DNA of 64,000 nucleotides, taken from positions 259,539 to 323,538 of the forward strand of contig CAWCSP010000005.1 in the NCBI GenBank assembly GCA_963798215.1. Reading direction: 5' to 3'. Positions 1 to 64,000 of this stretch are shown here, in pieces. Made by a program: the position numbers and the translations under genes. The notes under the pieces are model-generated. The model was not told the DNA's origin. It was given only the letters and a program-made list of their open reading frames with translations, and did no database searches. Source of the DNA: an uncultured Acidobacteriota bacterium (GTDB lineage: Bacteria > Acidobacteriota > Thermoanaerobaculia > UBA5066). Positions within the stretch are counted from its first letter, which is position 1. Each line of letters starts with the position of its first letter.

Positions 1-1689
1 TTCTCGCAGCGGCGCGCCGAGCTCCTCGCCGCGGTCGAGGTCCTGACGGAGCTCGACGCCGCGCAGGCGCGCGCGGAGTTCTCGTCGGCCACGGGCGGCG
101 TCTTCCCCGAGTTCGGGGAGCGACTCGTCCTCAAGGCGGCGCGCCACCCGCTCCTCGACAAGCGCCTCGCCCAGCTGCGCGCCGAGATCTTCGGCGAGGA
201 CGAGGAGCGCCACTCGGAGGCGGTGCCGCTCGACCTCGAGCTGCCGGAGGGCGTGCGGACGCTGCTTCTCTCGGGCCCGAACGCGGGCGGCAAGAGCGTC
301 GCGATGAAGACGGCCGGCCTCTTCTCGCTGCTCGCCCAGTCGGGCTTCGCGATCCCGGCCGCACCCGGCTCGACGCTGCCGGTCTTCGACGCCGTCCTCG
401 TCGTCGCCGGCGACGCGCAGGACCTCCTTGGCGACCTCTCGTCCTTCGCCGCCGCGATGACGCGCACGGCGCGCGTCCTCGCCGGGGCGACGCCGAGGAG
501 CCTCGTCCTCCTCGACGAGGTCGGGAGCGGCACGGACCCCGACGAAGGCGCGGCGCTCGCGATCGCGGTCCTCCAGGAAGACCTGGCGCGCGGCGGCTTC
601 ACGGTCGCGACGACGCACCTGTCCGCCGTCAAGGAGTGGGCGCAGGACCGGCCGGGAGTCCTCTCGGCCGCGATGGAGTTCGACGAGAAGGCGGGCCGCC
701 CGACGTTCCGCGTGAGGCCCGGCGCGTTCGGCCGCTCGCGCGCGCTCGCCGTGGCCGAGCGCGCGGGCCTCCCCGCCCGCGTCCTCGCGGCGGCGAAGGC
801 ACGGCTCGGCGACAAGTGGATGGCCGCCGACGCCGCGCTCCAGCGCCTCGAGTCCGAGACGCGCCGCGCGCGCGAGGAGGCCGACGCCGCGAAGGCCGCG
901 GCCCTGAAGGCGCAGGCGCGCCTCGCCGACCTCGAGAAGGAGCGGGCGGCGCTCGCTCTCGAGCGCGCCAAGGTGAAGGAGAAGGCGAAGGAACAGATCG
1001 AGAAGGCGCTCGTCACGCTCCGCGAGAAGACGCGCCAGGAGCTCGAGCGGATGCGCGAGGACCTCAAGGCGGGCCGCAGCGTCTCGAGGGGCGCGCTCAT
1101 GACCGTGACGCAGACGGCTCGCGAGGCGGCGCTCGGCCTCTTCGGCGAGGAGGAGCCCGAGACGCCCTCCGGGCCCGTCACGCCGGGAATGGACGTGAAG
1201 GTCGCGCCGTTCGGCTCGGTCGGCAGGCTCCTGACGCTCGGGCCGCGCGGAGAGGCGGAGGTCGAGATCAAGGGCAAGCGGATGCGCGTCGAGGCGAAAT
1301 CGCTGTCGCCCGCGTCCGCCGCCCCGGCAGGCCGACCGAACCTGGAACGCGCAGGCCGCGCGGCTCCCGGGGACCCCCTTTCCAAGAAGTCTTCCTCTGC
1401 TCCCCAGTCTTCCGATCTCTCGCCCGCCTCGCCCGCCGTCGTCGCGACCGCCGAGCTCGTCCTCGTCGGCCAGCGCGTGGACGCGGCGCTTCCGCTCGTC
1501 GAGCGCGCGATCAACGACGCGCTGCTCTCGGGCAAGGGCGCGCTGCGCCTCGTCCACGGGCACGGCACGGGCCGCCTCGCGGCGGCCGTGCGGGAGTTCC
1601 TCACGACGCACCCAGGGGTCGCGTCTTTCCGCTACGCGGACGCCTCCGAGGGCGGCCCCGCCGTCACGATCGCGAGGCTCGATGTCTGA
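1..1689 (+). CDS. mutS2: Endonuclease MutS2 (5' end outside window)
   Basis: Frame open from base 1 (FSQRRAELL...). Walker A GPNAGGKSV, DEVGSGTDP, long coiled coil, C-terminal Smr domain (LRLVHGHGTGRL). Confidence 0.9.
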   Translation, partial: FSQRRAELLAAVEVLTELDAAQARAEFSSATGGVFPEFGERLVLKAARHPLLDKRLAQLRAEIFGEDEERHSEAVPLDLELPEGVRTLLLSGPNAGGKSVAMKTAGLFSLLAQSGFAIPAAPGSTLPVFDAVLVVAGDAQDLLGDLSSFAAAMTRTARVLAGATPRSLVLLDEVGSGTDPDEGAALAIAVLQEDLARGGFTVATTHLSAVKEWAQDRPGVLSAAMEFDEKAGRPTFRVRPGAFGRSRALAVAERAGLPARVLAAAKARLGDKWMAADAALQRLESETRRAREEADAAKAAALKAQARLADLEKERAALALERAKVKEKAKEQIEKALVTLREKTRQELERMREDLKAGRSVSRGALMTVTQTAREAALGLFGEEEPETPSGPVTPGMDVKVAPFGSVGRLLTLGPRGEAEVEIKGKRMRVEAKSLSPASAAPAGRPNLERAGRAAPGDPLSKKSSSAPQSSDLSPASPAVVATAELVLVGQRVDAALPLVERAINDALLSGKGALRLVHGHGTGRLAAAVREFLTTHPGVASFRYADASEGGPAVTIARLDV

Positions 1690-3505
1690 CCAGCAGTACG
1701 ACATCAACGACGACGTCAAGCGCGAGGTCCTGAACGCGACGGACCTCGTCGCGCTGATCGGCGCCTCGACGTCGCTCAAGAAGATGGGGAAGTCGTGGAA
1801 AGGCCTGTGCCCCTTCCACGGCGAGAAGTCGGCGTCCTTCTACGTCCACCCGGACAAGGGCTTCTACTACTGCTTCGGCTGCGGGGCGAAGGGCGACGCG
1901 ATCACGTTCGTCCGCGAGACCGAGCGCATGGACTTTCCGGAGGCCGTCGCGTACCTCGCGCGCCTCGCGGGAATCGCGTTGCCGGTTCGCAAGAGCGGGA
2001 CCCGGGCCGACCGCGGGCGCGACTCGCGCGCCTCCGAGGCGCTCGCGGCGGCGGCGGCGTTCTTCCGCGCGGGCCTCGGCACGCACCCAGCCGCGCGCGC
2101 GCTCCTCGAAAAGCGCGGCCTTTCGCCCGAGGAGGGTGCGGCGTTCGGGTTCGGCGCGGCGGCGGACTCGTGGGACGCGCTCAAGAACAGCCTCGGCGCG
2201 CGCTTCACGGAGGAAGCGCTCGTGGACGCGGGCCTCCTCCAGAGGAACCCCGAGACGGGCCGCGTCTACGACCGCTTCCGCAACCGCTTGACGGTCGAGA
2301 TCCGCGACCCGCGCGGCGAGGTCCTCGGCTTCGGAGCCCGCGCGTTCGGCGACGAGCAGCCCAAGTACCTGAACTCGCCCGAGACGGCGCGCTTCTCGAA
2401 AGGCAAGCTCCTGTACGGCCTCGACCGCGCGCGAGAGGCGATCCGCAGGGAAGACGCCGTCCTCCTCGTCGAGGGCTACTTCGACCGCATCGCGTGCGAG
2501 CGCGCGGGCCTCGCGTGGGCGGTCGCCTCGATGGGCACCGCGCTCACGCCCGCACAGGCCGACCTCCTGTCCCGACATGCCGGCACGGTCATCGTCGCGT
2601 ACGACGGCGACCCGCCCGGCGTCGCCGCGTCGTACAAGGCGTTCCCGCTCCTTCTCGCGCGCGGCGCGAACGTGAAGCTCCTGGCGCTGCCGGACGGGCA
2701 CGACCCCGATTCCTTCCTCGCGGCGCACGGCCCCGAGGCGCTCCGGAACGAGGTGGGGGCGGCGCGGCCGCTCCTCGACGCGCTCCTCGCCGGCGTTCCG
2801 CCGGCCGGCAGCGACGCCGTCGAGCGGGCGGGGAAGCTGCGCGAGGCGGTCGAGATCCTCTCGGCGGCCCCGGATCCGGTCCTCAGGAACGAGTTCCTGA
2901 CGGGCCTTTCCCGCGGCGCGGGCGTCCCCTTCTCGGTGCTCTCGAGGGGGGCGGCGGCAGCCGAGGGGAAGAAAGCCGGCCTTCCGGCGGTTAGGAAGGA
3001 CCCGGTGGCGTCACCTCAGGAGCTGCCGGAACAGGAGGCCCGGGTTCTTTCCGCCATCCTCTCCGACTGGCCCGACAGCGCTCCCCTCGTGGAGAGGATC
3101 CCGGCAGAGCTTTTTGCACATCCAACTGCCCGGGAAGTCTTTATCGCCGTGAAAGAGTTTGCGTCTCAGCCCGGAACCCTTGATTTTTCGTCACTTACGA
3201 CCCATCTTGGGGCGGATGCAGGGCCCGTGGCCGCCCAGCTCCTCCTTCGGGAGGGCAACCCAAGGGCGGAAAGTGGGGTCGCGGCGGGCTCGGAGGGCCT
3301 CAGCCGCATCCATATCCCGTTGATGCAGTTGAAGATACGTCTGCTGGAGGAGACGGCGAGGAACCTCCAGCCCGAGATCCAGGACGCTTCGACCGCCGGA
3401 GACCACAAGGCGGGCGAAGCTGCGACGAGACGCAAGCAGGAACTGGCCGAGGAAATCCGCCGCCTCAAGGCGGAACTGAAAGCCGAGACCCAGAGACGAA
3501 TCTGA
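1682..3505 (+). CDS. dnaG: DNA primase
   Basis: CHC2 zinc finger CPFHGEKSASFYV...YYCFGCGAKGD and a Toprim region (LLVEGYFD, VAYDGD). ATG overlaps the mutS2 stop by 8 nt (ATGTCTGA). Confidence 0.92.
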   Translation: MSDQQYDINDDVKREVLNATDLVALIGASTSLKKMGKSWKGLCPFHGEKSASFYVHPDKGFYYCFGCGAKGDAITFVRETERMDFPEAVAYLARLAGIALPVRKSGTRADRGRDSRASEALAAAAAFFRAGLGTHPAARALLEKRGLSPEEGAAFGFGAAADSWDALKNSLGARFTEEALVDAGLLQRNPETGRVYDRFRNRLTVEIRDPRGEVLGFGARAFGDEQPKYLNSPETARFSKGKLLYGLDRAREAIRREDAVLLVEGYFDRIACERAGLAWAVASMGTALTPAQADLLSRHAGTVIVAYDGDPPGVAASYKAFPLLLARGANVKLLALPDGHDPDSFLAAHGPEALRNEVGAARPLLDALLAGVPPAGSDAVERAGKLREAVEILSAAPDPVLRNEFLTGLSRGAGVPFSVLSRGAAAAEGKKAGLPAVRKDPVASPQELPEQEARVLSAILSDWPDSAPLVERIPAELFAHPTAREVFIAVKEFASQPGTLDFSSLTTHLGADAGPVAAQLLLREGNPRAESGVAAGSEGLSRIHIPLMQLKIRLLEETARNLQPEIQDASTAGDHKAGEAATRRKQELAEEIRRLKAELKAETQRRI

Positions 3506-3529
3506 GCGAGGCGCCCGGGATCCGGGCGC

Positions 3530-5299
<1,770 letters not shown>

Positions 5300-5333
5300 G
5301 ACGAAGAGAAGATTTCTTAGAAGGTTAAGAGGG
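5300..5333 (+). repeat. Low-GC purine-rich motif copy 1 (GACGAAGAGAAGATTTCTTAGAAGGTTAAGAGGG)
   Basis: 10-mer GAAGAGAAGA at 5303-5312 followed by TTCTTAG. Lies between the rpoD stop and its terminator. Related copies at 7626-7684 (inverted, two 10-mers) and 23146-23184. Confidence 0.5.
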
Positions 5334-5336
5334 ATG

Positions 5337-5367
5337 GGGCGGCCGGTTGAGGCCGCCCTTCTTCTTT
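5337..5367 (+). terminator. Rho-independent terminator after rpoD
   Basis: Perfect 8-bp GC stem GGGCGGCC / GGCCGCCC with 6-nt loop, followed by TTCTTCTTT. Confidence 0.7.
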
Positions 5368-5506
5368 GAGGCGGTCACGGGCGCGGCGCGGAGCGCGCCT
5401 GCGGGCCGCCGCCACACGCGCCTTCTCAGAAGAATCCTCTCTTCCTCCGGATCCCCGTCAAAATCCCCTTCTTCCGCGGCGTGTTATCCTCCCTGTTCGG
5501 CCGTCG

Positions 5507-5582
5507 GGGTCCGTAGCTCAGCGGTCAGAGCCACCGGCTCATAACCGGCGGGTCCCTGGTTCGAATCCAGGCGGACCCACCA
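5507..5582 (+). tRNA. tRNA-Met (anticodon CAT); lysidine-modified tRNA-Ile2 not excluded
   Basis: 76 nt cloverleaf: acceptor GGGTCCG/CGGACCC, D arm GCTC-AGCGGTCA-GAGC, anticodon loop CTCATAA, T arm CCTGG-TTCGAAT-CCAGG, encoded CCA. G1-C72 pair argues against an initiator. Confidence 0.88.
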
Positions 5583-5748
5583 GTCCGGCGGCAGAAGGAG
5601 ATTCGAAAATCCGGGCGCGACGAATTCACTCCGATCCCGCGGGCGCTTCCGAGTGCCGGGGGTTCGTCCAGGCGGGCGCCGTGCGGCGCCCGTTTTTCGT
5701 TTTCAGGGGGTTCTTCGTGACATCACCACGAGAGATGGGAGCGAGACG

Positions 5749-6483
5749 TTGAGCACGGGCACCACGGGGGCGTTGGACAGGCTGTTTCTTCTCCAGGAAG
5801 TCCTCATCGAGGTCCACCAGAAGATCGAGAAGCGCGCGAAGACGCCGGAACACCTCGCACACGTCGAAGCCGCGTACCGGGACTCGCGCCAGCAGCGCGA
5901 GGAGACCGAGAGGACGCTGGCCCGCGCGGCCGAGCGCAAGAAGGCGCTCGAGGGCGAGATCCTCGACCTGAACGAGAAGCTCAAGAAGTACCAGACGCAA
6001 CTCCAGTCCGTGAAGACGAACCGCGAGTACGGCGCCCTCCTGAACGAGCTCGACGTCGTGAAGCGCGACGTGAGGACGCGCGAGGACGAGATTCTCGCCC
6101 TCGAGGAGGCCGCGTCGGTTGCTTCGGCGGAGCTCGAGAGACGGAGCGAGGCCTTCCCGGCCGAGGAAGCGGGCTACGAGGAGCAGATGAAGGAATGGCG
6201 CGCCGAGCAGGCCGCGCTCTCCGAGGAAATCGCGAAGGCCGAGGCGCAGGCGAAGGCGCTCCGCGAGGAGCTCGACCACCGGCTCCTCTCGACGTTCGAC
6301 CGTCTCGCGCGCGTCCGCGCGGGGATCGCGGTCGCGAAGGTCGACATGGTCGGCCCGCAGACCGCCGCGTGCTCCGCCTGCCACGTGCGCCTCCGTCCGC
6401 AGCTCCTTTCGGACCTGCGCCTCGGGCGCGAGACCGTGACCTGCGAGAGCTGCAAGCGCATCCTCTACTGGGCGGGCGCGTGA
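5749..6483 (+). CDS. Coiled-coil / C4 zinc-ribbon protein (COG1579 / DUF164-like)
   Basis: Long heptad coiled coil, then CSACHVRL...CESCKRILY. Start placed at TTG 5749, preceded by GGGAG; the ORF-track ATG at 5653 gives an implausible Arg/Gly-rich leader. Confidence 0.7.
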   Translation: MSTGTTGALDRLFLLQEVLIEVHQKIEKRAKTPEHLAHVEAAYRDSRQQREETERTLARAAERKKALEGEILDLNEKLKKYQTQLQSVKTNREYGALLNELDVVKRDVRTREDEILALEEAASVASAELERRSEAFPAEEAGYEEQMKEWRAEQAALSEEIAKAEAQAKALREELDHRLLSTFDRLARVRAGIAVAKVDMVGPQTAACSACHVRLRPQLLSDLRLGRETVTCESCKRILYWAGA

Positions 6484-6947
6484 CGGACGCGGGGCGACGC
6501 GCGGGCGGCGCCGCTCCCGCTTCCGCCGCCGCTCCTCTCGTCCTCTACTTCGACGGGGCGTCGCGGGGAAACCCGGGGCCGTCGGCGTACGGCGTGTGGT
6601 CGCCCTCCGGCCTCGAGAAGGCGGCGGTCCTCGGCTCGGCGACGAACAACGTCGCCGAGTGGCGCGGCTTTCTCGCCGCGCTGGACCTCGCGGTGGCCTC
6701 GGGGGCCGAGGACGTCGAGATCCGTGCGGACAGCCAGCTCGTCCTCCGGCAATTCTCCGGCGAGTACCGGATGAAGGCTCCTCATCTCGCGGACTACCTC
6801 GCCCAGGCGCGGGCCAAGGCGCGCAAGGTGCGCCGGCTGCGCGTCCTCCACGTTCCGCGCGCGGAGAACCGCGAGGCGGACGCCCTCGCGAACCGCGCTC
6901 TCGACGCCGAAGCGCGGCACGCGCGGAGGGCCGGGACGCCCGCGTGA
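6480..6947 (+). CDS. Ribonuclease HI family protein
   Basis: LVLYFDGASRGNPGPSAYGVW...NNVAEWRGFLAAL...ADSQLVLRQ...RAENREADALAN. GTG start overlaps the upstream stop (GTGA). Confidence 0.8.
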   Translation: MTDAGRRAGGAAPASAAAPLVLYFDGASRGNPGPSAYGVWSPSGLEKAAVLGSATNNVAEWRGFLAALDLAVASGAEDVEIRADSQLVLRQFSGEYRMKAPHLADYLAQARAKARKVRRLRVLHVPRAENREADALANRALDAEARHARRAGTPA

Positions 6948-7630
6948 CCCGGGCGGCGGAGATCGCGCAGCGCATGGCCGACGTCCGTGGCCGGATCGCG
7001 GAGGCCGAACGCCGCGCAGGCCGTGCACCCGGCTCCGTCACGCTCGTCGCCGTCGGGAAGACGTATCCGCTCGACGACCTCCTCGCCGCGCAGCAGGCGG
7101 GCGTCGCGGAGTTCGGCGAGAACCGCGTCCAGGAGGCCGAGGCGAAGTTCCCGTTCCTCCCTCCCGGCTGCACGGGGCACCTGATCGGCCCGATCCAGTC
7201 CAACAAGGCGAACCGCGCCGCGAAGGTCGCGACCATCGTCCAGACGATCGACTCGGGAGACCTCGCGCGCCGGCTCGACCGCGCGGCCGCGGCTCTCGGC
7301 AAGTGCCTCGGCGCGTACGTGCAGGTGCGCCTCGGCGGCGAGACGACGAAGTCGGGTATCGAACCCGACAAAACCGCGGCCCTCGTCGCCGCGGTGAAAT
7401 CGCTGCCCGCGCTCGACCTCCTCGGCCTCATGGCGATCCCGCCGCCGGGCGACACGCGGCCGCACTTCGCCGCGCTCCGCGCCCTCGCGGAATCCCTCGG
7501 GATCTCCGGCCTCTCCATGGGAATGAGCGACGACTTCGAGGCTGCGGTGGAAGAGGGCGCGACGCTCGTGCGCGTCGGCTCTGCGATCTTCGGGGCGCGG
7601 GAGACGAAGAGGGAACGGGAGATTGCTTAG
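6944..7630 (+). CDS. yggS: YggS-family pyridoxal-phosphate homeostasis protein
   Basis: VTLVAVGKT, FGENRVQE, HLIGPIQSNK, SMGMSDDFEAAVEEGATLVRVGSAIFG. GTGA start/stop overlap with the RNase H gene. Confidence 0.88.
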   Translation: MTRAAEIAQRMADVRGRIAEAERRAGRAPGSVTLVAVGKTYPLDDLLAAQQAGVAEFGENRVQEAEAKFPFLPPGCTGHLIGPIQSNKANRAAKVATIVQTIDSGDLARRLDRAAAALGKCLGAYVQVRLGGETTKSGIEPDKTAALVAAVKSLPALDLLGLMAIPPPGDTRPHFAALRALAESLGISGLSMGMSDDFEAAVEEGATLVRVGSAIFGARETKREREIA

Positions 7631-7684
7631 AAGGTAAGCTAAGAAAATCTTCTCTTCTGTCTTCGGCTGCTAATCTTCTCTTCG
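7626..7684 (-). repeat. Low-GC purine-rich motif copy 2 (two GAAGAGAAGA units on the minus strand)
   Basis: TCTTCTCTTC at 7648-7657 and 7674-7683 (reverse complement of GAAGAGAAGA), plus CTTAGAAGGTAAGCTAAG at 7626-7643. Lies between the yggS stop and the next start. Confidence 0.5.
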
Positions 7685-8365
7685 ATGAGCCGCACGTACG
7701 CGACGCGCTTCGCGGCACCTCCCGGATGGCGGCGCATCCCGCCCGTCACGCGCGCTCTCCTCGTCCTCGTCGGCGCGGGGTACCTCCTGACGCTCGCGTG
7801 GCCGGAGGCGGCCGTGTGGCTCGTCCTCGCGCCGGGCGCCGTCCTCGCGGGACAGGTCTGGCGGCTCGTCACGTACGCCGTGGTGAACGCGTCCATCGGA
7901 GCGGTCCTCGTCGATCTCCTCCTCCTGTGGCAGATGGGCAGCGAGATGGAGCCCCGGTGGGGCTCGAGACGGTTCGCCGCTTTTCTCGTGGCGTCCACGC
8001 TTCTCGCGGGCGCGCTCGGGCTCCTCGTCGGAGGAGGAGCGGGCCTTGCGCCGACGATTCTCGCGCTGATCTTCGCGTGGATGCTCGAGGGGCCTTCGCA
8101 AAGCCTCCTCTTCTTCGGCGTCTTCCCGATGACGAGGCTCGGCTTCGCGGCGCTCGCCTTCGTGCTCGTGGTCTTTTCCGAGCTCGAGGCGACGCGGTCT
8201 CTCCTTCGCCTTCTCTTCGTCCTCGGCGGACTGCCGGTCGCCTGGCTTTTCGCGCACGGCCCGCGCGGCGGCGGCGGCGGTCCGCGCTTTCCGCGGATGC
8301 GCAATCCGTTTCGAAGGCGGCGCTTCACGGTCGTCGGGCCCGGCTCGGACTTCCGCGTGCATTAG
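7685..8365 (+). CDS. Rhomboid-like polytopic membrane protein (catalytic GxSG not evident)
   Basis: Six hydrophobic segments and a QVWRLVTY motif typical of the rhomboid fold. No clear Ser/His dyad could be identified by eye. Confidence 0.5.
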   Translation: MSRTYATRFAAPPGWRRIPPVTRALLVLVGAGYLLTLAWPEAAVWLVLAPGAVLAGQVWRLVTYAVVNASIGAVLVDLLLLWQMGSEMEPRWGSRRFAAFLVASTLLAGALGLLVGGGAGLAPTILALIFAWMLEGPSQSLLFFGVFPMTRLGFAALAFVLVVFSELEATRSLLRLLFVLGGLPVAWLFAHGPRGGGGGPRFPRMRNPFRRRRFTVVGPGSDFRVH

Positions 8366-8394
8366 GTTGACTGTAAAGGGTTTATAATCCGGTC

Positions 8395-8910
8395 ATGCGC
8401 CCTACGATCAGCTCTCTCGAGATCCGGAAAAGGCAGTTCCCGAAGCGCTTCCGCGGCGTCGACCCGGCCGAGGTCTCGCAGTTTCTCGAGGCCCTCGCCG
8501 AGGACTTCGAAGAGCTCAAGCGCGAGCTCGACGAGGTCGAGCGCGAGAACGCCCGGCTCAAGGACGAAAACGCCCGGCATCGCGAAACCGAGGTGACGCT
8601 GAAGGAGACCCTCCTCCTCGCCCAGCGCTCGGCCGACAGCCTGCGCGAGACGAGCGAGAAGGACGCGGGCCGCATCGTCGGCGAGGCCGAGACGAAAGCA
8701 GAGAAAATGGTCCAGCAGGCGCTCGACCGTATGGCCGAGACGGAGAAGAAGATCCGCGAGCTCCGCATGGAGCGCCGCAACTTCCACATCAAGTTCCAGG
8801 GGATGCTCGACCTCTTCCAGCAGGTCCTGAAGTTCGACAAGGAAGAGGACGAGATGGAAGCCTCGATCTCGGTTCACCGCCCGAGGCGGAAGGAAGGGGA
8901 GGCCGGCTGA
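8395..8910 (+). CDS. divIVA: DivIVA domain protein
   Basis: N-terminal IRKRQFPKRFRGVDPAEVSQFLEALAEDFEEL followed by a coiled coil. Confidence 0.85.
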   Translation: MRPTISSLEIRKRQFPKRFRGVDPAEVSQFLEALAEDFEELKRELDEVERENARLKDENARHRETEVTLKETLLLAQRSADSLRETSEKDAGRIVGEAETKAEKMVQQALDRMAETEKKIRELRMERRNFHIKFQGMLDLFQQVLKFDKEEDEMEASISVHRPRRKEGEAG

Positions 8911-9002
8911 CCTCCGTCCTGACGGTCCGGCATCTCGCGGAGCTCGCGACGCCGGAGGGGACCGCGGCGCGCGGTGGCGCCGCGCAGGGTGCGATCCGGC
9001 GC

Positions 9003-10187
9003 GTGACGGACGCGGCCCTGCGCTTCGAAGACGGGCGGGTCGCCTTCGCGGGGACCGACACCGACTTCGTGCGGCGCTACGGCGAGGCGCCCGTGCCGGG
9101 CGAGACGATCCTCGACGGGCGCGGCAAGACCGCCGTCCCCGGCTTCGTCGACGCGCACACGCACCTCCCGTGGGACGGCTTCCGCGAGGACGAGTTCAAC
9201 CGGCGCCTCAAGGGCGAGACGTACGCGGGGATCGCGGCCTCGGGCGGCGGCATCGTCGCGACGGTCGCGGCCACGCGCGCGGCCTCCGTCGAGACGCTCA
9301 CCGCGAACGTGAAGGCGCGGCTCGACCGGATGCTCGCGCACGGGACGACGTTCTGCGAGGCGAAGACGGGCTACGGCCTCGACCTCCCGAACGAGAAGAA
9401 GCAGCTCGCCGCGATCCTCGCGGGCGCGAAGGGCCACGCCGTCGGGGTCGCACCCACGGCGCTCCCCGCGCACGAGTTTCCGCCCGAGCGGCGGGGCTCG
9501 CCCGCCCTCCGGAGGCGCTACGTAGACGAGTGCGTGAACGAGATCCTCCCGGCGCTCGCGGAAGGGGGCGCGCGCTTCGCGGACGTCTTCTGCGAGGAGG
9601 GCGTCTTCTCTCTCGCCGAGTCGGCCGAGATCCTCGAGGCCGGAAAGTCCGTCGGCCTCGTCCCGCGCGTCCACGCCGACGAGCTCACGCCGCTCGGCGG
9701 CGCATCGCTCGCGGCGCGCCTGGGCGCCGCGTCGGCCGACCACCTCCTCTACGCGACGGACGACGGGATCCGGGACATGGCGGATTCCGGCGTCGTCGCG
9801 ACGCTCCTCCCGGGCACGTCCGTCTTCCTGCGGATGAACCGCTACGCGCCGGCGCGGAAGATGATCGCCGCGGGCGTCCCGGTCGCACTCGGGACGGACT
9901 GCAACCCCGGGTCGTCGTACACGGAGTCGCTCCCCGCCGTCGCGTTTCTCGCGTCCGTCGGGATGGGCCTCACGGTCGAGGAGACGCTCACGGCGATGAC
10001 GCTGAACGCCGCGGCCTCGCTCGGCGAAGGCGCGAGCCGCGGCACGCTCGAGGAGGGAAAGGCCGGCGACGCGGTCCTCCTCGACGGGCCGTCCCTCGAG
10101 CATCTCGTCTACCACTGGGGCGTCAGCCTCGTGACGGACGTCGTCGCGGGCGGCCGCCACGCCGCGCAGCGCGGCCTGCTACGCTGA
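9003..10187 (+). CDS. hutI: Imidazolonepropionase (true start probably upstream near 8907)
   Basis: GFVDAHTHLPW, KTGYGLD, HADEL and GTDCNPG metal-ligand motifs. The in-frame upstream stretch LTVRHLAELATP... looks like the genuine N-terminus. Confidence 0.85.
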   Translation: MTDAALRFEDGRVAFAGTDTDFVRRYGEAPVPGETILDGRGKTAVPGFVDAHTHLPWDGFREDEFNRRLKGETYAGIAASGGGIVATVAATRAASVETLTANVKARLDRMLAHGTTFCEAKTGYGLDLPNEKKQLAAILAGAKGHAVGVAPTALPAHEFPPERRGSPALRRRYVDECVNEILPALAEGGARFADVFCEEGVFSLAESAEILEAGKSVGLVPRVHADELTPLGGASLAARLGAASADHLLYATDDGIRDMADSGVVATLLPGTSVFLRMNRYAPARKMIAAGVPVALGTDCNPGSSYTESLPAVAFLASVGMGLTVEETLTAMTLNAAASLGEGASRGTLEEGKAGDAVLLDGPSLEHLVYHWGVSLVTDVVAGGRHAAQRGLLR

Positions 10188-10191
10188 GGGC

Positions 10192-10830
10192 ATGAGCCGT
10201 CTCGTCTCGCTTTCCGTCGAAGACTTCGCCGCCGCCCTCGCCTCAGACGCGCCCGCTCCCGGCGGCGGCTCGGCCGCGGCCGCCGGCGGGGCGAACGGCG
10301 CGGGCCTTCTCGCGATGGTCGTCCGCCTCACGCTCGGCAAGGAGAAATACAAGGCCGCCTGGGACGAGCTCGCGCCGCTCGTCGACCGGCTCGACGGTGC
10401 GCGCGCGAAGCTCCTCGAGCTGGTCGACGAGGACACGAAGGCCTTCGACGGGATCCTCGCCGCCCGGCGGCTCCCGAAGGAGACCGACGCGGACAAGGCC
10501 GCGCGCCAGAAGGCGATCGACGAGGCGAACGTCCTCGCGACAACCGTGCCCATGCAGACGGCGTTCTTCGCGCACGAGGCCCTGAAGGCCGCGCCCCTCG
10601 TCCTCGAGAAGGGAAACCCGAACGCGGCTTCCGACGCGTGGGCGGGCGCGCTCGCATCCTGGGCGGCGGTCCTCGCGGCGCTCGCGAACGTGAGGATCAA
10701 CCTGCCCGGTGTCGCCGACCCGGACCTTTCGCGCGGGTTCCGCGAGGACGCCGACCTGATGGAGAAAACGGCCGGCGAGGCGCTCGAGAAGACGCGCGCG
10801 CTCGCCCGGGCCCGCGGCCTCGCGTCCTGA
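10192..10830 (+). CDS. Cyclodeaminase/cyclohydrolase family protein (FTCD C-terminal-like)
   Basis: FAAALASDAPAPGGGSAAAAGGANGAGLLAMVVRLTLGK and an all-helical remainder. Confidence 0.75.
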   Translation: MSRLVSLSVEDFAAALASDAPAPGGGSAAAAGGANGAGLLAMVVRLTLGKEKYKAAWDELAPLVDRLDGARAKLLELVDEDTKAFDGILAARRLPKETDADKAARQKAIDEANVLATTVPMQTAFFAHEALKAAPLVLEKGNPNAASDAWAGALASWAAVLAALANVRINLPGVADPDLSRGFREDADLMEKTAGEALEKTRALARARGLAS

Positions 10831-10839
10831 CGCGCGCGC

Positions 10840-11952
10840 TCAGCCCACGCGCCGCTCCTCGAGCCAGTCCGCGAAGCGGTCGCGCGACCACGTGTTCACG
10901 ACGCGGTCCGCGGGCACGAGAGCGAGGCGCGCGACGGCGAGACCGTAGTCGAGGAACGACAGGTGCGCCGCGGCGTGCGCGTCGCTCGAGATCGAGAAAA
11001 GGCAGCCGGCGGCCGCCGCGATCCGCGCGAGCGCGGGCGGCAGGTCGAGGCGCTCCGGGCAGCCGTTCAGCTCGATCGCGACGCCGAGGTCGGCGGCGCG
11101 CGCGAAGACTCGCGGCCAGTCGGCGCGCACGCCGCTCCGGAGGTCGTAGAGGCGGCCCTTCGGGTGGCCGAGGACCGCGACGCCCGGCGTCTCGACCGCC
11201 CGGACGAGGCGCGCGGTCTGGTCGCGCCCGCTCCGGAGGTCGGTGTGGACGGACGCGACGACGGCGTCGAGCTCCGGCACGCTCTTCGGCGTCACGTCGA
11301 GCGAGCCGTCCTCGGCGATGTTCGCCTCGGCGCCGACGAACATCTCGAACGTCCCGGCGCGCGCGTTCAGGGCATCCACCTCGCGCCGCTGCGCCCGGAA
11401 GTCGGCAGGGAAGAGGCCGCCCGCCACCGCGCAGTCGCGCGCGTGGTCGGTCAGGAGGGCGTACGAGTCGCCGCGGGCCTCGAGCGCGCGGTGGAGCGCC
11501 GCGAGCGCCATCCGGCCGTCCGACCGGTCCGTGTGCAGATGCGCGTCTCCACGCAGGTCCGCGTGCGCGATCCCGCCCGGCGCCGAGAGGATGCGGTCGA
11601 CGTCCGAGCGCGTCAGGAAATCGGCCTTGCGCCGAGCGGCGGGGTCGGCACGGTCGAGCATCGCGGCGAGAGCGTCGCCGACGTTCTCGTCCGAGCCGCA
11701 GGCGAGGAAGGACGCGATCGCGTCGGCGGCGCGGGGCGAAACGCCCGGCAGCGACCCGACCGCGACGCGTCGGCCGAAGAGGTCCGCGCCGAGCTGGCGG
11801 AGCGTCCGCGCCGCCGCGCGGTACTCGGCGGCCCGGCGGCTCAGCGGGTCCTCGGCGGACGCGAGCGCGAGGAGCGCGGACGCGAGACGGCCGTTCGTCA
11901 CCGGAGGCGCCGCGGGGAGGAAGGGAGCGGAGGGAGACGGGAGAGCCGACAT
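10840..11952 (-). CDS. PHP-domain phosphoesterase with PolX-like helix-hairpin-helix N-terminus
   Basis: GDAHLHTDRSDG, LLTDH, ASVHT, LGHP and ISSDAH motifs. Start taken at ATG 11952 (MSALPSPS); the upstream part of the ORF-track ORF is Arg-rich noise. Confidence 0.75.
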   Translation of the reverse strand: MSALPSPSAPFLPAAPPVTNGRLASALLALASAEDPLSRRAAEYRAAARTLRQLGADLFGRRVAVGSLPGVSPRAADAIASFLACGSDENVGDALAAMLDRADPAARRKADFLTRSDVDRILSAPGGIAHADLRGDAHLHTDRSDGRMALAALHRALEARGDSYALLTDHARDCAVAGGLFPADFRAQRREVDALNARAGTFEMFVGAEANIAEDGSLDVTPKSVPELDAVVASVHTDLRSGRDQTARLVRAVETPGVAVLGHPKGRLYDLRSGVRADWPRVFARAADLGVAIELNGCPERLDLPPALARIAAAAGCLFSISSDAHAAAHLSFLDYGLAVARLALVPADRVVNTWSRDRFADWLEERRVG

Positions 11953-12002
11953 CGCGCGCCTCGCCCCGATTCTACGTGCGCCGCGGATTAGACTCGCCCG
12001 CG

Positions 12003-14780
12003 ATGGCGAACCCCGAGAAGCCCACGCTCGCGCTGATCGACGCGTCCAACTATCTCTACCGCGCGTTCTACGCGATCCGCGGCCTGACGGGCCCCGGCGG
12101 AAAGCCCACGAACGCCGTCTACGGCTTCCTGAACATGTGGCGGAAGTACGTCGCGGACCGCAAGCCCTCGGCCGTCGCCGTCTGCTTCGACCGGTACGAA
12201 AAGACCTTCCGCGAGGAGTTGGACGCGGCATACAAGGCGCAGCGCCAGGCGATGCCGGACGATCTCGTCCCTCAGATCGAGGACGCCAAGCGCCTCTGCC
12301 GCCTTCTCGGCCTCGCCGTCCTCGAGGAACCCGGCTTCGAGGCGGACGACCTCATCGGCTCGATCGCGGTCGTCGCGAAGGAGGCTGGCTTTTTCGCCGA
12401 GATCTGCTCGGCCGACAAGGACCTCTTCCAGCTCGTGAAGGACCCCGACGTCGCCGTCTACCACCCGGTGAAGGACGTCCTCCTCGACGAGGCGGGCGTC
12501 CTGGATTTCTTTGGCGTCAAGCCGTCGCAGGTCATCGACGTCCTCGCCCTGATGGGGGATTCGTCCGACAACATCCCGGGCGTCAAGGGCGTCGGCGAGA
12601 AGACGGCCAAGGAGCTCATCGCGACATTCGGCTCCCTCGACGCGATCTATGCGCGCCTCGAGGAGGTCAAGGGCAAGCGCAAGGAGCTTCTCGCCGCCGG
12701 GCGAGACGAGGCCACTCGTTCGCAGACGCTCGCGACGGTGCGCTGCGACCGGCCGCTGCCGGCGCCGCCGGAGAAGCTCCTCGAGCACTTCCGCATCCGG
12801 CCGCTCGAGCCGCAAGCCGTGAAGGAGCTCGCGGCGTTCTACGACGAGATGGGATTCGGGAAGTTCAAGAAGGAGCTCCTCGAGTCCGGCGCCGCGACGA
12901 AGGCCGAGCCGACGAAGGGCGCCGGCACGACGACGACCGCATCCGCCGAGCCCGCGACCCTCTCTCTATTCGAAGAATCTTCCTCTTCGTCTTCGAATCC
13001 CTCTCCGGAGCAGGTGCGCTGGATCGCGGACGAAGCCGGCCTTGACGCGCTCGTCGCCGCGGCCGCAAAGGCGGGGCGCGCGTCCGTCCACGTCGAGTGC
13101 GGCCCCGGCGCGCCGTGGCCCGCGCCGCCGCTCGTCGCCGCGGTCGCGATCCCGGGCGGCGAGGCTGCGGCGTTCGCGCTCGACCCGGCGGGCACGAAGG
13201 CGCTCGCGGCGCTCTTCGCGAAGGTTCCCGTCGTCGTCCACGACGCCAAGCGCCTCTTCCTCGCGGCCGACGCGCTCGGGATCGCCCCGCCCGCCCGGTT
13301 CCTCGACGTGATGCTCGCGAGCTACGTGGTCGCGCCGGGGATCCACGCGCACGACCTGGCGGGTGACGCCCGCGGAGTCCTCGAGCTCCCGCCGGAGAGC
13401 GTCCCGTCTCTGAAGGACCTCAACCGCGGCGAGGCGCCCACCGCGGCGGCGCTCGCCACGGAGGAGGGCCGCCGGTGGCTCGCGCCGCGCGTCCTCCTCC
13501 CGCTCGCCCTCGCCGACGCGCTGGCCCCACGCCTCTCGGAGGGCTCGCCGCTCGCCCGCGTCCTCGAGGACATCGAGATTCCTCTCGTGCCCGTCCTCGC
13601 GCGAATGGAGAAGGCGGGGATCGCCGTCGACCGCGGCGTTCTCCTCGGCCTCTCGAAGGAGTTCGACTCCCGCCTCTCTGCGCTCGAGGCGAAGATCCAC
13701 GAGGCGGCCGGGGAGACGTTCAACATCGGGTCGCCTCTCCAGCTCGGGCGCGTCCTCTTCGAGAAGCTCGGCTACCCGGCGGTGAAGAAGACCGCGAAGA
13801 CGAAATCCTACGCGACGGGCTCCGACGTCCTCGAGGAGCTCCAAACCCTCTCGTCGGGCCCGGTGCCGTCGCTCGTCCTCGAGTGGCGCGAGATCTCGAA
13901 GCTCAAGGGCACGTACGTGGACGCGCTCCCCGCGTGCATCGCGGCGGACGGCCGCATCCACACGCGGTACGACCAGGCCGTCGCCGCGACGGGCCGCCTC
14001 TCCTCGAACGCGCCGAACCTTCAGAACATCCCCGTGCGCACGGAGGCGGGCCGCGCGATCCGCCGCGCCTTCGTCGCGGCGCCGGGCACGACGCTCGTCG
14101 CGGCGGACTACTCGCAGATCGAGCTCCGGATCCTCGCGCACCTCTCGGGCGACGAGGCGCTCCGCGACGTCTTCCGCCGCGGCGAGGACATCCACCGCGC
14201 CACGGCCGCGAAGATCTTCGGCGTCGCACCGGACGCCGTGACGGCGGACCAGAGGCGCGGCGCCAAGACGATCAACTTCGGCGTCCTCTACGGCATGGGG
14301 CCGTTCGCGCTCGCCGCGCAGCTCGGCGTCCCGCGCGCCGAGGCGAAGGAGTTCATCGCGGCCTACTTCGACCGGTTCCCGAAAATCCGGGCGTGCCTCG
14401 ACGCCATCCTCGAGAAGGCGCGCGCCACGGGTGGGACCGAGACGATCTTCGGGCGCGTGCGCCCGATTCCCGGCCTCCACGACCGCAACCACAACGTGCG
14501 CGCGAACGCCGAGCGCATGGCGATGAACGCGCCGTTCCAGGGCTCGGCGGCCGACCTCATCAAGATCGCGATGCTCGCGCTGGACAAGGCGCTGGCGGCC
14601 GAGCTCCCCGGGGTCCGGCTCCTCCTGCAGGTCCACGACGAGCTCGTGCTCGAGTCGCCCGCGGCCCTCGCGGAGAAGACCGCGGCCGTCGCGCGGCGCA
14701 CGATGGAGGGAGCCGCGTCCCTGAGCGTGCCGCTCACGGTCGACGTGGGAACCGGTCTCAACTGGGCGGAGGCCAAGTAG
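12003..14780 (+). CDS. polA: DNA polymerase I
   Basis: 5' nuclease domain (LIDASNYLYRAFYA, GDSSDNIPGVKGVGEKTA). Pol motifs A (DYSQIELRILAH), B (RRGAKTINFGVLYG) and C (QVHDELV). Start at ATG 12003 inside the longer artefactual ORF. Confidence 0.95.
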   Translation: MANPEKPTLALIDASNYLYRAFYAIRGLTGPGGKPTNAVYGFLNMWRKYVADRKPSAVAVCFDRYEKTFREELDAAYKAQRQAMPDDLVPQIEDAKRLCRLLGLAVLEEPGFEADDLIGSIAVVAKEAGFFAEICSADKDLFQLVKDPDVAVYHPVKDVLLDEAGVLDFFGVKPSQVIDVLALMGDSSDNIPGVKGVGEKTAKELIATFGSLDAIYARLEEVKGKRKELLAAGRDEATRSQTLATVRCDRPLPAPPEKLLEHFRIRPLEPQAVKELAAFYDEMGFGKFKKELLESGAATKAEPTKGAGTTTTASAEPATLSLFEESSSSSSNPSPEQVRWIADEAGLDALVAAAAKAGRASVHVECGPGAPWPAPPLVAAVAIPGGEAAAFALDPAGTKALAALFAKVPVVVHDAKRLFLAADALGIAPPARFLDVMLASYVVAPGIHAHDLAGDARGVLELPPESVPSLKDLNRGEAPTAAALATEEGRRWLAPRVLLPLALADALAPRLSEGSPLARVLEDIEIPLVPVLARMEKAGIAVDRGVLLGLSKEFDSRLSALEAKIHEAAGETFNIGSPLQLGRVLFEKLGYPAVKKTAKTKSYATGSDVLEELQTLSSGPVPSLVLEWREISKLKGTYVDALPACIAADGRIHTRYDQAVAATGRLSSNAPNLQNIPVRTEAGRAIRRAFVAAPGTTLVAADYSQIELRILAHLSGDEALRDVFRRGEDIHRATAAKIFGVAPDAVTADQRRGAKTINFGVLYGMGPFALAAQLGVPRAEAKEFIAAYFDRFPKIRACLDAILEKARATGGTETIFGRVRPIPGLHDRNHNVRANAERMAMNAPFQGSAADLIKIAMLALDKALAAELPGVRLLLQVHDELVLESPAALAEKTAAVARRTMEGAASLSVPLTVDVGTGLNWAEAK

Positions 14781-14806
14781 GGACCGACAGGCCCTAGAAT
14801 CGGCGC

Positions 14807-15703
14807 ATGCGGAGGCTCTGCGGGACTCTCGTCGCGGCGGTCGCGCTCGCCGCGAGCGGCGCGCTGCACGCGCAGGCGCAGGCGCCGGCGCCTGCGCTCC
14901 GGCCCGTCGAGGCGCTGCCCGACCCCGTTCGCCCGGCGCTCGCCGAGGTCGCCTATTCTCATCCTCTGTTCCTTCCTCTCGACGAGCCGCCGAAGGTCGT
15001 CGAGCGCCTCAATCCCGCCAACCTCGAGACGCGCGTCCCGCTCGCGCTGACGGCGCGGGTCCTCGAAACGGGGAAGGTGAGCGAGATCGCCGCCGTCGAG
15101 CCCCCGCTCAAGGCCTTCGCGGTGCCCCTTCCGGCGCTCGCGCCGCGCTGGCGGTACAAGCCGGCGACGAAGGACGGGCACCCCGTCGTCACGTGGGCCA
15201 CGCAGATCCTCGACCTCAACGTCTCGCTCGAGAAGGGCGTCTTCAGCGCGTTCACGCTCGAGCCGCTCCGGAAGGACGACCCGCTCGCGAAGGTGTTCCG
15301 CGAGTCGCCGATCGACGACACCATGGCGCGGTACCCTTCCGCGATCGACCCGGCGGACGCGGGCGCCGTGTCCGTGGAGGAGCTCGACGCGCTTCCGGTC
15401 GCCGAGAAGACGCCGTGGAGCTTCGACGCGACGCGCCAGCGTGCGCACCTGACGGCGCTCGTCGAGGTGTCGGCGCAGGGGACGGTGTCACGCGTCCTTC
15501 CGACGGGTGATGCCGAGCCCCTCCTCGTGCGCTGGCTGAGGGAGAGCGCCGCGAAGTGGAAGCTCTCCCCGGGCCGGGCGGGCGGCAAGCCCGTTTCCTC
15601 CTGGATGGCGCTCGACGCGACGCTCGACTACACGATCGACTCGGCGAAGAAGAAAGCCGAGCGCAGTTTGAAGAAGAACCTCCGGGCGTTCCCGACTCCG
15701 TAG
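14807..15703 (+). CDS. Exported protein with two TonB-C-like repeats
   Basis: Signal peptide MRRLCGTLVAAVALAASGALHAQAQ. Two segments end in KPATKDGHPVVTW and GRAGGKPVSSW, resembling TonB C-terminal folds. Confidence 0.5.
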   Translation: MRRLCGTLVAAVALAASGALHAQAQAPAPALRPVEALPDPVRPALAEVAYSHPLFLPLDEPPKVVERLNPANLETRVPLALTARVLETGKVSEIAAVEPPLKAFAVPLPALAPRWRYKPATKDGHPVVTWATQILDLNVSLEKGVFSAFTLEPLRKDDPLAKVFRESPIDDTMARYPSAIDPADAGAVSVEELDALPVAEKTPWSFDATRQRAHLTALVEVSAQGTVSRVLPTGDAEPLLVRWLRESAAKWKLSPGRAGGKPVSSWMALDATLDYTIDSAKKKAERSLKKNLRAFPTP

Positions 15704-15716
15704 CGCCCTCGCGCGC

Positions 15717-17687
15717 TCAATCGACCTTCCGGAGATCCCCCACGCGACGCGTTTTCTTCCGCGAATCGAAATACTCGAGGAGCGGGATGAGCGTCTTGCG
15801 CGTCAGGCCGAGGAGATCGCGGAAGCCCGCGACGGCGAGCGTCTGACCCTTCACGCGCTCGAGCTTCGCCTCGGCGGCGGCCGCGACGTCGCGGTGCACG
15901 ACGAGATCGGGCGAGAGCCGCACGAGAAGACCCGACTTCACGAGGTGCGAGACGAGGCCGTCCACGACCTGCGGCTTCGTCCCGAGGAGCTTCGCCGCGT
16001 CGAGGCCCTTCGGCGGCTCGAACCCGGCCTTCCGGTAGAGCTCTTCGAGCTTCGCCGCGAACGACGCGGCCTCGCCCGAGAGATCGGCCGCCTTCGCGCC
16101 GGGCGGGACGACAAGGGTACCCTCGAGCGCGATCGTCCGTCCGGCCGCGAGCGTCGCGAGCCAGCCGTCGGCCGCCGCGGGGGAGACGCCCTTCGCGAGA
16201 CGCGCGAGGAACTCGCCCTTCCCGAGCGCGATCGCGGCCGAGCCGGCTTTTCTCCGCTCTCCGAAGAGCGCGGCCGCGCGGGCCGCGAGGTCGGACGCGA
16301 CGGAAGCGTGCGCGAAGAGCGCGGGCGCGATCTTCAGCGCCCGGCCGCCGTTCGCGAGCGTCTCGAGGAGGTTCGCCGCGGCGGCCGACACGATCCCGAG
16401 GCGCGCGCCGAGGCGCGCGGCGGAAAGTCCGGCGGGGCCGGCCTCGAGGAGGAAGAGGTCCGCCAGCGCCTGCTCGCGGCCCGATGAGAGGATCGACAGG
16501 ATCGAGCCGAGCGCGGCGTCCGGGCCGGCGCGGCGCTTCAGCCTCGGCCTGCCGGCGTCGAGGACGCGTCCGCCGCCGAGCGTCGCGGCGGGAGACGGGC
16601 GCCGGAGGATGAATCGGTCGCCGGGGCGCGCGGCGACGGGCGACTCGAGGAAGATCTGCGCGAGCGCCGTCTCTCCCGGCGCGAACGCGCGGACCGCCGG
16701 GCCTCCCGTGTCCGCACGGGTCGCCGGCCCGTCCGTGTCTGCACGGCCTGCCGGTCCGGGGAGGACGAAAGAGAGCCGGCCCGCGACGTCGGCGGTCCCG
16801 AGGTGCATGCGCACGCGAATGCCGTCGGGCAGCGGCGCGTCGAGGCCGGGCAGGATCGCCACTTCGGCCGTCAGGACGGACGATGCCTCGAGCGCGCCCC
16901 TCGGGACGAGCGCCTGCCCGCGCTTGAGGTGCGAGCGGTCGACGCCCGCGAGGTTCAGGCTCGTGCGCTCGCCCGTGAACGCCTCGCGGCGCTCCTCGCC
17001 GTGCACCTCCACGCGCCGCACGCGGACGTCGAGCCCGTCCGGGAGGAGGGTCAGCGCGTCTTCGGCCGCGATGCGGCCCGCGTCCAGCGTGCCCGTCACG
17101 ACCGGCCCGAAACCCTTCATCGTGAACGCGCGATCGAGGAAGAGTCGCGGCACCTTCCGCGACCGGTCCTCGCGAACGACGCGGCCGGCCGCGGCGAGGA
17201 GCTCCTTCCTCAGCGCGTCGAGCCCGTCGCCCGTCACCGCCGAGCACGCGACGATCGGCGCATCCTTCAGGAACGAGCCCTTCACGAGCGCGCGGATCTC
17301 CTCCTCCACGAGCGCCCCGGTCTCGGCATCCACGAGGTCGCTCTTCGTCCGCGCGATCACGCCCGTCGAGACCCTGAGGAGCCTGAGGATGTCGAGATGC
17401 TCTCTCGTCTGCGGCATGACGGAATCGTCCGAGGCCACCGCGAGAAGGACGAGATCCACGCCCTGGGCGCCTGCGACCATCGTCCGGACGAACTTCTCGT
17501 GCCCCGGCACGTCCACGAAGGAGAACGTCGTCCCGTCCCAGGCCGCGTGCGCAAAGCCGAGGTCGATCGTGATCCCGCGCGCCTTCTCCTCCGGCAGGCG
17601 ATCCGGGTCCGAGCCCGTGAGGGCCCGGACGAGGGCGCTCTTGCCGTGGTCGATGTGGCCGGCGGTGCCGACGAGGACGCGGCGCAT
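15717..17687 (-). CDS. selB: Selenocysteine-specific translation elongation factor
   Basis: GTPase motifs GHIDHGKS, DVPGHEKF, TKSD. C-terminal winged-helix repeats ending LIPLLEYFDSRKKTRRVGD. Confidence 0.9.
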   Translation of the reverse strand: MRRVLVGTAGHIDHGKSALVRALTGSDPDRLPEEKARGITIDLGFAHAAWDGTTFSFVDVPGHEKFVRTMVAGAQGVDLVLLAVASDDSVMPQTREHLDILRLLRVSTGVIARTKSDLVDAETGALVEEEIRALVKGSFLKDAPIVACSAVTGDGLDALRKELLAAAGRVVREDRSRKVPRLFLDRAFTMKGFGPVVTGTLDAGRIAAEDALTLLPDGLDVRVRRVEVHGEERREAFTGERTSLNLAGVDRSHLKRGQALVPRGALEASSVLTAEVAILPGLDAPLPDGIRVRMHLGTADVAGRLSFVLPGPAGRADTDGPATRADTGGPAVRAFAPGETALAQIFLESPVAARPGDRFILRRPSPAATLGGGRVLDAGRPRLKRRAGPDAALGSILSILSSGREQALADLFLLEAGPAGLSAARLGARLGIVSAAAANLLETLANGGRALKIAPALFAHASVASDLAARAAALFGERRKAGSAAIALGKGEFLARLAKGVSPAAADGWLATLAAGRTIALEGTLVVPPGAKAADLSGEAASFAAKLEELYRKAGFEPPKGLDAAKLLGTKPQVVDGLVSHLVKSGLLVRLSPDLVVHRDVAAAAEAKLERVKGQTLAVAGFRDLLGLTRKTLIPLLEYFDSRKKTRRVGDLRKVD

Positions 17688-17696
17688 GGGCGCCGA

Positions 17697-18179
17697 TTAT
17701 GGCCGGGCGCGCGCACCCCGCGTCGCGAACCCCGCGTTGTGGGCGAAGGGCCGGACGGACGGCCTCGCGGCCGCGCGCGGCGACGGTGAGCGGCCGGCGT
17801 TCGGGGCCGCGTGCACCACCGGATGTACGTGGGGGCGCGGCCGCGCCGGGGCGCCGCCCCACCACCCGCCGTTCCAGATGCTTCCGTACGGCATGACGAC
17901 CTCGGGCGGCTCCGGTCCGGGGACGACCTCGGGCCCGGGGTTCTCTTCCTCTTCGTCCGGCGCGAGCGAGGGGAAGACCACGCGGCCGCGGGACACGGTC
18001 GTCTCGACCGCCGAGAAGCATCCGACGGCCCGCCGGCCCTCGCGGCGCTCGCGCGCGACGTCCGAGAGGGTGCGCGGGGAGGCGCTGACGGGCGTGCCGG
18101 CGGCACCCGTGAGGCTCAGCTCGACAGTGGGCGGCGTGGCCGTCTCGAGCGCGGCCAGGACCGCGAGGGCGACCAGCAT
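17697..18179 (-). CDS. Hypothetical small exported protein
   Basis: Hydrophobic N-terminus and Pro/Glu-rich middle, no recognisable domain. Codon usage is compatible with the flanking genes. Confidence 0.3.
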   Translation of the reverse strand: MLVALAVLAALETATPPTVELSLTGAAGTPVSASPRTLSDVARERREGRRAVGCFSAVETTVSRGRVVFPSLAPDEEEENPGPEVVPGPEPPEVVMPYGSIWNGGWWGGAPARPRPHVHPVVHAAPNAGRSPSPRAAARPSVRPFAHNAGFATRGARARP

Positions 18180-18228
18180 GAAGCGCCCCTCCCCCCGATA
18201 GCTTAGTCCCGCCGGCCGCCCCGCGCCT

Positions 18229-19884
18229 TCAGTATTCCGGCCCCTTGAAGATCGTCGACTTCTCGGGCTCGAGCGTCTCGCCCGCGAGCTTCGCGCGGAC
18301 GTGCCGCGCCACGCGCAGGCCGTCGAGCGCCGCCGAGACGATGCCGCCCGCGAAGCCCGCGCCCTCGCCGGCGGGATAGAGGCCGCGGACCGACGGGCTC
18401 TCGCACCAGCCGTCGCGCTCGATCCTCACCGGCGACGACGTGCGCGACTCGGGGGCGAAGAGGACGGCCTCCTCGGACACGAAGCCGGGCATCTTCCGGT
18501 CGAAGGCCCGAAGGCCGTCGGCGAGCGCTTCGAGGTACGGCTCGGGCAGGATCCCGTCGAAGGAGACGGCCGTCACCCACGGACCGTACGTCGTCTTCGG
18601 GAGCGCGCGCGGCGAGATCGGCCGCTCGCGGCTCCTCAGGAAGTCCGTCACGCGCAGGGCCGGCGCGGCGTACGTCCCTCCTCCCGCCACGAAGGCGGCC
18701 GTCTCCACGCGCCGCTGCAGCTCGCGCCCCCTTAGAAGCTCCGGCCCGCCCATCGCGTCGAAGTCCTCGTCCTTCGTCTGGACGACGATCCCGGCGTTCG
18801 CATAGCCCGAGGAGCGCTTGTAGCGGGACATCCCGTTCGTCACGACGCCGCCGGCCTCGGACGAGCACGCGATGACCTCGCCGCCGGGGCACATGCAGAA
18901 CGTATAGATCCCGCGGCCGTTCGAGGCGACGTGGGCCTGCTTGTAGTCCGCCGGCATGACGCCGCAGGCCGTCGAGAGCTGCGCGTACTGCATGACGTCG
19001 ACGGCGTCCTGCGGGTGCTCGATCCTGACGCCCATCGCGAAGTGCTTGCGCGTCATCGCGACGCCGCGCGCCAGGAGCATGTCCATCGTGTCGCGCGCCG
19101 AGTGGCCGAGCGCGAGCACCGCGACGTCCGCCGGGACCTCCTCGCCGGACTCGAGCTTCAGGCCCGAGAGCGCGCCGTCCCTCCGCGTGAGGAGGTCCGT
19201 GACCTTCGCGCGGTAGCGCAGCGTCGCGCCGTGCTCGAGGAGGTGCTTCCTCACGTTGCGCAGGACGACGACGAGCCGGTCCGTTCCGATGTGCGGCTTG
19301 GCGTCCACGAGGATGGAGTCCGGCGCGCCGAAACGGTGAAACGTCTCGAGGACGACCTTGATCCTGTCGTGGCGCTTGCCGCACGTGAGCTTGCCGTCCG
19401 AGAACGTCCCCGCGCCCCCTTCCCCGAACTGCACGTTCGACTCGGGGTCGAAGACGCCCGACGTCCAGAACTTCATGACCTTGCGGTAGCGGTCCTCCGC
19501 CGGATCGCCGCGCTCGAGGATCGTGACGGGGATGCCCGCGTCCACGAGGGCGAGCGCCGCGAAGAGCCCCGCCGGGCCCGTCCCGACGACGGCGACCTTC
19601 GCCTTCGTGTCGAGCGCCGGCAGGAGGAGCTCCGGGGCCGGCGGCGGCTCGGCCGGGCCGAGTCTCAGCGGCGGCTCGGGCGAGACCTCGAGGACCGCCT
19701 CGGACGTGAACTCGACGGCGATCTCCCAGTAGAGGACCGGCTTCTGGCGCGCGTCGAGCGAGCGGCGCACGAGGCTGAAGTCGGAAAGGCCGTCCCGCGG
19801 GATGCCGAGAAGCCGCGCGACCGTCGCGAGGTTCACGGCCTTCGGCGCACGCGCACGAACGCCCGCGAGACGGTAGCGCGGCAC
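18229..19884 (-). CDS. FAD-dependent oxidoreductase (COG2509 family)
   Basis: VAVVGTGPAGLFAAL dinucleotide fold, GEGGAGTFSDGKL, PAGEGAGFAGGIVSAALDG. Start set at GTG 19884 so that it does not overlap the divergent CYTH gene; start uncertain. Confidence 0.75.
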   Translation of the reverse strand: MPRYRLAGVRARAPKAVNLATVARLLGIPRDGLSDFSLVRRSLDARQKPVLYWEIAVEFTSEAVLEVSPEPPLRLGPAEPPPAPELLLPALDTKAKVAVVGTGPAGLFAALALVDAGIPVTILERGDPAEDRYRKVMKFWTSGVFDPESNVQFGEGGAGTFSDGKLTCGKRHDRIKVVLETFHRFGAPDSILVDAKPHIGTDRLVVVLRNVRKHLLEHGATLRYRAKVTDLLTRRDGALSGLKLESGEEVPADVAVLALGHSARDTMDMLLARGVAMTRKHFAMGVRIEHPQDAVDVMQYAQLSTACGVMPADYKQAHVASNGRGIYTFCMCPGGEVIACSSEAGGVVTNGMSRYKRSSGYANAGIVVQTKDEDFDAMGGPELLRGRELQRRVETAAFVAGGGTYAAPALRVTDFLRSRERPISPRALPKTTYGPWVTAVSFDGILPEPYLEALADGLRAFDRKMPGFVSEEAVLFAPESRTSSPVRIERDGWCESPSVRGLYPAGEGAGFAGGIVSAALDGLRVARHVRAKLAGETLEPEKSTIFKGPEY

Positions 19885-19917
19885 GGGCGTATTGTGCCGC
19901 CGCGAGAACCTGAAGTC

Positions 19918-20493
19918 ATGCACGGCCCGCGTGAAATCGAGACGAAATTCCGCGTCGCCCACCGCGGGAGGCTGGAAGGCCTCCTCGACGCGCTCGGCGC
20001 CCGGCCCGGCCCCCTGGAGGACGAAAAGAACGTTCTCTACGACGATGCCGCGGGCCGCCTGAAGTCCGAGGGGTGCGCGCTGCGCCTTCGGACCGTGGAC
20101 CAACGCGGCCTCCTGACCTTCAAAGGACCTCCGAAGATCTTCAGGGGAATCAAGAGCCGCCTCGAATGGGAGAGCGGGGTCGAAGCGCCGGCGGCGGTCG
20201 CCGGGATCCTCGAGGCCATGGGCCTCGGGCCCTCGTTCCGATACGAGAAGCGCCGCACGCCCTGGACGTTCGCGGACCCGGCGCGGCCGCTCGTCGTCGT
20301 GGACGAAACCCCGCTCGGGCTCTTCGCCGAGATCGAGGGTCCCGACGCCGCCGTGAGGGCGCTGGCAGCGGAGCTGGGCATCGCCGAGGCGGACTTCATC
20401 GGGGAGTCGTACGTCGCGCTCTGGCTCTCCGCGCGGGAGAAAGACCCTTCGCTGCCGCGGGACATGGTGTTCGCGGGAGGCCCGCGGCCTTGA
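19918..20493 (+). CDS. CYTH-domain protein (class IV adenylate cyclase / triphosphatase-like)
   Basis: EIETKFRV signature (ExExK), LRLR, and FAEIEG near the C-terminus. Confidence 0.75.
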   Translation: MHGPREIETKFRVAHRGRLEGLLDALGARPGPLEDEKNVLYDDAAGRLKSEGCALRLRTVDQRGLLTFKGPPKIFRGIKSRLEWESGVEAPAAVAGILEAMGLGPSFRYEKRRTPWTFADPARPLVVVDETPLGLFAEIEGPDAAVRALAAELGIAEADFIGESYVALWLSAREKDPSLPRDMVFAGGPRP

Positions 20494-21200
20494 TCGCGCT
20501 CGTCCTCGCCGCCGGCTTCGGCACGCGCTTCCGGCCCGCGACGATCACGACGCCCAAGCCGCTCCTGCCGCTGGCGGGGCGGCCGATCCTGTTCCACGTC
20601 TTCGACCACCTCCTCGGACAGGGCGCGGACCGCTTCGCCGTCAACGTCCACCACCTCGCGCCCGCGCTGCGCGCCGCGGTGGGCGACGCCTACGCGGGCG
20701 TCCCCGTCGCGTGGTCCTTCGAAGAGGAGATCCTCGGCACGGCGGGCGGCATCCGGCGCGCGTTTCTCCGCGGGCTCCTCGGCGAGCACTTCCTCGTCGC
20801 GAACGGCGACGTCCTGACGACTCTCCCGCTCGGGCGGCTCCTCGCGGCGCGGCACGCGCCGGGCGTCGTCTCCGCGCTCGCCGTCCTTCCGAACCCGAAC
20901 CCGGACCGGGACACGCCGCTCTGGGCGACACCGTCCGGCCGCCTCGCCGCGGTCGGCGGTCCGCGGCCCGGGGACGCGACGGGCCCGTGGCTTTTCACGG
21001 GCCTGCAGGCGGCGACGGATGCGCTCGTTCCGCGCATCCCGGAGGGCGTCACCGAGCTCGCGAAAGACGTCCTCGTTCCGTCGGCGGCGGCCGGGGACGG
21101 CGCGTTCGCGCTCGTCCCGTACGCCGCCTCGGACGGCCTCTGGTTCGACCTCGGGACGCCCGAGCGCCTCGCGGCAGCCGAAGCAGCGCTCGCGCGCTGA
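20490..21200 (+). CDS. Sugar-phosphate nucleotidyltransferase
   Basis: LVLAAGFGTRFRPATITTPKPLLPLAGRPIL and EILGTAGG. TTG start overlaps the CYTH stop (TTGA). Confidence 0.8.
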   Translation: MIALVLAAGFGTRFRPATITTPKPLLPLAGRPILFHVFDHLLGQGADRFAVNVHHLAPALRAAVGDAYAGVPVAWSFEEEILGTAGGIRRAFLRGLLGEHFLVANGDVLTTLPLGRLLAARHAPGVVSALAVLPNPNPDRDTPLWATPSGRLAAVGGPRPGDATGPWLFTGLQAATDALVPRIPEGVTELAKDVLVPSAAAGDGAFALVPYAASDGLWFDLGTPERLAAAEAALAR

Positions 21201-21222
21201 ACGAACGCGAGCGCGACCGGGG

Positions 21223-21762
21223 CTAGAGGGTCTTGCGGAGCGCGACGAGCGCGGCCGCTGCGAGGAGGAGCACGGTCACGGCCATCGCCCGGGGCGACAG
21301 CGCGGGAACGTCGGCGTTGCTCAGCCCCGACGCGTGGCCGGCGGCGACGAGGCGGGAGGGGGCGGTGGGGGCGGAGCACGTCGCGTCCAGACAGCTCGCC
21401 TCCTGTCCCGTGATGGTCACTGTCCCGCCCGCGTTCGTCAGGGCGGGGCTGAAAAAGAGGGCGAAGGCTCGCGTCCCGGTCAGGTCGCCGGCGTTGCTGG
21501 CCGCCGTGAGCACCTGCGCGGACATGGGGGGCAATCCGGGCGCCACGTAGTGGAGGGTCGCGCCGGTGAGGACCACGCTGCCCGCCGTCGTCGTGATGTT
21601 CACGGAGCTGTACGTGTTGGTGTCGGCGTCGTAGCTGAACGAGCCCGACGCGGCGCCCCCGTCCGAGAACGTCAGGCCGGAGAGAGTCCAGACCACCGGC
21701 TTGGCCGAGGCGGTGGCCGACAGGACGCTGAAGACGAGGAGGGCGAAGAGGGCCTTACGCAT
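21223..21762 (-). CDS. Secreted protein with IPTL-CTERM-like sorting tail
   Basis: Signal peptide MRKALFALLVFSVLSATASA. C-terminus is DVPALSPRAMAVTVLLLAAAALVALRKTL (motif + TM helix + basic tail). Confidence 0.65.
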   Translation of the reverse strand: MRKALFALLVFSVLSATASAKPVVWTLSGLTFSDGGAASGSFSYDADTNTYSSVNITTTAGSVVLTGATLHYVAPGLPPMSAQVLTAASNAGDLTGTRAFALFFSPALTNAGGTVTITGQEASCLDATCSAPTAPSRLVAAGHASGLSNADVPALSPRAMAVTVLLLAAAALVALRKTL

Positions 21763-21840
21763 GCCACGACTCCTGTGAGAAAGCCTGTTCCGGATGGCGA
21801 CCGGATCATACGAGGGTCGGCTCTCCCGATCGAGCCGGCC

Positions 21841-22437
21841 TCACCACCGCGCGATCCACTTCAGCTTTTTCCCGTGCCAGGTCCAGATCTGGATCTTGGC
21901 GTTCGCGGGCGTCACGCGGACGGCGGCCTGGCGGCTCCTGCGGTTCGAGAGGTACACGGTGCCGGGCGAGGAGTGGCCCACCGGCGAGAACGAGCAGATG
22001 TTCGAGTTGCCGAAGCGGATCGGGTCGGAGAGGTTCCCGATGGGAGCGCCGCCGGGGTCGGTTCCGTTCATCCCGGGCACGAACGAGAACGTGACGCCGG
22101 GGTAGCGGCTGCCGAGCCAGTACGGCCCCGCGACGAGCTTGTCGACGCCCTTCCTGATGTCGGCGGTCGTGACGCCGTTCCCGTTGCCGTCCTGGTAGAC
22201 GGTCAGGACGAGGTCGCCCGCGTTCGCGACCCACTTCACGCCGACTTCCGCGCCCTGGAAGACGGCGCGCGCGCGGGCGGACTGGAGGATGGCGGCCACC
22301 TCGCGCGAGGCGGTGCCGAGCGACTCCTCCGCGAGGATCTCGGAGAGCGCCGGGACGCTCATCGCGAAGATCAGGCCGAGGATGGCGAGGACGGCGGCGA
22401 GCTCGGCGAGCGAGGCGCCGCGACAGGATGCGCGCAT
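21841..22437 (-). CDS. GspH/FimT-like pseudopilin
   Basis: Prepilin-type N-terminus G-ASLAELAAVLAILGLIF (Glu at +5), followed by a GspH-like beta domain. Confidence 0.7.
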   Translation of the reverse strand: MRASCRGASLAELAAVLAILGLIFAMSVPALSEILAEESLGTASREVAAILQSARARAVFQGAEVGVKWVANAGDLVLTVYQDGNGNGVTTADIRKGVDKLVAGPYWLGSRYPGVTFSFVPGMNGTDPGGAPIGNLSDPIRFGNSNICSFSPVGHSSPGTVYLSNRRSRQAAVRVTPANAKIQIWTWHGKKLKWIARW

Positions 22438-22527
22438 GAATCCTCCTTGCGAGGTCGGGAGGGGGGACGGCGCGGCGCCGCTCGCCGCGGCGGCTCGCCG
22501 CGCCGTCCCGGGGGGCGGGAGGGACGA

Positions 22528-22938
22528 TCAGGCCTTCGTCTTGGCGGGCTTTTTCGTCCCGGAGGAGGACTTCGTGGTCTTCGAGCCGCCGCGCGAGCCC
22601 TTCGACGAGACCTTCTCGACGAGCGTCGTCGGGCCGGAGACCGCGACGTACGGCTTGAGCGTCGTGAAGAACTTCTCGCCCACGCCCTTGACCTGCATGA
22701 GGTCCTCGGGGCGCTTGAAGGCGCCGTGCTGGGTGCGGTGCTCGACGATGCGGCCGGCGAGCTTCGCGCCCACGCGCGGCAGGCGCGCGAGCTCGGCCGC
22801 GGTGGCCTGGTTGATGTTGACGACCTTGTGCGAGAGCGGTGCCTCGCCCTCGGCCAGCGCCGGGTGGGACGCCAGCCCCGAGAGCGAAAGGCCGAGGACG
22901 GGGACGACGAGCGCGCGGACGATCGGACGGAGAGACAT
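22528..22938 (-). CDS. comEA: ComEA-family helix-hairpin-helix DNA-binding protein
   Basis: Signal/anchor, then INQATAAELARLPRVGAKLAGRIVEHR...FKRPEDLMQVKGVGEKFF. ATG 22938 is preceded by AAGGAG. Confidence 0.8.
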   Translation of the reverse strand: MSLRPIVRALVVPVLGLSLSGLASHPALAEGEAPLSHKVVNINQATAAELARLPRVGAKLAGRIVEHRTQHGAFKRPEDLMQVKGVGEKFFTTLKPYVAVSGPTTLVEKVSSKGSRGGSKTTKSSSGTKKPAKTKA

Positions 22939-23145
22939 CGGATGCTCCTTTCGGTTGAGAGTTCGTTGTTCGGAGATCGGGCGAACGGGAGGGAATGCGG
23001 GTCGGGATTCAAGACGGGATTCGGGGGTGTTCCTTCCGCTTCGTCCCGGCGCGTCCGGGTGCGCGTTCGGTCTCAGCTCATTCATCGCCTCCTGAAGAAC
23101 CCATTGCACGGGCGATGCCGCGCGGCGCGCGATGCGCGCAAACAA

Positions 23146-23184
23146 TTGAAGAGAAGAGAATTCTGCTTAGAAAGGGGAAGAGGG
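23146..23184 (+). repeat. Low-GC purine-rich motif copy 3 (TTGAAGAGAAGAGAATTCTGCTTAGAAAGGGGAAGAGGG)
   Basis: GAAGAGAAGA at 23148-23157 followed by TTCT..CTTAGAAAGG. An inverted CCTTCTAAGGG occurs at 23243-23253. Lies in the comEA/ubiX divergent intergenic region. Confidence 0.5.
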
Positions 23185-23306
23185 CGGCGGCGGTGCGCGA
23201 CAACTTCTCCTGTCGCGCGTCCCGACGCCGTTTGCCCTATTACCTTCTAAGGGAATCTCTTTCCCTCTCCCGCACGGAAAGGGAGGGCGCGACAGGAAAA
23301 CCTGTC

Positions 23307-23951
23307 GTGGTGGAGAATCGGGCGGTGACGCGGAGCGCGGGCGGACCGAACGACCTCATCCTCGGAATCTCCGGGGCCAGCGGCTCGCGCCTCGCCCTCC
23401 GCGCCCTGAGGCTCTTTTCGGCGTCGCCGGACGTCGAGCGCCTCCACGTCGTCGTCTCCCCGCGCGCCCTCGTGGTCGCGAGGGGCGAGCTGGACGCCTC
23501 GATCGCGTCCGCCGACGCGTTCCTCGGCGCGGCGGAGATCGGCGCCGACGCGCGCGAGAAGATCGTCCTCCACTCCGAGAGCGCGATCGACGCCTCGATC
23601 TCGTCCGGGTCGTACAAGACGCGCGGGATGGCCGTGCTGCCGTGCTCGGCCAGCACGCTCGCGGCGATCGCGCACGGCACGTCGCGCGGCCTCATCCAGC
23701 GCGCGGCCGACGTCTGCCTCAAGGAGCGGCGGCGCCTCGTCCTCGGCCTGCGCGAGACGCCGCTCTCACTCGTCCACGCCGAGAACATCCTCGCGGCCAC
23801 GCGCGCGGGCGCGATCGTCGCGCCGCCCGTCCCGGCGTTCTACGCGGCGAGGTCGGCCGAGGAGATGCTCGACGCCTACCTCACGCGCGTCGCGGACCTC
23901 CTCGACGTCGCGGTCGACACCGCCGGCTTCCGCTGGACGGGAGCCCGCTGA
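23307..23951 (+). CDS. ubiX: UbiX-family flavin prenyltransferase
   Basis: LILGISGASGS, MAVLPCSASTLAAIAHG, LKERRRLVLGLRETPL. GTG start is approximate. Confidence 0.85.
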   Translation: MVENRAVTRSAGGPNDLILGISGASGSRLALRALRLFSASPDVERLHVVVSPRALVVARGELDASIASADAFLGAAEIGADAREKIVLHSESAIDASISSGSYKTRGMAVLPCSASTLAAIAHGTSRGLIQRAADVCLKERRRLVLGLRETPLSLVHAENILAATRAGAIVAPPVPAFYAARSAEEMLDAYLTRVADLLDVAVDTAGFRWTGAR

Positions 23952-23965
23952 GCCGGCCCCCGTCC

Positions 23966-24811
23966 GTGAAGCGCTACCTCTCCCTCGTCACGTTCGCGCA
24001 CACGATCTTCGCGCTCCCGTTCGCGCTCCTCGCGGCGGTTCTCGCCGCGCGCGGCATCCCGACGCTCCCGACGCTCTTCTGGATCCTCGTCGCGATGGTC
24101 GGGGCGCGCTCGGCCGCGATGGCCTTCAACCGGATCGCCGACCGCGACGTCGACGCCGTGAACGCCCGGACGAGAACGCGGGACATCCCGGCGGGCCGCG
24201 TGTCGGTCCGCGAAGCGTCGGTCTTCTGCGCGCTCTCGGCGGCCGTCTTCGTCTTCGCGGCCTCCCGCCTCAACCCGCTCTGCCTTGCGCTCAGCCCCGT
24301 CGCGCTCCTCGTCGTCCTCGGCTACTCGTACGCGAAGCGCGTGACGGTGCTCGCGCACCTCGTCCTCGGCCTCGGCCTCGCGATCGCGCCCGTCGGCGCC
24401 TGGATCGCGGTGAGAGGGGCGTTCGCGTGGCCTCCGGTCGTTCTCGGCCTCTCCGTCCTCTTCTGGGTGGCCGGCTTCGACGTCATTTACAGCCTCCAGG
24501 ACGAGGCGTTCGACCGGGCGCACGGCCTCTTCTCCCTCCCGGCGCGGCTCGGGGCCCGCCGGGCGCTGGACGTCTCGACGGCCTTCCACGCGCTCTCCCT
24601 CGCGCTCCTCTACGCCACCTTCGTGCTCGCCCGCGGCGGATGGGCGTTCGGACTCGGCGTCGTCCTCGCGGGGGCGTTCCTCGTCCGCCAGCACGTCCTC
24701 GTCAAGCCGGGCGACCTGTCCCGGGTCGACGGGGCGTTTTTCACGGCGAACGGCTGGCTTTCGGTGGCCGTCTTCGCCTGCGGGGCGGCCGACGTCTTCC
24801 TCCGCCGGTAG
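23966..24811 (+). CDS. UbiA-family aromatic prenyltransferase (4-hydroxybenzoate polyprenyltransferase / MqnP-like)
   Basis: Polytopic protein with a NRIADRDVDAVNARTRTRDIPAG Asp-rich motif and a second DVIYSLQDEAFD motif. Directly follows ubiX. Confidence 0.85.
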   Translation: MKRYLSLVTFAHTIFALPFALLAAVLAARGIPTLPTLFWILVAMVGARSAAMAFNRIADRDVDAVNARTRTRDIPAGRVSVREASVFCALSAAVFVFAASRLNPLCLALSPVALLVVLGYSYAKRVTVLAHLVLGLGLAIAPVGAWIAVRGAFAWPPVVLGLSVLFWVAGFDVIYSLQDEAFDRAHGLFSLPARLGARRALDVSTAFHALSLALLYATFVLARGGWAFGLGVVLAGAFLVRQHVLVKPGDLSRVDGAFFTANGWLSVAVFACGAADVFLRR

Positions 24812-24838
24812 CCCTCCGTCCCGGTAAACTCGCCTCCC

Positions 24839-25501
24839 GTGCCCGCGCCCACACCGAAGGAGTTCCCGCTTCGCCACATCGCGATCGAAGGACCGATCGG
24901 CGTCGGGAAGACGTCGCTCGTCGGCCTCCTCTCGAAGCGCTTTTCCGGCACGCAGATCCTCGAGGACGTCACGAACCCGTTTCTCGCCGACTTCTACGCG
25001 GGAAAGAAGGGCGCGGCGTTCCAGACCCAGATGTACTTCCTGCTCTCGCGCTACCAGCAGCAGCAGGAGATCGCCCAGATCGACCTCTTCCGGAACCTCG
25101 TCGTCGCGGACTACACGTTCGCGAAGGACAAGATCTTCGCGTACCTCACGCTGAACGACGCCGAGATCGCGCTCTACGACAAGATCTACGCCACGCTCGC
25201 CGCCAACGTCCCGCGCCCGGACCTCGTCGTCCACCTCACGGCGTCCGTCGAGACGTGCCTCTCGCGCATCAGGAAGCGCGGCCGGGCCTTCGAGAAGGCC
25301 ATCTCGGGCGAGTACCTCAAGTCGCTCGTCGAGGCCTACAACTACTTCTTCTACCACTACCGCGACGGCCCGCTCCTCGTCGTCGAGACGAACGACATCG
25401 ACTTCGTCGAGCGGAAGGGCGACCTCGACGACCTCATCGCGCAGATCACGCGCCCCTTCCGGGGCACGCAGATCTACGTGCCGCGCGGCTCGAAAAAGTA
25501 A
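24839..25501 (+). CDS. Deoxynucleoside kinase
   Basis: P-loop IEGPIGVGKTS, FQTQMYFLLSRY, and an RIRKRGRAFE LID-like motif. Confidence 0.85.
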   Translation: MPAPTPKEFPLRHIAIEGPIGVGKTSLVGLLSKRFSGTQILEDVTNPFLADFYAGKKGAAFQTQMYFLLSRYQQQQEIAQIDLFRNLVVADYTFAKDKIFAYLTLNDAEIALYDKIYATLAANVPRPDLVVHLTASVETCLSRIRKRGRAFEKAISGEYLKSLVEAYNYFFYHYRDGPLLVVETNDIDFVERKGDLDDLIAQITRPFRGTQIYVPRGSKK

Positions 25502-25503
25502 CC

Positions 25504-25893
25504 GTGGGCGCCGTCGAGCGGCTGCGCGAGCTGGGCGCCGGGCGCGAGATTCTCGGCGAGGTCGCGCCGCGCGAGAAGGACGGCCTTCGCGTCTCGCCCC
25601 GGAACGCCGGGCTCTCGGCCGAGGAGCGCCACGCGGCGCCGGCCGTCTTCCGGGCGCTCCTCGCCGGGCAGCTCCTGCACGGCCTCGGCGAGCGGAAGTC
25701 GGCGAAGCTCCTCAAGGCTGTCCGTCTCGCCCTCGAGATGGAGCCCCCTCTTGCGGTCGAGGCCCTCGACGTCGTGGACGCCGTATCCCTCCGGAGTGTC
25801 GAGAAAATCAACGGCCCGGCGATCCTGATCGCAGCGGCCTGGGCGGGCAGGACGCTCCTCGCCGACAGCGTGCGTCTCGAGGCAAACAACTGA
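25504..25893 (+). pseudogene. panC: C-terminal remnant of pantoate--beta-alanine ligase
   Basis: Only about 129 codons. PREKDGLRVSPRNAGLSAEERHAAPAVFRAL and ILIAAAWAGRTLLADSV parallel the PanC C-terminal domain (REaDGLAlSSRN...LIDN). The N-terminal Rossmann/HIGH half is absent. Confidence 0.55.
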
Positions 25894-26222
25894 TACGCCG
25901 TCGCAATTTCTTTTTCGCTTGATTTCGTTGAATTTTTCGATTCTCATTCCCCTTAACAAACAGCCCCGGAGAGCCAAAGGGTCAGCCCCGACGTCTTCGA
26001 AGGCCGTGTACGTCAGTTTCGTCGGATCGAGTTCGATCAGGAGGCGCGACCCATTTCCAGCCCCGGGGGCACCAGCAGGGAAAAAGCCCCGTCCTCCCTT
26101 CCCGGACTCTCCGCCCGGACCTTCCCGATAGCACCCGGCGGCCGCCGCTCGATGGTGAGCGTCGTCCGCGTTTTTCAACCCTCGGTTTCCGGTGAGACCG
26201 GTAAACCTCCTCTGGAGTTCTG

Positions 26223-26510
26223 ATGTACACGGACAAGACCATCGCCTGTATCGACTGCGGCGCCCCCTTCATCTTCTCGGCGAACGAACAGGAGTTCTAC
26301 GCTCAGAAAGGCTTCTCCAACGAGCCCAAGCGGTGCAAGAACTGCCGCGACAAGCGCAAGGCCGGCGGTTTCGGCGAAGGCGGCGCGCGCCAGCTCTACA
26401 ACGTCACCTGCGACGCGTGCGGCAAGACCACGCAGGTTCCGTTCAACCCCACGAACGGCAAGCCGGTCTACTGCCGCGACTGCTACCGCGAGCGCAGGCC
26501 CGCGCGATAG
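26223..26510 (+). CDS. CxxC-x17-CxxC zinc-ribbon protein
   Basis: Two copies of CxxC...KRCKNCR / CDACG...YCRDCY. ATG is preceded by GGAG. Small conserved bacterial family. Confidence 0.75.
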   Translation: MYTDKTIACIDCGAPFIFSANEQEFYAQKGFSNEPKRCKNCRDKRKAGGFGEGGARQLYNVTCDACGKTTQVPFNPTNGKPVYCRDCYRERRPAR

Positions 26511-26518
26511 GGGGGTCT

Positions 26519-26547
26519 GGGGGGAAAGGGTTGGACCCTTTCCCCCC
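26519..26547 (+). terminator. Strong hairpin after the zinc-ribbon gene (no U-tract)
   Basis: Perfect 12-bp stem GGGGGGAAAGGG / CCCTTTCCCCCC with loop TTGGA. Confidence 0.5.
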
Positions 26548-26602
26548 AGCCAATAATCAGTTCGGTTGAGCGCGGGCGACACGCTGTTAGAGTCGCTCTC
26601 GC

Positions 26603-27787
26603 ATGAGCGATTCCCCGAAGAAGCCCGGCTTCGCGACGACGTGCATCCACGCGGGGCAAGAGCCCGAGCCCGCCACGGGCGCGGTCACCGTCCCGATCTT
26701 CCAGACGTCCACGTACGTCCAGGAAGCGTTCGGCAGGCCGCGCGGCGGCTACGAGTACGCGCGGACGAAGAACCCCACGCGCCTCGCGCTGGAGAAGCAG
26801 CTCGCCGCGCTCGAGGGCGGCGCCGTGGCCCACGCGTTCGCCTCGGGCATGGCCGCCGAGACGACGCTCATGCTCTCGTTCGTCGCGGCGGGGGACCACG
26901 TCCTCGTCAGCCGCAACACGTACGGCGGCACGTACCGTTTCTTCTCGAAGATCCTCGCGAACTTCGGCGTCACGTTCGCGTACGTCGACACGACCGAGGC
27001 CGAGGCCGTGCGGAAGGCCGTCACGCCCGCGACGCGGATGCTCTTTGTCGAGACGCCCACGAACCCGACGATGGAGATCGCCGACCTCAGGGCGCTGGCC
27101 GACGTCGCGCGCTCCGAGAGCGGGCGCATCGGCGCGAAGATCCGCGTCGTCGTCGACAACACGTTCGCGACGCCGTTCTTCCAGAAACCGCTCGCGCTCG
27201 GCTGCGACGCCGTCGTCCACTCCACGACGAAGTACCTGAACGGCCACTCCGACTCGGTGGGCGGCGCCGTCGTCTGCGCCGACGCCGCGGACGGCGCGAA
27301 GGTCGGCTTCGCGCAGAACGCGGCGGGCGCGATCCTCTCGCCCTTCGACTCGTTCCTCGTCTCGCGCGGGATCAAGACGCTGCCCGTGAGGATGAAGGCC
27401 CACGACGCGAACGGCCGCGCCGTGGCTTCGTGGCTCGCGCGCCACCCGAAGGTGCTCAAGGTGTTCTACCCGGGTCTGCCCGCGCACCCGGGCCACGCCG
27501 TCGCGTCGCGGCAGATGACCGGCTTCGGCGGGATGATCTCGTTCGACCTCGGCTCTCAGGCCGCGGCCCGACGCCTCCTCGATCGCGTCGTCGTCTGCTC
27601 GCTCGGCGAGTCGCTCGGCGGCGTCGAGAGCCTCATCTCGCACCCGGCGACGATGACGCACGCGAGCGTCGAGCCCGAGGAGCGTCTCAAGCGCGGCATC
27701 ACGCCGGGTCTCGTGCGCGTTTCCGTCGGCATCGAGGACGTCGAGGACATCCTCCTCGATCTCGAGAACGCCCTGGCCGGCGTCTAG
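26603..27787 (+). CDS. PLP-dependent trans-sulfuration enzyme (cystathionine gamma-synthase / beta-lyase family)
   Basis: YARTKNPTR, VVDNTFATP, and STTKYLNGHSDSVGG (PLP lysine). Confidence 0.88.
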   Translation: MSDSPKKPGFATTCIHAGQEPEPATGAVTVPIFQTSTYVQEAFGRPRGGYEYARTKNPTRLALEKQLAALEGGAVAHAFASGMAAETTLMLSFVAAGDHVLVSRNTYGGTYRFFSKILANFGVTFAYVDTTEAEAVRKAVTPATRMLFVETPTNPTMEIADLRALADVARSESGRIGAKIRVVVDNTFATPFFQKPLALGCDAVVHSTTKYLNGHSDSVGGAVVCADAADGAKVGFAQNAAGAILSPFDSFLVSRGIKTLPVRMKAHDANGRAVASWLARHPKVLKVFYPGLPAHPGHAVASRQMTGFGGMISFDLGSQAAARRLLDRVVVCSLGESLGGVESLISHPATMTHASVEPEERLKRGITPGLVRVSVGIEDVEDILLDLENALAGV

Positions 27788-28581
27788 TTCCTCGTCTTCA
27801 GGGCGAGCGCACCGAGCGCCGCGAGCGCGGCGGCAAGGGCGAGGAGCGCGCGCGGCGACAGCGCCGGCACGTCGTCCGCTCGCCGGGGGCCGGGGCCGCC
27901 GCCGCCACCGTCGGGCGGCGTGTACGTGATCGTGAGCACGGGCGGAGTCGCGCTCTCGCGCGAACCGAAGCGCCGCGCGCTCGGCGGGGCCTGCAGCTCG
28001 TCGGCGCGCACTTGCCAGCCGAAGTTCGCGGCGGGGTTGTCCAGCCAGCTCTGGACGTCGGACGTCATTCCGGCGGTCGGCCCCCAGGACCAGGTCCCGA
28101 GCGTCACGTCGATCGGCGCCCTTGCCGACGGGCCGGCCGCCGTGTCGCCGCCCGGGGTGAGCCAGGCCGTGCCGGGATACACGCGCATCGTCCACGTCGC
28201 ATCGCCCGGTGTCGCCGGCGCGCCGCTCCCGCCGGGGTCGGCGGAGTCTGACGTTCCCTCGCCCCACGCGGCGGTGGCGGCGAAGAGGTAAATGTCCACG
28301 GGGTTGCCCTTCGCGCGCGTGAGCACGAGGTCGAGCCGCGCCCCGTTGATCGTGGACCCCGCAGGGATCGCGCCCGCGACGTCGAAGCGCACGAACGCGC
28401 GACGGAAATTCCCGAGGGTGTTGCCTCCCGCGAAGAGGTTCTGGCCCTTCGCGTCGGACGCGTCCCCGTTCTCCTGGAAGATCGTCGTGTCCGCGGCGGG
28501 CGTGAGCGTGACGGTTCCGGCCGCGAGCGGCGCGCACGGCAGCGTGAGCGCGAGGAACAGGATCGGGACGGTTCGACGCAT
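27784..28581 (-). CDS. Secreted DNRLRE-like domain protein with IPTL-CTERM-like tail
   Basis: Signal peptide MRRTVPILFLALTLPCAPLAAG and a RRAFVRFDVAGAIPAGSTINGARLDLVL module. C-terminus is DDVPALSPRALLALAAALAALGALALKTRN. ATG 28581 is preceded by GGAGG. Confidence 0.65.
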   Translation of the reverse strand: MRRTVPILFLALTLPCAPLAAGTVTLTPAADTTIFQENGDASDAKGQNLFAGGNTLGNFRRAFVRFDVAGAIPAGSTINGARLDLVLTRAKGNPVDIYLFAATAAWGEGTSDSADPGGSGAPATPGDATWTMRVYPGTAWLTPGGDTAAGPSARAPIDVTLGTWSWGPTAGMTSDVQSWLDNPAANFGWQVRADELQAPPSARRFGSRESATPPVLTITYTPPDGGGGGPGPRRADDVPALSPRALLALAAALAALGALALKTRN

Positions 28582-28655
28582 GAAACCTCCACGGAAGCGC
28601 GTTGACCGGGGGCGGCGCGGGAAGTGACGCCCGGCGTCCAAAACCCACGCGCCGG

Positions 28656-29042
28656 TCAATCGATCGTCGCTTCGCCGGGCTCGTCGTCCTCGTCTTCGCT
28701 CGGCGTGCCGGTGGACGACTCCGTCACCCACGCGGCGAAGGCGGCGTCGATCTTCGCTGCGGGAAAGCCGACGATCTCGGGCAGCTCGTAGGCGTTCAGC
28801 TCTTTAATCGCGCCGCGCACGGCCTCGAAGTTCGCCTCGAGCGTCTTGATCAGGAGCAGGAACTCGCTGTCCTGCTGGACCCGCCCCTTCCACCGGAAGA
28901 TCGAGCGCGCGACGGGCAGGACGTTCACGCAGGCGGCCAGGCGCCGCTGCACGAGCGCGTGCGCGAGGTCGAGCGCCTGCTTCTCCGTGCTCACGGACGT
29001 CAGAACGGCGAGGAGACCGGAGGCGCGTGTCTCGGGTTTCAC
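28656..29042 (-). CDS. cutA: Divalent-cation tolerance protein CutA
   Basis: LVQRRLAACVNVLPVARSIFRWKGRVQQDSEFLLLIKT...YELPEI. Confidence 0.85.
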   Translation of the reverse strand: MKPETRASGLLAVLTSVSTEKQALDLAHALVQRRLAACVNVLPVARSIFRWKGRVQQDSEFLLLIKTLEANFEAVRGAIKELNAYELPEIVGFPAAKIDAAFAAWVTESSTGTPSEDEDDEPGEATID

Positions 29043-29073
29043 TTGATCAACTTAGGGACCCGGCGCGGCCCCG

Positions 29074-30408
29074 TCAAGCGGCACGTGCGGCACCGCGCGG
29101 CCCGCTCAGTTTTCGCCCGACGACGAAGAGCGGCCACCCGGCGGCGAGGATCGCCGTCCCCGCGAGCGCGAGCACGGGCTCCGTCACCGCGACGTGCGCG
29201 GCGACGGCCGCGAGCGCGAGGATGTAGAGCGCCGGCAGGGCCGGGTAGAGCGGGATCCGGAACGCGCCCGTCCCGCCCTCGCCGCGGCGCCTGAGGACGA
29301 AGAGCGTCGACGCCACGACGACGAGCGTCACCATGTCCGTGAAGATGATGTAGTTCAGGAGCTTCTCGAACGAACCGAGGACGAACGCGGGGACCAGCAT
29401 CGTCGCGCCGAAGAGCGCGAGCCCTGCGCCGGACACCTGCGTTCGCGGGTCCACGCGGCGGAACGCGGCCGGCAGGACGCCGTCCTCGGCCATCGCGTGG
29501 TAGCTCCGCGGCATCTGGAGGACCGTGGCGTTCACGAAGCCGGCGGCCGACAGGAAGATCAGCGCCGACACCACCGCCTCGCCCGTTCCGCCGAGGCTCG
29601 CCTTCGCGAGCGCCGCGGCGACGAGCGTCGACCCCGCGACGCCCGCGACGCCGAGCGTCCGCACGTACGCGAGGTTGATCGCGAGGTAGAGGCCGGCGAC
29701 GGCCAGCATCCCGGCCGTGACGGCGAGCGGAAAACGGCGCCGCGCGTCCTTCACGTCCGCGCCGAGGTTCATCGTCATGTGGTATCCGCCGTACGCGTAG
29801 AAGCACGGGACGAGCGCCGCGGCGAGGCCGGCGGGTGCGGCAACGGGAACGGCAGCCGCGCCGCCGGCACGCGGAGCGAGCACGAACGCGACGAGAGCGA
29901 GGCCCGCGATCATCACGATCTTCGTCATCGAGAGGACGTTCTGCGCTCCGGCGCCCACGCGGATGCCGAGAGCGTTCAGAAGAAGCAGGACGAGCATCAG
30001 CGCCAGCGCGACGACGAGGACGGCGCTCCCGCCTCGCTTCTCCGGCGGCAGCAGCAGCCCGACGAGGTACTCGGCGCCGATGAACGCGACACCCGCGGCG
30101 CCCGCGCCCTGCATCAGCGTCTGCGCCCAGTTCAGCATGAACGCGAGCACCGGGTGGTAGCAGTCGGCGACGACCCGGTAATAGCCTCCCGCGCGCGGGT
30201 GCCGCGAGCCGATCTCCGCGAACGTCAGCGCCCCGGCGAGGCTCACGAGCCCCGCGAGCGCCCACGCGAGGAGGAAGCGGTCCTCCGTCCCGGCGGCCTT
30301 CGCGACGATCGCGGGCGTCCGGAAGATCCCGATCCCCACGACGAGGCTCACGACGACCATCGCGGTGTCGAACGTCCCGAGCTTCGCCTCGATCCCGTCA
30401 GCCTTCAC
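29074..30408 (-). CDS. APC-family amino acid permease
   Basis: Twelve hydrophobic segments and an N-terminal GTFDTAMVVVSLVVGIGIFRTP motif. Confidence 0.85.
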   Translation of the reverse strand: MKADGIEAKLGTFDTAMVVVSLVVGIGIFRTPAIVAKAAGTEDRFLLAWALAGLVSLAGALTFAEIGSRHPRAGGYYRVVADCYHPVLAFMLNWAQTLMQGAGAAGVAFIGAEYLVGLLLPPEKRGGSAVLVVALALMLVLLLLNALGIRVGAGAQNVLSMTKIVMIAGLALVAFVLAPRAGGAAAVPVAAPAGLAAALVPCFYAYGGYHMTMNLGADVKDARRRFPLAVTAGMLAVAGLYLAINLAYVRTLGVAGVAGSTLVAAALAKASLGGTGEAVVSALIFLSAAGFVNATVLQMPRSYHAMAEDGVLPAAFRRVDPRTQVSGAGLALFGATMLVPAFVLGSFEKLLNYIIFTDMVTLVVVASTLFVLRRRGEGGTGAFRIPLYPALPALYILALAAVAAHVAVTEPVLALAGTAILAAGWPLFVVGRKLSGPRGAARAA

Positions 30409-31579
30409 GCAGCGCCTCGGCGAGGAGGTCCGCGAGGGCGACGTACTGCTCTTCCGTGTTGTAGAGCTGGGCGGACAGCCGGACGAGCATCGCGCCGTCC
30501 GAGGGCGACGGATGAAACCAGCTCTCGACGCCGCGGGCGCGCATCAGATCGCCCAGGGCCTCGCGGTCGAGGCCGAAGAGGGGAGATTCCTTCGAAGGTG
30601 TCGGAAGGAACGCCGCCGCCATCGACCCCACCATCGCGGAAGGACACGCCGCTGTCCCCCCTAGTCTTTCCAGGAAAATCCCCCGGGCGCGAAGCGCCAA
30701 CTCTCGGTTCGTCTCCATCAACGCGGGCCACCCTCCCGGCACGAGGCCGCCGAGGTACTCGATGCAGAACGGGATCGTCAGCGCGGGCGTCGGGTCGATC
30801 GTCCCCGTCCAGTCGAACTCGTCGCGGAAGCGCGGCTCGCCGCCGGCGTAGCCGTGGCTGATCGTCACGGGGTGGAGGCCCTTCTGCCGGTCGCGCCTCA
30901 CGTGCAGAAACGCCGCGCCCTTCGGCGCGCAGAGCCACTTGTGCGCGTTGCCCGTGTAGTACGCGGCGCCGAGGCGCGAAAGGTGAAGCGGCAGCATCCC
31001 TAGCGCGTGCGCGCCGTCCACGAGCGTGTCCACGCCGCGCGCGGACAGCTCCGCGACGAGCTTCTCGATCGGGAAGACGAGCGCCGTCGGGCTCGTGACG
31101 TGGTCCAGCATCGCGAGGCGCGTGCGCGGCGTCACGGCCGAGAGCACGGACGAGACGACCTCGTCCTCGGAGCGAAGCGGGAAGGGGACGGCGGCGACCG
31201 TCACCCGTGCGCCCGTCCGCGACGCCACGTAGTCCAGCGTCTTCTTGCACGCGCCGTACGCGTGGTCCGTCGTGAGGATCTCGTCGCCGGGCGCGAACGT
31301 TCGCGAGCGGACGACCGCGTTGACGCCCGTCGTCGCGTTCGGGACGAACGCGAGGTCGTCCGGGTCGGCGCCGACGAACTTCCCGAGCGCGGCGCGAGCC
31401 TCGGCGTAGAGCGCGGGCGCCTCGCGGACGAGGAAGTCCACGGGTTCCTTCTCCAGCCGCGCGCGCAGCTCGGATTGCTTCTCGAGGATCGCCGCCGGGC
31501 ACGCCCCGAACGACCCGTGGTTCAGGTACGCGACGGCCGGGTCGAGGGGCCAGAGACGAGCGAGCGTTCCGTGCATCAC
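30398..31579 (-). CDS. Class V aminotransferase (isopenicillin-N epimerase / cysteine desulfurase-like)
   Basis: YLNHGSFG, DGAHALG, and GNAHKWLCAPKG (PLP lysine). Confidence 0.8.
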   Translation of the reverse strand: MMHGTLARLWPLDPAVAYLNHGSFGACPAAILEKQSELRARLEKEPVDFLVREAPALYAEARAALGKFVGADPDDLAFVPNATTGVNAVVRSRTFAPGDEILTTDHAYGACKKTLDYVASRTGARVTVAAVPFPLRSEDEVVSSVLSAVTPRTRLAMLDHVTSPTALVFPIEKLVAELSARGVDTLVDGAHALGMLPLHLSRLGAAYYTGNAHKWLCAPKGAAFLHVRRDRQKGLHPVTISHGYAGGEPRFRDEFDWTGTIDPTPALTIPFCIEYLGGLVPGGWPALMETNRELALRARGIFLERLGGTAACPSAMVGSMAAAFLPTPSKESPLFGLDREALGDLMRARGVESWFHPSPSDGAMLVRLSAQLYNTEEQYVALADLLAEALREG

Positions 31580-31711
31580 CCTGTGGTACCTAACTCCGAC
31601 GGTTGAAGGCCAATGTTACTTTCGGCCGCGAAAGTATCACTGCGCCCCAAAGCCCCATCTCGACCAGGAATCCGGACTGCTGTCGCAGAATGGGCCTCCC
31701 CGGGAGGCCCC

Positions 31712-32623
31712 ATGCGGAAGACCCTCGCCCTCCTCGCTCTCGTCCTCGCCGCATCGGCCCTCGCGCCCGCGGCCCCGGGAGCCGACATGCTCGTCTCCAC
31801 GGACTGGCTCCTCGCGCACCAGCGCGACAAGAACCTCGTCCTCCTCCACGTGGGCGAGCCGGCCGAATTCGAGAAAGAGCACATCCCCCGCGCGATCCTC
31901 GTCACGCCGCAGGACCTCTCGATCCCGAGGTCCGAGAGCGCGCTCATCCTCCAGTTGCTGCCGCCCGACCGGCTGAGGGCGAAGCTGGAGAGCTACGGCA
32001 TCTCCGACGACTCGCGCGTCGTCGTCTACTTCGCGAAGGACTGGGTTTCGCCCACGACGCGCGTCTGGTTCAGCCTCGACGCGGCCGGCCTCGGCGACAA
32101 CACGTCCATCCTCGACGGCGGCATGCCCGCCTGGCAGGACGCGGGCGGCATCGTCACGTCGTCGGACGGCGACGCCGCGCTCGTGCGGGACCGCAAGCCG
32201 GGGAAGATCACCGCGAAACCGCGCCCCGAGCTCGTCGCGCCGCTCGACTTCGTCAGGGCGAACCTGAAGACGAAAGGCGTCGCGATCGTCGACGCGCGCG
32301 AACCGAGGTTCTACGACGGCGTGGACGCCGGCGGCATGCCGCGCGCGGGCCACATCCCGGGCGCGAAGTCGCTGCCGTTCGTCACGCTCCTCGCCGACGA
32401 CAACCGCATGCTGAGCCCCGCCGAGACCGCGAAAGTGATGGCGGACGCGGGCATCAAGCCGGGCGACACGGTCGTCAGCTACTGCCACATCGGCCAGCAG
32501 GCCACCGTCGTGACCTTCGCCGCGATGCGCCTCGGCTACAAGGCGCTCCTCTACGACGGCTCGTGGGACGAGTGGAGCCGCAAGCCCGAGCTGCCGGTCG
32601 AGAAGAGCGCGCCGAAGCCCTAG
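31712..32623 (+). CDS. Exported tandem-rhodanese sulfurtransferase
   Basis: Signal peptide MRKTLALLALVLAASALAPA, two rhodanese domains, active-site loop YCHIGQQAT. Confidence 0.8.
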   Translation: MRKTLALLALVLAASALAPAAPGADMLVSTDWLLAHQRDKNLVLLHVGEPAEFEKEHIPRAILVTPQDLSIPRSESALILQLLPPDRLRAKLESYGISDDSRVVVYFAKDWVSPTTRVWFSLDAAGLGDNTSILDGGMPAWQDAGGIVTSSDGDAALVRDRKPGKITAKPRPELVAPLDFVRANLKTKGVAIVDAREPRFYDGVDAGGMPRAGHIPGAKSLPFVTLLADDNRMLSPAETAKVMADAGIKPGDTVVSYCHIGQQATVVTFAAMRLGYKALLYDGSWDEWSRKPELPVEKSAPKP

Positions 32624-32625
32624 CT

Positions 32626-33030
32626 TTACTTCGCGGGCACCGTCAGCGGCTTGCCCTTCTCGGCCACGAAGACCGCCGCGATCTTCGCCGGCGTCGTGCC
32701 GACGTTGACGGCCTCGTGCCACTTGCCGGGCTTGTACGTGAAGTGGTCGCCCGCCTTCAGCGTCACCTTCGCGGCGCCCTCGTTCTCGAGCGTGATCGTG
32801 CCTTCGACGACGAACGCGAACACCTGGGCGCTGTGCGTGTGCCTGCCCTCGGCCGCGCCGGGCGGGATGTCCACCCACACCATCACCGCCTCGCGGTCGG
32901 TGCATCCCGCGAGATCGGTCTTCGAGACGACGTTCCTCTTGATGGCCGGCGGCTGCTGGGCGGCGAGGGAGAGGCCCAGGGCGAGCGCGACGGCTGCGGC
33001 GGCGAACACGCGGAATCCACGAAGCGTCAT
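32626..33030 (-). CDS. Exported cupin-domain protein
   Basis: Signal peptide, then the cupin motif PGAAEGRHTHSAQVFAFVVEGTITL...GDHFTYKPGKWHEAVN. Confidence 0.75.
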   Translation of the reverse strand: MTLRGFRVFAAAAVALALGLSLAAQQPPAIKRNVVSKTDLAGCTDREAVMVWVDIPPGAAEGRHTHSAQVFAFVVEGTITLENEGAAKVTLKAGDHFTYKPGKWHEAVNVGTTPAKIAAVFVAEKGKPLTVPAK

Positions 33031-33152
33031 GGCGGCCTCCTTGTTTCTTGCGATGCCGTCTCACTCTATCGCGCGGCGCCCTGCGCGCAAAGCCCGCGGC
33101 GCGCGGCGCACGGACGCCACCTGTCCGCCTGAGGCCCTAGATTCACGGGACC

Positions 33153-33539
33153 ATGGTCGAGCTCGTCGATCTCGTCGCCCTTCGCCCCATCCGCCGCAAG
33201 GACGGCACGAAGGCCGTCCGGATGGCCGACGGAACGCTGCTGGAAGTCGTCCCCGTGAAGTTCCTGTGCGGCCAGCGGCCCGACGGAACCTGGATGGGCG
33301 AGGGCCACCCGATGTACCTCTGGCGAATGGGCTTCGTCGTCGCGCTCCTCTACGCGGGCTACGCGGTCACCGCGGCCGAGAACCACGTCCTCACCGTGAC
33401 GAAGGTGGCGGACCTTCCGGCGGGCACGACGACGCTCTCGAAGCAACGCCTCCTCGCCGAGGCCATCAACGCGCGCGTCGCGCTCGACAAGGCGATGGCA
33501 CGGAAACCAACCGTACCGGTCACGTCGCAGGCGTCGTAA
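33153..33539 (+). CDS. Hypothetical protein
   Basis: 128-aa ORF with a balanced composition and one hydrophobic segment (MGFVVALLYAGYAVTAA). No recognisable domain. Confidence 0.4.
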   Translation: MVELVDLVALRPIRRKDGTKAVRMADGTLLEVVPVKFLCGQRPDGTWMGEGHPMYLWRMGFVVALLYAGYAVTAAENHVLTVTKVADLPAGTTTLSKQRLLAEAINARVALDKAMARKPTVPVTSQAS

Positions 33540-33756
33540 TGTTTTGTCGGCACATGGGTTGCACCATCGTGGGCGGAGGCATGAAATGCCCAACACGAAC
33601 GTCCCCGAGAAGAAAATGCCCGTTCCGCCCGTTCCGCCCGCCCAGCCCATGAAGGCCGCTCCGGCTCAACCCGTGAAGGCCACGCCGATGGCGCCGCCCG
33701 CCCCTGCCGTCAAACCGCCGGCCCCGACGCACAAGTAGGCGTCTCGCCCTTTCGGT

Positions 33757-34026
33757 TCAAGGCCGCCGCGTTCGTCGCGGCGGCTTCTCGGCGCCGGCGC
33801 GTCGCGCACGCAAACGCGGCCGGTCGAAATCCTCGCCGCAGGCGTTGCAGTGCTTTCGTGGATCGTCTTCCCCGACGCAGCAGCCGCCCAGCGCGATCAA
33901 CCCGTTTTCAGCGGCGTCCATCGCCTCGGGCATCGGGTAGCCGTAGAGGATCGGGACGACGTCGCGGCTGCCGCACTTCGGGCAGGGCTTCGTCTTGACC
34001 ACCCTTCGGAGTTTCTTCCGGCTCAT
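33757..34026 (-). CDS. Small zinc-ribbon protein
   Basis: CPKCGS...CNACG pairs. ATG 34026 is preceded by AGGAGAGAG. The longer ORF-track start was rejected. Confidence 0.5.
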   Translation of the reverse strand: MSRKKLRRVVKTKPCPKCGSRDVVPILYGYPMPEAMDAAENGLIALGGCCVGEDDPRKHCNACGEDFDRPRLRARRAGAEKPPRRTRRP

Positions 34027-34127
34027 GAATCTCTCTCCTTGCGCCCAATGTGAATCACACAGTGGGACAGGCACTGTCCGAGTGCGGCACGACACGCCGG
34101 GGACGGGCATGGCGGATAATCAGAGCG

Positions 34128-34442
34128 ATGGAAGCTCTAAATACTGAGCTCGCGCGCGAAGAAGTCCTCGCCACGCTGGCGCGCCAGCGCGACGCTCTCC
34201 GCGCGTTCGGTGTCCGGCACCTCTCACTTTTCGGTTCCGTTGCCCGGGGCGCCGGCAGCGACCGCAGCGACCTCGACTTCCTCGTCGACTTCGACCGCAA
34301 GACCTTCCGCAACTACATGGGCCTGCTCGCGTTCCTCGAGAACCTGTTCGGCCGCAAGGTCGACCTCGTGGTTCGCGAAGGGCTCAAGCCCCGCCTGAGA
34401 GACGCGATCCTGCGGGACGCTGCGGATGTCCCGGGACTTTAG
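34128..34442 (+). CDS. MNT nucleotidyltransferase antitoxin (type VII HEPN/MNT)
   Basis: LFGSVARGAGSDRSDLDFLVDF (GSxxRG...DxD). 17-nt overlap with the downstream HEPN gene. Confidence 0.85.
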   Translation: MEALNTELAREEVLATLARQRDALRAFGVRHLSLFGSVARGAGSDRSDLDFLVDFDRKTFRNYMGLLAFLENLFGRKVDLVVREGLKPRLRDAILRDAADVPGL

Positions 34443-34770
34443 GCTCTACCTCGAGGACATCCTCGTCAGCGTCGAGGCGACCCATTCCTATCTCGAGGGC
34501 GCCAACCGCAAGACCCTCGACTCCGACGGCAAGACGCGCGATGCGGTGATCCGATGCCTCGAAGTGATCGGTGAGGCGGTCAAGCGCCTGCCGCCGGAGA
34601 TCCTCGAAACGCACCCGGACGTCGACTGGGCCGGATTCGCCCGGATGAGGGACATCCTCACGCACCAGTACTTCGGCGTGGACCTGGACATCGTCTGGGA
34701 TGCGGCTACACGCGAGGTCCCGCTCCTTGGTGCGAGGGTTCGCACGATGCTCGACGACGGGCAACCGTAG
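34426..34770 (+). CDS. HepT-like HEPN (DUF86) toxin
   Basis: Rx4HxY motif RMRDILTHQYFGVD. Confidence 0.85.
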   Translation: MSRDFRLYLEDILVSVEATHSYLEGANRKTLDSDGKTRDAVIRCLEVIGEAVKRLPPEILETHPDVDWAGFARMRDILTHQYFGVDLDIVWDAATREVPLLGARVRTMLDDGQP

Positions 34771-34786
34771 GCGCGCGCGGCGGCCT

Positions 34787-35647
34787 TCACGGCATGGTGC
34801 CGTGGTCCCTGCACAGCTCCCCGCACCGCTCCGCGGCGAGGGCGAGCAGCGTCTTCACGAGCGAGCGCGTGTCCTCGAAGCCGGCCGACTTCGCACCGGT
34901 CGCCTCGTCCATGTAGAGGTCGCGCCGCAGCTCGACCATCAGCGACCGCACGCGCGCGTCGCGCCCGAGGAACCGAGCCGGGACGAGGCTTCCGGCGAAC
35001 GGGGTGTTGACCGCCACGTCGAGGCCCGCCGCCCGGATGCAGCCGAACCAGCGGCCGAACAGCGTCGTGTCGGCGTGGAAGTCGTCGAAGCCGATGCAGA
35101 CCGCCGGCCGGGCCAGGCCGGGGTTTTCGTAACGGAGGGGCTTCTTCGGGTACGAGTGCAGGTCGACGACCAGGCAGCCGCCGTACTCGTCCAGGCGCCG
35201 CCCCACGATCTCCTCGAGCGAGCGGTGGTACGGCCGGTAGAGGGAGGCCATCAGCGTCTCGCGCTCCTCGGCGCCGAAGTCGAACCGGCGCAGCGGAGAT
35301 CCGTCCTGCCGCGACACGTAAACGGCGCCCATTCCGTGCCGGGCCATCGGCTCTTCGGAATCCTCGGGAAAGCGCTCGGGGTCCATCACGAGGCGGCTCA
35401 CGCGGTTCACGAACATCGTTCCGCCCAGCTCCGTCGCCGCCGCGCCGAGCTCGTCGACGTAGCGATCCGTCATCAGGCGCAGCTCGGTGGCGAGGCCCCT
35501 GTCGTTGACGGCGAAACTCGTGCGGTACTTCGGCGGAATGGCGGTCGACGCATGGGGCACGTGCACGATCAACGGCAAGGACAGCGGCGTTGACGGAGGC
35601 CGGATCTCGAAATAAGGCGAACGCGGCCGCGCCGCGCAAGGGCTCAT
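34787..35647 (-). CDS. N-formylglutamate amidohydrolase family protein
   Basis: IVHVPHAS, NRVSRLVMDPER, VVDLHSYP. Start at ATG 35647 (MSPCAARP...). Confidence 0.8.
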   Translation of the reverse strand: MSPCAARPRSPYFEIRPPSTPLSLPLIVHVPHASTAIPPKYRTSFAVNDRGLATELRLMTDRYVDELGAAATELGGTMFVNRVSRLVMDPERFPEDSEEPMARHGMGAVYVSRQDGSPLRRFDFGAEERETLMASLYRPYHRSLEEIVGRRLDEYGGCLVVDLHSYPKKPLRYENPGLARPAVCIGFDDFHADTTLFGRWFGCIRAAGLDVAVNTPFAGSLVPARFLGRDARVRSLMVELRRDLYMDEATGAKSAGFEDTRSLVKTLLALAAERCGELCRDHGTMP

Positions 35648-36057
35648 CGGCCCCTCGTCTTCAGCACCCCCACGGCCACGAGAGCGGCCCCCAGCACGAG
35701 CGCCGCCCAGACGTCGAGCGCCGGCACGGACGGCGGGGCGCCGGCGCCGTCGAGGGCCATGCACGGCAGGCACACCACGGTGCCGTCCGGCTGCGCCCAG
35801 GGGCACGTGTCGAGTGGGCAGGGTGCGGAAACGTTCGGAACCGCGACGAGCGTGTTCAATGTTGTCCTCGATTCGTCCGAAACGTGTGGCTCTCCCGTGG
35901 ACGTTTCATGTCCGTGCGGGCCACGCGCGGCATCCGGCCGCACGGACACCCTCTGTCCCGGCGAGGAGGAACTGATCCTTCGGCTCGGACGGATGGACGC
36001 GGGCGGCGACGACCCCCTTCGCGTGCCGTGGACACCCGATGTCCGGGTTCCGGACAC
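35644..36057 (-). CDS. Possible small Cys-rich protein with IPTL-CTERM-like tail (start unresolved; TTG at 35859 gives 71 aa)
   Basis: C-terminus is PPSVPALDVWAALVLGAALVAVGVLKTRGR, preceded by CPLDTCPW...VVCLPC. Its stop overlaps the downstream ATG (ATGA). No signal peptide is visible. Confidence 0.3.
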   Translation of the reverse strand: MSGTRTSGVHGTRRGSSPPASIRPSRRISSSSPGQRVSVRPDAARGPHGHETSTGEPHVSDESRTTLNTLVAVPNVSAPCPLDTCPWAQPDGTVVCLPCMALDGAGAPPSVPALDVWAALVLGAALVAVGVLKTRGR

Positions 36058-36506
36058 ACGTTCGGAGGGTGAATACCGACCGAATCTCCCGCGTCTTCGC
36101 CAGCACCTTCAGCCGCTGGAAACTCCGCATCCCCAGGGAAGACCTTGAACGCGAGAAGTCCGGCTTCATCCAGAAGGAAGGCTGGCTCGTGCAGTACTGC
36201 TTCGGGTGCGACGAAAAGGGCGGTTATCTCGACTACTACGCAGCCCACCGGATGACGAGCGACGATCACATCCGCATCCGCGAGAACGGCAGCCAGGAGA
36301 GCCTGCCGGCGATGGTCGAGTTCTGCGTGATCCCCGAGGGCGGCGACGACGGCGAGGCCCGGAAGAAGTTCTACGAGGCGAACCGCCAGGTCGCCGAGAT
36401 GCTCGTCGCGAAGGGCTTCGACAAGTTCACGATCAACATGGCGCTCGTGGCCGGCCTCGCCGATCTCTCCGAGAAGGACGGGTCGATGCCTTGCGCCGCC
36501 CCGTGA
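36039..36506 (+). CDS. Hypothetical protein
   Basis: 155-aa ORF with protein-like composition (GWLVQYCFGCDEKGGYLDYYAAHRM...). No domain recognised. Confidence 0.4.
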   Translation: MSGFRTHVRRVNTDRISRVFASTFSRWKLRIPREDLEREKSGFIQKEGWLVQYCFGCDEKGGYLDYYAAHRMTSDDHIRIRENGSQESLPAMVEFCVIPEGGDDGEARKKFYEANRQVAEMLVAKGFDKFTINMALVAGLADLSEKDGSMPCAAP

Positions 36507-36525
36507 GTCAGTATTTAATACATAC

Positions 36526-36771
36526 ATGAAAAGGAAACTCGTCCAGGCCGGCAATTCACTCGCCGTCACGCTCCCCGCCGAGGTCGTCCACGCCTTCGGC
36601 CTGGAAAAAGGCCAGGAGGTGGACGTCACCGTTCACCCCGTCAGTGGCGCGGTGACCGTGCGCGCCGGAGCGGCACACTACGAGAACGGAGAGGTCACGC
36701 CCCGGTTCCGCCGGAAGGTCGCCTCACTCCTGAAGACGCGCGCCGGGGTTTACCGGGCCCTCGCGAAGTGA
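36526..36771 (+). CDS. AbrB/MazE-fold antitoxin (Phd-like partner of Doc)
   Basis: KLVQAGNSLAVTLPAEVVHAFGLEKGQEVDV swapped-hairpin motif. 4-nt overlap with the doc gene. Confidence 0.8.
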   Translation: MKRKLVQAGNSLAVTLPAEVVHAFGLEKGQEVDVTVHPVSGAVTVRAGAAHYENGEVTPRFRRKVASLLKTRAGVYRALAK

Positions 36772-37160
36772 TCGTCACCCTTTCAGCGGCGCAGCTCGCC
36801 GCCCTTCACAGCGAGCTGATGAAAGCCTTCGGCGGACGCGGGGGCGTGCGCGACCGCGGCGCCCTCGAAGCGGCCGCCGCGCGGCCGGGGATGACGTTCG
36901 ACGGAGAGGATCTCTACCCGGACCTCGCTGCGAAGGCCGCGGCGCTCATGCACTCGCTCGTCCTCGACCATCCGTTCGTCGACGGAAACAAGCGCGTCGG
37001 AGCGGCCGCGGCCGAGCTCGTCGTGGAAATCAACGGCTACCGCCTGAGGGCGGACGACCCGGACCTCGAGAGGGTCGCGTTCTCCGCGGCGAAGGGCGAA
37101 CTGTCCGCCGAGGCGCTCGCGATCTGGTTTCGCCAGAGGCTCGAGCCCGTGCAGGAGTAG
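36768..37160 (+). CDS. doc: Doc/Fic-family toxin (death on curing)
   Basis: Fic motif HPFVDGNKRVGAAAA. Confidence 0.88.
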   Translation: MIVTLSAAQLAALHSELMKAFGGRGGVRDRGALEAAAARPGMTFDGEDLYPDLAAKAAALMHSLVLDHPFVDGNKRVGAAAAELVVEINGYRLRADDPDLERVAFSAAKGELSAEALAIWFRQRLEPVQE

Positions 37161-37196
37161 CGTCCGCGCGCCCGGCGGCGCCGGCCATCCTTCCGT

Positions 37197-37857
37197 ATGA
37201 TGGCCTCCGTGTCGTACGTCGAGAAGAACCTCGCCGCGGGAGAAGAGATCCTCCTGCAGGCCGCGCTACCACTGGGTGAGGTTCGTGCCCGGCGCGTCGG
37301 TCGCCGTGCTCGGCGTCGTCCTGGCGGCGGCGTGCGCCCTGCTCGTCCCGGCCGAAGGCACGGAGCCCGCCCTGAGATCCGGGCTAATGCTCGTCGCCGG
37401 CGCCCTCGTCCTTGCCGGCATTCTCGCCATGGCGTGGCGCTGGCTCGTCGACTCCTTCGACGAGTTCGCCATCACGACCTTCCGCGTCATCCGCAAGAGC
37501 GGGTTCGTGACGCGCGACGTGCGCCAGATCCCGCTCGAGAAGGTGCAGGACGTCAACGTCCGCTCGACGCTCGGCGGCCGCTGGCTCTCGTACGGTGACG
37601 TCGAGCTGCAGGGCGCCGGCAGCGACAGCACGGTCGTCTTCCCGCGCATCCTCCACCCCGAGGAGTTCCGCAACGTCCTGATCACGCACACCCGCCCCGG
37701 CGGGAACGACGGCCTTGGCGGCCGCAGCGCGGCCGCTGCGCCGACGCGCGCCTCGGTCGAGGAGCGGCTGAAGGAAGCCGAGCGCCTCCACAAGGCGGGC
37801 GTCCTCTCCGACGCGGAATACCAGGAAAAGCGCCAGGCTCTGATCAAGGAGCTTTGA
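37197..37857 (+). pseudogene. Membrane bPH_2 (YdbT-like) domain protein with C-terminal SHOCT, frame broken once
   Basis: MMASVSYVEKNLAAGEEILLQA (frame 0) continues as RYHWVRFVPGA... in frame +1 at about 37259-37264. Then two TM segments, a PH-like core FRVIRKSGFVTRDVRQIPLEKVQDV, and SHOCT (GVLSDAEYQEKRQALI). Confidence 0.7.
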
Positions 37858-37889
37858 GGCGGACGTTCCCACGCGGGAACCGACGCTCC

Positions 37890-37908
37890 CCGGACATCCC
37901 CTGTCCGG
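37890..37908. promoter_or_regulatory. Perfect inverted repeat CCGGACA-N5-TGTCCGG upstream of the WYL regulator
   Basis: Read directly from the sequence. 118 nt upstream of the WYL gene start, in a 168-nt intergenic region. Confidence 0.35.
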
Positions 37909-37986
37909 GCATCGCCCCGACCTTTCCAGCACGGCGCGTAACGCCACTTTTCGTCTAATGCATTTGCATAAACGCTGACACTTCTC

Positions 37987-38007
37987 GGACACGCCCTGTC
38001 CGTGTCC
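37987..38007. promoter_or_regulatory. Perfect inverted repeat GGACACG-N7-CGTGTCC (candidate operator)
   Basis: Lies 19 nt upstream of the WYL gene start. An extra GTGTCC half-site follows at 38008-38013. Shares the GGACA/TGTCC core with the 37890 repeat. Confidence 0.4.
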
Positions 38008-38025
38008 GTGTCCTAACTGATGTAA

Positions 38026-39048
38026 ATGCCCGATAACGCGCTGGTAGGGGAATTGCAATCGTCCGATGACCTCATGCCCTTCAACGACCGGCCGTACTTC
38101 CGTAGGCTGCTGGACTTCGACGACCTCGTGCGTCGGGGGCGACCCGTCACGTGCGAGTCGCTGGCCGCGCGCTGGGAGACGTCCGGCAAGACCGTCCAGC
38201 GCTTCGTCGACCAGATCCGCACGGACTTTCAAGCCCCGGTCGTCTTCGACCGCAAGAAGCACTCCTTCGTCTACGAGGACCCCGACTGGCGCTTCCCGTT
38301 CCTCGACGTCTCCGGCGCCGACCTCTTCGCCATCGGCGTCGCAATGAAGGTCTTCCAGATCTACGAGGGCACGCCCGTCCTCAAGGACCTCAAGTCCGCG
38401 TTCGACCGCATCGCCCGCATGCTGCCGGAGTCGGTCCGCATCCAGCCGTCGTCGCTCGTCGAGAAGCTCTGGGTCCACCCGCAGCCCGTGCGCGCCATCG
38501 AGAAGGACGTCTGGGCCGCCGTGGCGAACGCTCTCAGGGAAAAGACGCAGCTCGACATCGACTACCGGAAGCCCACGGGCGACGCCTCGCGCCGCCTCGT
38601 CGAGCCGCTCGTCCTCGTCCACATGAACTGGGACTGGTTCCTCGCCGCGCGCGACCCCGACGACGGCCTCACGAAGACCTTCTACCTCGCCCGCATCAAG
38701 GGCGCGAAGAACACGAACTTCCACTTCACGCCGCCGAAGGACTTCGACGCCGCGAAGCACTTCGGCGACTCCATCGGCCTCTACGTCGGCGGCAAGCCCT
38801 TCCGCTTCAAGGTCAGGGTCGCCAAGGAGATCGCCCCCTGGATCACCGAGGTGCGCTGGCACCCCGCGCAGAAGCTCGAGGCCCTGAAGAACGGCGACGT
38901 CGTCCTCGACCTCCCGGCCGGCTCCCTCATCGAAGCCAAGCGCTTCGTGCTGTCGCTGGGGAGGTTCGGGAAGGCGCTGGGGCCGAAGGAGCTGGTGGGG
39001 GAGATGCGGGCGGAGATTCAGGCGATGCGGAAGGACTACGGGGCGTGA
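38026..39048 (+). CDS. HTH-WYL-WCX transcriptional regulator (BrxR/CapW-like)
   Basis: N-terminal wHTH (VTCESLAARWETSGKTVQRFVDQIR). WYL domain (LDIDYRKP...LVEPLVLVHMNWDWFLAARD...KTFYLARI). C-terminal extension. Confidence 0.85.
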   Translation: MPDNALVGELQSSDDLMPFNDRPYFRRLLDFDDLVRRGRPVTCESLAARWETSGKTVQRFVDQIRTDFQAPVVFDRKKHSFVYEDPDWRFPFLDVSGADLFAIGVAMKVFQIYEGTPVLKDLKSAFDRIARMLPESVRIQPSSLVEKLWVHPQPVRAIEKDVWAAVANALREKTQLDIDYRKPTGDASRRLVEPLVLVHMNWDWFLAARDPDDGLTKTFYLARIKGAKNTNFHFTPPKDFDAAKHFGDSIGLYVGGKPFRFKVRVAKEIAPWITEVRWHPAQKLEALKNGDVVLDLPAGSLIEAKRFVLSLGRFGKALGPKELVGEMRAEIQAMRKDYGA

Positions 39049-39105
39049 TGGCCTTCCGCGCGGCCCACTTTTTGACCCTGCCGGCGTTCCGGCCTACGAT
39101 TCGGC

Positions 39106-39315
39106 GTGATGAGCGAAGTGATCTTCCTCGTAGAAGACGCGCCGGAAGGCGGCTACACGGCCAGAGCCGTGGGAGCGCCGATCTTCACGCAGGCGCGAGA
39201 CCTCGATGAGCTTCAGGAGCGCGTGCGAGACGCGGTTCGCTGCCACTACGACGAGGGCTCTGCTCCGAAGCTCATCCGGCTGCACTTCGTCAAAGACGTC
39301 GTCATCGCTGCATGA
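39106..39315 (+). CDS. HicB-like antitoxin (N-terminal domain only)
   Basis: VIFLVEDAPEGGYTARAVGAPIFTQARDLDELQERVRDAV. 4-nt overlap with the hicA-like gene. Confidence 0.6.
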   Translation: MMSEVIFLVEDAPEGGYTARAVGAPIFTQARDLDELQERVRDAVRCHYDEGSAPKLIRLHFVKDVVIAA

Positions 39316-39554
39316 AGCTGCCGCGGGACCTGTCTGGTCTCGATCTGGCCAAGGCTCTCTCGCGAGTGGGCTACCGGGTCTCGCGTCAGACGGGAAGTCA
39401 CTTGAGGCTGACAAGCGACGGTCCGCCTCAGCACCACGTGACGATTCCCGCGCACGACCCGCTGAAGATCGGGACGCTCTCTGCGGTTCTCGCCGAAATC
39501 GCCGCGCAGCTGAAGACCAGCCGCGAGGAGTTGGCGACGAGACTCTTCTCCTAG
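39312..39554 (+). CDS. hicA: HicA-family mRNA interferase toxin
   Basis: LAKALSRVGYRVSRQTGSHLRL...HVTIPAHDPLKIGTLSAVL (GSH...P.H..l..GTL pattern). Confidence 0.65.
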   Translation: MKLPRDLSGLDLAKALSRVGYRVSRQTGSHLRLTSDGPPQHHVTIPAHDPLKIGTLSAVLAEIAAQLKTSREELATRLFS

Positions 39555-39627
39555 ACGCTCGACGCAGCCGCCTCACCCTCGTCACCACCGGGTTCACGGG
39601 TGAACGAGTCTTCGAGATAATGGCCTC

Positions 39628-39846
39628 GTGGAAGCCGTTCTCGACTGGAAAGAGAGGGTCGTGTTCGATCCTGACGTGTGTCATGGCCAAGCCTGCATCA
39701 AGGGCAGCCGTGTGCTCGTCTCAGTCGTTCTCGACAGCCTCGCCTCAGGCAAGGCAGAAGACGCGATCGCGCGCGACTTTCAGATTTCCCGAGAGGACGT
39801 GCGTGCGGCGCTTCTCTACGCGGGGTATCGCCTCACGCGACGCTGA
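39628..39846 (+). CDS. DUF433 domain protein (antitoxin-like)
   Basis: DPDVCHGQACIKGSRVLVSVVLDSLASG...EDAIARDFQISREDVRAAL. Confidence 0.75.
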   Translation: MEAVLDWKERVVFDPDVCHGQACIKGSRVLVSVVLDSLASGKAEDAIARDFQISREDVRAALLYAGYRLTRR

Positions 39847-40081
39847 ACGCGTCTCGGTACGCGTACAGGGCCTCGGGCGCGATGTCCGCCCCGTTCGGCC
39901 ACGACACGGTCCAGCCGTCGACGATGAACTGCTTGAAGTAATCCACGTCCTTGAGGGGCTCGAAAACCGGTCCCTTGAGCCACTGGGCGAAATCGATCGT
40001 CTTCTCGGTGCCGTCAGCGAACCTCACCTCGAGCCGGTAGTCGGCAAGGTGGCGGGCGGCGGTCACGACGGGAGTGGCCAT
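39833..40081 (-). CDS. DUF2442 domain protein
   Basis: YRLEVRFADGTEKTIDF...WPNGADIAPEALY. Confidence 0.75.
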   Translation of the reverse strand: MATPVVTAARHLADYRLEVRFADGTEKTIDFAQWLKGPVFEPLKDVDYFKQFIVDGWTVSWPNGADIAPEALYAYRDAFSVA

Positions 40082-40090
40082 GCGCGAATT

Positions 40091-40351
40091 CTACCGAAGA
40101 GGTTCGATGTAGTTCATTGGAAGGCCCTGCTCGGACCGCCGCCAGTCCTCCTGAAGCTCCCGGACGTGGAGCCCCGCCCATTCCCTGATGAGCCTCAGAG
40201 CCACGCGCGACCGCATCTCGCCGGCAATGAGATTTCCGGCAAAGTCGAACGACCCGCGCTCGCCCTGGTATTCGGCGTGGAAGTGCGGCGGGCCGTGGTC
40301 GCTGTAGAACATGCGGACCAGGATTCCGAAGAACGAAGAAATCGTCGGCAC
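40091..40351 (-). CDS. DUF4160 domain protein
   Basis: FGILVRMFYSDHGPPHFHAEYQGE. Forms the common DUF4160-DUF2442 pair with the downstream gene. Confidence 0.78.
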   Translation of the reverse strand: MPTISSFFGILVRMFYSDHGPPHFHAEYQGERGSFDFAGNLIAGEMRSRVALRLIREWAGLHVRELQEDWRRSEQGLPMNYIEPLR

Positions 40352-40440
40352 GGGTCAAGTCTAGGCGGCGCCGAGAACGTCTTCCAGACTTACCTCGGCC
40401 CTTTGATCCACGCCGCGTCCCAGCTTACGATCGTCTCGAA

Positions 40441-40608
40441 ATGGCAAGGCAAGTGCGCCGGTTCGACGTCGTCATCGAAAAAGACAGCGACGGCTATCTC
40501 GTTGCGTGGGTGCCGGCTCTCCCCGGCTGCCACACGCAGGCGCGATCTCACGACGAGCTCACGAAGCGCATTCGCGAGGCGATCGAGCTGTGCCTCGAGG
40601 TCGTCTGA
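40441..40608 (+). CDS. HicB/UPF0150-family antitoxin-like miniprotein (55 aa; below the ORF-track cutoff)
   Basis: Own translation: MARQVRRFDVVIEKDSDGYLVAWVPALPGCHTQARSHDELTKRIREAIELCLEVV. Confidence 0.6.
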   Translation: MARQVRRFDVVIEKDSDGYLVAWVPALPGCHTQARSHDELTKRIREAIELCLEVV

Positions 40609-40665
40609 ACGGTCGATAGCGTCTAGCCACGTGACCAGGTGTCGCCGAGAAGAGGCGGCCGCCTG

Positions 40666-43600
40666 ATGCACCTCTCCTCCGTCCCCCTCACCCTCGCCGC
40701 CACCGACCTCGGCCGCTTCCTCGCGTGCCGGCACCTCACCGGCCTCGACGTCGACGTCGCCTACGGCCGCCGGGCGAAGCCGCCGAAGTACCCCGACCCC
40801 TTCCTCGACCTCCTCATCAACCGCGGCCTCGCCCACGAGAAGGACTACCTCGGGAAGATCGAGAAGGCCGAGGCTCGGCCGTCCTCGACCTCACCGACAT
40901 TCCACGACGCCGACGCCGTCGAACGCACCCTCGAAGCCATGAAGGCCGGACAGCCCGCCATCGCGCAGGGCGCGCTCGCGGCGCGACGGCTGGTACGGCC
41001 GGCCCGACTTCCTCCAGAAGGTCGCAAAGCCCAGCTCCCTCGGCCCCTTCTCCTACGAAGCCATCGACACGAAGCTCTCCCGCGAGACGCGCGGCGCCAC
41101 GATCCTCCAGCTGTCGCTTCTACTCGGACCTGCTCGGCGCCGTGCAGGGCGTCCCGCCCGAGATCTTCCACGTCGTCACCCCGCTTCGCGACGGAGCAGT
41201 ACCGCGTCGCCGACTTCGCCGCCTACTACCGCCTCGTCAAGCGGCGCCTCGTGGAAGCGGCCGGGGGCGACATCGCCGCCCTCCTCGCCGCCAACTACCC
41301 CGAGCCCGTCGACTACTGCGACGTCTGCCGCTGGTGCAAGCCGTGCGACAAGCGCCGTCACGCCGACGACCACCTCTCCCTCGTCGCCGGCATCACGCGC
41401 CTCAACCGGCGCGAGTTCGAAGTCGAACGACGTCAAGACGCTCGAGCGCCTCGGCGACCTCGTCCTCCCCATCCCGTTCAAGCCGGCCAAGGGCTCGAAG
41501 GAGTCGCTCGAGAAGGCGCAGGGCCAGGCCCGCGTCCAGCTCGCGGGGCGCCGCGCCCACGCGCCCATCCACGAGCTGCTGCCCGTCGAAGACGGGCCGC
41601 GGCCTCGCGCGCCTGCCCGAGCCCTCGCCCGGCGACGTCTTCCTCGACCTCGAAGGCGACCACTTCGCCGAGGAAGGCCCGCGCGAGTACCTCTTCGGGA
41701 TGACGATCCTCGAAGGCCCCGGCAAGACGCGCCACGTCTCGAAGCTGGGCCGTCGACGCGGCGCCGACGAGAAAGCGCGTCTTCGAAGAAATCCTCGACG
41801 AAATCTCCCAGCTCTGGAAAGCCAACCCAGGGCTCCACGTCTACCACTACGCGCCCTACGAGCCCACCGCGTTCAAGAGGCTCATGGGCCGGCACGCCAC
41901 GCGCGCCCGCGAGCTCGACCGCATGCTGCGCGCCGAGCTGTTCGTCGACCTCCTGGCCGTCGTCAAGCAGGGCCTCAGGGCCAGCGTCGAGTCGTACTCC
42001 ATCAAGAAGCTCGAGGAGTTCTACGGCTTCACGCGCGAGGCCGACCTGCGCGACGCGGGCGCCGCCCGCCGGGCCGTCGAGTTCTCTCTCCAGACGGGCG
42101 ACCTCACCGTCCTCACCCCCGAGGTCAAACGCCTCGTCGCCCTCTACAACGAGGAAGACTGCGTCTCGGCCCTGCGCCTGCGCGACTGGCTCGAAACCCT
42201 GCGGCCCGACATTCCCCGGCCGCCGCGCAAGGACGGCGACGAGAGCGAGCAGCAGGAGCAGCGCAGCAAGGACGTCCAGGACGCGATGGACGCGCTCCTG
42301 AAGGGCGTTCCCGACGAGAAGACCCAGCGCACGAAAGAGCAGCACGCCCGCTGGCTTCTCGCCCACATGCTCGAGTTCCACCGCCGCGAAGACAAGGTCA
42401 CGTGGTGGGAGTTCTACCGGCTGCGCGACCTCACCGACGAAGACGACCTCCTCGACGAGCGCAAGGTGATCGCGGGAATGAGATTCCTGAAAAGGGTCGG
42501 AGGCACGAAGAAGTGCCCGATCGACCGATACACGTTTCCTTCGCAGGACATCGACGCCCGCGAAGACGACACGCTGAAGACCAGCGACGAAGGAACCCTC
42601 GGGCATATCGAAGCCATCGACCGCGACAAGCGCACCGTCGACATCAAGAAAACGCAGAAGAAGGCCGACGAGCACCCTTCGTGGGCATTCGTCCATTCCT
42701 ACATCTCCTCGAAGGAAATCGTCGCCTCCCTCATGAGCCTCGCCGCCGACATCGCGAAGAACGGCTTCACCCCGAAGTCCGCCGCCCGCGACCTCCTCCT
42801 CGGCAATCCCCCGCGCCTGAAGAAGGGCGCGTTCGGGCCGACGAAGGGCGAAGACCCGGTCGACTTCGCCAAGCGCACCGTCCTCTCCCTCGACCGCTCG
42901 CTCCTCGCCATCCAGGGCCCGCCCGGAGCGGGGAAGACGTACACCGGCGCGCGGATGATCGTCGCCTGCGTCGACGCGGGCCTCAAGGTCGGCATCACCG
43001 CCGTCAGCCACAAGGTCATCCGCAACCTCCTCGACGCCGTCCTCGAAGCCGCCCGCGAGATGAAGGTCTCCGTCCCCTGCGTCCAGAAGATCAAGACCGG
43101 CGCCGAGAAGTCCGACCCGCCCATCCCCGGCATCGTCGAAGTCACCGACAACGCCGGCGTCCTCGCCGCGCTCGACGACGGCTCCGCGCAGGTCGGCGCC
43201 GGCACGGCCTGGATGTGGTCGCGCGACGAGTACGCCGGCGCCGTCGACGTCCTCTTCGTGGACGAGGCCGGCCAGGCCTCCCTCGCCAACGTCCTCGCCA
43301 TGGCCCAGGCCGCGAAAAGCGTCGTCCTCCTCGGCGACCCGCAGCAGCTCGAGCAGCCGCAGCGCGGCACGCACCCCGAAGGCGTCGACGCCTCGGCCCT
43401 CGAGCACCTCCTCGCCGGCAGCAAGACGATGCCGAACGACCGCGGCATCTTCCTCGACAAGACGTGGCGCCTCCCGCCCGCCATCTGCGCCTTCACGTCC
43501 GAGCTGTTCTACGAAGGCCGCCTCGAATCGCGCCCCGAGCAGGAGCAGCAGAAGCTCTCCGGCGCGCCGCCCTACGAGGGCGCGGGGCTGTGGTTCGTGC

Positions 43601-44082
43601 CCGTCGAGCACGACGGCAACACGAACTCTTCCGACGAGGAAGTGAAGGCCGTCGAGGCCATCGTCGACACGCTCCTCAAGAAGGGCAGCCGCTGGACGAA
43701 CCAGAAGGGCGAGACGAAGCAGGTCACGCCCGACGACATCCTCGTCGTCGCCCCCTTCAACGCGCAGGTCAACCGCCTGCAGGACGCGCTCGACTCGAAG
43801 GGCATCCGCGTCGGCACGGTGGACAGGTTCCAGGGGCAGGAAGGCGCCATCGTCATCTACTCGATGGCCACGTCACGGCCCGAGGACGCGCCGCGAGGGA
43901 TGGAATTCCTCTACGATCTCAACCGCTTGAACGTCGCGACGTCGAGGGCCCGCTGCGCGTGCATTCTCGTGGCCTCGCCGCGCCTGCTCGAGCCCGACTG
44001 CAAGACGCCGAGGCAGATGCGGCTGGCGAATGCGATGTGCAGATATGCAGAGCTTTTCAGAAACGGTACTGGCGCACACTGA
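40666..44082 (+). pseudogene. RecB-like (TM0106-type) nuclease / RNase H-like / SF1 DNA2-type helicase fusion; frame broken about 6 times in the first 1.1 kb
   Basis: Stitched protein: LAATDLGRFLACRHL..., GWYGRPDFLQKV...YEAIDTKLS (PD-(D/E)XK), CDVCRWCKPC, DLEGDHF...YHYAPYEPTAFKRL. Intact helicase from 41884: GPPGAGKTY, FVDEAGQ, GDPQQL, VDRFQGQE, LNVATSRAR. Each frame step is +1, near 40983, 41119, 41187, 41427, 41594 and 41744. Confidence 0.8.
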
Positions 44083-44100
44083 AATCAAGAAGGAGTAAAC

Positions 44101-44274
44101 ATGCTCGACTTCATCTGTCATGGTTGCAACCAGAAACGTCCGATGACCCAGGTCCGCGAGTGCCCCACCTGCCACAGGGTTCTCTGCGATTCCTGTCGCC
44201 GTGGAGTGACGACCTGCAAGGACTCGGACAAGGGTACGGCCGGGTGCAGCGGTCAGCTGCAACAGAAGCGCTGA
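44101..44274 (+). CDS. Zinc-ribbon miniprotein (57 aa; below the ORF-track cutoff)
   Basis: Own translation: MLDFICHGCNQKRPMTQVRECPTCHRVLCDSCRRGVTTCKDSDKGTAGCSGQLQQKR. AGGAG lies 5 nt upstream. First gene after the GC drop. Confidence 0.5.
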   Translation: MLDFICHGCNQKRPMTQVRECPTCHRVLCDSCRRGVTTCKDSDKGTAGCSGQLQQKR

Positions 44275-44279
44275 GAATT

Positions 44280-44366
44280 CGCTTGAACGTCGCGATGTCG
44301 ATGGCTTCTTTTGCATCGTTTCTGTGGTCGCGCCGCACCTCCTTTCCTTCTGGAGATTGCAATGAC
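44280..44366 (+). repeat. Decayed second copy of the helicase 3' end (motif VI region)
   Basis: CGCTTGAACGTCGCGAtGTCGAtGGC... aligns with 43924-44010 at an offset of 356 nt: first 26 nt 24/26, roughly 75% over the first ~65 nt, weaker beyond that, with indels. Translates RLNVAMSMASFASFLW..DCN versus RLNVATSRARCACILV..DCK. Confidence 0.65.
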
Positions 44367-45838
44367 AGCTCGACGTTTGCCGCCTAACGCAGCACGCCTA
44401 GTTCACGCCCTGCGCGCAATCGGATACACGTTGGAGCAGGCGACGGCGGACATCATTGACAACTGGATCGCTGCGGGCGCAAAACACGTGTCCGTTCATA
44501 TAGAGACGGCCTCAGACGAAGTCAGCCGGATCTTGATTGCTGACGATGGAGGCGGAATGACGCGAGATCGCCTCTGGGAGGCGATGCGCTTTGGCTCCGA
44601 TTCCAAGTACGACGACGAACTCCGGAAAGTACGGCATGGGGCTCAAGCTGGCGTCCTTAAGTCAGGGCGAGGTCTTGGACGTATTTACGGCGCGGCAAGG
44701 AGAGCGGGTGGGCTGTCGCTTGTCAGTGGAAAGCATTAGCGACGACTGGCGGGTTGACTCCATCGAACAATCCGATTGCGTGCGTGAGCTCAGGTCAGGG
44801 AGGCTGCCGGGCGATTCCAAAACATCACGCTCGTAGTCTGGTCGAGCTTGGACCGTCTGAAGAATCGAAATGGAGCGGTGCGAACCGCCGAAGTGCTACT
44901 TCATCGTCTCCGTACTCATCTGGGGATGCACTTTCATCGGTTCATTGAACGAGGTCACCTCAAGATCAACCTCGAATCGGCCACCATCGGAGAGGATCCC
45001 GAAGACACGATCGCGGTTCCGGCTCTCAACCCATTCCAGTACGACGAACCCGGCCATCCGGAGTATCCGAAGATATTCAATCTAAGCCTGCCCAGCGACC
45101 ATCAGCTGCTCAAAGGCTCACATCGGCCGCCGCTGTCCGATAGCAGAGCCTATAAGCTCGACGGCAAGGTGGCCGCGAGGCAGGGCCTCTACTTCTACAG
45201 GCGGGACCGTCTTGTTCAAGCAGGTGGCTGGAATGATGGGACGAATGACGCCGAGCCTCACTCCTCGCTTGCCCGGGTCGCCGTGAACCTCCCAGCAGAC
45301 GTAGAAGACCTGTTTGCCTTGGATATTAAGAAGTCAGGAGTCCGCGAGCCACCGGGGTTTGCGGATTCGCTGCGAAAGGCAACTGCTCCCGACGGCACGG
45401 GTTTCCCTGAGTATCGCAGGACGGCACAGGACGTGTACCGGGGCGAGCTGCGCGTACTGATCGGAGTACGTTCCCCCTAGTGCCGTGGCTCGGAATCAAG
45501 GCAAGCCTACGTGCTCGAATCAGCGACCTGCTAGCCCATCGGACCACACGAACCCGGCGGATTGATATCAGCTGGGGTGACTTGGACGAGGGACAGGTCT
45601 TTTCGGTGGACAGGGACTCCGATTCACCGGTCCTCACCCTAAACCGTAGACTACGAAGGCGCATTCTGTCCGGCCAGCCGGCGTCAGGAGCGGATGCTCA
45701 GTTATTGAAGATTCTTCTCTTCCTCCTTCTCCGCGACGATCTCGATGCGGGAGGCTCTCAAAGCAAATTGCCGCCCGCGAGCAGACGATCAACAACATTC
45801 TGCTTCATGCAGTTATGTCACTCGAGTCCGATGACTGA
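44362..45838 (+). pseudogene. MORC-like GHKL ATPase (HATPase_c_3), frame broken about 4 times
   Basis: Bergerat N-box ADIIDNWIAAGA, ILIADDGGGM, GKYGMGLKLASLSQG, ITLVVWSSLDRL. Breaks near 44622, 44812, 45479 and 45750. Its stop overlaps the next ATG (ATGACTGA). Confidence 0.8.
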
Positions 45839-46822
45839 CCGGCACCGAACTTGGAGTCTGTTCAACGAGATGTGATCGACTCGCGCGCGCCCGCGCTAAT
45901 TCCTATAGACGGCAAGCCCGAGGCCGAGTTCTTCTTTGATCCGTCAGTGCCGCGGCTGGGACTTCGACACCCAGTGCCGCACATGGGGAGCGCGCCGATC
46001 TAGCCATCAGTTCGACAGCCCTGCGGCTGCTTTACGTTGTCAGTTCCCGGGGATCAGCCTTGGAACTTTCGACTGAAGTCCCTGGAAGTACCTTCCGGCA
46101 CTTCTATGGTTTTGCAACGGACGTAGTGGACCGCGTCCGACTGCTTGGCCAGCAACTCTCGGCGGCGCTACGTGAGTCGTTTCGCGAGATGCGCCGCCTG
46201 TTGCAGGCGGATAGCCAACTCACGCTGGCGAGCCAGCTCGGACTGATGGGCGAGCTCTTCGTGCTGAAGCATAGCTGTGCCGCGAGCGGTGCATCCGCGG
46301 TCCTGGGATGGATCGCGCCCCACGGCGAGCCGCACGACTTTGCTTTAGCGCACTGCGATGTTGAGGTGAAGGTATCGTTGAAAGCGGGCCATACCCACGT
46401 CATAAGCAGCCCCGAGCAACTCGAGCGGACGCCAGGGAGGCGGCTTTTCGTCGTTTCACTGCTTCTTGCACCGGCGGGCTCTGGGGGAAGGTTTCACGCT
46501 GGTGGAGTGCGTTAGATATGTGAGGGAACTGCTGATTGCGACCTGCCCCGAGCGAGAACTTTTCGAATCCCTCCTCACTAGGGTGGGATTCCGCGACGCA
46601 GATGGGTCGCTCTATGATGACCGTTGGACGTTCCGCTCACCCCCGTACGTGGTGCCCGTAACAGATAGCGTGCCGGCGCTGACCCGGGGCGCCCTGCACA
46701 ACGCGTTAGGCACGGAAGGTATGGCGCGACTCGGCTCCGTGGTCTACGAGCTCTCTTTCCAAGGGCTCGGCCATTCAGACCCAGACTTCGCGATCGTGAA
46801 AGGACTTCCCATTGAACGCTGA
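45831..46822 (+). pseudogene. DUF4420-type PD-(D/E)XK motif protein, frame broken about 3 times
   Basis: GLMGELFVL...GEPHDFALAHCDVEVKVS (D...ExK), LFVVSLLL, GFTLVECVRYVRELL. Breaks near 45870, 45985 (GGGG run) and 46485 (GGGGG run). Confidence 0.75.
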
Positions 46823-49728
46823 CGGCGACGGGGCTCTTACTGACCTGCTCACCCTCTATTCAGGCGACGATGGGCGCTTGGGGCCATCCGACATCGGCCG
46901 GGGCCTCCGCCAGCTGTCTGAAATGCGCGCAATCGCGGTTGAGGCTGAGGGGCGGGCGATCGCGACGGGCCGCTTGCTCTCGGCGGACCCGAACGACGTC
47001 TTCCGCTGCCGCTTCGAACGCGCCCTTCGTGTGTGGGATTATGCGGAGGCCGCGTGGACCGAGGGCACGCAGCCCTGCACAGAGCTCCGGCAGACAGCTC
47101 ATCTATCGGCTACTGGGGCTCTCGACCGACGAAGCAGCCCACTGCACGCAGCTAGTACCGGTTGCGACGACGGCGGAACGCGCGACCATCCTGGCCGCCG
47201 AGCACGCCGAGTGGTACACGCTCGACCGAAAGCGTGCGAATGCCTTCTATTGGCCGTCGCTGGTCAAGCACCTGGGCGAAGCGCGCAATCTTACCGGTAC
47301 CGCGCTTAACGAGCTGGATCGGATGACGGACCTCGTCATGCGCAACCTCTCCGATCCGTCGAGACGCGAGGCATTCCAGAGTAAGGGCTTGGTGGTCGGC
47401 TTCGTTCAGAGTGGCAAGACCACGACTTTACCGGCGTCATCGCGAAGGCGATCGACGCTGGATATCGGCTGATCATCGTCCTGGCTGGCACCGTGGACAT
47501 TCTGCGTGATCAGACACAGCGTCGCCTCGACAAGGACTTGGTCGGCAAGGAACTTCTGAAGGCTGAAACGCTACCTGGAAGAGCAACAACGGAATACGAA
47601 ACCGATGACGACTGGGACGAATTCACAGAGCATGGGGGCCTTCCGCGGAATCTCGGAGGCACAGACATAATCCGCCTAACGACCTCGAGTGCGGACTACC
47701 GCGCCCTCCGACGGGGACTTCACGCGCTGGGAACTGCTCGGACCGTATGGAGACCGACCCGTCTGGGATCCGCAGAACCTGCGGACGATACCCGCCAGAC
47801 CGTGGTTCTGAAAGAAGAATCCGAAGGCGTTGAAGGACTTCATTACCGACCTCCAGCGGTTGCAGCGAACCCCTCTCTCGGAGATTCCGCGCTCGTGATC
47901 GACGACGAGTCGGATCAAGCGTCACTCAACATCCGCAGGCGCACAAGGGCGGAGCGCGAAGCCGCCAGGAAGGAGCGCAACGCTCGCACGAGCATTAACG
48001 GCCACATCGTTGAGTTGTTGGGTGCTTTACATCGCAGCCAATATGTGGGTTATACAGCAACGCCATTTGCCAATGTCTTCGTAGATCCCAATGACGCAAG
48101 CGACCTATTCCCTAAGGACTTTATCGAGGTCCTCCGAAAGCCAGACGGCTACATGGGAATAGAGGACTTCTTCGGCCTGTCTGGGTCAGCCGCAACCGGT
48201 CGCAAGGAGGAAGACTTCGTGCGGCACGTGTCCGGCGCTGACGACGCGAAGCACAACCTGCCCGAGGCCATCGACGCTTTCCTCCTTGCTGGCGCGGTTA
48301 AGCTGTTTCGACAGAAGGCCGGGGAGCGAGTGTCCGTTCGCCACCACACGATGCTGATCCACACATCCTCCAGCCAGGATGCGCATGATGCCGACCGGGC
48401 GAAAGTGGAAGAGTGCTTCATACGGGGAAAGTATTTTGGGAAGGACTCATTGAAACGCCTTGAGACGCTTTATGAGAGCGATTTCGCCAGGGTTAGCGCT
48501 AAGCGGCGAACGGCCACGGGCGCCAGCACTCTTCCTGAGTTTGTCAAGCTGCATTCTTATCTCGAGGAGGTGTTGGATAAGGTGAAGGCCCGACCGGTAC
48601 GCGTGGTCAATGGTCGTAACCCGGGTGATACGCCGGATTTCGAGCGATCGCGTGTGTGGTCAATTCTGGTTGGAGGCACGAAGTTATCGCGTGGATATAC
48701 GGTCGAGGGACTGACTGTTGGTTACTACCGTCGGCATCCGCAGACCGCCGATGCCTTGATGCAAATGGGACGTTGGTTCGGCTTTCGGGAAGGCTATTCT
48801 GACCTTGTCAGGCTCTATGTGGATCGACCGGACGAGGATTCCGCGGACGGGTTCGACCTATTGGAAGCCTTCAAGGGTGTGTGTGCTGACGAACAAGTGT
48901 TCCGGGAAACGGTTCGTCGTTATTCGATCGGCACCAGCCCTAGGCTTCTCCCTAAAGACCTGCCGCCTGGTTCCCTGTCATCTTCTGCGGCCGACGTCCA
49001 ACAACAAGATGTTCAATGCCGTCCTTGTCTCCGAAAACCTCGGAGGTCTGTGGGCTGAGAGGACGGTCGCTCCACGGCAAACAAGACAGATTTCGGAGAA
49101 TCGGGCACTAGCTGAAGAGATGCTGTCTGGGCGCGAGATCCTAAAGGGCCGAGCGACCGCGGCTGACGGGGCATTTGAGTATTTATGGAGCTGGCTGCCG
49201 AACGACAAGATGGCGGCATTCCTCGGCGGGTATCGATGGGATTCGGGCATCTGATGCCCTTGCGACCGTCAAATCTTTTATTTCAGGTGCGCTGGGCGCC
49301 CCTGGTTTCAGTGACTGGGTAGTCCTGATGCCACAGCTAACGAAGAGTCCTCTTGGGGCGTGGACGGTTAGGGAGGGCGTAGGGGTTTCAGTTACAAAGC
49401 GCTCGCGGGATCCGCGATCGCCTTACGGGCGCTTCAAAGCCTTCAGTCACCCGGACATCGAGTCCTGATGGAGTCGATCGTGCGGGATCGAATGCGCCCA
49501 GCGCCATTGATGGCCGAACGCCTAGCCCCGTCAGTCGCTGGCTGTCTTATCTATCCGTGTCGGGACGGCGTATCCGAAGACGTCACCATCGGTTTTGCCC
49601 TTTTCTTTCCGGAGAACCAGATTCAAGAGAATGCCAGATTCTCAGTGCGAGATCCGTCAAGGCAGGACGACGTGGTGGTGAACGTGCGGCCGATCCGGTC
49701 GTCACAGCCGCGGAGGGGAAGAGTCTAG
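46812..49728 (+). pseudogene. Z1-domain protein (P-loop/helicase-like partner of GHKL-DUF4420 modules), frame broken at least 8 times
   Basis: GLVVGFVQSGKT..FTGVIAKAIDAGYRLIIVLAGTVDILRDQTQRRL, ALVIDDESDQASLN, YVGYTATPFANVF, LVGGTKLSRGYTVEGLTV, MQMGRWFGFREGY. Breaks near 47095, 47425, 47708, 47800-47812, 47888, 48965, 49245 and 49455. Confidence 0.75.
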
Positions 49729-49792
49729 AGGCCGGCTCTCGCTTCAACGGCGCTGAGCGTGGAGGTGCTGGACCGCTGGGCGACCCGAGGCT

Positions 49793-50226
49793 TCAGTAGA
49801 AAGGGCGGCGGCGCGTGGTCGAACGGATGCCACGGAGCACCGTCTCCACCGCTTCAGAGGCTCGCGTTTCGCACTCCCAGATCACGCGAACGGACCAGCC
49901 GGCGCGGCGGAGAGCGGCCGCCTTCCGTCGATCGCGCGCGGCGGTTTCGGCCCGCTTCTTCGACCAGAACTCCGGATTTGTTGCGGGTACGACGCGCCCG
50001 AATCGGCATGAATGAAGGTGCCAGAAGCAGCCGTCGACGAAGACGGCTGTCTTCAGTTTTGGGAAGACGAGGTCAGGTCGGCCGGGGAGCGATTTCCGGT
50101 GAAGTCGGAAGCGCATGCCGAGCCTATGGGCGATGCGGCGGACGATGAGTTTGCGGGTGTCGTGTCGCGGTCGCGGACGGCCTGCATGTTTCGCCGGCGC
50201 TGAGCCGGCGTCAGGACGTCGGTCAC
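49793..50226 (-). pseudogene. vsr: Very-short-patch repair endonuclease, one frame break
   Basis: TPAQRRRNMQAVRDRDTTP / KLIVRRIAHRLGMRFRLHRKSLPGRPDLVFP...FVDGCFWH...VIWECE. Break near 50150-50157. GTG start overlaps the endonuclease stop (GTGA). Confidence 0.8.
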
Positions 50227-51410
50227 GTCAAGAGCGGCCGCACGTGTGCGAGAAAGCCTTCGACACTCGTCAGGGAAGGCCGGTCGCGCAGGTGGAATTC
50301 CTTATGGAGACCCCTGGGAACGATGAGCTCGAGATTGGCGTCCTTCATCGCGGCCAGCTGTGCTGAAGAAATGCCACGCTGTAGCGTGAAGAGATGTTTC
50401 CTCGTAACGCGCCGTCCTTCGTGAAGGACCTGCCTCCATCTGTCGCGGCAGGTCATCTTCACGGCCAGCCACCGTGAGCTTCTCGACGGGAAAAGAGGGA
50501 TCCCGATACGCTTCTTCACTCGGAATGACGATGTCGGGCTCGCCCTCGATCTTCCTGGATCGCAGCGAGTGGGGAATTCCAGCGTCCTTGAGAATCTGGC
50601 TCACGTGATTTTCGAGCGAGCGACCGGCCCGCGACTTACGGCGGTTCGTAATGCTGCGGGCGGTCGTCAGGAAGTCGTCGATGTCGCGGAAGACACGGGC
50701 TATTTCGCGCTGACAGATCCGGCGCTCGACGAGCTGGAAGAGTCGGTATTCGCCTTCGACGAACCTGACGAGCTGCTCGTCAACGTCTGCGCGCCGGAAG
50801 TGCTTTGAAGCATTCGAGAAGCGCCGCGCGCGCCGCCTGCGAGAAGGCTTCGACCGGCGGGAACGTTTTGAGCGGCGAGGCAAACTCCAAAAACTTGCGC
50901 TCCACGCACTCACTCTCGGTTTCGGCCTTGGCAGCGCCCTTCTCGAAGATCGCCCACGCGTGAAGAAGTGAAACGCCGAGGACGCTCTGTACCTCCTCGA
51001 TGTCTTCATCCGTGTCCAGTACGAAGGCGCTGAACTCATCACGGGAATGGGGAACGATGATGAGCAGATTTCCCACCTGCTCGTCGACGAGAAACGGGAA
51101 GTCACGTCCGAACCTGGTCAGCCGGTACTCGCTGCGTGACTTCTCTCCATACCAAGTGACGCACGAATCAGTGATACGGCCGTCCTGCCAGCGAATCTTC
51201 AGAAAGTGCTTGTCCTTCCGGCCCTTCACGGGCGCGAACGGTGCGAACATCCTCCACGCTGATTTCGGGAGGTAGAACCCCGCCTGATGGCTGTCGGCGG
51301 CCTGATTCTTCGTCGCGCAGTCCGACGTCATTCGCCGAGATCACTTTGAGAAGAGCGTTTTCGTGCTCGAGGGCCTCTGCGATCGCTTCCTCGCAGGCAG
51401 GCGAGGCCAT
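50223..51410 (-). pseudogene. EcoRII-like type IIE restriction endonuclease, frame broken about 3 times
   Basis: EcoRII-N features: KVISANDVG..TKNQAADSHQAGFYLPK, SEYRLTRFG. EcoRII-C features: TNRRKSRAGRSLENHV, EPDIVIPS, KMTCRDRWRQVLHEG, KHLFTLQRGIS. Breaks near 51322, 50793 and 50470. Confidence 0.8.
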
Positions 51411-51414
51411 TTTG

Positions 51415-52616
51415 TCAGGCTCTCTTACGCCCGTACTCAGCGACGGGTGACTTCAGGAGGCAGTGCTTTTCCATTTGCCAGGCGAACGTCCGAAGGACCT
51501 CCCGGCCGACGGCCTCGACGACAGGAGGCACGACCGCGTTTCCGAACTGCCGATAGGCCCTGGTGTCCGACGACGATCGGATACTCGTCCGGGGAAGCCC
51601 ATCAGACGTGCGCACTCGCGCGGCGTCAGCCGGCGCGGCGACTGACGCTTCCCTTGCGGAATGAGGATTTCGGAGCCGTCTTTGTAGTAACGAGCACTAA
51701 GCGTGCGCGTGACGCCGCCGGGATCCGCGATTCCCAAAGCCGAAGCCGTTTCCCTTTTCTTTGTGGCGTCGCGCGTATTCCTGCAGGTAGGCCCAGAGAT
51801 GCTCGCTCAGCGTGTACTTGTCCGAAGGCTCTTTCTCCAAGATGTCCTGCAGCTTCGGGCGTGGCGCCAAGGGCGCGGCTGGGAACTCGAAAGGAGGAGC
51901 GGCGCCAGAACCTCGGCGATCGAAGCAGACGATGAAGATGCGTTCTCTGTGCTGCGGCACCCAAAGGGCGGCATCGATGACAGCGGCGTGGACGACGTAA
52001 TCCAAGTCCTCGAGCGTTTCGCGAATCACTTTCCACGTGCGGCCCGAGTCATGGGAGAGAAGATTCTTCACGTTTTCGAGGAAGGCGATCGGTGGCCGTT
52101 TCGCTTCAATCAGTGTGGCGAGCGTGAAAAAGAGATTCCCCTGGTCGGCGCAGCGGAAGCCGTGCGCGCGGCCGAGGCTGTTCTTCTTGGAAACACCGGC
52201 GATCGAGAACGGCTGGCAGGGAAAACCGGCCGCCATGATGTCGTGATCGGGGATGTCCTCGGCCCGCACCTTCCGGATATCGCCGGCCGGCTCTTCCCGA
52301 ACCAGGACTTGAGCGTCTTTTGCGCGTACCGATCCCACTCCGAGGAGAAAACGCAGGTGCCGCCGAGCTTCAGGAGTGCGGTCCGAAAGCCACCAATCCC
52401 GGCAAACAGGTCGACGAACCTGAAAGGAAGGGCGCCAGGTACAGACTTCTCGACGACGGCGCTGGGGCCGGAGAGGGGAATCTGCCCGCCGTCCTGGGCC
52501 TTGCGTAGGACTGACACGACGAACTCGCGTTTCGAGACGCCATAGCGGGCAGATTCTTCACTGATCCACGAATCGACCTCCGGGGGTACGCCCCGGACTA
52601 ACATGTCCCGGCTCAT
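51415..52616 (-). pseudogene. dcm: DNA (cytosine-5) methyltransferase with about 45-aa N-terminal extension, frame broken about 3 times
   Basis: Motif [55 protein letters not shown]. Breaks at 52296-52298 (CCC), about 51733, and 51591-51594 (GGGG). Confidence 0.88.
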
Positions 52617-52742
52617 TTCTGCCTCCGGGAAAGGACGATATCAGGAGATATCAAGAATTCCCAGCGTCCCCGGGCTGCTGGCAGGAAGAAATGATGCGTC
52701 CGCGGCACCCGCGGGCTTCGGATCCCCTAGCCAGAGGCGGCT

Positions 52743-53372
52743 TCACGCCTTTGTCGCTTTCGCCGGGACGTTCTTCACCTCGTCGGCGATACGTCGCAGG
52801 CTGGCGAAAGCAACCGCCGGTGGCACGGCCTCGCGAAGCTTCAGGATTCCCGCATGGCACGTGCGAATTTTCTGCCGGGACCCGCACGGACACTTCCAGT
52901 GGCCTTTGACATCCCCGTTGGCGAGGAGCTTCATGGCACTCAGTAGCCCTTCGGGCTCACTGATTTCAGTCCGCTCTCTGTAGAAGTCGAGGATTCCATC
53001 GATCCCGTGCCGTCGCTCGCCGAATGGCCAAACCCCATGGGCCAGATAGTGAAGGTAGCCCACGAAGAAGCTGTTGAGCGGGCCCTGCAGAAAAGAAAGA
53101 ACCGTGGAGCCCGCCGGCCAGTGGCTAAGCCCCTCCTCCGGGAGAAAAAGGCAGAGCTTACCGTCGCCGTCTACATGGTTCTCGTTAAGCTGGGGCACGC
53201 GGCCGCCCACCTCCCAAGCGACCGGAAAGCTGGCCGGGTGGTCACGTGCGAGGAGGACCTCGATCTGGAACCGGTCAACGACCACCGCCCCGACGTTAAC
53301 GGGGAGGCTGCCACGCACGCGGGCGGAATCACCCCCAATGACGAAGTAGAGGTTCGGGTAGGTGGAAGCCAC
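52743..53372 (-). CDS. E2/UBC-like protein (CBASS type II-short accessory) with SEC-C-like zinc knuckle
   Basis: FPVAWEVGGRVPQLNENHVDGDGKLCLFLP matches the E2 HPN-x-G-x-C-L pattern (candidate catalytic Cys). C-terminal HWKCPCGSRQKIRTCH. Reading frame intact. Confidence 0.65.
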   Translation of the reverse strand: MASTYPNLYFVIGGDSARVRGSLPVNVGAVVVDRFQIEVLLARDHPASFPVAWEVGGRVPQLNENHVDGDGKLCLFLPEEGLSHWPAGSTVLSFLQGPLNSFFVGYLHYLAHGVWPFGERRHGIDGILDFYRERTEISEPEGLLSAMKLLANGDVKGHWKCPCGSRQKIRTCHAGILKLREAVPPAVAFASLRRIADEVKNVPAKATKA

Positions 53373-53409
53373 CGACCGCTCCTCCCGTTTGAGGAACTCC
53401 GGCTGGCGC

Positions 53410-54317
53410 TCAAACCGAGGCCGGCGCGTCCAGCGGGTTTGCTCTCACCGTGATGATGGATGGCGCCCTCTGGATCGCCTCCCGTTTCTCGACTTCCGTG
53501 GCTTCCTCGATCCGGCCGAGGGACTCCCATCCGCCGCCCTCAATCCGGGCCAGGCTGTTGCGCGCGGCCGCGGACAGGAGCGTCTTCGTCGTGTCATTTA
53601 GTGCGTCAGAGAGGTCATTCCCGTCAGGATTCGCCGGGTCCTTCACGCACAGGGCTGACGCCTATCGCGGAACTGGGTCAGCACGTGCAGGATCTGATCT
53701 GACAGGGATTCGGACTTCTTGGACAGGAAGAGGAGGTCGATCACAGCGAGCTCGAGGACGAATGTCTTCAGATTGACCGCGTTTCGAACGTTCCAGAGCT
53801 TCATCAGGCGAATCGCGGGCCGCACGCCGCTGTCCCGGATGTGCGCGATGTGGATATCGAGGTTCGTCTTCTGGCGCCCCTTCTCGGCGCAGTTTCTGTA
53901 GAGGAAGACGTTGCCATCATCGCCGTCGATGAATCGGCCCGGGACCACGTCAATGTGGAAGTCGCCCCGCGACGCCGCCTTGGACCTCAACCTCAGGGCT
54001 GAAGGCTTCCGCTCGACGAAGTACTCCTTCTCGAGGACCGCGGCCGCATTCTCGTAAATGTCTTTCAAGGTATCCCCGGCCGTGGTGTCGTCGCGGCCGA
54101 AGCAGCACGCGATATCGAGGTCGTACGACTCGCGGATCATCGTGCACTTCGCCTTCGAGCCGGCATAACGGAGGGCGGGGGGCCGGGAAGCCCTCGATGA
54201 GGAGGCGGTCCACGTCGGTCCGACGCGCCCTGAGGGCCTTCAGCTCGTCAGAGTCTTCCTTCAGGGTCTGAGCTTCGATGACGGAGTCAAGGTAGGTATT
54301 CGGGTCTTTCTCGCTCA
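53410..54317 (-). pseudogene. Compact CD-NTase/SMODS-like nucleotidyltransferase, frame broken twice
   Basis: RYAGSKAKCTMIRESYDLDIACCF (GS...DxD), third acidic residue in DFHIDVVP, KDPANPDGNDLS. Breaks in the G6 run 54177-54182 and near 53655. ATG overlaps the cap5 stop (ATGA). Confidence 0.7.
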
Positions 54318-55531
54318 TAGGGATCCTTTGGTTACGGTGATGGTGGGGGGGTACCCCTGGGCACGACGGAAGTCGTAGACGAGGAGCGGGGGGTGCGACG
54401 CGGAGGAGGGCTCTGCCGCACGTGACAGCGACCGGCGCTGGCACCGCGGGAAAGAGGTGGATCACCTTCAGGTCGGGGTGGTTCTGCGCGATGACGCGCA
54501 GCGCAATCTGGTATTCGCGCTCGAACTCGTCGAGGTCAGCGCGCCGACTGAGGAATTGAGGGTGCGGTGTGGCAGAGGCCAGCTTCAATTCGTACAGCGT
54601 GAAGGTCGAGTCGATCGTCACCGGGAGCGCGGTGACGCCGATTGACCCGCTTAGCGGCAGCAGGAAGGCGACGCAACCTGCGTTAGTGCCCTGGCGCAGA
54701 ACTGAAAACTTGTAGTGCGCTGGGATTCCCTTCTCACGCCACTTGCGGTTGTTTTCGGCCCCCCGATGGCGCTGGTAGAGGGACGTCGGGACCTTGTCGC
54801 TCAACTGCGAGCCGAAGTGGATGAGGACCGGGATCGAGGCGATGGCAAAGACCGAAATGTGGTCGACCTGCTGCCGAGCGAGGCGGTCGGCGTACAGCCG
54901 AGGGAGCTCCTCGTCGATCTTGCGGGTTGCAGTCGTGAGGTACGCCTCGTCCCCACATCGTGATCGTGGAGAGGTCGATGAGGAACGGGTCGTCAGACTC
55001 GGGGTAGCGAGGTGCGACCGCCTCGTGGAGCTGGCCGGGCGGAAGGCTGAATTTCTGGCCAGCTACGTTACCCCGGAGCACGACGGCCGTCGTCCGCGAG
55101 TTGGGTCTTAGGGAGGTGCCATGCTCGATCCGCTTCTCGTGCTTCGTCTTGTATGCGCGAAGGACGCCCACCGTGTACTGCTCCGGGTGGTCGTCGATGA
55201 GCTTGTGGCACTCGGGACAAAGGAGCATCAGGTTCCTGACGTCATTGACGCCCTGTGCCGCGCGCGCGATGGGGTGTTTGCCGCGCGGGCCGCCGGCACT
55301 GAAAGCCACGATGTGGGCCACCTGCGCGAAGTTCCCCTCAGTCAGCGTGAGCGGGTGGCGGAGCAGGTACTTGTTGTGCCCGTCGAACTCGCACCGGCCG
55401 CCGGCACGCACCGCGAGGGCGAGGCGTCGGAACTGGGGTATCTCGCGAACGGGGCGAACGGGGCTCGGCTTGGAGGCCCTGCGGCAATGGTGTGCGTGCG
55501 GCCGATTCTTTGCCCTGGGCCGCCCCCGCAT
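54314..55531 (-). pseudogene. cap5: HNH endonuclease-SAVED effector (Cap5-like), frame broken twice
   Basis: HNH: CEFDGHN...HIVAFSAGGPRG...NLMLLCPECHKLID. SAVED: ISVFAIASIPVLIHFGSQL and VIHLFPAVPAPVAVTCGRALL. Breaks at 54951-54954 (CCCC) and 54388-54393 (G6). Confidence 0.8.
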
Positions 55532-55632
55532 GAGTATCTCTGGTCGTCTTCGGCATGCGCCGTCTCCCGTTACAGGATATCGCTTCCGGAATAAGGATAC
55601 GCTCGGCCAGTAATCTTGTCAACGGACCTGTG

Positions 55633-55646
55633 TAGGGATATCCTTA
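55633..55646. promoter_or_regulatory. Near-palindrome TAGGGATATCCTTA in the cap5/capH divergent promoter region (candidate CapH operator)
   Basis: 12/14 symmetric around GGATATCC. Related half-sites GGATAT at 55575-55580 and GGATAC at 55595-55600. Abuts the capH Shine-Dalgarno AAGGAGG. Confidence 0.4.
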
Positions 55647-55674
55647 AGGAGGATCTTTCTATTGAGGTGCCCCC

Positions 55675-56054
55675 ATGCCGTCTGTGCCAGCCATGAATCT
55701 CGTTGAATACGTTGGTGGGCGCATCCGCGAACTGCGCGGAAACCTCTCCCAGGAAGCGCTCGCTGCCAAGCTGGAGGTCGCGACGAATACAGTTTCCCGC
55801 TGGGAGACTGGAATCTACCGGCCGAGCATCGAAGACCTCGATCGCCTCGCACGGTTCTTCAAGGTGTCGATCCTGACTTTCTTTTCCCGGATGCGGCCAG
55901 CGGCGACGACCTGCAGTTCGTTCGCCTTCGCAAGGCGGCAAGCGGTCTGAAACAGGAAGACGTCGAAGAGCTGGAGCGCTACGCCGAGTTTCGGAAGGCG
56001 CGGTATCGGCTCAGTCAAGCGAAGCGGCCGGGGCGGAAACCAAAGGCCCTGTGA
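55675..56054 (+). pseudogene. capH: XRE-family HTH regulator (CapH-like), one frame break
   Basis: IRELRGNLSQEALAAKLEVATNTVSRWETGIYRPSIEDLDRLARFFKVSI. Continues in another frame as PDAASGDDLQFVRLRKAASGLKQEDVEELERYAEF after a break near 55879-55888 (T/C runs). Confidence 0.75.
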
Positions 56055-56696
56055 GCCGGAGTGCTTATTACGAGGAGATGAAGGCGAGCGCCCGAGAGAC
56101 GCGCCGTCTGTTCGGCTTGGAGACTCCACGCGTGCGCCTCTCCGACCTCAGAAAGATCTACAAGGCGCAGAACATCAAGATCGATCTGTGGAAGCGGAAG
56201 CTCAAGGGGTTGCGTGGTGCATATTTCTGTGACGAGTCCGGAGCCAGCGTGATGATCAACGCGAAGCTCCCCCCGGAGCCGCGCATCTTCACCATGGGAC
56301 ACGAGTTGAAGCATCACCTATTCGATCGGAAGACGCGTGACTGCTTGAGTCTTTCGCCGCCGATGATCTCGTAGAAGTCGGCATAAGGTGTTTTCGGGTG
56401 AGCTCATTTTTCCGGAAGCTGACTTCTCGACGTGGTGCGGCCGGCTCGGAATCCAACCGGCTGCGTGCCGGGCCGAGGACCTCATTCGCCTCAAGCGGGA
56501 AACCCAGACGACGCTTAGCTACGCCGGCCTGGTAAAGCGCGCGACTCGGCTGGGCTTCGCCGAGGGCGACGGACTAGAGAACGTCCACTGGAAGAAACTC
56601 GAAGAGCAGATCTACGGCGAGCCCGATTGCGGAGCACATCACCGCGCACGGAAGGCGCGGGCCGCGAGAGCCCAGTTGCTACGCGGGCCGGGCTAG
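56051..56696 (+). pseudogene. capP: ImmA/IrrE-family zinc metallopeptidase (CapP-like), frame broken twice
   Basis: HExxH motif FTMGHELKHHLFD, downstream VFSGELIFPEADF. Breaks near 56350 and 56385. GTG overlaps the capH stop (GTGA). Confidence 0.75.
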
Positions 56697-57400
56697 CAGA
56701 CAGGGCTGGGAAACCTCGTCTTCCAGAGCAGGCCTTCCCAGAAACGCAGCACCCACTGTTCCTCGCCGGTGTCGCTCTGCGCCGCCCCTTTGAAGCGATA
56801 GTCGAAAACGCGCGAATAGGGGTACCGTCCTGCCGCCCCCTGCCACCAGCCGGGGAAGGCGCCGTCAATCTGCGTCACATGGCTGAGGCCCTCGAAAGCG
56901 ACGGGACTGGCTTCCGGCAAGACCGCGCCCTGCTCCAGGAGGTAAAGCCCTCGGACGATTTTCCAGCTCACGCGCCGGATGCGCTCGTCTTCATGGTTCA
57001 TTGCGACCACGGTGCCTCGGCGCCCCGAGGTAGTCGTTTCATGCTCCCATTTCATCTCCCGGAAGGCACGCCCGAAAAGCCTCTTCGTGCCTTCGTGTCC
57101 TGAGACGTTCTTTAGGAAGTCGCCGGTCAGCGCACCGCCCGCCCATGTGTTGGCGACATGAAACCGCAGGGTCGCGATGAAGTACTCCTCGTCGTCCTTA
57201 TCGGAGTTGTTGCATTGCGTGTGCGTTGGAAGCGTCCACAAGTCCGGTTTCAATTCCTCGAGAATGGACTCGGCAAAGAAGTCTCTCGGTGGGATGTGAT
57301 CAGCACTTCTTGGCTTCGTCAGCCTCTCGCCGCAGAGGTAGCAGACGCCGAGCTTCGGTCTTCTCAGTACACCGTCGACGTCAAGCTTCTTGAAAGCCAC
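56693..57400 (-). CDS. HNH-motif protein of unknown function
   Basis: CYLCGERLTKPRSADHIPPRDFF...PTHTQCNNSDKDDEEYF (CxxC...DH...HxxCN). About 170 aa of uncharacterised C-terminus. Intact. Its stop overlaps the capP stop convergently. Confidence 0.5.
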   Translation of the reverse strand: MAFKKLDVDGVLRRPKLGVCYLCGERLTKPRSADHIPPRDFFAESILEELKPDLWTLPTHTQCNNSDKDDEEYFIATLRFHVANTWAGGALTGDFLKNVSGHEGTKRLFGRAFREMKWEHETTTSGRRGTVVAMNHEDERIRRVSWKIVRGLYLLEQGAVLPEASPVAFEGLSHVTQIDGAFPGWWQGAAGRYPYSRVFDYRFKGAAQSDTGEEQWVLRFWEGLLWKTRFPSPVC

Positions 57401-57439
57401 GACGCGGATTCTCTCTCAGGCCACTCACCTCTTGCTCCC

Positions 57440-58301
57440 ATGATGGAGCTGGAACAGCTGCGGGTCTTCGTGGCCGTCGCGCAGACGCGGACGTTCGTGG
57501 AGGCCGCCGCGCGTCTGAACAAGTCACAGCCGGCCGTGACGATGACGGTGAAGGCTCTGGAGCGGGAGATGGGTGTGCCCCTCTTTGCGCGGGAGGGCCG
57601 CGGAAAGAGGCTGACGGCGGCGGGAGCGAGGCTGGCCGCGAAGGCCGCGGGCGTCCTGGAGGGCGCGCGGCGATTGAAGGAGGATGTCGCCGGAGAGCCG
57701 GAGGTGCCCCGGGGGCCCGTGCGGGTGGGGGCCGGCGAGGCCGCCATCGTCTACTTCCTGCTTCCGCTTCTTCGAAGGATTCGCGAGGCGTACCCGTCCC
57801 TGGCTCTCGAGGTGCGAAACCAGCGCGACATGGAGTCGTTCGATCAGTTGCTCGCGGGCGAGCTGGACCTGGCGGTTCGGTCCCGGGAGGCGCTGCCGCA
57901 CGGTTTGAGGTTCGAGCCGCTGTTCGCGTCGGATCGAATGCTGATCGTGCCGCGTGGTCACGAGCTGGCGGGGAAGAAGCGCCCGACGCTCAGAGACCTC
58001 GCTCGCCATGCGTTCGTGATCCCCCCGGCGGGTTCGACGTCGCGCCGCCTGATCGAGGCCGCGTTCCTGCGGGCCGGCCTGAGGCTGGAGATCGCGATGG
58101 AGGCGGGAGGCTGGGAGATCGTGAAGCGCCTGGTGCGGGCGGGGTGGGCGTGGCGGTGGGTTCCTCGCTGTGGCGATTCCGGCGGGGCATCTCTTCCCTC
58201 CGGATGTCCATGGGCTGGTGACGCGGGAGGGCACCGGCGCCTCATCCGCAACGGCCGCCGTGACGCGGGTGCTGGAGGAGGCGGGGAGGAGGGTGGGGTA
58301 G
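57440..58301 (+). pseudogene. LysR-family transcriptional regulator, frame broken twice near the 3' end
   Basis: LEQLRVFVAVAQTRTFVEAAARLNKSQPAVTMTVKALEREMGVPLF HTH plus a substrate-binding domain. Frame changes near 58142 and 58168 (G-rich). Confidence 0.8.
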
Positions 58302-58310
58302 GGGGTAAAC

Positions 58311-58901
58311 TTGAATCAGCGGCGGCGCCGAGCCCTCGCCTTGCGCACTTCCTCGAACACCGGAGGACGGCCCGCCGATGCCTTGATTCTTCGCATGCAG
58401 GAGTACTGGACGATGCTCTCCGGTGCCGATGGGCAGCTCTACGGCAGCCATTACACGTGGAACACGCAAAGCTGGGCCGACGAGCAGGCCCATCTGGGCA
58501 CGCCGGGCGTCGGCCAGCTGCACTACATGGAAGAGCTGTTCGCCTCCCGCCCCTGGTACAACCTGGTGCCCGACCAGTCGCACGCCTTCCTGACCGGCGG
58601 CCTGGGTACGTATACGGATGGGGGGCTCGTGCAGGATAATGATTACGCCACCGCTGCCGTCACACCGGATGGCAGTCTGGGCATGGTGTACGTGCCAACT
58701 GCCCGCACCGTCACGGTCAACCTCAACCTGCTGGCCGGTGCCGTTACCGCCCACTGGTATGACCCGAGCAACAACACTTTCCATTCAATAGCTGGCTCAC
58801 CGTTTGCGCCGTCCAGCGGTTCGCAGCAATTCACGACGCCTGGCAACAACGCAGCTGGCAACGGCGACTGGGTGCTGGTGCTTGATGCCAAAGGGGGATA
58901 A
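58311..58901 (+). pseudogene. C-terminal fragment of a DUF4038/GH140-like glycoside hydrolase (collagen-binding-like beta domain)
   Basis: PWYNLVPDQSHAFLTGG...DGSLGMVYVP...VTVNLNLLAG.VTAHWYDPSNN...GDWVLVLD matches the C-terminal part only. The catalytic barrel is missing. Confidence 0.5.
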
Positions 58902-58949
58902 TCATCTTTAGCTTAGTAAAAGGCACGGCCGCGCCGGTCGTTGCCGGAC

Positions 58950-60173
58950 TCATTGCTGGCCCGTCGCGTCCGCACCCATGCGGTCCACGAAGTACCTTCG
59001 CTTGCCGCTCGGGCTTCGTTCGATGGCGGAGACGTACTCGAACTCCAGCTTGGCCATGGGTATGCGCTGTTCGAAGGTCTGCTGGATCTGGTCTCTTTCT
59101 GCCGTCGGGTTCGTGACTATCCGCACCCGCAGGAAGCCCGGCTTGTCCTGGACGAACTGAATATCCCGTATCTGATCCCAGAACGCGCCGTGATCCAGGT
59201 CCCCGAACGCGTAGCCGAAGAGCGACCTCCTGCGCCCCGAGCTGTCGACGAAGGTCTCCTGTGACCGCCCGACGATGGCGCTGGCGCGCGGGAAGTTATC
59301 GCTGACGCAGCTCCCGGCCGGATCGACGGCCAGGTCGCCGGTGTCATATCGGACGAACTGCGTGCCGATCCGGTTGAATGACGACGCTACGACGCGCTGG
59401 CACCCTTCGATCTCGGAGGGGAGCAGTTCCACGTGACCATACGTCGGGTAGAAGTGGAAGCCACGGCAGTCCCGGCAGCAGTATGCCAAGGTGGCATACT
59501 CGCTGTGACCGTACCAGTGGACGACCTTAATGCCGAACTCCTGCTCAAACTGCGCCTGCTCACAGGCCGGGAACGTCTCGGAGGCGGCGATAACACCCCG
59601 GACCGGAAGACTGCGGAACAGATCTTCGCCCAGCAGGTCGATGAACGTATACAGGGAACTCGGATATACGTGGAGAAAGAACGGCGGAAGGGTGCGCACC
59701 CACCGCCGCAATCTGCCGAGCTCCTGCTCTACCGTCGCGCCCGGTGAGATGATCCAAACGTTCTCGAGGCGGTTGAAGCGAAGCATTCCGCCGTGGATAT
59801 CGCCAGCGTAACGGACTCTGAGGTCATACGGCGCATATCCCACCTGGGACCAGATGTCAAAGAGGTAGGCGCGCTCCTTCTGGCGGCGCGCAAACGTATC
59901 GGCCGTGAAACGAAGCGGCTGGCCTGACGTCCCGCCGGTCCGCACCGTGTGCGTGAGCAACGGCACGTTCCAGCGGGCGTACCTGCGCGGATACCGGCGG
60001 TAGTCCTCCTTCTGCGTGATCTCATCGCCGTACCTGCGGGTCAGCCGCCGGAACCGCCCGTCCTGATACTCGCGGATCTCGCTGGGTGACCAGCCCTTGG
60101 ACTTCTTGATCAGGCGGCGGTGGTAGAAGTAGCTGGGACCGAGCAGGCCTTCCCTGACTCCCGTCATGACCAA
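58950..60173 (-). CDS. Adenylate-forming enzyme, phenylacetate-CoA ligase / CapK-like
   Basis: TGGTSGQPLRF AMP-binding motif, YGHSEY, YDTGD, SGKRRYFVD. Intact 407 aa. Confidence 0.7.
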   Translation of the reverse strand: MVMTGVREGLLGPSYFYHRRLIKKSKGWSPSEIREYQDGRFRRLTRRYGDEITQKEDYRRYPRRYARWNVPLLTHTVRTGGTSGQPLRFTADTFARRQKERAYLFDIWSQVGYAPYDLRVRYAGDIHGGMLRFNRLENVWIISPGATVEQELGRLRRWVRTLPPFFLHVYPSSLYTFIDLLGEDLFRSLPVRGVIAASETFPACEQAQFEQEFGIKVVHWYGHSEYATLAYCCRDCRGFHFYPTYGHVELLPSEIEGCQRVVASSFNRIGTQFVRYDTGDLAVDPAGSCVSDNFPRASAIVGRSQETFVDSSGRRRSLFGYAFGDLDHGAFWDQIRDIQFVQDKPGFLRVRIVTNPTAERDQIQQTFEQRIPMAKLEFEYVSAIERSPSGKRRYFVDRMGADATGQQ

Positions 60174-60635
60174 TCACCGGATCGGACACCAACCACTGCG
60201 CCGACCCGCTCTATCCCAACGAAGACCATATACATTCTCACGCTCCAGAGGGCACTGCAAAGCTCTGTTAGCTTCCCTCCCGCAGGGAACCCCTAAGAGG
60301 AGCTTATCGCTGGCGGCCGTGATACAACGGCGGTTCGCTCCCGGTACAGGTCGCGTCATATCGGTTTCGCGGCTGCCACCCGCCCCGGGTCAACTGTCGC
60401 GCCGGGTGGGGGTCCAGAGCTAAGGTTCAGCCGCATGCGGAGGCCGCCAGCCCGGGCCTGGCGAAGACCCGTGGCCATAATTTAACGTATCAAAGTGACA
60501 TCCAGCTCTCTCTTGTTGACGTTCGGGCGGCTCGACGCATGCCGCCTGGCCCAGCCATGGCTGAACTGTGAACCACAGTAGCGGCCGTCCAAGTCGGTGA
60601 GCGTACGGTTTTATCTGACGAGAAGGGAGCGTTTC

Positions 60636-61874
60636 ATGTCGGCCAGCGAGGTGCTCATCGTTGGTGCTGGCCCCTACGGCCTGTCGATCTCCACGCACCT
60701 TCGCGGGCGAGGGATCGACCATCTCGTCGTGGGCCGCCCGATGGATACCTGGCGTGCGCACATGCCGGCCGGTATGTACCTGAAATCCGAGCCTTACGGC
60801 TCGGACATGTCCTCACCCCAGGCCGGGTACGATCTCGCAGGCTACAGCCGATCGGAGCGAATCGAGGGCATCGAGCGGGGGACGCCGCTGTCGCTCGAAC
60901 GGTTCCTCGACTACGCCGACTGGTATGTGAAGCATTTGGTGCCCGATGTGAGTGATGTCACAGTGACGGAGATTAAGGCGGCGAACGGTGGGTTCCGGGT
61001 CGCATTCGCCGATGCCGAGCCGGTTGAGGCCAGGAATGTCGTGATCTCGACGGGTGTCCTGCCCTATCGTTACATCCCGTCCGAGCTGTCGGGCCTGCCA
61101 TCCGAGCTTGTCTCACATACCGCCGATCACCACCGGTTCGACCGCTTCCGGGGGCGCCGCGTCGCCATCGTGGGCGCCGGTTCGTCAGCACTGGAGACGG
61201 CCGCCTTGCTGCACGAAGCGGGGGGCGATGTGAAGCTTGTCGTGCGGTGCCCGGACTCTCCCATCTGGGGCACGAAGCCGCTGCCGCTGACCCCGCTGGT
61301 ACGGCTCAGGAACAACAAGCTCTGCGAAGGGTGGAAGTGCCCGCTCTGGAATTCTCCGACCGCCTTTCGCCGGCTGCCGAAGGGCGTACGGGCCACCAAA
61401 GCGCGAACTGTCCTTGGGCCCCTTGGGGCATGGTGGCTGAGGGACCGCGTCGAAGGCGTGGTCGAGATGCTGGACAGGACTCATCTGCGGGGAGCCGAGC
61501 CCAGCGGAAGCGGCGTGCGGCTGCTGCTTGACGGTCCGAGCCGATCGACCCTCGAAGTCGATCACGTGATCGCCGGCACCGGCTTCCACGTCGACATCGC
61601 CAAGCTGGCGTACCTCCCGGAAGAGCTCCGGGCGCGTATCGCCACGTTCAGCGGGTACCCGGTACTTACCCGGGCCGGCGAATCGACGGTTCCCGGCCTG
61701 TACTTCGCCGGAGCCCCGGCGGCCTTCGGCCTAGGCCCGTCGATGCGATTCATCGCCGGCACGCATAATCTGGCAGGCCAGCTCACCCGGTCGGTGGCCC
61801 GCCGCTCGCAAGGTAGCGGACGCGCCCCGGTACCATCGGTGCCCGGGTCGTCAGGCGCTGCAGTCGGGCTATGA
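60636..61874 (+). CDS. FAD/NAD(P)-binding oxidoreductase (flavin monooxygenase-like)
   Basis: VLIVGAGPYGLS and VAIVGAGSSALE dinucleotide folds. ATG 60636 is preceded by AAGGGAG. Confidence 0.7.
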   Translation: MSASEVLIVGAGPYGLSISTHLRGRGIDHLVVGRPMDTWRAHMPAGMYLKSEPYGSDMSSPQAGYDLAGYSRSERIEGIERGTPLSLERFLDYADWYVKHLVPDVSDVTVTEIKAANGGFRVAFADAEPVEARNVVISTGVLPYRYIPSELSGLPSELVSHTADHHRFDRFRGRRVAIVGAGSSALETAALLHEAGGDVKLVVRCPDSPIWGTKPLPLTPLVRLRNNKLCEGWKCPLWNSPTAFRRLPKGVRATKARTVLGPLGAWWLRDRVEGVVEMLDRTHLRGAEPSGSGVRLLLDGPSRSTLEVDHVIAGTGFHVDIAKLAYLPEELRARIATFSGYPVLTRAGESTVPGLYFAGAPAAFGLGPSMRFIAGTHNLAGQLTRSVARRSQGSGRAPVPSVPGSSGAAVGL

Positions 61875-61942
61875 CGCCGCGCTGCAAGAGACTGCGTGAC
61901 CGCAGCGGGGGGTAATGTCAGGCAACACTCCGGGGCGTCGCA

Positions 61943-62767
61943 TCAAAGGCTCGCGACGTTGACCGCGATGCCGAACATCCCGGCCCTATCCGCCGACGGG
62001 CAGATGATGGTCTGGTATCCAGGATGCCGCCTGGCGAAGGTCGCAAAGCCCTCGTGCGAGTCGATGTCGTCCACCAGCATGACCCCGCCTGGCGACATGG
62101 CCGAGGCCACCTGCTCCATCTCGAACACCGTGTTTCCCGCGGTGTGCAGGCTGTCGTGGATGAACATCTCCACGTGGCCGACCTCCGCGACCAGCGGCGG
62201 CAGCCGCTGCCTGCTTGAGCCTTCCAGGTATGTCCAGCGAGGTCGGCACGCATCGGTGACGGCCACGCCTGTCTCCGCATGCAATCGGTGATCGAAAGGG
62301 AACGGCAGATCGACGCTCCATAGGTGGCCTAGGTCGTTCTGCCTCAGCGCCTCGAGCACGATCCGGCTCGTAACGCCGTGCGCCACGCCCGTCTCGATCA
62401 CGACGTCGGGCCGGGCATGCAACGTCACACACCATGCGGCGCGGCACAGCGCACTGTCGGCGTCGGCATACCACGCGTAGGTGTCGCGGCCAAAGGCCCA
62501 CCCTCTTGCAGTCAGCAGTGCACCGATTTCCGTCATTACCTCGTCGAACTGCTGGAGCTGATGGCATGGCCAGGCCGCGCCGAGCAGGCTGTGCAGATGC
62601 TCATCCCATGCCTCGTCAACCTGGAACCTGGGGAATTCCCCGCGCCGGTGCCACTGGTACCACTGCCGCATTTCCCCTGGCAGAGCTCGTCCTACCGCCG
62701 TCGGGTGAACGACGAACGTGCGCGCCAGACGCACCGTCTTCTGTACCCGCGACCCTTTCCAAGCCAC
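61943..62767 (-). CDS. Class I SAM-dependent methyltransferase (Methyltransf_24-like)
   Basis: VIETGVAHGVTS motif I-like, FIHDSLHT, GGVMLVDDI. Confidence 0.65.
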   Translation of the reverse strand: MAWKGSRVQKTVRLARTFVVHPTAVGRALPGEMRQWYQWHRRGEFPRFQVDEAWDEHLHSLLGAAWPCHQLQQFDEVMTEIGALLTARGWAFGRDTYAWYADADSALCRAAWCVTLHARPDVVIETGVAHGVTSRIVLEALRQNDLGHLWSVDLPFPFDHRLHAETGVAVTDACRPRWTYLEGSSRQRLPPLVAEVGHVEMFIHDSLHTAGNTVFEMEQVASAMSPGGVMLVDDIDSHEGFATFARRHPGYQTIICPSADRAGMFGIAVNVASL

Positions 62768-63065
62768 CGCTGCAGCTTACCTGGTCAGCTACTTCGACCT
62801 GAAAATCCGCGTGATCGGTGACTGCTGGTGACTGGTGCGGGAGGATGGCGTCGATTCCTACGGCTGGGACCGCACCCTGCTGGACGGCCGCGAGGGAGCC
62901 TCGATCTGGTGCGGACATTGATCATCTGACGGAAAGTTACGACATGTGCGCGTAAACCCATGGATTTGGCTGCGCGTCCCCTAAAGGGAGACGGCTGAAC
63001 GGACGGACTGGGAGCGTGGGGGACCGGCATGCATACTCGGTGCTGCCTACGGGGGGTACGGCACA

Positions 63066-64000
63066 ATGTCCGGTTACGCTGCTGTACGCGGCCATTACGA
63101 CCAGCAGACCGCTAGCACCGCGTCTACCTGGACAAGGGACTACCTGCGCAGGGCTGCCCTGGCGGATTCCGGCTGTGCCGTAGTCGGCGTGTTCGCTGCG
63201 GTCCAACTTCGCTTCGGCAATCACGTCACGGGGACTTACGTAGCGCTGAGCCTTGCTCTTCCTCTGCTCTGGCTGGCCGCTCTTAGCCTGGCTGGAGGGT
63301 ATGACGCTCGCTTCATCGGGACTGGATCAGACGAGTTCCGCAGGGTGCTGAATGCCGGCGTCGGCCTGACCGCGGCGATCGCCATCTGCTCGTACATGTT
63401 CAACAGTCAATTGGCCCGCGGCTACGTGCTCATCGCCCTGCCCACTATCGCGCTGCTCGACCTGTTCGCCAGGTACGCGATGCGGAAGCGGCTGCACAAA
63501 CTCCGGGCAGCTGGTCGCGGCATGTTCAACGTGGTGGCGGTTGGCCATGAGTCTGCGGTGGCAGACCTGATCACCGAGCTCCGGCGGGATTGTTATCACG
63601 GACTGCAGGTCGTGGGCGCCTGTGTGGCGCGTCCATCGGAGTGCAGCGAGGTCGCCAAGGTGCCAGTGTACGGAGGCCTCGACGACGTCACGGCGGCCGT
63701 ACACGACTTCGGCGCCGACACCGTCGCGGTGCTCGCTTGCCCGGAAATGGACGGCCTCAAGCTCAGGCGCCTCGCCTGGGAGCTGGAGAAGACCGGTACC
63801 GACCTATGCGTCTCCCCGGCACTGCTCGACGTGGCCGGTCCGCGGACAACGATCAGGCCGACAGCCGGGCTGACCCTCTTGCACGTCGATCACCCGCAGC
63901 TAGCCGGTGCCCGCCTGCTTATCAAGGACCTGTTCGATCGTTGCGCAGCGGCAGTGGTACTCATCCTGCTTGCCCCGCTGCTTGTGATCCTCGGTGCGGC
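63066..64000 (+). CDS. Exopolysaccharide polyprenyl glycosylphosphotransferase (3' end outside window; not in the ORF track because no stop is reached)
   Basis: Own translation: MSGYAAVRGHYDQQ..., four TM segments, CoA-binding-like VVAVGHESAVADLI...VPVYGGLDDV...DTVAVL, then LLIKDLFDRCAAAVVLILLAPLLVILGA, which opens the sugar-transferase domain. Confidence 0.75.
   Translation, partial: MSGYAAVRGHYDQQTASTASTWTRDYLRRAALADSGCAVVGVFAAVQLRFGNHVTGTYVALSLALPLLWLAALSLAGGYDARFIGTGSDEFRRVLNAGVGLTAAIAICSYMFNSQLARGYVLIALPTIALLDLFARYAMRKRLHKLRAAGRGMFNVVAVGHESAVADLITELRRDCYHGLQVVGACVARPSECSEVAKVPVYGGLDDVTAAVHDFGADTVAVLACPEMDGLKLRRLAWELEKTGTDLCVSPALLDVAGPRTTIRPTAGLTLLHVDHPQLAGARLLIKDLFDRCAAAVVLILLAPLLVILGA

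Follow-up and report, generated by a model that had tools for sequence, protein, structure and literature searches.

Evidence for three acquired defence systems in a hotspot beside a conserved nuclease-helicase gene of an uncultured Acidobacteriota bacterium

The window analysed here, 64,000 nt of contig CAWCSP010000005.1 (positions 259,539-323,538) from an uncultured Acidobacteriota bacterium (Thermoanaerobaculia; UBA5066), derives from a high-GC Acidobacteriota chromosome and contains an ordinary defence hotspot, a slot for swapping cargo in and out beside a conserved helicase gene. The interval 44,083-56,692 of the window (12.6 kb) is supported as a horizontally acquired, compositionally distinct stack of defence systems. 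Three systems make up this cargo, all of kinds already known: a Mza-like GHKL-DUF4420-Z1 module, a dcm-EcoRII-vsr operon and a type II-short CBASS operon. The best joint explanation, which we regard as probable, would be a slot with conserved edges whose acquired three-system cargo arrived by recombination and whose frameshifts are consensus errors.

Mean GC is 0.711 over 1-33 kb, 0.674 over 33-44.08 kb and 0.610 over 44.08-57.4 kb. A GC drop directly after the helicase stop at 44,083 had been noted in an earlier, sequence-only reading of this DNA, and it was borne out: in 200-bp windows GC steps from 0.68 (43800-43999) to 0.56 (44000-44199), and across this step the tetranucleotide correlation with the core goes from 0.92-0.98 to 0.73-0.89. 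GC3 is 0.92 in the helicase gene versus 0.6-0.8 in the cargo, and a left end of the acquired block exactly at the helicase stop is supported. The recovery of GC that had been placed at about 57.4 kb holds over the LysR gene (0.67-0.73) but not beyond it, as GC goes down again to ~0.60-0.65 from 58.6 kb. Over the whole remainder of the window from 44 kb the tetranucleotide correlation keeps to 0.70-0.89, and core-like composition is not regained anywhere before the window ends.

The sequence-only reading had proposed one 21-kb acquired island at 36.5-57.4 kb (36526-57400) in which four or more immune modules are stacked together with five TA-like pairs. Gene content and order were as it had listed them (Pfam/PADLOC), defence and TA genes are dense throughout the span, and GC at 33-44 kb (0.674) lies slightly under that of the core. 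However, synteny largely refutes the single island, and we consider it very improbable. Its portion at 44,083-56,692 does appear acquired, but 36.0-44.1 kb is lineage backbone, with collinear counterparts at 84-95% identity in related contigs from Acidobacteriota. The GC3 of its genes (the 155-aa gene, the bPH gene, the WYL regulator and the nuclease-helicase) is 0.89-0.96, a host-like codon usage, and the sole sharp composition break is the one at 44,083. The Acidobacteriota MAG L001 aligns collinearly over window 22851-39155 with 88-95% nucleotide identity, and the gaps in this alignment are cassette-sized: MNT/HepT, MazE/Doc and one at ~32.6-33.8 kb. Within 36.0-44.1 kb only single TA cassettes are indels.

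The MNT (nucleotidyltransferase)/HepT cassette is located at 34050..34770 on the plus strand (Pfam NTP_transf_2 3.4e-12, HepT-like 8.5e-25), and in L001 window 34000-34813 is replaced by ~41 bp. An uncharacterised 155-aa gene follows at 36039..36506 (plus strand), with no match in Pfam, PADLOC, NCBIfam or PHROGs. It had been offered as an island gene, but it is 95.5% identical to L001 at the nucleotide level without gaps, has a GC3 of 0.89 and is conserved backbone, not island cargo. The next pair, also on the plus strand, is a MazE/AbrB-fold antitoxin at 36526-36771 (Pfam MazE_antitoxin 1.1e-08) and a Doc/Fic toxin at 36768-37160 (Fic 2e-18); the partner of Doc had been taken for Phd, but its Pfam fold is that of MazE/AbrB. 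In L001 the flanks at window 36471 and 37181 are joined directly, which marks a 709-bp cassette insertion. Alignment with relatives had been proposed as a way to define an empty site for the island; exact empty sites were found for the MNT/HepT and MazE/Doc cassettes. A backbone bPH_2/SHOCT gene at 37276..37857 (plus strand; Pfam bPH_2 5.6e-12) is 89.6% identical to L001 at the nucleotide level, with all indels in-frame.

The genes between this protein and the helicase include a WYL-WCX transcription regulator at 38026..39048 on the plus strand (Pfam WYL 4.5e-13, WCX 6.9e-13; PADLOC WYL 3e-27). Its architecture is of the BrxR/CapW/DriD type, its matches among PDB sequences are weak (PafBC and WYL-domain regulators), and its gene is 86-91% identical at the nucleotide level in L001, L081, L083 and L084. 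It is followed on the plus strand by a HicB-like antitoxin (39106-39315) and a HicA toxin (39312-39554; Pfam HicA_toxin 2e-12). The HicB-like ORF has no Pfam match but resembles a solitary 55-aa HicB-like antitoxin at 40441..40608 on the plus strand (BLASTP 7e-06), which itself scores 29.5 bits against HicB_lk_antitox (cut-off 27). The HicB-like/HicA pair also follows the WYL gene in L083, a contig in which a DUF433 gene is paired with DUF5615, whereas the window DUF433 antitoxin-like gene (39628..39846, plus strand; Pfam 2.8e-19) is without such a partner. A DUF4160 (40351-40091)/DUF2442 (40081-39833) pair lies on the minus strand at 39833..40351 (Pfam 1.8e-15, 2.6e-16), and L083 has no such pair at the corresponding position. 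Of the five TA-like pairs that had been counted, three are pairs, and the other two entries are the DUF433 and HicB-like genes, each a lone antitoxin-like gene. A fourth pair, MNT/HepT, lies outside the range of that count. The small TA cassettes would have entered the 34-40.6 kb backbone singly.

The left edge of the slot is conserved and is formed by the nuclease-helicase together with the WYL-WCX regulator, its conserved partner. The nuclease-helicase (40666..44082, plus strand; NCBIfam TIGR03491, TIGR00376) combines a RecB-like nuclease of the TM0106 family with an SF1 (AAA_11/AAA_12) helicase in one fusion protein. Homologues of 1108-1157 aa with RNase_H_2, AAA_30, AAA_11 and AAA_12 domains are 81-90% identical. 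In L081, L083 and L084-87 both the WYL and helicase genes show 84-95% identity, and similarity to every relative stops at ~44037-44052, near the helicase 3' end. Matches to MkoA, MkoC and DpdJ are at the level of the helicase domain only, and no defence library calls the nuclease-helicase a defence system. Three recognised systems therefore remain of the four or more immune modules that had been claimed, the fourth being this conserved gene. At the junction, a 57-aa Cys-rich (zinc-ribbon/RING-like) ORF (44101..44274, plus strand) matches Pfam Prok-RING_2 at 20.9 bits, under the 22.4 cut-off, and nothing further in PADLOC, NCBIfam or PHROGs.

The right edge is a gene for a 235-aa protein of a rare family (56693..57400, minus strand), which is transcribed towards the helicase. 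Just 29 homologues were found, and their alignment displays a CxxC..DH..H..CN motif. The HNH-like label given earlier rests solely on this motif, as there is no match in Pfam, PADLOC, NCBIfam, PHROGs, PDB sequences or Foldseek, and the AlphaFold2 model (pLDDT 80.9) has no fold match. The gene had been counted as island cargo, but in L094 it is conserved at 87.6% nucleotide identity, with other cargo separating it from the helicase end, and it is best seen as the conserved edge of the slot because that contig carries both flanks: L094 9450-9675 corresponds to window 44037-43812 at 89.8%, and L094 538-1253 to window 57418-56703 at 87.6%. The right side has no clean boundary, and the DNA past this gene differs among the window, L094 and L103. 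In the window it holds a LysR-type regulator (57443..58330, plus strand; Pfam HTH_1, LysR_substrate), in which a frameshift near 58.17 kb cuts the profile at 158/209, and the remaining C-terminal part of an apiosidase-like gene at 58302-58898 (Pfam Collagen_bind_2 and the C-terminal part of Apiosidase only).

Different cargo is found in relatives behind the same helicase. L084-87 have BREX (BrxB, BrxC, PglX-like, PglZ), L083 has a TA and TY-Chap array, L081 has a transposase fragment and an Eco57I-like methylase, and L094 has a SNF2 - BrxB - AAA - Fic set. In the window, no att site, integrase or tRNA is present at the cargo slot. This agrees with the earlier statement that integrase, transposase and flanking tRNA are absent: the nearest tRNA gene is at 5507, and 44.1-58.9 kb is fully assigned to genes, so that no space is left for an integrase or transposase. 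The mechanism of acquisition had been described as not evident, which no longer wholly applies, since differing cargo between the same flanks suggests a recombination hotspot and not an integrase-borne element. The cargo was most probably swapped in via homologous recombination through the conserved flanks. As a counterpoint, the comparison is drawn from few contigs.

The first cargo module lies on the plus strand. It comprises a MzaB-like GHKL ATPase (HATPase_c_3; 44362..45830, 4 frameshifts, Pfam in two frames, PADLOC MzaB), a MzaD-like DUF4420 PD-(D/E)XK protein (45831..46800, 2-3 frameshifts; Pfam 1.1e-24 and a fragment at 1.4e-04, PADLOC MzaD 1.5e-04) and a MzaC-like Z1-domain helicase-like protein (46839..49690, 7 frameshifts; Pfam Z1 9.8e-48, PADLOC MzaC 5.3e-49). 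A single TGA occurs in the Z1 gene, where the frame has been shifted twice. After frame correction the GHKL ATPase is identical to that of L088 at 253/478 positions, and the nearest Z1 homologues (940-975 aa) are only 49-50% identical. The closest Z1 operons have the order dcm-GHKL-DUF4420-Z1, whereas the window module lacks a dcm upstream of GHKL.

The adjoining operon is on the minus strand and encodes Vsr, a very-short-patch repair endonuclease (49793..50240, 1 frameshift; Pfam Vsr 2.5e-20, PADLOC Vsr 4.4e-24) with its N-terminal fragment in another frame (Pfam), an EcoRII-type restriction endonuclease with N and C domains (50223..51410, 3 frameshifts; Pfam EcoRII-N 1e-14) and a C5 cytosine methyltransferase, Dcm, of the EcoRII-associated type (51415..52616, 4 frameshifts; Pfam DNA_methylase). 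The EcoRII-C match is split over two frames (2.1e-23, 2.2e-25), and the reconstituted protein is 33-35% identical to plasmid EcoRII genes over 94-99% of the length. Dcm has an N-terminal extension of ~70 aa, and its four fragments match DNA_methylase profile positions 1-43, 44-231, 236-290 and 288-322 in two alternating reading frames. By analogy, Dcm would protect the cell's own EcoRII recognition sites, assumed to be CCWGG as for EcoRII itself, EcoRII would cleave unmethylated incoming DNA and Vsr would mend the T:G mismatches arising from 5-methylcytosine deamination.

The GHKL-DUF4420-Z1 genes may depend on dcm-EcoRII-vsr and not be a separate module. The two convergent gene sets would then be one methylation-based system, in which a single EcoRII-type Dcm, with Vsr, serves as the self-mark for two effector sets. 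Not only are the nearest Z1 operons headed by dcm, with vsr following in L089 only, but the only dcm and vsr of the window sit in the operon adjoining the Z1 module. An island combining EcoRII, Z1, DUF4420 and Dcm has been described in C. diphtheriae BH8 (PMC5379612), and Z1/DUF4420/C5-methylase has been proposed as a core with attached repair endonucleases (PMC9523054). However, the window Dcm is of the EcoRII-linked kind, with 192/306 residues (63%) identical to the dcm beside EcoRII on an L. brevis plasmid, and is unlike the ~510-aa Dcm of Z1 operons (only 38% over 63 aa to that of L088). Convergent sets are also not co-transcribed, and chance adjacency is expected inside a hotspot. We hold the composite system to be possible but the less favoured option; it bears solely on how many modules there are and does not conflict with the slot explanation given at the outset.

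The third system is CBASS. Its minus-strand genes encode an intact E2-like protein, the ancillary gene of the type II-short kind (52743..53444; PADLOC E2 5.2e-46, profile 6-223/232), a small CD-NTase of ~300 aa with at least 2 frameshifts (53410..54318; PADLOC Cyclase PDLC00803 2.3e-47, profile 45-208) and the effector Cap5, an HNH nuclease with a SAVED sensor and 2 frameshifts (54315..55531; Pfam SAVED 1.9e-28, HNH_2 5.8e-08; PADLOC Effector PDLC00746, profile 14-177 and 180-367 over two frames). The CD-NTase translation has a GS...DLD motif, profile 213-249 is in another frame and a third frame encodes the N-terminus (MSEKD... at 54318). Divergent from Cap5, on the plus strand, are a CapH-like HTH repressor (55675..56054; Pfam HTH_3 7.9e-15, PADLOC capH 4e-05) with a probable -1 frameshift near 55873 and a CapP-like M78 (ImmA/IrrE) metallopeptidase (56078..56696; Pfam Peptidase_M78 5.7e-05, PADLOC capP 3.4e-06), which differs from its intact relative by 2 single-base deletions and one compensated pair. 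By comparison with known CBASS, the CD-NTase, tuned by the E2 protein, would make a cyclic oligonucleotide upon infection. Its binding to SAVED would activate the HNH nuclease of Cap5, which would kill the cell ahead of phage completion, and the CapH repressor and CapP protease would raise expression following DNA damage.

The need for frame correction had been recognised but its extent understated. There are ~38 frameshifts overall, at 40.9-41.7 kb and 44.3-58.2 kb: ~29 in the cargo, where every gene is hit except E2 and the 57-aa ORF, 8 in the 5' third of the helicase gene and a single one in LysR. It is conceivable that the cargo genes and the helicase 5' third are true pseudogenes of a decaying island that gathered frameshifts after the loss of selection, although we think this unlikely. 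The frameshift-dense 44.3-58.2 kb matches DNA of foreign composition, and genes at 1-40 kb and 58.9-64 kb are clean (PolA, RpoD and DnaG are intact). Decay of an unselected island would likewise restrict frameshifts to foreign DNA. Some genuine decay is present close by, since the apiosidase-like remnant at 58302-58898 is truly truncated, and the Z1 module, without its usual methyltransferase, might already be crippled. The cargo frameshifts are of both signs and unlinked to homopolymers, and thus lack the classic Nanopore signature, and the window differs from L103 by 5 indels to 68 substitutions, a ratio that is not extreme.

Several features argue against decay. All eight helicase events are insertions (+1/+2) at 40870-41742, within 870 bp of a 3.4-kb gene, with none over the following 2.3 kb, yet amino-acid conservation is undiminished there: the corrected 5' third shows 78-87% similarity to an intact homologue and the remaining protein mostly 77-93%. 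The helicase and WYL genes of L081, a related Flye-style contig, carry a separate set of +1 insertions, and such insertions are absent from Illumina-derived relatives. In the Illumina contig L103 (94.5% nucleotide identity) CapP is intact where the window shows two 1-nt deletions. Nonsense codons and larger deletions are almost absent, with at most one in-frame stop against ~29 frameshifts in the cargo, and all profiles are covered end to end. The MAG catalogue to which the nearest relatives belong was built from Nanopore reads only and polished once (PMC12313526). The broken frames are most probably consensus errors of a long-read metagenome assembly, made where coverage is poor and strains vary. 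The organism itself would in that case probably carry intact defence systems.

The defence genes of this segment form a real, recently acquired block in a hotspot with lineage-conserved flanks, and the block is 12.6 kb long and not 21 kb. The sequence-only reading had proposed one island, from 36526 to 57400, with at least four immune modules and five TA-like pairs. Every gene family that was named has been recovered; the observation is largely right, and its interpretation holds in part. The window comes from a high-GC bacterial chromosome (GC 0.711 over 1-33 kb) and has unbroken housekeeping genes at 1-20 kb (mutS2, dnaG, rpoD, polA and a selB-like GTPase gene) and a tRNA-Met at 5507 that is both its sole tRNA and its sole Rfam match. 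A genome scan with the N-formylglutamate amidohydrolase (34790-35806) as query found one close relative, the uncultured Acidobacteriota MAG MFD01872.bin.2.157 (L001), at 90% protein identity. The window is collinear with this genome from 22851 to 39155 at 88-95% nucleotide identity, and the alignment is interrupted by cassette-sized gaps, two of which match TA cassettes exactly and a third of which lies at ~32.6-33.8 kb. The MazE/Doc cassette (36472-37180 of the window) is missing from L001, where its flanks abut. For window 34000-34813, which holds a MNT/HepT TA pair (34050-34770), L001 has ~41 bp and is therefore an exact empty site. This collinearity places the gene at 36039-36506 in the backbone, together with the bPH gene and the WYL regulator; the TA cassettes entered one at a time. 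The left part of the proposed single island is thus collinear backbone. The gene at 36039-36506 is 95.5% identical to its L001 counterpart, and guilt by association is weak for it because it belongs to the conserved backbone. A zinc-ribbon-like small gene (33757-34119, minus strand) recurs close to the WYL regulator, at most a few kb away, in every relative at 74-87% nucleotide identity (1062-1228 in L081, 7907-8074 in L083 and 662-826 in L084, all related contigs), and the genes around it vary.

Between 36.5 and 40.6 kb the genes were recovered in order as a MazE-fold antitoxin and Doc, a bPH_2/SHOCT protein, a WYL-WCX protein, HicA, DUF433, and DUF2442 with DUF4160. A solitary HicB-like ORF is found at 40441-40608 (29.5 bits), and the ORF upstream of HicA resembles it but has no match in Pfam. 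Of the five TA-like pairs proposed, three are pairs and the rest are two solitary antitoxin-like genes; the MNT/HepT pair is an extra one outside the range. These genes resemble known type II TA modules (Doc, HicAB, HepT/MNT, DUF4160/DUF2442, DUF433) in their family-level Pfam matches and small two-gene layout. They differ in the two solitary antitoxin-like genes and in the MazE-fold partner of Doc, and their function is predicted from family. In architecture the WYL-WCX protein matches the BrxR/CapW/DriD regulators, and it is weakly similar to solved WYL regulators (E ~1e-05). As for BrxR-type regulators beside defence islands, the WYL-WCX protein occurs with conserved flanks around relative-specific cargo, including BREX directly downstream in the related loci L084-87; however, in the window TA genes and a 1,130-aa nuclease-helicase lie between the regulator and the cargo, and its control of the cargo is a conjecture. 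In the BREX-carrying loci L084-L087 (for example L084 3433-10098), a DUF2779 protein and a 163-aa protein take the place of the window's TA genes between WYL and helicase, and thus the WYL-to-helicase interval is a second small variable slot.

The nuclease-helicase (40666-44082) is a TM0106-type RecB nuclease fused to a SF1 helicase, with full-length homologues of 1108-1157 aa. It is conserved and has host-like composition. Its PADLOC matches, to MkoA, MkoC and DpdJ, are at the level of the helicase domain only, and it is not counted here among the established immune modules. Four further relatives, L081 (94.7% nucleotide identity), L083 (87%) and L084-87 (84%, including GCA_003152095.1), came from a protein search with this helicase and inspection of gene context. 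Both the WYL regulator and the helicase are present in every one of them, and in each the similarity to the window ends at ~44037-44052, in the last 15 helicase codons. What follows the helicase is different in each case. L084-87 carry BrxB-BrxC-PglX-PglZ (BREX), L083 carries a long TA/TY-chaperone array, and L081 carries a transposase fragment and an Eco57I-like methylase. Both borders are seen in L094, a 9.7-kb Illumina (Logan) contig. One of its ends is a helicase 3' end (89.8% to window 44037-43812), and the region of the other end carries an 87%-identical homologue of the 235-aa orphan gene at 56693-57400 (87.6% nucleotide identity to 57418-56703). Between them lies a different 8.2-kb cargo of SNF2 helicase, BrxB-like protein, AAA ATPase, and Fic with its antitoxin. 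Therefore the slot spans 44,083-56,692, between two conserved genes that face each other. The same flanks thus surround different cargo in relatives, which is what identifies a defence hotspot: both flanks in L094, and the left flank in L081, L083 and L084-87. The orphan, which had been placed within the island, is conserved at the right edge and accompanies other cargo in L094. The synteny comparison thus supports variable cargo between conserved flanks but assigns 36.0-44.1 kb to the backbone.

The break in GC that had been described after the helicase stop is sharp, from 0.68 (43800-43999) to 0.56 (44000-44199). A recovery at 57.4 kb had also been described; GC does rise there, but the rise is confined to the LysR gene, and from 58.6 kb a glycan/EPS-type cluster follows with GC ~0.64 and a tetranucleotide profile as atypical as that of the cargo. 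This cluster (58950-64000) includes CoA-ligase-like, FAD monooxygenase, methyltransferase and polyprenyl glycosylphosphotransferase genes. Its tetranucleotide correlation to the core is 0.70-0.75, as distant as the defence cargo, and therefore the atypical composition extends to the end of the window. To the right of the orphan the DNA differs among the window, L094 and L103 (a second Illumina contig), so that a second variable stretch lies there, with its outer limit beyond the window. At 58302-58898, directly after the frameshifted LysR gene (57443-58330), only the C-terminal ~200 aa of an apiosidase-like/collagen-binding-domain protein are present. This is a true gene remnant, and therefore some real rearrangement has taken place on the right side.

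How has the cargo entered the slot? As the sequence-only reading had noted, no integrase or transposase domain was found in searches of the defence region and its neighbourhood in the window, and no tRNA target is near. A search for direct and inverted repeats, as possible att sites, gave only short low-identity families and a 26-nt repeat at the junction. An integrative mobile element is therefore not supported as the vehicle of the cargo, there being no integrase, transposase, convincing att repeat or nearby tRNA. A megablast search of 36.5-57.5 kb against plasmids gave a lone 129-bp match at chance level, and a metagenome scan with the E2 protein for the whole island in relatives gave one distant locus at 39% identity. 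No empty slot, with the flanks adjacent, was seen among the relative contigs reached; empty sites were found only for two TA cassettes. The natural inference is that cargo would be exchanged by recombination through the conserved flanks. The junction repeat is a 26-nt piece of helicase 3' coding sequence (43924-43949) that recurs 356 bp downstream at 44280-44305, just 5' of the GHKL gene, with 24 of 26 positions identical and weaker similarity for ~45 further bases. The second copy is seen in no relative, and the repeat may be a recombination scar or chance. The two copies flank a 57-aa Cys-rich ORF (44101-44274), one of the uncharacterized genes suggested as candidates by association, which has a sub-threshold RING-like match.

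The cargo consists of three systems, all of known kinds. The first (44.3-49.7 kb) encodes HATPase_c_3, DUF4420 and Z1 proteins that match PADLOC MzaB (8.5e-15 and 5.2e-11), MzaD (1.5e-04, weak) and MzaC (5.3e-49), respectively. These proteins are related to mzaABCDE, which is a validated system, and to the Z1/DUF4420/C5-methylase system predicted by Miller et al. 2022 (PMC9523054). The GHKL ATPase, DUF4420 PD-(D/E)XK protein and Z1 protein stand in the order of the closest operons; however, the window lacks MzaA, AIPR (MzaE) and an in-operon methylase. Neither MzaA nor MzaE was found among the fragments of 44.1-49.8 kb, where the three genes fill all the space, so the set is Mza-like and not a member of mzaABCDE. 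This family is usually guessed to form a nuclease complex that is driven by ATP and aware of methylation. Identity to the nearest Z1 proteins is 49-50%. The closest Z1 operons begin with a dcm of 509-525 aa before GHKL, and in one of them (L089) vsr comes after Z1. In the window GHKL starts ~280 bp past the helicase stop, the in-operon cytosine methyltransferase is missing, and the sole dcm is of the EcoRII type and on the opposite strand.

This dcm belongs to the second system (49.8-52.6 kb, minus strand), which encodes Vsr, an EcoRII-N/EcoRII-C endonuclease and a C5 methylase. EcoRII-Dcm with Vsr is a type IIE/IIP restriction-modification system that recognizes CCWGG in E. coli. Like known examples, the genes run in one direction, dcm then endonuclease then vsr, and the dcm-then-endonuclease order is the same on a L. 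brevis plasmid. The endonuclease has both domains and, once reconstituted, can be aligned over 94-99% of the protein with annotated plasmid enzymes, to which, however, it is only 33-35% identical. Further differences are the frameshifts present as sequenced and a ~70-aa N-terminal extension of Dcm. The Pfam DNA_methylase profile is covered across frames in the adjoining methyltransferase (1-322; PADLOC MTase_II 2.3e-72). The Dcm extension (52400-52616, minus strand, MSRDMLVRGVPPEVDSWISEESARYGVSKREFVVSVLRKA...) has no match in Pfam; on visual inspection it resembles a ribbon-helix-helix DNA-binding domain, which would be consistent with a methylase that regulates itself. By analogy, Dcm would methylate the cell's own recognition sites, EcoRII would cut when given more than one unmethylated site, and Vsr would limit the C-to-T mutation load from 5mC. 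The Z1 set and the EcoRII set may share one methylase as a composite system, a reading that we offer tentatively and consider doubtful. The closest Z1 operons have their own dcm while the window's operon lacks it and the only dcm is in the adjoining EcoRII set, and an island with EcoRII, Z1, DUF4420 and Dcm has been reported in C. diphtheriae (PMC5379612). However, the window Dcm belongs with the EcoRII-linked enzymes: it shares 63% identity with the dcm that adjoins EcoRII on the L. brevis plasmid, and its identity to the Z1-operon type is 38% over 63 aa.

The third system (52.7-55.5 kb, minus strand) is a type II-short CBASS with E2, CD-NTase and HNH-SAVED Cap5 genes in one operon, and a divergent HTH_3 and M78 peptidase pair (CapH/CapP). 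The CD-NTase is present (PADLOC Cyclase PDLC00803, 2.3e-47), with its C-terminal piece in another frame and a GS..DLD motif in translation. Cap5 matches Pfam SAVED (1.9e-28) and HNH_2 (5.8e-08), and PADLOC Effector/SAVED_HNH models are covered over profile positions 14-367. The E2 protein (233 aa, PADLOC E2 5.2e-46) is accompanied by neither an E1 domain nor a JAB (Cap3) gene, and there is no unassigned room at 52.7-56.7 kb. CapH and CapP match HTH_3 (7.9e-15) and Peptidase_M78 (5.7e-05, with a HELKH motif), and both PADLOC matches are weak (capH 4e-05, capP 3.4e-06). A rhizobial plasmid has a similar layout of CapP, CapH, cyclase, small protein and HNH-SAVED. The system differs from known examples in its small cyclase (~300 aa), in a nearest metagenome E2 relative of 39% identity, and in a Cap5 that shares ~31-33% identity with its plasmid counterparts. 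At 54315-54318 the stop codon of Cap5 overlaps the start of the CD-NTase gene, which suggests that the two may be translationally coupled. The CapH frame (55675-56054) probably goes on in the -1 frame past ~55873 (...FLFPDAASGDDLQFVRLRKAASGLKQEDVEELERYAEF...), which would give a protein of ~125 aa compared with a 91-aa ORF. As in characterized systems, phage infection would activate the CD-NTase, whose cyclic oligonucleotide would bind the SAVED domain of Cap5; the HNH domain would then degrade DNA and the infection would be aborted. The E2-like protein may modify or restrain the cyclase. CapH is predicted to repress the operon and CapP to cleave CapH after DNA damage.

Nearly all cargo genes are broken as sequenced. 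Breaks were mapped by frameshift-aware protein-to-DNA alignment with homologues as guides, apart from the CD-NTase, for which the count comes from PADLOC profile coordinates. Frameshifts number 4 in GHKL, 2-3 in DUF4420, 7 in Z1, 1 in Vsr, 3 in EcoRII and 4 in Dcm; in the CBASS locus, where four of the five genes are hit, there are 2 in Cap5, at least 2 in CD-NTase, 1 (probable) in CapH and 2 in CapP. This gives ~29 frameshifts in the 12.6 kb cargo, with E2 and the 57-aa ORF alone untouched; a further 8 lie in the helicase and 1 in LysR. Are these genes decaying, or is the consensus wrong? Five observations favour consensus error over decay. First, the 8 helicase events are all insertions (+1/+2) packed in the 5' third of the gene (40870-41742), with none in the other 2.3 kb. 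Second, the corrected stretch is 78-87% identical to the unbroken, Illumina-derived homologue P0005, the same as most of the rest (77-93%, with one block at 52%). Third, L081, a Flye-style contig, has its own +1 insertions at other helicase positions, plus four in WYL, which is unbroken in the window; L083 has none over the aligned helicase stretch, and L084-87 encode the unbroken guide protein itself. Fourth, L103, which shares 94.5% identity with window 56114-57429, has an open CapP frame across the points at which the window is missing single bases (56346 and 56383). Fifth, in-frame stops in the cargo number one at most, large deletions are absent, and Pfam and PADLOC profiles are covered end to end across frames. 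The closest relatives come from a Nanopore-only MAG catalogue assembled with Flye and one round of Medaka, whose authors point to indel errors where coverage is low (PMC12313526). We therefore consider it likely that the broken frames are consensus or assembly errors, and those in CBASS are probably of this kind. True decay is an unlikely reading, although the breaks are not homopolymer-linked, are of both signs in the cargo, and are confined to variable DNA as decay would give, with 1-40 kb and 58.9-64 kb clean. A thinly covered, strain-variable region would explain the same confinement under consensus error. Some approaches were abandoned. A homopolymer origin of the indels was rejected as the contexts are mostly not homopolymers, and what had seemed a patch of frameshifts at 10.8-14.4 kb is an unbroken polA and a PHP-domain gene. 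Correcting the CD-NTase frame with the cyclase of the distant E2 locus as guide gave spurious shifts because that cyclase is too distant. The S. meliloti CapP and CapH guides were weak (scores 64 and 71), and L103 was used for CapP instead.

The orphan (56693-57400, minus strand), which had been described as HNH-like and as a candidate by association, belongs to a rare, conserved family. A search with 56696-57400 gave 29 homologues only. They share a CxxC..DH..H..CN motif in which C20, C23, D34 and H35 are near-invariant, and T56, H60, C63, N64, D70, E71, R140, R143, W146 and K147 are among the invariant residues. No match was found in Pfam, PADLOC, NCBIfam, PHROGs or a PDB sequence search, and an hhalign comparison with the HNH of Cap5 was not significant. 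The AlphaFold2 model is confident (pLDDT 80.9, pTM 0.79) and has no significant Foldseek match in PDB or BFVD. Relatives of the orphan adjoin CBASS in L103, the SNF2/BrxB/Fic set in L094, and integrase-primase-AAA_21 genes in the related contig L100. Could the genes that frame the slot be working parts themselves? The orphan family would then represent a new defence or nuclease gene that acts on its own and travels with defence and mobile DNA, and the regulator-helicase pair would be a DNA-damage sensor controlling the downstream cargo; we regard this as improbable. The orphan is the sole item here that could conceal something new.

The segment adds one more defence hotspot, in an uncultured soil Acidobacteriota. 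It also calls for caution in scanning genomes, as the apparent island combined backbone and true cargo. Consensus errors in long-read metagenome assemblies pile up in strain-variable cargo, so that defence genes there resemble pseudogenes and will escape automated finders. Two leads emerge, the methylase-less Z1 module that adjoins EcoRII-Dcm-Vsr and the rare 235-aa family, of no known fold, that borders the slot. In this lineage one conserved helicase marks the slot, which holds BREX in one relative and CBASS with restriction systems in another.

Follow-up and report, generated by a model that had tools for sequence, protein, structure and literature searches.

Single-base frame breaks in a strain-specific defence island of an uncultured Acidobacteriota genome are most probably consensus errors of the assembly

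Introduction

Defence islands do become inactivated in nature, so a biological origin for a series of broken defence genes is not an absurd proposition. Decaying islands and pseudogene-rich genomes, such as those of Mycobacterium leprae and host-restricted Salmonella, display a mixture of nonsense mutations, deletions, IS insertions and frameshifts, along with eroded protein motifs. In bacterial mutation-accumulation data, substitutions exceed small indels by about 10:1. As for sequencing, the consensus errors of high-depth Nanopore data are usually homopolymer deletions. According to two reports, residual Nanopore error consists mainly of indels, and low-coverage contigs are richer in frameshifted genes (PMC8103633; PMC12007338).

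The locus described here resembles both of these backgrounds in part. As in decaying islands, many adjoining non-essential genes are disrupted and core genes are intact; unlike them, the window shows 1-2 nt indels only, and its proteins are otherwise full length. As in the gene-fragmenting indel errors of long-read (Nanopore or PacBio) assemblies dealt with in those reports (PMC12007338; PMC8103633), which are worst at low coverage, single-base indels split conserved full-length genes and are private to one assembly, nonsense and structural lesions are missing, and the density of breaks rises where low depth would be expected. Unlike those errors, the damage is sharply regional rather than contig-wide (island, about 2 per kb; flanks, about 0), the breaks are not homopolymer-dominated, and in the GC-rich part nearly all of them are insertions.

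Taken at face value, the record presents a whole defence island apparently caught mid-silencing. In this work, we present evidence that the frame breaks are instead consensus errors of the deposited assembly and not mutations in the organism, a reading to which we assign a probability of roughly 0.85; the underlying biology is an ordinary multi-system defence island, probably intact.

Materials and methods

The window, i.e., the whole stretch of 64,000 nucleotides that was analyzed, comes from a 366-kb contig of a Thermoanaerobaculia metagenome-assembled genome. The use of long reads for this assembly is very probable, as deduced from sister assemblies of the same ENA series, which display Flye-style 'contig_N' names and the same kind of error. 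Frame breaks were called by our own frameshift-aware protein-to-DNA alignment to homologues, combined with three-frame reading, and those of the nuclease-helicase gene were also viewed in a three-way nucleotide alignment with relatives L082 and L081. Additional breaks at 53445 (-1), 56632/56639 (+1/-1) and 56702 (-1) were visible only against close relatives.

Results

Flanks and boundaries of the island

No frame breaks were found in the coding sequence of the flanks by means of GC3-phase blocks (all of which terminate at stop codons), homologues and sister assemblies. Genes polA, dnaG, rpoD and selB (15717-17687, minus strand), among others, are full length, and both the accessory genes of the right flank and of 33.7-37.2 kb and the non-essential flank genes (toxin-antitoxin pairs, a methyltransferase and a CapK-like gene) are intact. 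An independent sister-sample assembly covers positions 10242-39267 (28.9 kb on the left side) with an identity of 98.5-99.9% and two indels: one in coding sequence, the additional G of the window at 37256, and one of 2 nt in intergenic sequence. Sister contig L098 aligns to 58356-64000, and the three gaps of this alignment all lie between genes. Over 34.5 kb of flank, intergenic sequence thereby shows just four small indels relative to the sister assemblies.

Homology to the sister contigs L095 and L098 (blastn) ends at 39267 on the left and restarts at 58356 on the right, delimiting a strain-specific segment (39267-58356). In the composition profile, GC content drops here to about 0.60, from about 0.72 in the left flank. 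This segment, of which no close copy was found in public collections, coincides with the broken zone. At its right edge lies the C-terminal remnant of an apiosidase-like/Collagen_bind_2 gene (58311-58901, plus strand), matching only positions 258-319 of 320 of Pfam Apiosidase, whereas L098 harbors the full 569-aa gene, with homology stopping at 58356; judging from this alignment, the truncation is a real structural difference and not an indel.

Number, nature and distribution of the breaks

About 40-46 frame breaks were identified by frameshift-aware alignment, spanning 37,256-58,170, and the chance of 40 events all falling within 21 of 64 kb is P ~1e-19. The first-pass annotation had counted about 38 breaks confined to the island, and this confinement is borne out, with none in flank coding sequence. 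Every island lesion is a 1-2 nt indel, with +1 and -1 events roughly equal in number. On the best alignment paths, in-frame stops occur at just two places, TGA 47809 and TAG 46001, and both vanish once another path is taken or a paired indel is allowed; no robust nonsense codon, truncation or IS element was seen in the broken island genes by homologue alignment and Pfam. Stitched proteins are full length compared with a homologue or Pfam model, with profile matches crossing the junctions, in agreement with the earlier statement that nonsense and large-deletion damage is almost lacking.

The breaks had previously been described as patchily distributed and in several cases located in homopolymers, and each description stands in part. 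Patchiness is real in 37.2-44.3 kb, and between 44.6 and 58.2 kb the breaks are spaced as in a uniform random process (largest gap of 1.44 kb, mean of about 0.38 kb). The G5 and G6 cases are genuine; nevertheless, a homopolymer of at least 4 nt is present within 20 nt of 14 of the 36 breaks examined, against a background of 27-29%, i.e., no clear enrichment, and most of the sites polarized with close relatives fall outside homopolymer runs. No association was found between CCWGG sites and break positions. Within 6 nt of the indels, the density of mismatches is raised about 4-fold, as expected from a locally garbled consensus.

The left part of the broken zone

The bPH_2/SHOCT membrane protein gene (37197-37857, plus strand; Pfam on the stitched protein) carries one break, the extra G at 37256 (+1). 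In sister contig L095, 98.5% identical, this gene is intact (219 aa), and the extra G constitutes the sole gap in the 4.6-kb alignment. The site is located 2 kb inside the region common with the sister strain, an observation that runs against an artefact. Next, a WYL-domain regulator (38026-39048, plus strand; PADLOC WYL match) displays no gaps compared with L095 or L082.

The gene encoding a RecB-like nuclease/SF1 helicase of the TM0106 type (40666-44082, plus strand) was aligned to the intact protein P0001 (1133 aa, 86% amino acid identity), revealing seven +1 breaks, one +2 break and no stops. All 8 breaks are in the nuclease part (40861-41745), at 40861 (+2) and at 40920, 40981, 41117, 41187, 41419, 41594 and 41745 (+1), and the 2.3-kb helicase part has zero insertions. 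Most of the per-gene counts of the first-pass annotation agree or nearly agree with ours, except for this gene, to which six had been assigned; its view of 2.2 kb of the helicase and of the WYL gene as intact was correct, with no indels against P0001 and against L095/L082, respectively.

The Mza-like cluster

A MutL-like GHKL ATPase, a DUF4420 protein and a Z1 ATPase are grouped together, adjoining a C5 methyltransferase and Vsr (Pfam, PADLOC). The GHKL ATPase gene (HATPase_c_3, MzaB-like; 44359-45875, plus strand; Pfam, PADLOC MzaB) has 3-4 breaks on which five homologues agree, at 44623 (+1), ~44800 (-1), ~45450 (-1) and possibly ~45750. The DUF4420 gene, of the PD-(D/E)XK type (45828-46822, plus strand; homologue alignment, Pfam), has 2-3, at ~45975-46040 (-1), at 46483 (+1, within a run of G5) and perhaps at 45873. 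The Z1-domain ATPase gene (MzaC-like; 46812-49728, plus strand; homologue alignment, PADLOC MzaC) is the most affected, with 7-9 breaks, seven of them agreed by seven homologues: 47091 (+1), 47422 (-1), 47730 (+1), the pair 47800 (-1)/47811 (+1), which resolves TGA 47809, 47890 (-1), ~48975 (+1), ~49243 (+1) and ~49454 (-1).

On the minus strand, the vsr gene for a very-short-patch endonuclease (49793-50226; Pfam Vsr 2-73 of 74) has a single break at 50154 (-1). It is followed by an EcoRII-like restriction endonuclease gene (50223-51410; three-frame reading, Pfam) with three +1 breaks at ~51315, 50791 and ~50463, whose stitched protein covers EcoRII-N 9-136 of 154 and EcoRII-C 1-165 of 165, and by a Dcm-type C5 cytosine methyltransferase gene (51415-52616; DNA_methylase 1-322 of 324 on the stitched protein) with 3-4 breaks at ~52292 (-1), 51735 (+1), ~51589 (-1) and possibly 51486.

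The neighbourhood of GHKL, DUF4420, Z1, vsr and dcm genes recurs among 80 genomes. The cluster resembles Mza-type systems in its MzaB and MzaC PADLOC matches, accompanied by DUF4420, Vsr, DNA_methylase and EcoRII-N/C Pfam matches, and differs in that all of its genes are frameshifted as deposited and in that the nearest Z1 relative is only 46-49% identical. The GHKL-DUF4420-Z1 cluster with Dcm/Vsr/EcoRII is putatively classified as Mza-like from its MzaB, MzaC and DUF4420 components.

The CBASS module and neighbouring genes

Genes for E2, CD-NTase and the SAVED-HNH effector are contiguous in one operon (52743-55531, minus strand), with a CapH/CapP pair transcribed divergently. The E2-like gene (52743-53473; PADLOC E2, 5e-45; alignment to L083) is open from 53372; a -1 deletion at 53445 removes its 5' end, and the PADLOC match begins at profile position 18. 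The CD-NTase, or CBASS cyclase, gene (53410-54318; PADLOC Cyclase, 7e-62; alignment to L083) is broken at 54180 (+1, in a G6 run) and 53663 (-1), in addition to 53445 at its 3' end; it shows 74% amino acid identity to L083 (218 of 293 aligned positions) with no stops, and its 165-aa fragment alone shows 81%. The Cap5-type HNH-SAVED effector gene (54318-55531; PADLOC Effector/SAVED_HNH, 3e-124, full length) is broken at 54958 (+1) and 54396 (+1, in a G6 run), the latter run being one base shorter in L083.

On the plus strand, the capH-like HTH regulator gene (55675-56051; weak PADLOC match, 1e-6; L083 alignment) has one break at ~55882-55886, and the capP-like metallopeptidase regulator gene (56051-56696; weak PADLOC match, 2e-7; L083 alignment) has two -1 breaks (56346, 56383) and a +1/-1 pair (56632/56639), all of them private to the window compared with L096 (94.5% nucleotide identity), L097 and L083. 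Both products show 75-87% amino acid identity to the L083 pair. The module resembles E2-only CBASS in that Cyclase, SAVED-HNH effector, E2, capH and capP all match PADLOC in the usual divergent layout (52.7-56.7 kb) and in that it aligns as a whole to an intact operon in L083; it differs in that each gene has at least one frameshift as deposited and in the weakness of the capH and capP matches.

Beyond this module, a gene for a 235-aa protein (56693-57400, minus strand; relatives of 240 and 248 aa), which yielded neither a Pfam nor a PADLOC match, has lost one base (-1) at 56702, three codons ahead of its stop. This gene, labelled HNH-like in the first-pass annotation, and the E2 gene had both been considered intact, and each turned out to carry one indel. 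The LysR-type regulator gene (57440-58301, plus strand; three-frame reading, Pfam) has two -1 breaks at ~58143 and ~58170, and its stitched protein covers HTH_1 1-59 of 60 and LysR_substrate 3-206 of 209. Judged by these matches, the island includes a CBASS with Cap5/CapH/CapP, a putative Mza-like cluster and a WYL-linked nuclease-helicase, all of known kinds.

Comparison with relatives

The comparison with related genomes proposed in the first-pass annotation showed intact frames there at every polarizable site, with 15 of 15 breaks private to the window contig (close relatives of 73-99% identity). These comprise 37256 against L095 at 98.5% identity, the eight nuclease-domain breaks against intact P0001/L082 and against L081, 53445 against L083, and 56346, 56383, 56632, 56639 and 56702 against L096 and L097; the other ~25-30 breaks were comparable only with distant homologues (38-49% identity). 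Another contig of the ENA series, L081 (ERZ25039488 contig_43058), contains nine different private frameshifts, of which its WYL gene has 4, all +1, and its nuclease-helicase gene 5; eight of the nine are insertions.

At the three codon positions of the 235-aa gene, window-private substitutions number 4/1/14, a distribution indicative of purifying selection. The corresponding small counts are 7/6/11 for the helicase and 4/5/8 for capP, and the 22/20/19 of the nuclease patch is confounded by a 23%-divergent segment. The next-best Z1 match is 46% identical among 5.8 billion proteins, and the CD-NTase fragment and E2 form singleton clusters; an island core with no close copy anywhere points to a rare strain.

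Discussion

Between the two explanations initially put forward, consensus error fits all the tests made here, whereas indel-driven silencing fits the mutation spectrum poorly. Under consensus error, the flanks, common to co-occurring strains at 98.5-99.9%, would be deeply covered; the ~19-kb island (39,267-58,356), present in one rare strain only, would be represented by few or mixed reads, and the consensus would consequently retain ~2 single-base indels per kb there. We infer low or heterogeneous read depth across the island, as breaks that are indel-only, private and coincident with a strain-specific segment fit such depth over a rare strain's island. Two observations oppose this reading unless further assumptions are made: the many non-homopolymer insertions require very low depth or mixed alleles, and the indel-free stretches of 2.9 kb (helicase) and 3.6 kb (WYL/toxin-antitoxin) require local depth differences.

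A mixed case, in which most breaks are artefacts and those at 46483, 54180 and 54396 reflect true slippage or phase-variable switching of DUF4420, CD-NTase or Cap5, is unlikely, although the three fall exactly on the longest nearby G/C runs and the run at 54396 is shorter by one base in L083; runs of 5-6 are also classic sequencing-error sites, and other breaks in the same genes lie outside homopolymers.

Genuine and very recent pseudogenisation, with the whole island silenced by dozens of fixed single-base indels owing to autoimmunity cost or lost phage pressure, is a somewhat poorer candidate. It would agree with breaks restricted to dispensable defence genes, with a strain-specific island that adjoins a truncated gene and is thus a dynamic locus, and with plausible slippage at the G5/G6 breaks 46483, 54180 and 54396. 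However, nonsense mutations, deletions and indels centred on homopolymers would be expected from it, none of which was seen, and up to 8-9 breaks per gene occur without a nonsense codon, deletion or IS element; given the 10:1 ratio, 40 neutral indels would bring ~400 substitutions and at least 12 stop codons. Moreover, private substitutions in the 235-aa gene still show purifying selection, no break touches the intact accessory genes of 33.7-37.2 kb or of the right flank, and L081, an unrelated contig of the ENA series, displays similar private frameshifts in conserved genes. That the indels are real and that, in a wild Thermoanaerobaculia strain, a burst of ~40 single-base indels with next to no substitutions inactivated three or four stacked defence systems (CBASS, the Mza/Dcm/EcoRII cluster and the WYL-linked nuclease-helicase), is marginally less credible still, and would imply an island-restricted, indel-specific mutational process or repeated break-and-repair. 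Least probable is a mutator lineage, e.g., mismatch-repair-deficient, with frameshifts arising genome-wide and selection letting them persist only in dispensable island genes: it would account for clean housekeeping genes alongside a broken island, but mismatch-repair loss yields indels almost exclusively in longer homopolymer runs, most break sites are outside runs, non-essential flank genes are intact, and the intergenic flanks hold just those four small indels.

If consensus error is the correct reading, its recognition guards surveys of pseudogenes and of defence genes based on long-read metagenome-assembled genomes, and shows strain-specific islands to be the very places of concentration of such errors. 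The combination of indel-only damage, privacy against near relatives and overlap with a strain-variable segment constitutes a flag that can be raised without reads. Left uncorrected, the record would introduce dozens of false pseudogenes and gene fragments into databases, where two fragments, one of Z1 (521 aa) and one of CD-NTase (165 aa), already figure as proteins.

Reading-frame breaks in the defence island

The window belongs to a 365,937-bp contig, and its RpoD clusters with MAG proteins of Thermoanaerobaculia (Acidobacteriota). Its composition profile displays a GC content of ~0.72 in the left flank, 0.65-0.68 in 37-44 kb, ~0.60 in 44-58 kb and ~0.65 on the right. According to Pfam and PADLOC searches, the island (37.2-58.3 kb) harbors a bPH_2/SHOCT gene (PH-SHOCT), a WYL regulator, several small toxin-antitoxin genes, a RecB-like nuclease/SF1 helicase, a GHKL ATPase (MzaB-like), DUF4420, a Z1 ATPase (MzaC-like), Vsr, an EcoRII-like endonuclease, a Dcm methyltransferase, a CBASS operon (E2, CD-NTase and a Cap5-type HNH-SAVED effector, with capH/capP divergent), a 235-aa gene without assigned family, and a LysR regulator; these defence systems are of known kinds. 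Toxin-antitoxin-type small genes (HicA/HicB-like, DUF433, DUF2442, DUF4160) are densely packed in 39106-40608, the stretch that separates the WYL regulator from the nuclease-helicase. All of them are open, and their order is unlike that in contig_193433 of a sister-sample assembly (ENA ERZ25039489), where the homology is rearranged.

Breaks, i.e., frame-shifting indels, were counted with a purpose-written protein-to-DNA aligner permitting frame changes, using as references full-length homologues from 80 genomes, the intact JGI protein P0001 (86% identical) for the nuclease-helicase, and the intact operon of a metagenome locus (L083) for the CBASS genes. For EcoRII, LysR and PH-SHOCT, a three-frame reading was used and the stitched products were then checked against Pfam, each model being covered end to end across the junctions. 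A mild frameshift penalty of -10 over-fitted distant references, with up to 19 "shifts" in Z1, and therefore the reported counts come from -14 runs together with events confirmed by close relatives. Nucleotide alignment to L083 (73% identity) was too noisy for the exact placement of most indels.

One break each was found in PH-SHOCT, Vsr and capH; two each in CD-NTase, Cap5, capP and LysR; three in EcoRII; 2-3 in DUF4420; 3-4 each in GHKL and Dcm; 7-9 in Z1; and eight in the nuclease-helicase. Close relatives disclosed further breaks at 53445, where the CD-NTase 3' end meets the E2 5' end, at 56632/56639 (a pair in capP) and at 56702 in the 235-aa gene. With this recount and the additional events, the ~38 breaks proposed in the first-pass annotation proved correct or slightly low. 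Among the genes listed there as intact, WYL and the helicase part indeed are, but E2 is affected at its 5' end (53445), and the 235-aa gene, then called HNH-like, carries a break at 56702. The deposited sequence itself carries the breaks, and a 521-aa Z1 fragment, among other fragments, is catalogued as a protein of this contig.

Indels private to single assemblies

Every indel that can be set against a close relative is private to the window. In the nuclease domain there are seven +1 and one +2 insertions relative to both an intact nuclease-helicase relative (L082) and L081, the terminal part of a contig of 248 kb from another assembly (contig_43058, ENA ERZ25039488); six shifts, all in the +1 direction, had been reported earlier for this domain. 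Likewise, the insertion at 37256 is private when compared with contig_193433, five indels in capP and the 235-aa gene when compared with two Logan contigs, L096 (94.5% identity) and L097, and the deletion at 53445 when compared with L083.

L081 contains related WYL and nuclease-helicase genes, and displays damage of its own, with nine private frameshifts in its positions 7178-12400. Four of these are +1 insertions in the WYL gene, which the window, L082 and contig_193433 have intact and which is called as two fragments in L081, and five affect the nuclease-helicase at positions unlike those of the window, the helicase being called as a 790-aa stump. Since two assemblies bear their own single-base frameshifts in genes that are intact in a third one (JGI), the private frameshifts in both point to the method rather than to the organisms.

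Lesion spectrum

All lesions are indels of 1-2 nt, with about half each shifting the frame by +1 and -1, and in the GC-rich 37-44 kb part 9/9 are insertions. On the best alignment paths the only in-frame stops were a TGA at 47809 and a TAG at 46001, both of which vanish with a nearby shift pair or with other references, and no truncated gene was found among the island genes with counted breaks. If the island had undergone genuine recent pseudogenisation, the breaks would be true mutations, an explanation we regard as very improbable. In bacterial mutation accumulation, substitutions and small indels arise at ~10:1, and at this ratio forty neutral indels in ~6,700 codons would come with hundreds of substitutions and at least a dozen stop codons; none of the stop codons expected under neutral decay was robustly present among the island genes. 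Such a spectrum of lesions is unlike that of natural decay. Furthermore, the private substitutions of the 235-aa gene, distributed 4/1/14 by codon position, indicate that the window lineage is under purifying selection where this is cleanly measurable, the counts of the other genes being small or confounded. Self-cutting by restriction at CCWGG followed by end-joining was rejected, with this motif near 1/35 sites vs 1.7 expected.

A placement of several breaks in G/C homopolymers had also been described; runs of at least 4 nt lie within 20 nt of 14/36 breaks vs 27-29% of random positions, an enrichment that is not significant, and most sites placed exactly via close relatives are outside runs. 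Up to 6 nt from an indel, mismatches are ~4x as dense as in the remainder of these alignments, a clustering to which gap placement contributes and which fits a locally garbled consensus.

The patchy distribution noted in the first-pass annotation holds for 37.2-44.3 kb, with 37.3-40.86 kb and the helicase part free of breaks, and was not sustained for 44.6-58.2 kb, where the breaks are spaced as in a uniform random process. The helicase part shares 95.8-99.3% identity with L081 over three bins, with the highest value in 42.5-43.3 kb. Locally varying support, if present, would account for the patchiness. In the nuclease domain, a codon-position test was confounded by a patch of 270 nt (40760-41030), 23% divergent from L081 as well as from L082, with differences about equally frequent at the three codon positions (22/20/19) and neighbouring sequence 95-99% identical; this patch could have arisen by allelic recombination or as a chimera in the consensus.

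Flanks, island edges and origin of the breaks

The flanks had been described as unbroken, and this is borne out. The third-codon-position GC signal in this GC-rich DNA forms long blocks, each closing at a stop codon; polA, dnaG, rpoD, selB, a metC-like gene and other flank genes match their full Pfam models; and the sister contigs agree. Over 28.9 kb, contig_193433 differs by a single coding indel, the extra G of the window at 37256 (its PH-SHOCT is an intact 219-aa ORF), and one 2-nt intergenic indel. On the right, contig_68975 of the same assembly is 98.9-99.3% identical to 58356-64000, with three gaps, all intergenic. Overlapping same-strand ORFs were considered as hidden left-flank frameshifts, and were assigned instead to distinct genes because the phase blocks end at stops and identical gene calls are made in the sister contig: Zn-ribbon/CT398, RNase H and YggS (5.6-7.6 kb), CYTH and NTP_transferase (20.0-21.2 kb), and pseudopilin and ComEA-like (21.2-23.1 kb).

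Homology to the sister strain ends at 39267 and resumes at 58356. Of an apiosidase-like/Collagen_bind_2 gene, the window retains no more than the C-terminal 196 codons (58311-58901), the full-length gene of contig_68975 encoding 569 aa (its positions 15088-16797), and the cut-off at 58356 that marks the right island edge is a real structural breakpoint. The zone of broken frames extends from 37256 to ~58170 and, its first event aside, coincides with the strain-specific segment. A scan of GTDB genomes and a search of 5.8 billion proteins retrieved no other instance of the core at 44-56 kb for comparison; matches of the Z1 fragment reached at most 49% aa identity in GTDB genomes, its next-best hit in the protein search was 46% identical, and the CD-NTase fragment and E2 formed singleton clusters.

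We favor, with a probability of about 0.85, errors of the consensus as the source of the breaks, made over an island that is strain-specific and has thin or heterogeneous coverage. The flanks, common to co-occurring strains at 98.5-99.9% identity, would have their consensus backed by the reads of all strains, and the island, unique to one strain, would have thin coverage or coverage from several diverged alleles; such coverage is suggested by its being unique both to one strain and in public data. Two reports on Nanopore metagenomes describe indels as the predominant type of remaining error, and contigs of low coverage as richer in frameshifted genes (PMC8103633; PMC12007338).

Identity to contig_193433 drops stepwise towards the island, from 99.91% (10242-27687) to 99.13% (27935-34605) and 98.5% (34687-39267), which could reflect recombination tracts beside a variable locus or a consensus from mixed strains. 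The HepT-like toxin gene at 34426-34770 (114 aa) is ~90 nt longer, in-frame, than its counterpart in the sister contig (84 aa), the difference lying at 34606-34686. At 15714-15715, intergenic and just downstream of selB, a short repeat of GC dinucleotides differs by 2 nt, which is the sole indel relative to the sister assembly within 17.4 kb of left flank. The 630-aa ORF at 5626-7518 (-), with no family match and overlapping three real (+) genes (Zn-ribbon/CT398-like, RNase H and YggS-like), is a GC-rich shadow ORF and no gene. Finally, contig_68975 carries an IS1595-family transposase (its positions 13776-14786) within ~1.5 kb of additional sequence that separates its CapK-like and apiosidase-like genes, at a place between window-equivalent positions 58906 and 58900; the window has no such transposase.

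Follow-up and report, generated by a model that had tools for sequence, protein, structure and literature searches.

A Mza-like GHKL-DUF4420-Z1 trio and an EcoRII-type cassette converge in a variable island of a Thermoanaerobaculia genome

The anti-phage system Mza (mzaABCDE) was reportedly described by Gao et al. in 2020. In E. coli tests, Mza restricted T4 with no arrest of growth, whether the phage DNA carried C or hmC and, to a weak degree, also when it carried ghmC; its component MzaD, whose nuclease activity was shown, cuts or degrades phage DNA, and no methyltransferase requirement was reported for the tested system (bioRxiv 10.1101/2022.06.16.496414). Iyer, Abhiman & Aravind (2008) had found paraMORC proteins associated with an SFII helicase, a RE-fold nuclease, DCM and VSR, sometimes with a type II endonuclease nearby, and drew an analogy to MutL-MutH/Vsr-UvrD, citing the stimulation of Vsr by MutL (PMC2292703). 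These operons were a comparative-genomic prediction without a mechanism. EcoRII-C is listed among the nucleases near paraMORC systems (PMC8011034). The module considered here, for which the sequence-only reading knew of comparative genomics but of no worked-out mechanism, was already described in PMC2292703, and its relative Mza was tested against phage in the bioRxiv study.

We analysed a 64-kb stretch of DNA (the window) from a Thermoanaerobaculia (Acidobacteriota) metagenome-assembled genome; the source genome is described as soil Acidobacteria. The locus comprises two convergent gene sets:

44362..45838, plus strand: GHKL ATPase gene, HATPase_c_3, MzaB-like paraMORC (Pfam, PADLOC MzaB)
45831..46822, plus strand: DUF4420 PD-(D/E)XK nuclease gene, MzaD-like (Pfam, PADLOC MzaD)
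46812..49728, plus strand: Z1-domain SF2 helicase-like ATPase gene, MzaC-like (Pfam, PADLOC MzaC)
49729..49792: spacer of 64 nt between the convergent stops
49793..50226, minus strand: vsr, very-short-patch repair endonuclease (Pfam, PADLOC Vsr)
50223..51410, minus strand: ecoRIIR, EcoRII-N plus EcoRII-C (Pfam)
51415..52616, minus strand: dcm, C5 cytosine methyltransferase, DNA_methylase (Pfam)

The six families were located with Pfam on raw ORF pieces at 44362-52616, and after frameshift-aware repair all six proteins exceeded the Pfam gathering scores with near-complete profile coverage, which confirms the families that the sequence-only reading had placed at these positions. The overlaps, the gap and the spacer that it had described were all read in the sequence as well: the DUF4420 ATG at 45831 overlaps the GHKL stop TGA at 45836-45838 (ATGACTGA), the DUF4420 stop (46820-46822) overlaps the TTG at 46812, the Z1 stop TAG (49726-49728) and the vsr stop (49793-49795) are 64 nt apart, the vsr GTG start overlaps the ecoRIIR TGA as GTGA at 50226-50223, and the ecoRIIR ATG at 51410 lies 4 nt past the dcm TGA (51417-51415). 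No intrinsic terminator was predicted in the spacer (49729-49792), and its fold was no better than that of shuffled sequence (z = 0.89).

The plus-strand trio shares with Mza the core proteins GHKL ATPase (MzaB) and Z1 ATPase (MzaC) and probably the third, the DUF4420-type nuclease (MzaD), and it also sits in a defence island. In PADLOC, two fragments of the GHKL protein matched MzaB (6e-15 and 2e-8), the Z1 protein matched MzaC (2.7e-38 and 3e-10), and the DUF4420 protein, which reached 115 bits in Pfam after repair, gave a weak match to MzaD (E=9e-5). The GHKL gene begins with an ATG preceded by a ggaga ribosome-binding site; since HATPase_c_3 was the sole match of its product, the earlier label 'MORC-like' should read HATPase_c_3 GHKL (paraMORC-like). 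The Z1 protein keeps the SF2 motifs Walker A GFVQSGKT, DDESDQAS and MQMGRWFGFR. The trio differs from Mza in its order (B-D-C versus B-C-D-E), in PADLOC scores much weaker than those of the Mza system in the sister strain L170, in the disruption of every gene and in the adjoining EcoRII cassette. A tblastn search of limited sensitivity, with a single query from L170, gave no match to MzaE (AIPR) in the window or in 84 Z1 loci, and MzaA had no match among the ORF pieces scanned with PADLOC, which were part of the window's ORFs. This AIPR-less order is annotated by NCBI as ATP-binding / PD-(D/E)XK motif / Z1, for instance on the Arthrobacter plasmid p2MP, where Dcm lies upstream. As in the operons of Iyer et al., which the window, itself without AIPR, resembles, GHKL ATPase, SFII helicase and RE-fold nuclease are predicted to form a single operon, and DCM and VSR lie close by. 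We take the trio, in the order MzaB-MzaD-MzaC, to be related to the Mza anti-phage system but to lack AIPR.

The minus-strand genes correspond to an EcoRII system with Vsr. Repaired Dcm matched DNA_methylase with 274 bits over positions 1-322 of 324, showed the motifs FPCQPFS, ENV and GNAV, bore an N-terminal extension of about 64 aa and kept 97% of the columns that are at least 90% conserved. The repaired restriction enzyme has the two-domain architecture of EcoRII in one polypeptide (EcoRII-N, 56 bits; EcoRII-C, 177 bits over 1-164 of 165; both Pfam) and is 51-57% identical to intact enzymes of 387-389 aa over 99-100% of the length. The repaired Vsr (104 bits over 1-73 of 74) adjoins a C5 methyltransferase in the cassette, and both proteins resemble their counterparts in EcoRII cassettes (Dcm 68-73%, Vsr 52-61% identity) more than those of typical Z1 loci (about 30% and 46-53%, respectively). 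The M-R-V order and the 4-nt R/V overlap agree with most of 85 EcoRII loci; the difference is that all three genes are frameshifted in the window. CCWGG was not avoided in the window (147 sites versus 125 expected). The minus-strand trio is a canonical, separately mobile restriction-modification cassette of type IIE that brings its own repair gene, and both gene sets are known kinds of bacterial anti-phage systems.

All six genes are broken as open reading frames in the assembly. Protein-to-DNA alignment allowing frameshifts revealed about 22-25 frameshifts, mostly of 1 nt, across 8.25 kb. The GHKL gene has about four (near 44603-44624, 44791-44827, 45441-45468 and 45743-45758; 5 homologues aligned), and the DUF4420 gene about three (45854-45875, 45979-46042 and 46484-46490), with perhaps an in-frame stop at 46001-46003 as well. 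At least seven interrupt the Z1 gene (sites at 47071-47092, 47424, 47729-47771, about 47795-47815, 47889, 48967, 49226-49275 and 49440-49456). On the other strand, vsr has a single frameshift near 50155-50162, ecoRIIR three +1 frameshifts (51298-51319, inside a roughly 25-nt insertion; 50793-50807; 50462-50468), and dcm about four single-nucleotide ones (52290-52299, 51734, about 51590 and about 51570). Because its genes are frameshifted in the assembly, the EcoRII system cannot be called 'complete', as the sequence-only reading had it. In the sequence as assembled the locus is a relic and not a working new system; with all six genes frameshifted it is nonfunctional in this form, and no claim of activity can be made for the host organism.

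The frameshifts could be long-read metagenome consensus errors in a strain-variable, poorly covered island, so that both modules would really be intact and active, and we regard this as a serious possibility whose chances are somewhat below even. Almost all of the damage consists of 1-nt indels, at most two candidate nonsense codons were found, and the apparent stop at 47809 arises from a compensating pair of indels 13 nt apart. The repaired proteins keep 87-97% of the highly conserved columns, near the values of equally distant intact homologues, and unrelated neighbours (CBASS, LysR and the N-terminal third of the helicase gene) are damaged too. Sister contigs deposited in the same ENA submission series are named in long-read style; one of them has an indel cluster of its own. 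However, the native genes in roughly 40 kb upstream have open frames, among them PolA with about 915 aa, and three upstream genes are 93-99.7% identical to their orthologues with zero frameshifts. The indels lie outside long homopolymers, one lesion is the insertion of roughly 25 nt in ecoRIIR, a glycosidase gene is cut down to a remnant, and two conserved motif-I positions of the GHKL are substituted (S to W and D to A). In the N-terminal segment of the helicase gene, substitutions rise together with indels (8-10% versus 1.5%, ratio about 4.5:1), which looks like natural decay.

The locus lies in a variable island. Similarity to the sister strain L170, which amounts to 95% identity up to that point, stops at 44042, and within the left island junction (44042..44361), which contains a small Prok-RING_2 ORF (44101-44271), GC falls from about 0.70 to about 0.60. 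Past the equivalent junction, L170 carries dcm-vsr-MzaB-MzaC-MzaD-MzaE, a strong Mza match in PADLOC whose AIPR matches MzaE at 3.6e-56; since the Mza system found there in the sister strain is a different one, we consider the junction a hot spot. A CBASS operon is located next door to the locus. On balance, we favour the view that two separately mobile defence modules, arranged tail to tail in this hot-spot island, make up a composite locus. By similarity, Dcm and Vsr are members of the self-contained cassette. The side-by-side position suggests that two mobile modules inserted into a single hot spot.

The frequency of such neighbourhoods was assessed in both directions. The 84 Z1 loci contained GHKL in 81, Dcm in 64, Vsr in 55 (mostly Actinomycetota) and DUF4420 in 44 cases, together with a NaeI endonuclease in ten (Pfam 6.6e-36) and an Eco29kI-like gene in one; EcoRII was found in none of them. 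Conversely, the 85 EcoRII loci contained Dcm in 79 and Vsr in 66 cases, with the order M-R-V in 45, whereas a GHKL ATPase was adjacent in seven and a GHKL-DUF4420 pair of the window's type in one, L102 (dcm-vsr-ecoRIIR-GHKL-DUF4420). EcoRII as a regular partner of the trio, which the co-occurrence check addressed, is thus not borne out.

These numbers bear on whether the modules are unrelated residents of one integration site that never shared a mark or a function, which we think possible but less likely than not. In 78 of the 85 loci the cassette has neither GHKL nor Z1 beside it, and its absence from the Z1 loci, the convergence of the operons with no shared promoter, the different system in the sister strain's hot spot and the neighbouring CBASS operon are all in line with chance juxtaposition. 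Against it, 76% and 65% of the trio's relatives have their own Dcm and Vsr, respectively, and the trio has neither; in addition, seven of the 60 EcoRII cassettes with at least 1.5 kb of flank directly adjoin a GHKL ATPase. Furthermore, GHKL proteins of the window's family occur fused to EcoRII-N: L173 (dcm / EcoRII-N::GHKL-DUF4420-Z1-vsr) and the similar L172 share the three-gene order, with full-length identities of 34-42% between their proteins and those of the window trio. In L173, Dcm and Vsr are adjacent to this operon. L172 and L173 carry the fused EcoRII-N but no EcoRII-C nuclease; the GHKL of the window has no domain ahead of its ATPase, and the opposite strand encodes a complete EcoRII enzyme. 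Standalone EcoRII-N proteins were found in SNF2-GHKL-HNH operons adjoining EcoRII cassettes. EcoRII-type recognition is therefore tied to the window's GHKL family through the fusions, and the surveys and fusions together make a link of the trio to m5C methylation and EcoRII-type site reading plausible, while EcoRII itself is a facultative neighbour and not a defining partner.

In the composite that we favour, the trio would be an ATP-dependent, restriction-like machine. According to the division of labour that we infer, a GHKL dimer would clamp or loop DNA and license the PD-(D/E)XK nuclease, and the Z1 motor would translocate along or unwind DNA from the cut. Reading of sites by such a machine is pointed to by the EcoRII-N-type DNA-reading domain fused to GHKL in some relatives. 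Self DNA would be marked through C5-cytosine methylation by the neighbouring Dcm, and T:G mismatches from m5C deamination would be repaired by Vsr. Given the frequency of Dcm and Vsr in Z1 loci, dependence of the trio on a neighbouring m5C methyltransferase is reasonable, and if both modules were once active, a single methylation mark probably guarded the host against both. The proposal of the sequence-only reading that one methyltransferase serves both systems stands in so far as the only Dcm and Vsr of the window are those of the cassette, but both are cassette-type by similarity, so co-location may merely reflect the clustering of defence genes in the island. The composite reading also has against it the rarity of the pairing in both surveys, the convergence of the operons, which are not one unit, the action of the tested Mza system on T4 in several cytosine states with no reported need for a methyltransferase, the weak MzaD match, and the lack of MzaA and MzaE matches in the scans made.

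Two other functions of the trio were considered. EcoRII-N, the domain fused in relatives, binds unmethylated sites, which argues against a modification-dependent (type IV-like) system directed at m5C- or hmC-containing DNA; the habitual, active-looking Dcm neighbour would then mean self-destruction. The efficiency of Mza on T4 does vary with the state of cytosine modification, but unmodified T4(C) is restricted as well as T4(hmC), and we regard this function as highly improbable. Alternatively, the trio might be a repair accessory in which MutL-like (GHKL) and UvrD-like (Z1) helpers support Vsr-initiated T:G repair, especially in hosts without MutS and MutL. The adjacency of Vsr in the 55 Z1 loci and the analogy of Iyer et al., including the stimulation of Vsr by MutL (PMC2292703), are consistent with such a role, which nevertheless seems improbable: Mza relatives guard against phage and MzaD degrades phage DNA, about a third of the loci have no Vsr, the trio is found in mobile, variable islands alongside restriction enzymes, and a dedicated PD-(D/E)XK nuclease would be superfluous beside Vsr.

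A broader, speculative and in our opinion unlikely reading is that GHKL-nuclease-Z1 machines are plug-in 'second-stage' restriction motors that borrow a type IIE site reader. In L172 and L173 this reader would be the EcoRII-N domain fused to the GHKL, and in L090, L106 and L117 an EcoRII-N protein standing alone; in the window, L102 and Streptomyces loci it would be a complete EcoRII or NaeI enzyme next door. Such a motor may sense, when unmethylated, the very sites guarded by the resident Dcm, and may processively destroy DNA on which the classical enzyme by itself is inefficient. If this is true, the window would represent the unfused state of the partnership.

The sequence-only reading had placed six protein families in two operons converging within 44362-52616, and Pfam bore out all six at those positions. 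The repaired, that is frameshift-corrected, proteins passed all Pfam thresholds and covered the profiles nearly completely, and direct reading of the sequence confirmed the junction geometry, including the 64-nt spacer between the Z1 and vsr stops. A terminator was sought in this spacer but none was predicted, and the spacer folded no better than shuffled sequence. The GC content of the window is about 0.70-0.75 until about 44 kb and 0.57-0.63 thereafter.

Features of the two converging operons (window positions)
Within 44362-52616, plus strand: HATPase_c_3, DUF4420 and Z1 (Pfam)
Within 44362-52616, minus strand: Vsr, EcoRII-C, EcoRII-N and DNA_methylase (Pfam)
44362, plus strand: ATG start of the GHKL gene, with a ggaga motif ahead
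45836-45838, plus strand: GHKL stop, overlapping the DUF4420 ATG at 45831
46820-46822, plus strand: DUF4420 stop, overlapping a TTG at 46812
49726-49728, plus strand: Z1 stop
49793-49795, minus strand: vsr stop
50226-50223, minus strand: ecoRIIR/vsr overlap (GTGA)
51410, minus strand: ecoRIIR ATG, with the dcm stop 4 nt ahead of it

An intact ORF of 57 aa that weakly matches Prok-RING_2 (four Cys pairs; 44101-44271, plus strand) sits between a helicase gene and the GHKL gene, within the low-GC island. On the minus strand, Dcm is extended at its N-terminus by about 64 aa ahead of motif I (52437-52616). Regulatory N-termini occur in some methyltransferases of this class; a ribbon-helix-helix regulator was considered here, but the Pfam match was absent and we make no such claim.

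PADLOC assigned the pieces of the plus-strand trio to MzaB (GHKL), MzaD (DUF4420, weakly) and MzaC (Z1) of the anti-phage system Mza. The Z1 protein retains the Walker A motif GFVQSGKT, a DDESDQAS box and the Z1 signature MQMGRWFGFR. Because these SF2 motifs and the signature are kept, we equate it with the 'distinct SFII helicase' of Iyer et al. 2008 (PMC2292703), who described GHKL (MORC/paraMORC) proteins with an SFII helicase and a novel RE-fold nuclease, in operons accompanied by DCM, VSR, AIPR and sometimes a type II endonuclease. An E. coli homologue of Mza restricted T4 without arresting growth, and purified MzaD cleaves DNA (bioRxiv 10.1101/2022.06.16.496414). The order of the trio, B-D-C, differs from that of Mza and is shared with the Arthrobacter plasmid p2MP, which has Dcm upstream and whose genes are annotated as ATP-binding protein, PD-(D/E)XK motif protein and Z1 domain-containing protein. 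A tblastn search with a single AIPR (MzaE) query, from the sister Thermoanaerobaculia strain L170, gave no match in the window or in 84 Z1 loci. Modules of this type were thus already described in 2008, and phage defence has been demonstrated for a relative.

Each of the six genes has an interrupted reading frame. The minus-strand cassette had been described as a complete classical EcoRII-type system, which does not hold, since dcm, ecoRIIR and vsr are all frameshifted. Frameshifts were counted with a purpose-written frameshift-tolerant protein-to-DNA aligner using several homologues per gene, and total about 22-25 over 8.25 kb.

Frameshifts per gene
GHKL: about 4
DUF4420: about 3
Z1: at least 7
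vsr: 1
ecoRIIR: 3, all +1
dcm: about 4

The lesions that could be placed with the help of sufficiently close homologues are mostly 1-nt insertions or deletions outside long homopolymers; one lesion, at the EcoRII N-terminus, is an insertion of about 25 nt, and what looks like an in-frame stop at 47809 is best explained by two 1-nt indels, 13 nt apart, that compensate each other. Of the columns with at least 90% conservation among homologues, the repaired proteins retain 77-97%, a retention equal to or slightly under that of intact homologues of equal distance; Z1 and GHKL were judged against equally distant homologues, the Streptomyces-dominated set being biased. In a collection of 5.8 billion proteins there was no near-identical intact copy of the island, the best matches being 46% identical for Z1 and 57% for EcoRII.

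Homopolymers do not explain the frameshifts, as long ones are absent at the sites, and methylation-linked basecalling error at CCWGG or TCGA was rejected because the frameshift sites in the island showed no association. Proximity to TCGA means little, since this motif is so frequent (636 sites in 64 kb, about one per 100 bp across the window). Avoidance of CCWGG as a trace of past EcoRII activity was likewise rejected, with 147 sites in the window against 125 ± 11 expected.

The damage extends beyond the six genes to CBASS, LysR and glycosidase genes and to the N-terminal third of the helicase gene. On balance we lean towards real decay. A consensus error in a strain-variable island is a serious possibility, which we rate somewhat below even: indels dominate the damage, nonsense codons are scarce, and the sister assemblies bear long-read-style contig names. 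However, the upstream native genes are open (for example PolA of about 915 aa, HutI and a PHP-domain protein), which is evidence that the damage is local, and three native genes 93-99.7% identical to their orthologues contain no frameshift. Moreover, substitutions climb along with indels in the N-terminal segment of the helicase, in a ratio of about 4.5:1. There they reach 8-10%, compared with 1.5% in the intact part (41746-44064, no frameshifts needed), and are thus 5-6 times denser. L170 has its own, different indels in the same segment. This pattern looks like natural decay. Either the domain was lost by decay and the helicase kept, or the segment is a patch of assembly noise.

Damaged and neighbouring genes outside the two operons (window positions)
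40687-41746, plus strand: N-terminal third of the RNase_H_2/SF1-helicase gene, 8 frameshifts needed against the intact 1163-aa homologue P0164
52743-53372, minus strand: CBASS E2-like protein, intact
53643-54140 and an upstream piece, minus strand: CBASS oligonucleotide cyclase, fragmented
54734-55531 and 53950-54804, minus strand: CBASS HNH-SAVED effector, split

The CBASS-type operon (52743-55531, minus strand) lies directly past dcm. Further on, at 57416-58898 (plus strand), a LysR regulator ends at position 158 of 209 of the substrate-domain profile, beside an apiosidase-like glycosidase remnant consisting only of the C-terminal end and a collagen-binding-like domain. Defence islands in long-read MAGs can hold many frameshifts of uncertain origin.

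The DNA of L170 is 95% identical to the window up to position 44042, from where it carries a different island (L170 12185-21407): dcm (fragmented), vsr, MzaB, MzaC, MzaD, MzaE (AIPR, fragmented) and an IS element. Its Mza-island proteins are only 34-47% identical to those of the window. Downstream of the helicase gene there is therefore a defence hot spot of variable content, in which Mza-type systems with Dcm and Vsr turn over.

Repaired EcoRII matches hundreds of 387-389-aa enzymes along 99-100% of its length, with 51-57% identity. Among 85 EcoRII loci (5 from look-ups and 80 from a metagenome scan), Dcm adjoins EcoRII in 79 and Vsr in 66, and 45 show the order M-R-V, in many cases with a 4-nt R/V overlap like that of the window. 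Dcm and Vsr of the window, which holds only one of each, are 68-73% and 52-61% identical to their counterparts in EcoRII cassettes, and about 30% and 46-53% identical to those in typical Z1 loci. Since the cassette is common elsewhere and its Dcm and Vsr are cassette-like, dcm-ecoRIIR-vsr is a self-contained mobile unit.

The reverse comparison took 84 loci that encode the closest relatives of Z1, 80 of them from GTDB genomes, mostly of Actinomycetota. HMM searches found EcoRII in none of the 84.

Neighbours of Z1 in the 84 loci
GHKL: 81
Dcm: 64
Vsr: 55
DUF4420: 44
NaeI-family endonuclease (Pfam 6.6e-36): 10, between Z1 and vsr in most
Eco29kI-like gene: 1

The NaeI-family gene directly follows Z1 in L020, L021, L038, L039, L041, L043, L056 and L057 (at about 12.3-13.3 kb in locus coordinates), and also in L047 and L061. 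NaeI is, like EcoRII, a type IIE enzyme. In about 25 Streptomyces loci (e.g. L006-L009, about 12-19 kb) a conserved block downstream of Z1-vsr encodes two tandem Dcm, a DUF6339 protein, an HTH protein of about 700 aa and several unannotated proteins; in about 32, a SEC-C-motif protein is encoded upstream of GHKL, mostly where the DUF4420 gene is missing.

Seen from the EcoRII side, a GHKL ATPase directly adjoins the cassette in 7 of the 85 loci, or in 7 of 60 when only loci with flanks of at least 1.5 kb are counted. One of them, L102, reads dcm-vsr-ecoRIIR-GHKL-DUF4420 to the contig end. Three others have operons of SNF2, a standalone EcoRII-N/B3 protein of about 140 aa, GHKL and HNH beside dcm-ecoRIIR-vsr (L106 3602-8719; L090 3354-8495; L117 2024-5306), and in L128, L133 and L134 GHKL adjoins vsr. 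With EcoRII in none of 84 Z1 loci and GHKL-DUF4420 in 1 of 85 EcoRII loci, the earlier proposal of a specific link between EcoRII and the GHKL/Z1 machinery was overstated. What regularly accompanies the trio is a C5 methyltransferase together with Vsr, while the classical type II endonuclease (NaeI, Eco29kI-like or EcoRII) is an optional neighbour that varies. The window locus is a disrupted, or badly assembled, copy of two known module types; in itself it matters little, and the by-products of the Z1-module survey are more useful.

The most useful lead came from the GHKL protein of L102: among its 120 best relatives, two are EcoRII-N::GHKL fusions. In L172 (8001-13623), a GHKL-DUF4420-Z1 operon carries an N-terminal EcoRII-N on GHKL. 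L173 (278-8851, on a 9.4-kb contig) is complete, with a divergent dcm upstream of EcoRII-N::GHKL-DUF4420-Z1-vsr-HNH_2. Over essentially their full length, these proteins are 40% (GHKL), 34-38% (DUF4420) and 42% (L173 Z1) identical to those of the window, as near as any other relative. Recruitment of EcoRII-type DNA-reading domains to the GHKL family of the trio has thus occurred repeatedly.

Taking together the MutL-MutH/Vsr-UvrD analogy drawn by Iyer et al. (PMC2292703), DNA cleavage by MzaD and the EcoRII-N readers fused to GHKL, we propose that a GHKL dimer would bind or loop DNA and license the PD-(D/E)XK nuclease at unmethylated target sites, after which the Z1 motor would translocate or unwind the DNA; Dcm methylation would label self DNA, and Vsr would offset the mutational cost of m5C. 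It is plausible that the cassette Dcm would have shielded the host from both EcoRII and the trio. Alternatively, the two operons may be purely juxtaposed, or the trio may have a repair-accessory or a type IV-like role. The EcoRII-N::GHKL fusions, with L173 as an intact and complete candidate for experiment, provide a concrete, testable hypothesis of how GHKL/nuclease/helicase systems may recognise their targets and distinguish self from foreign DNA.
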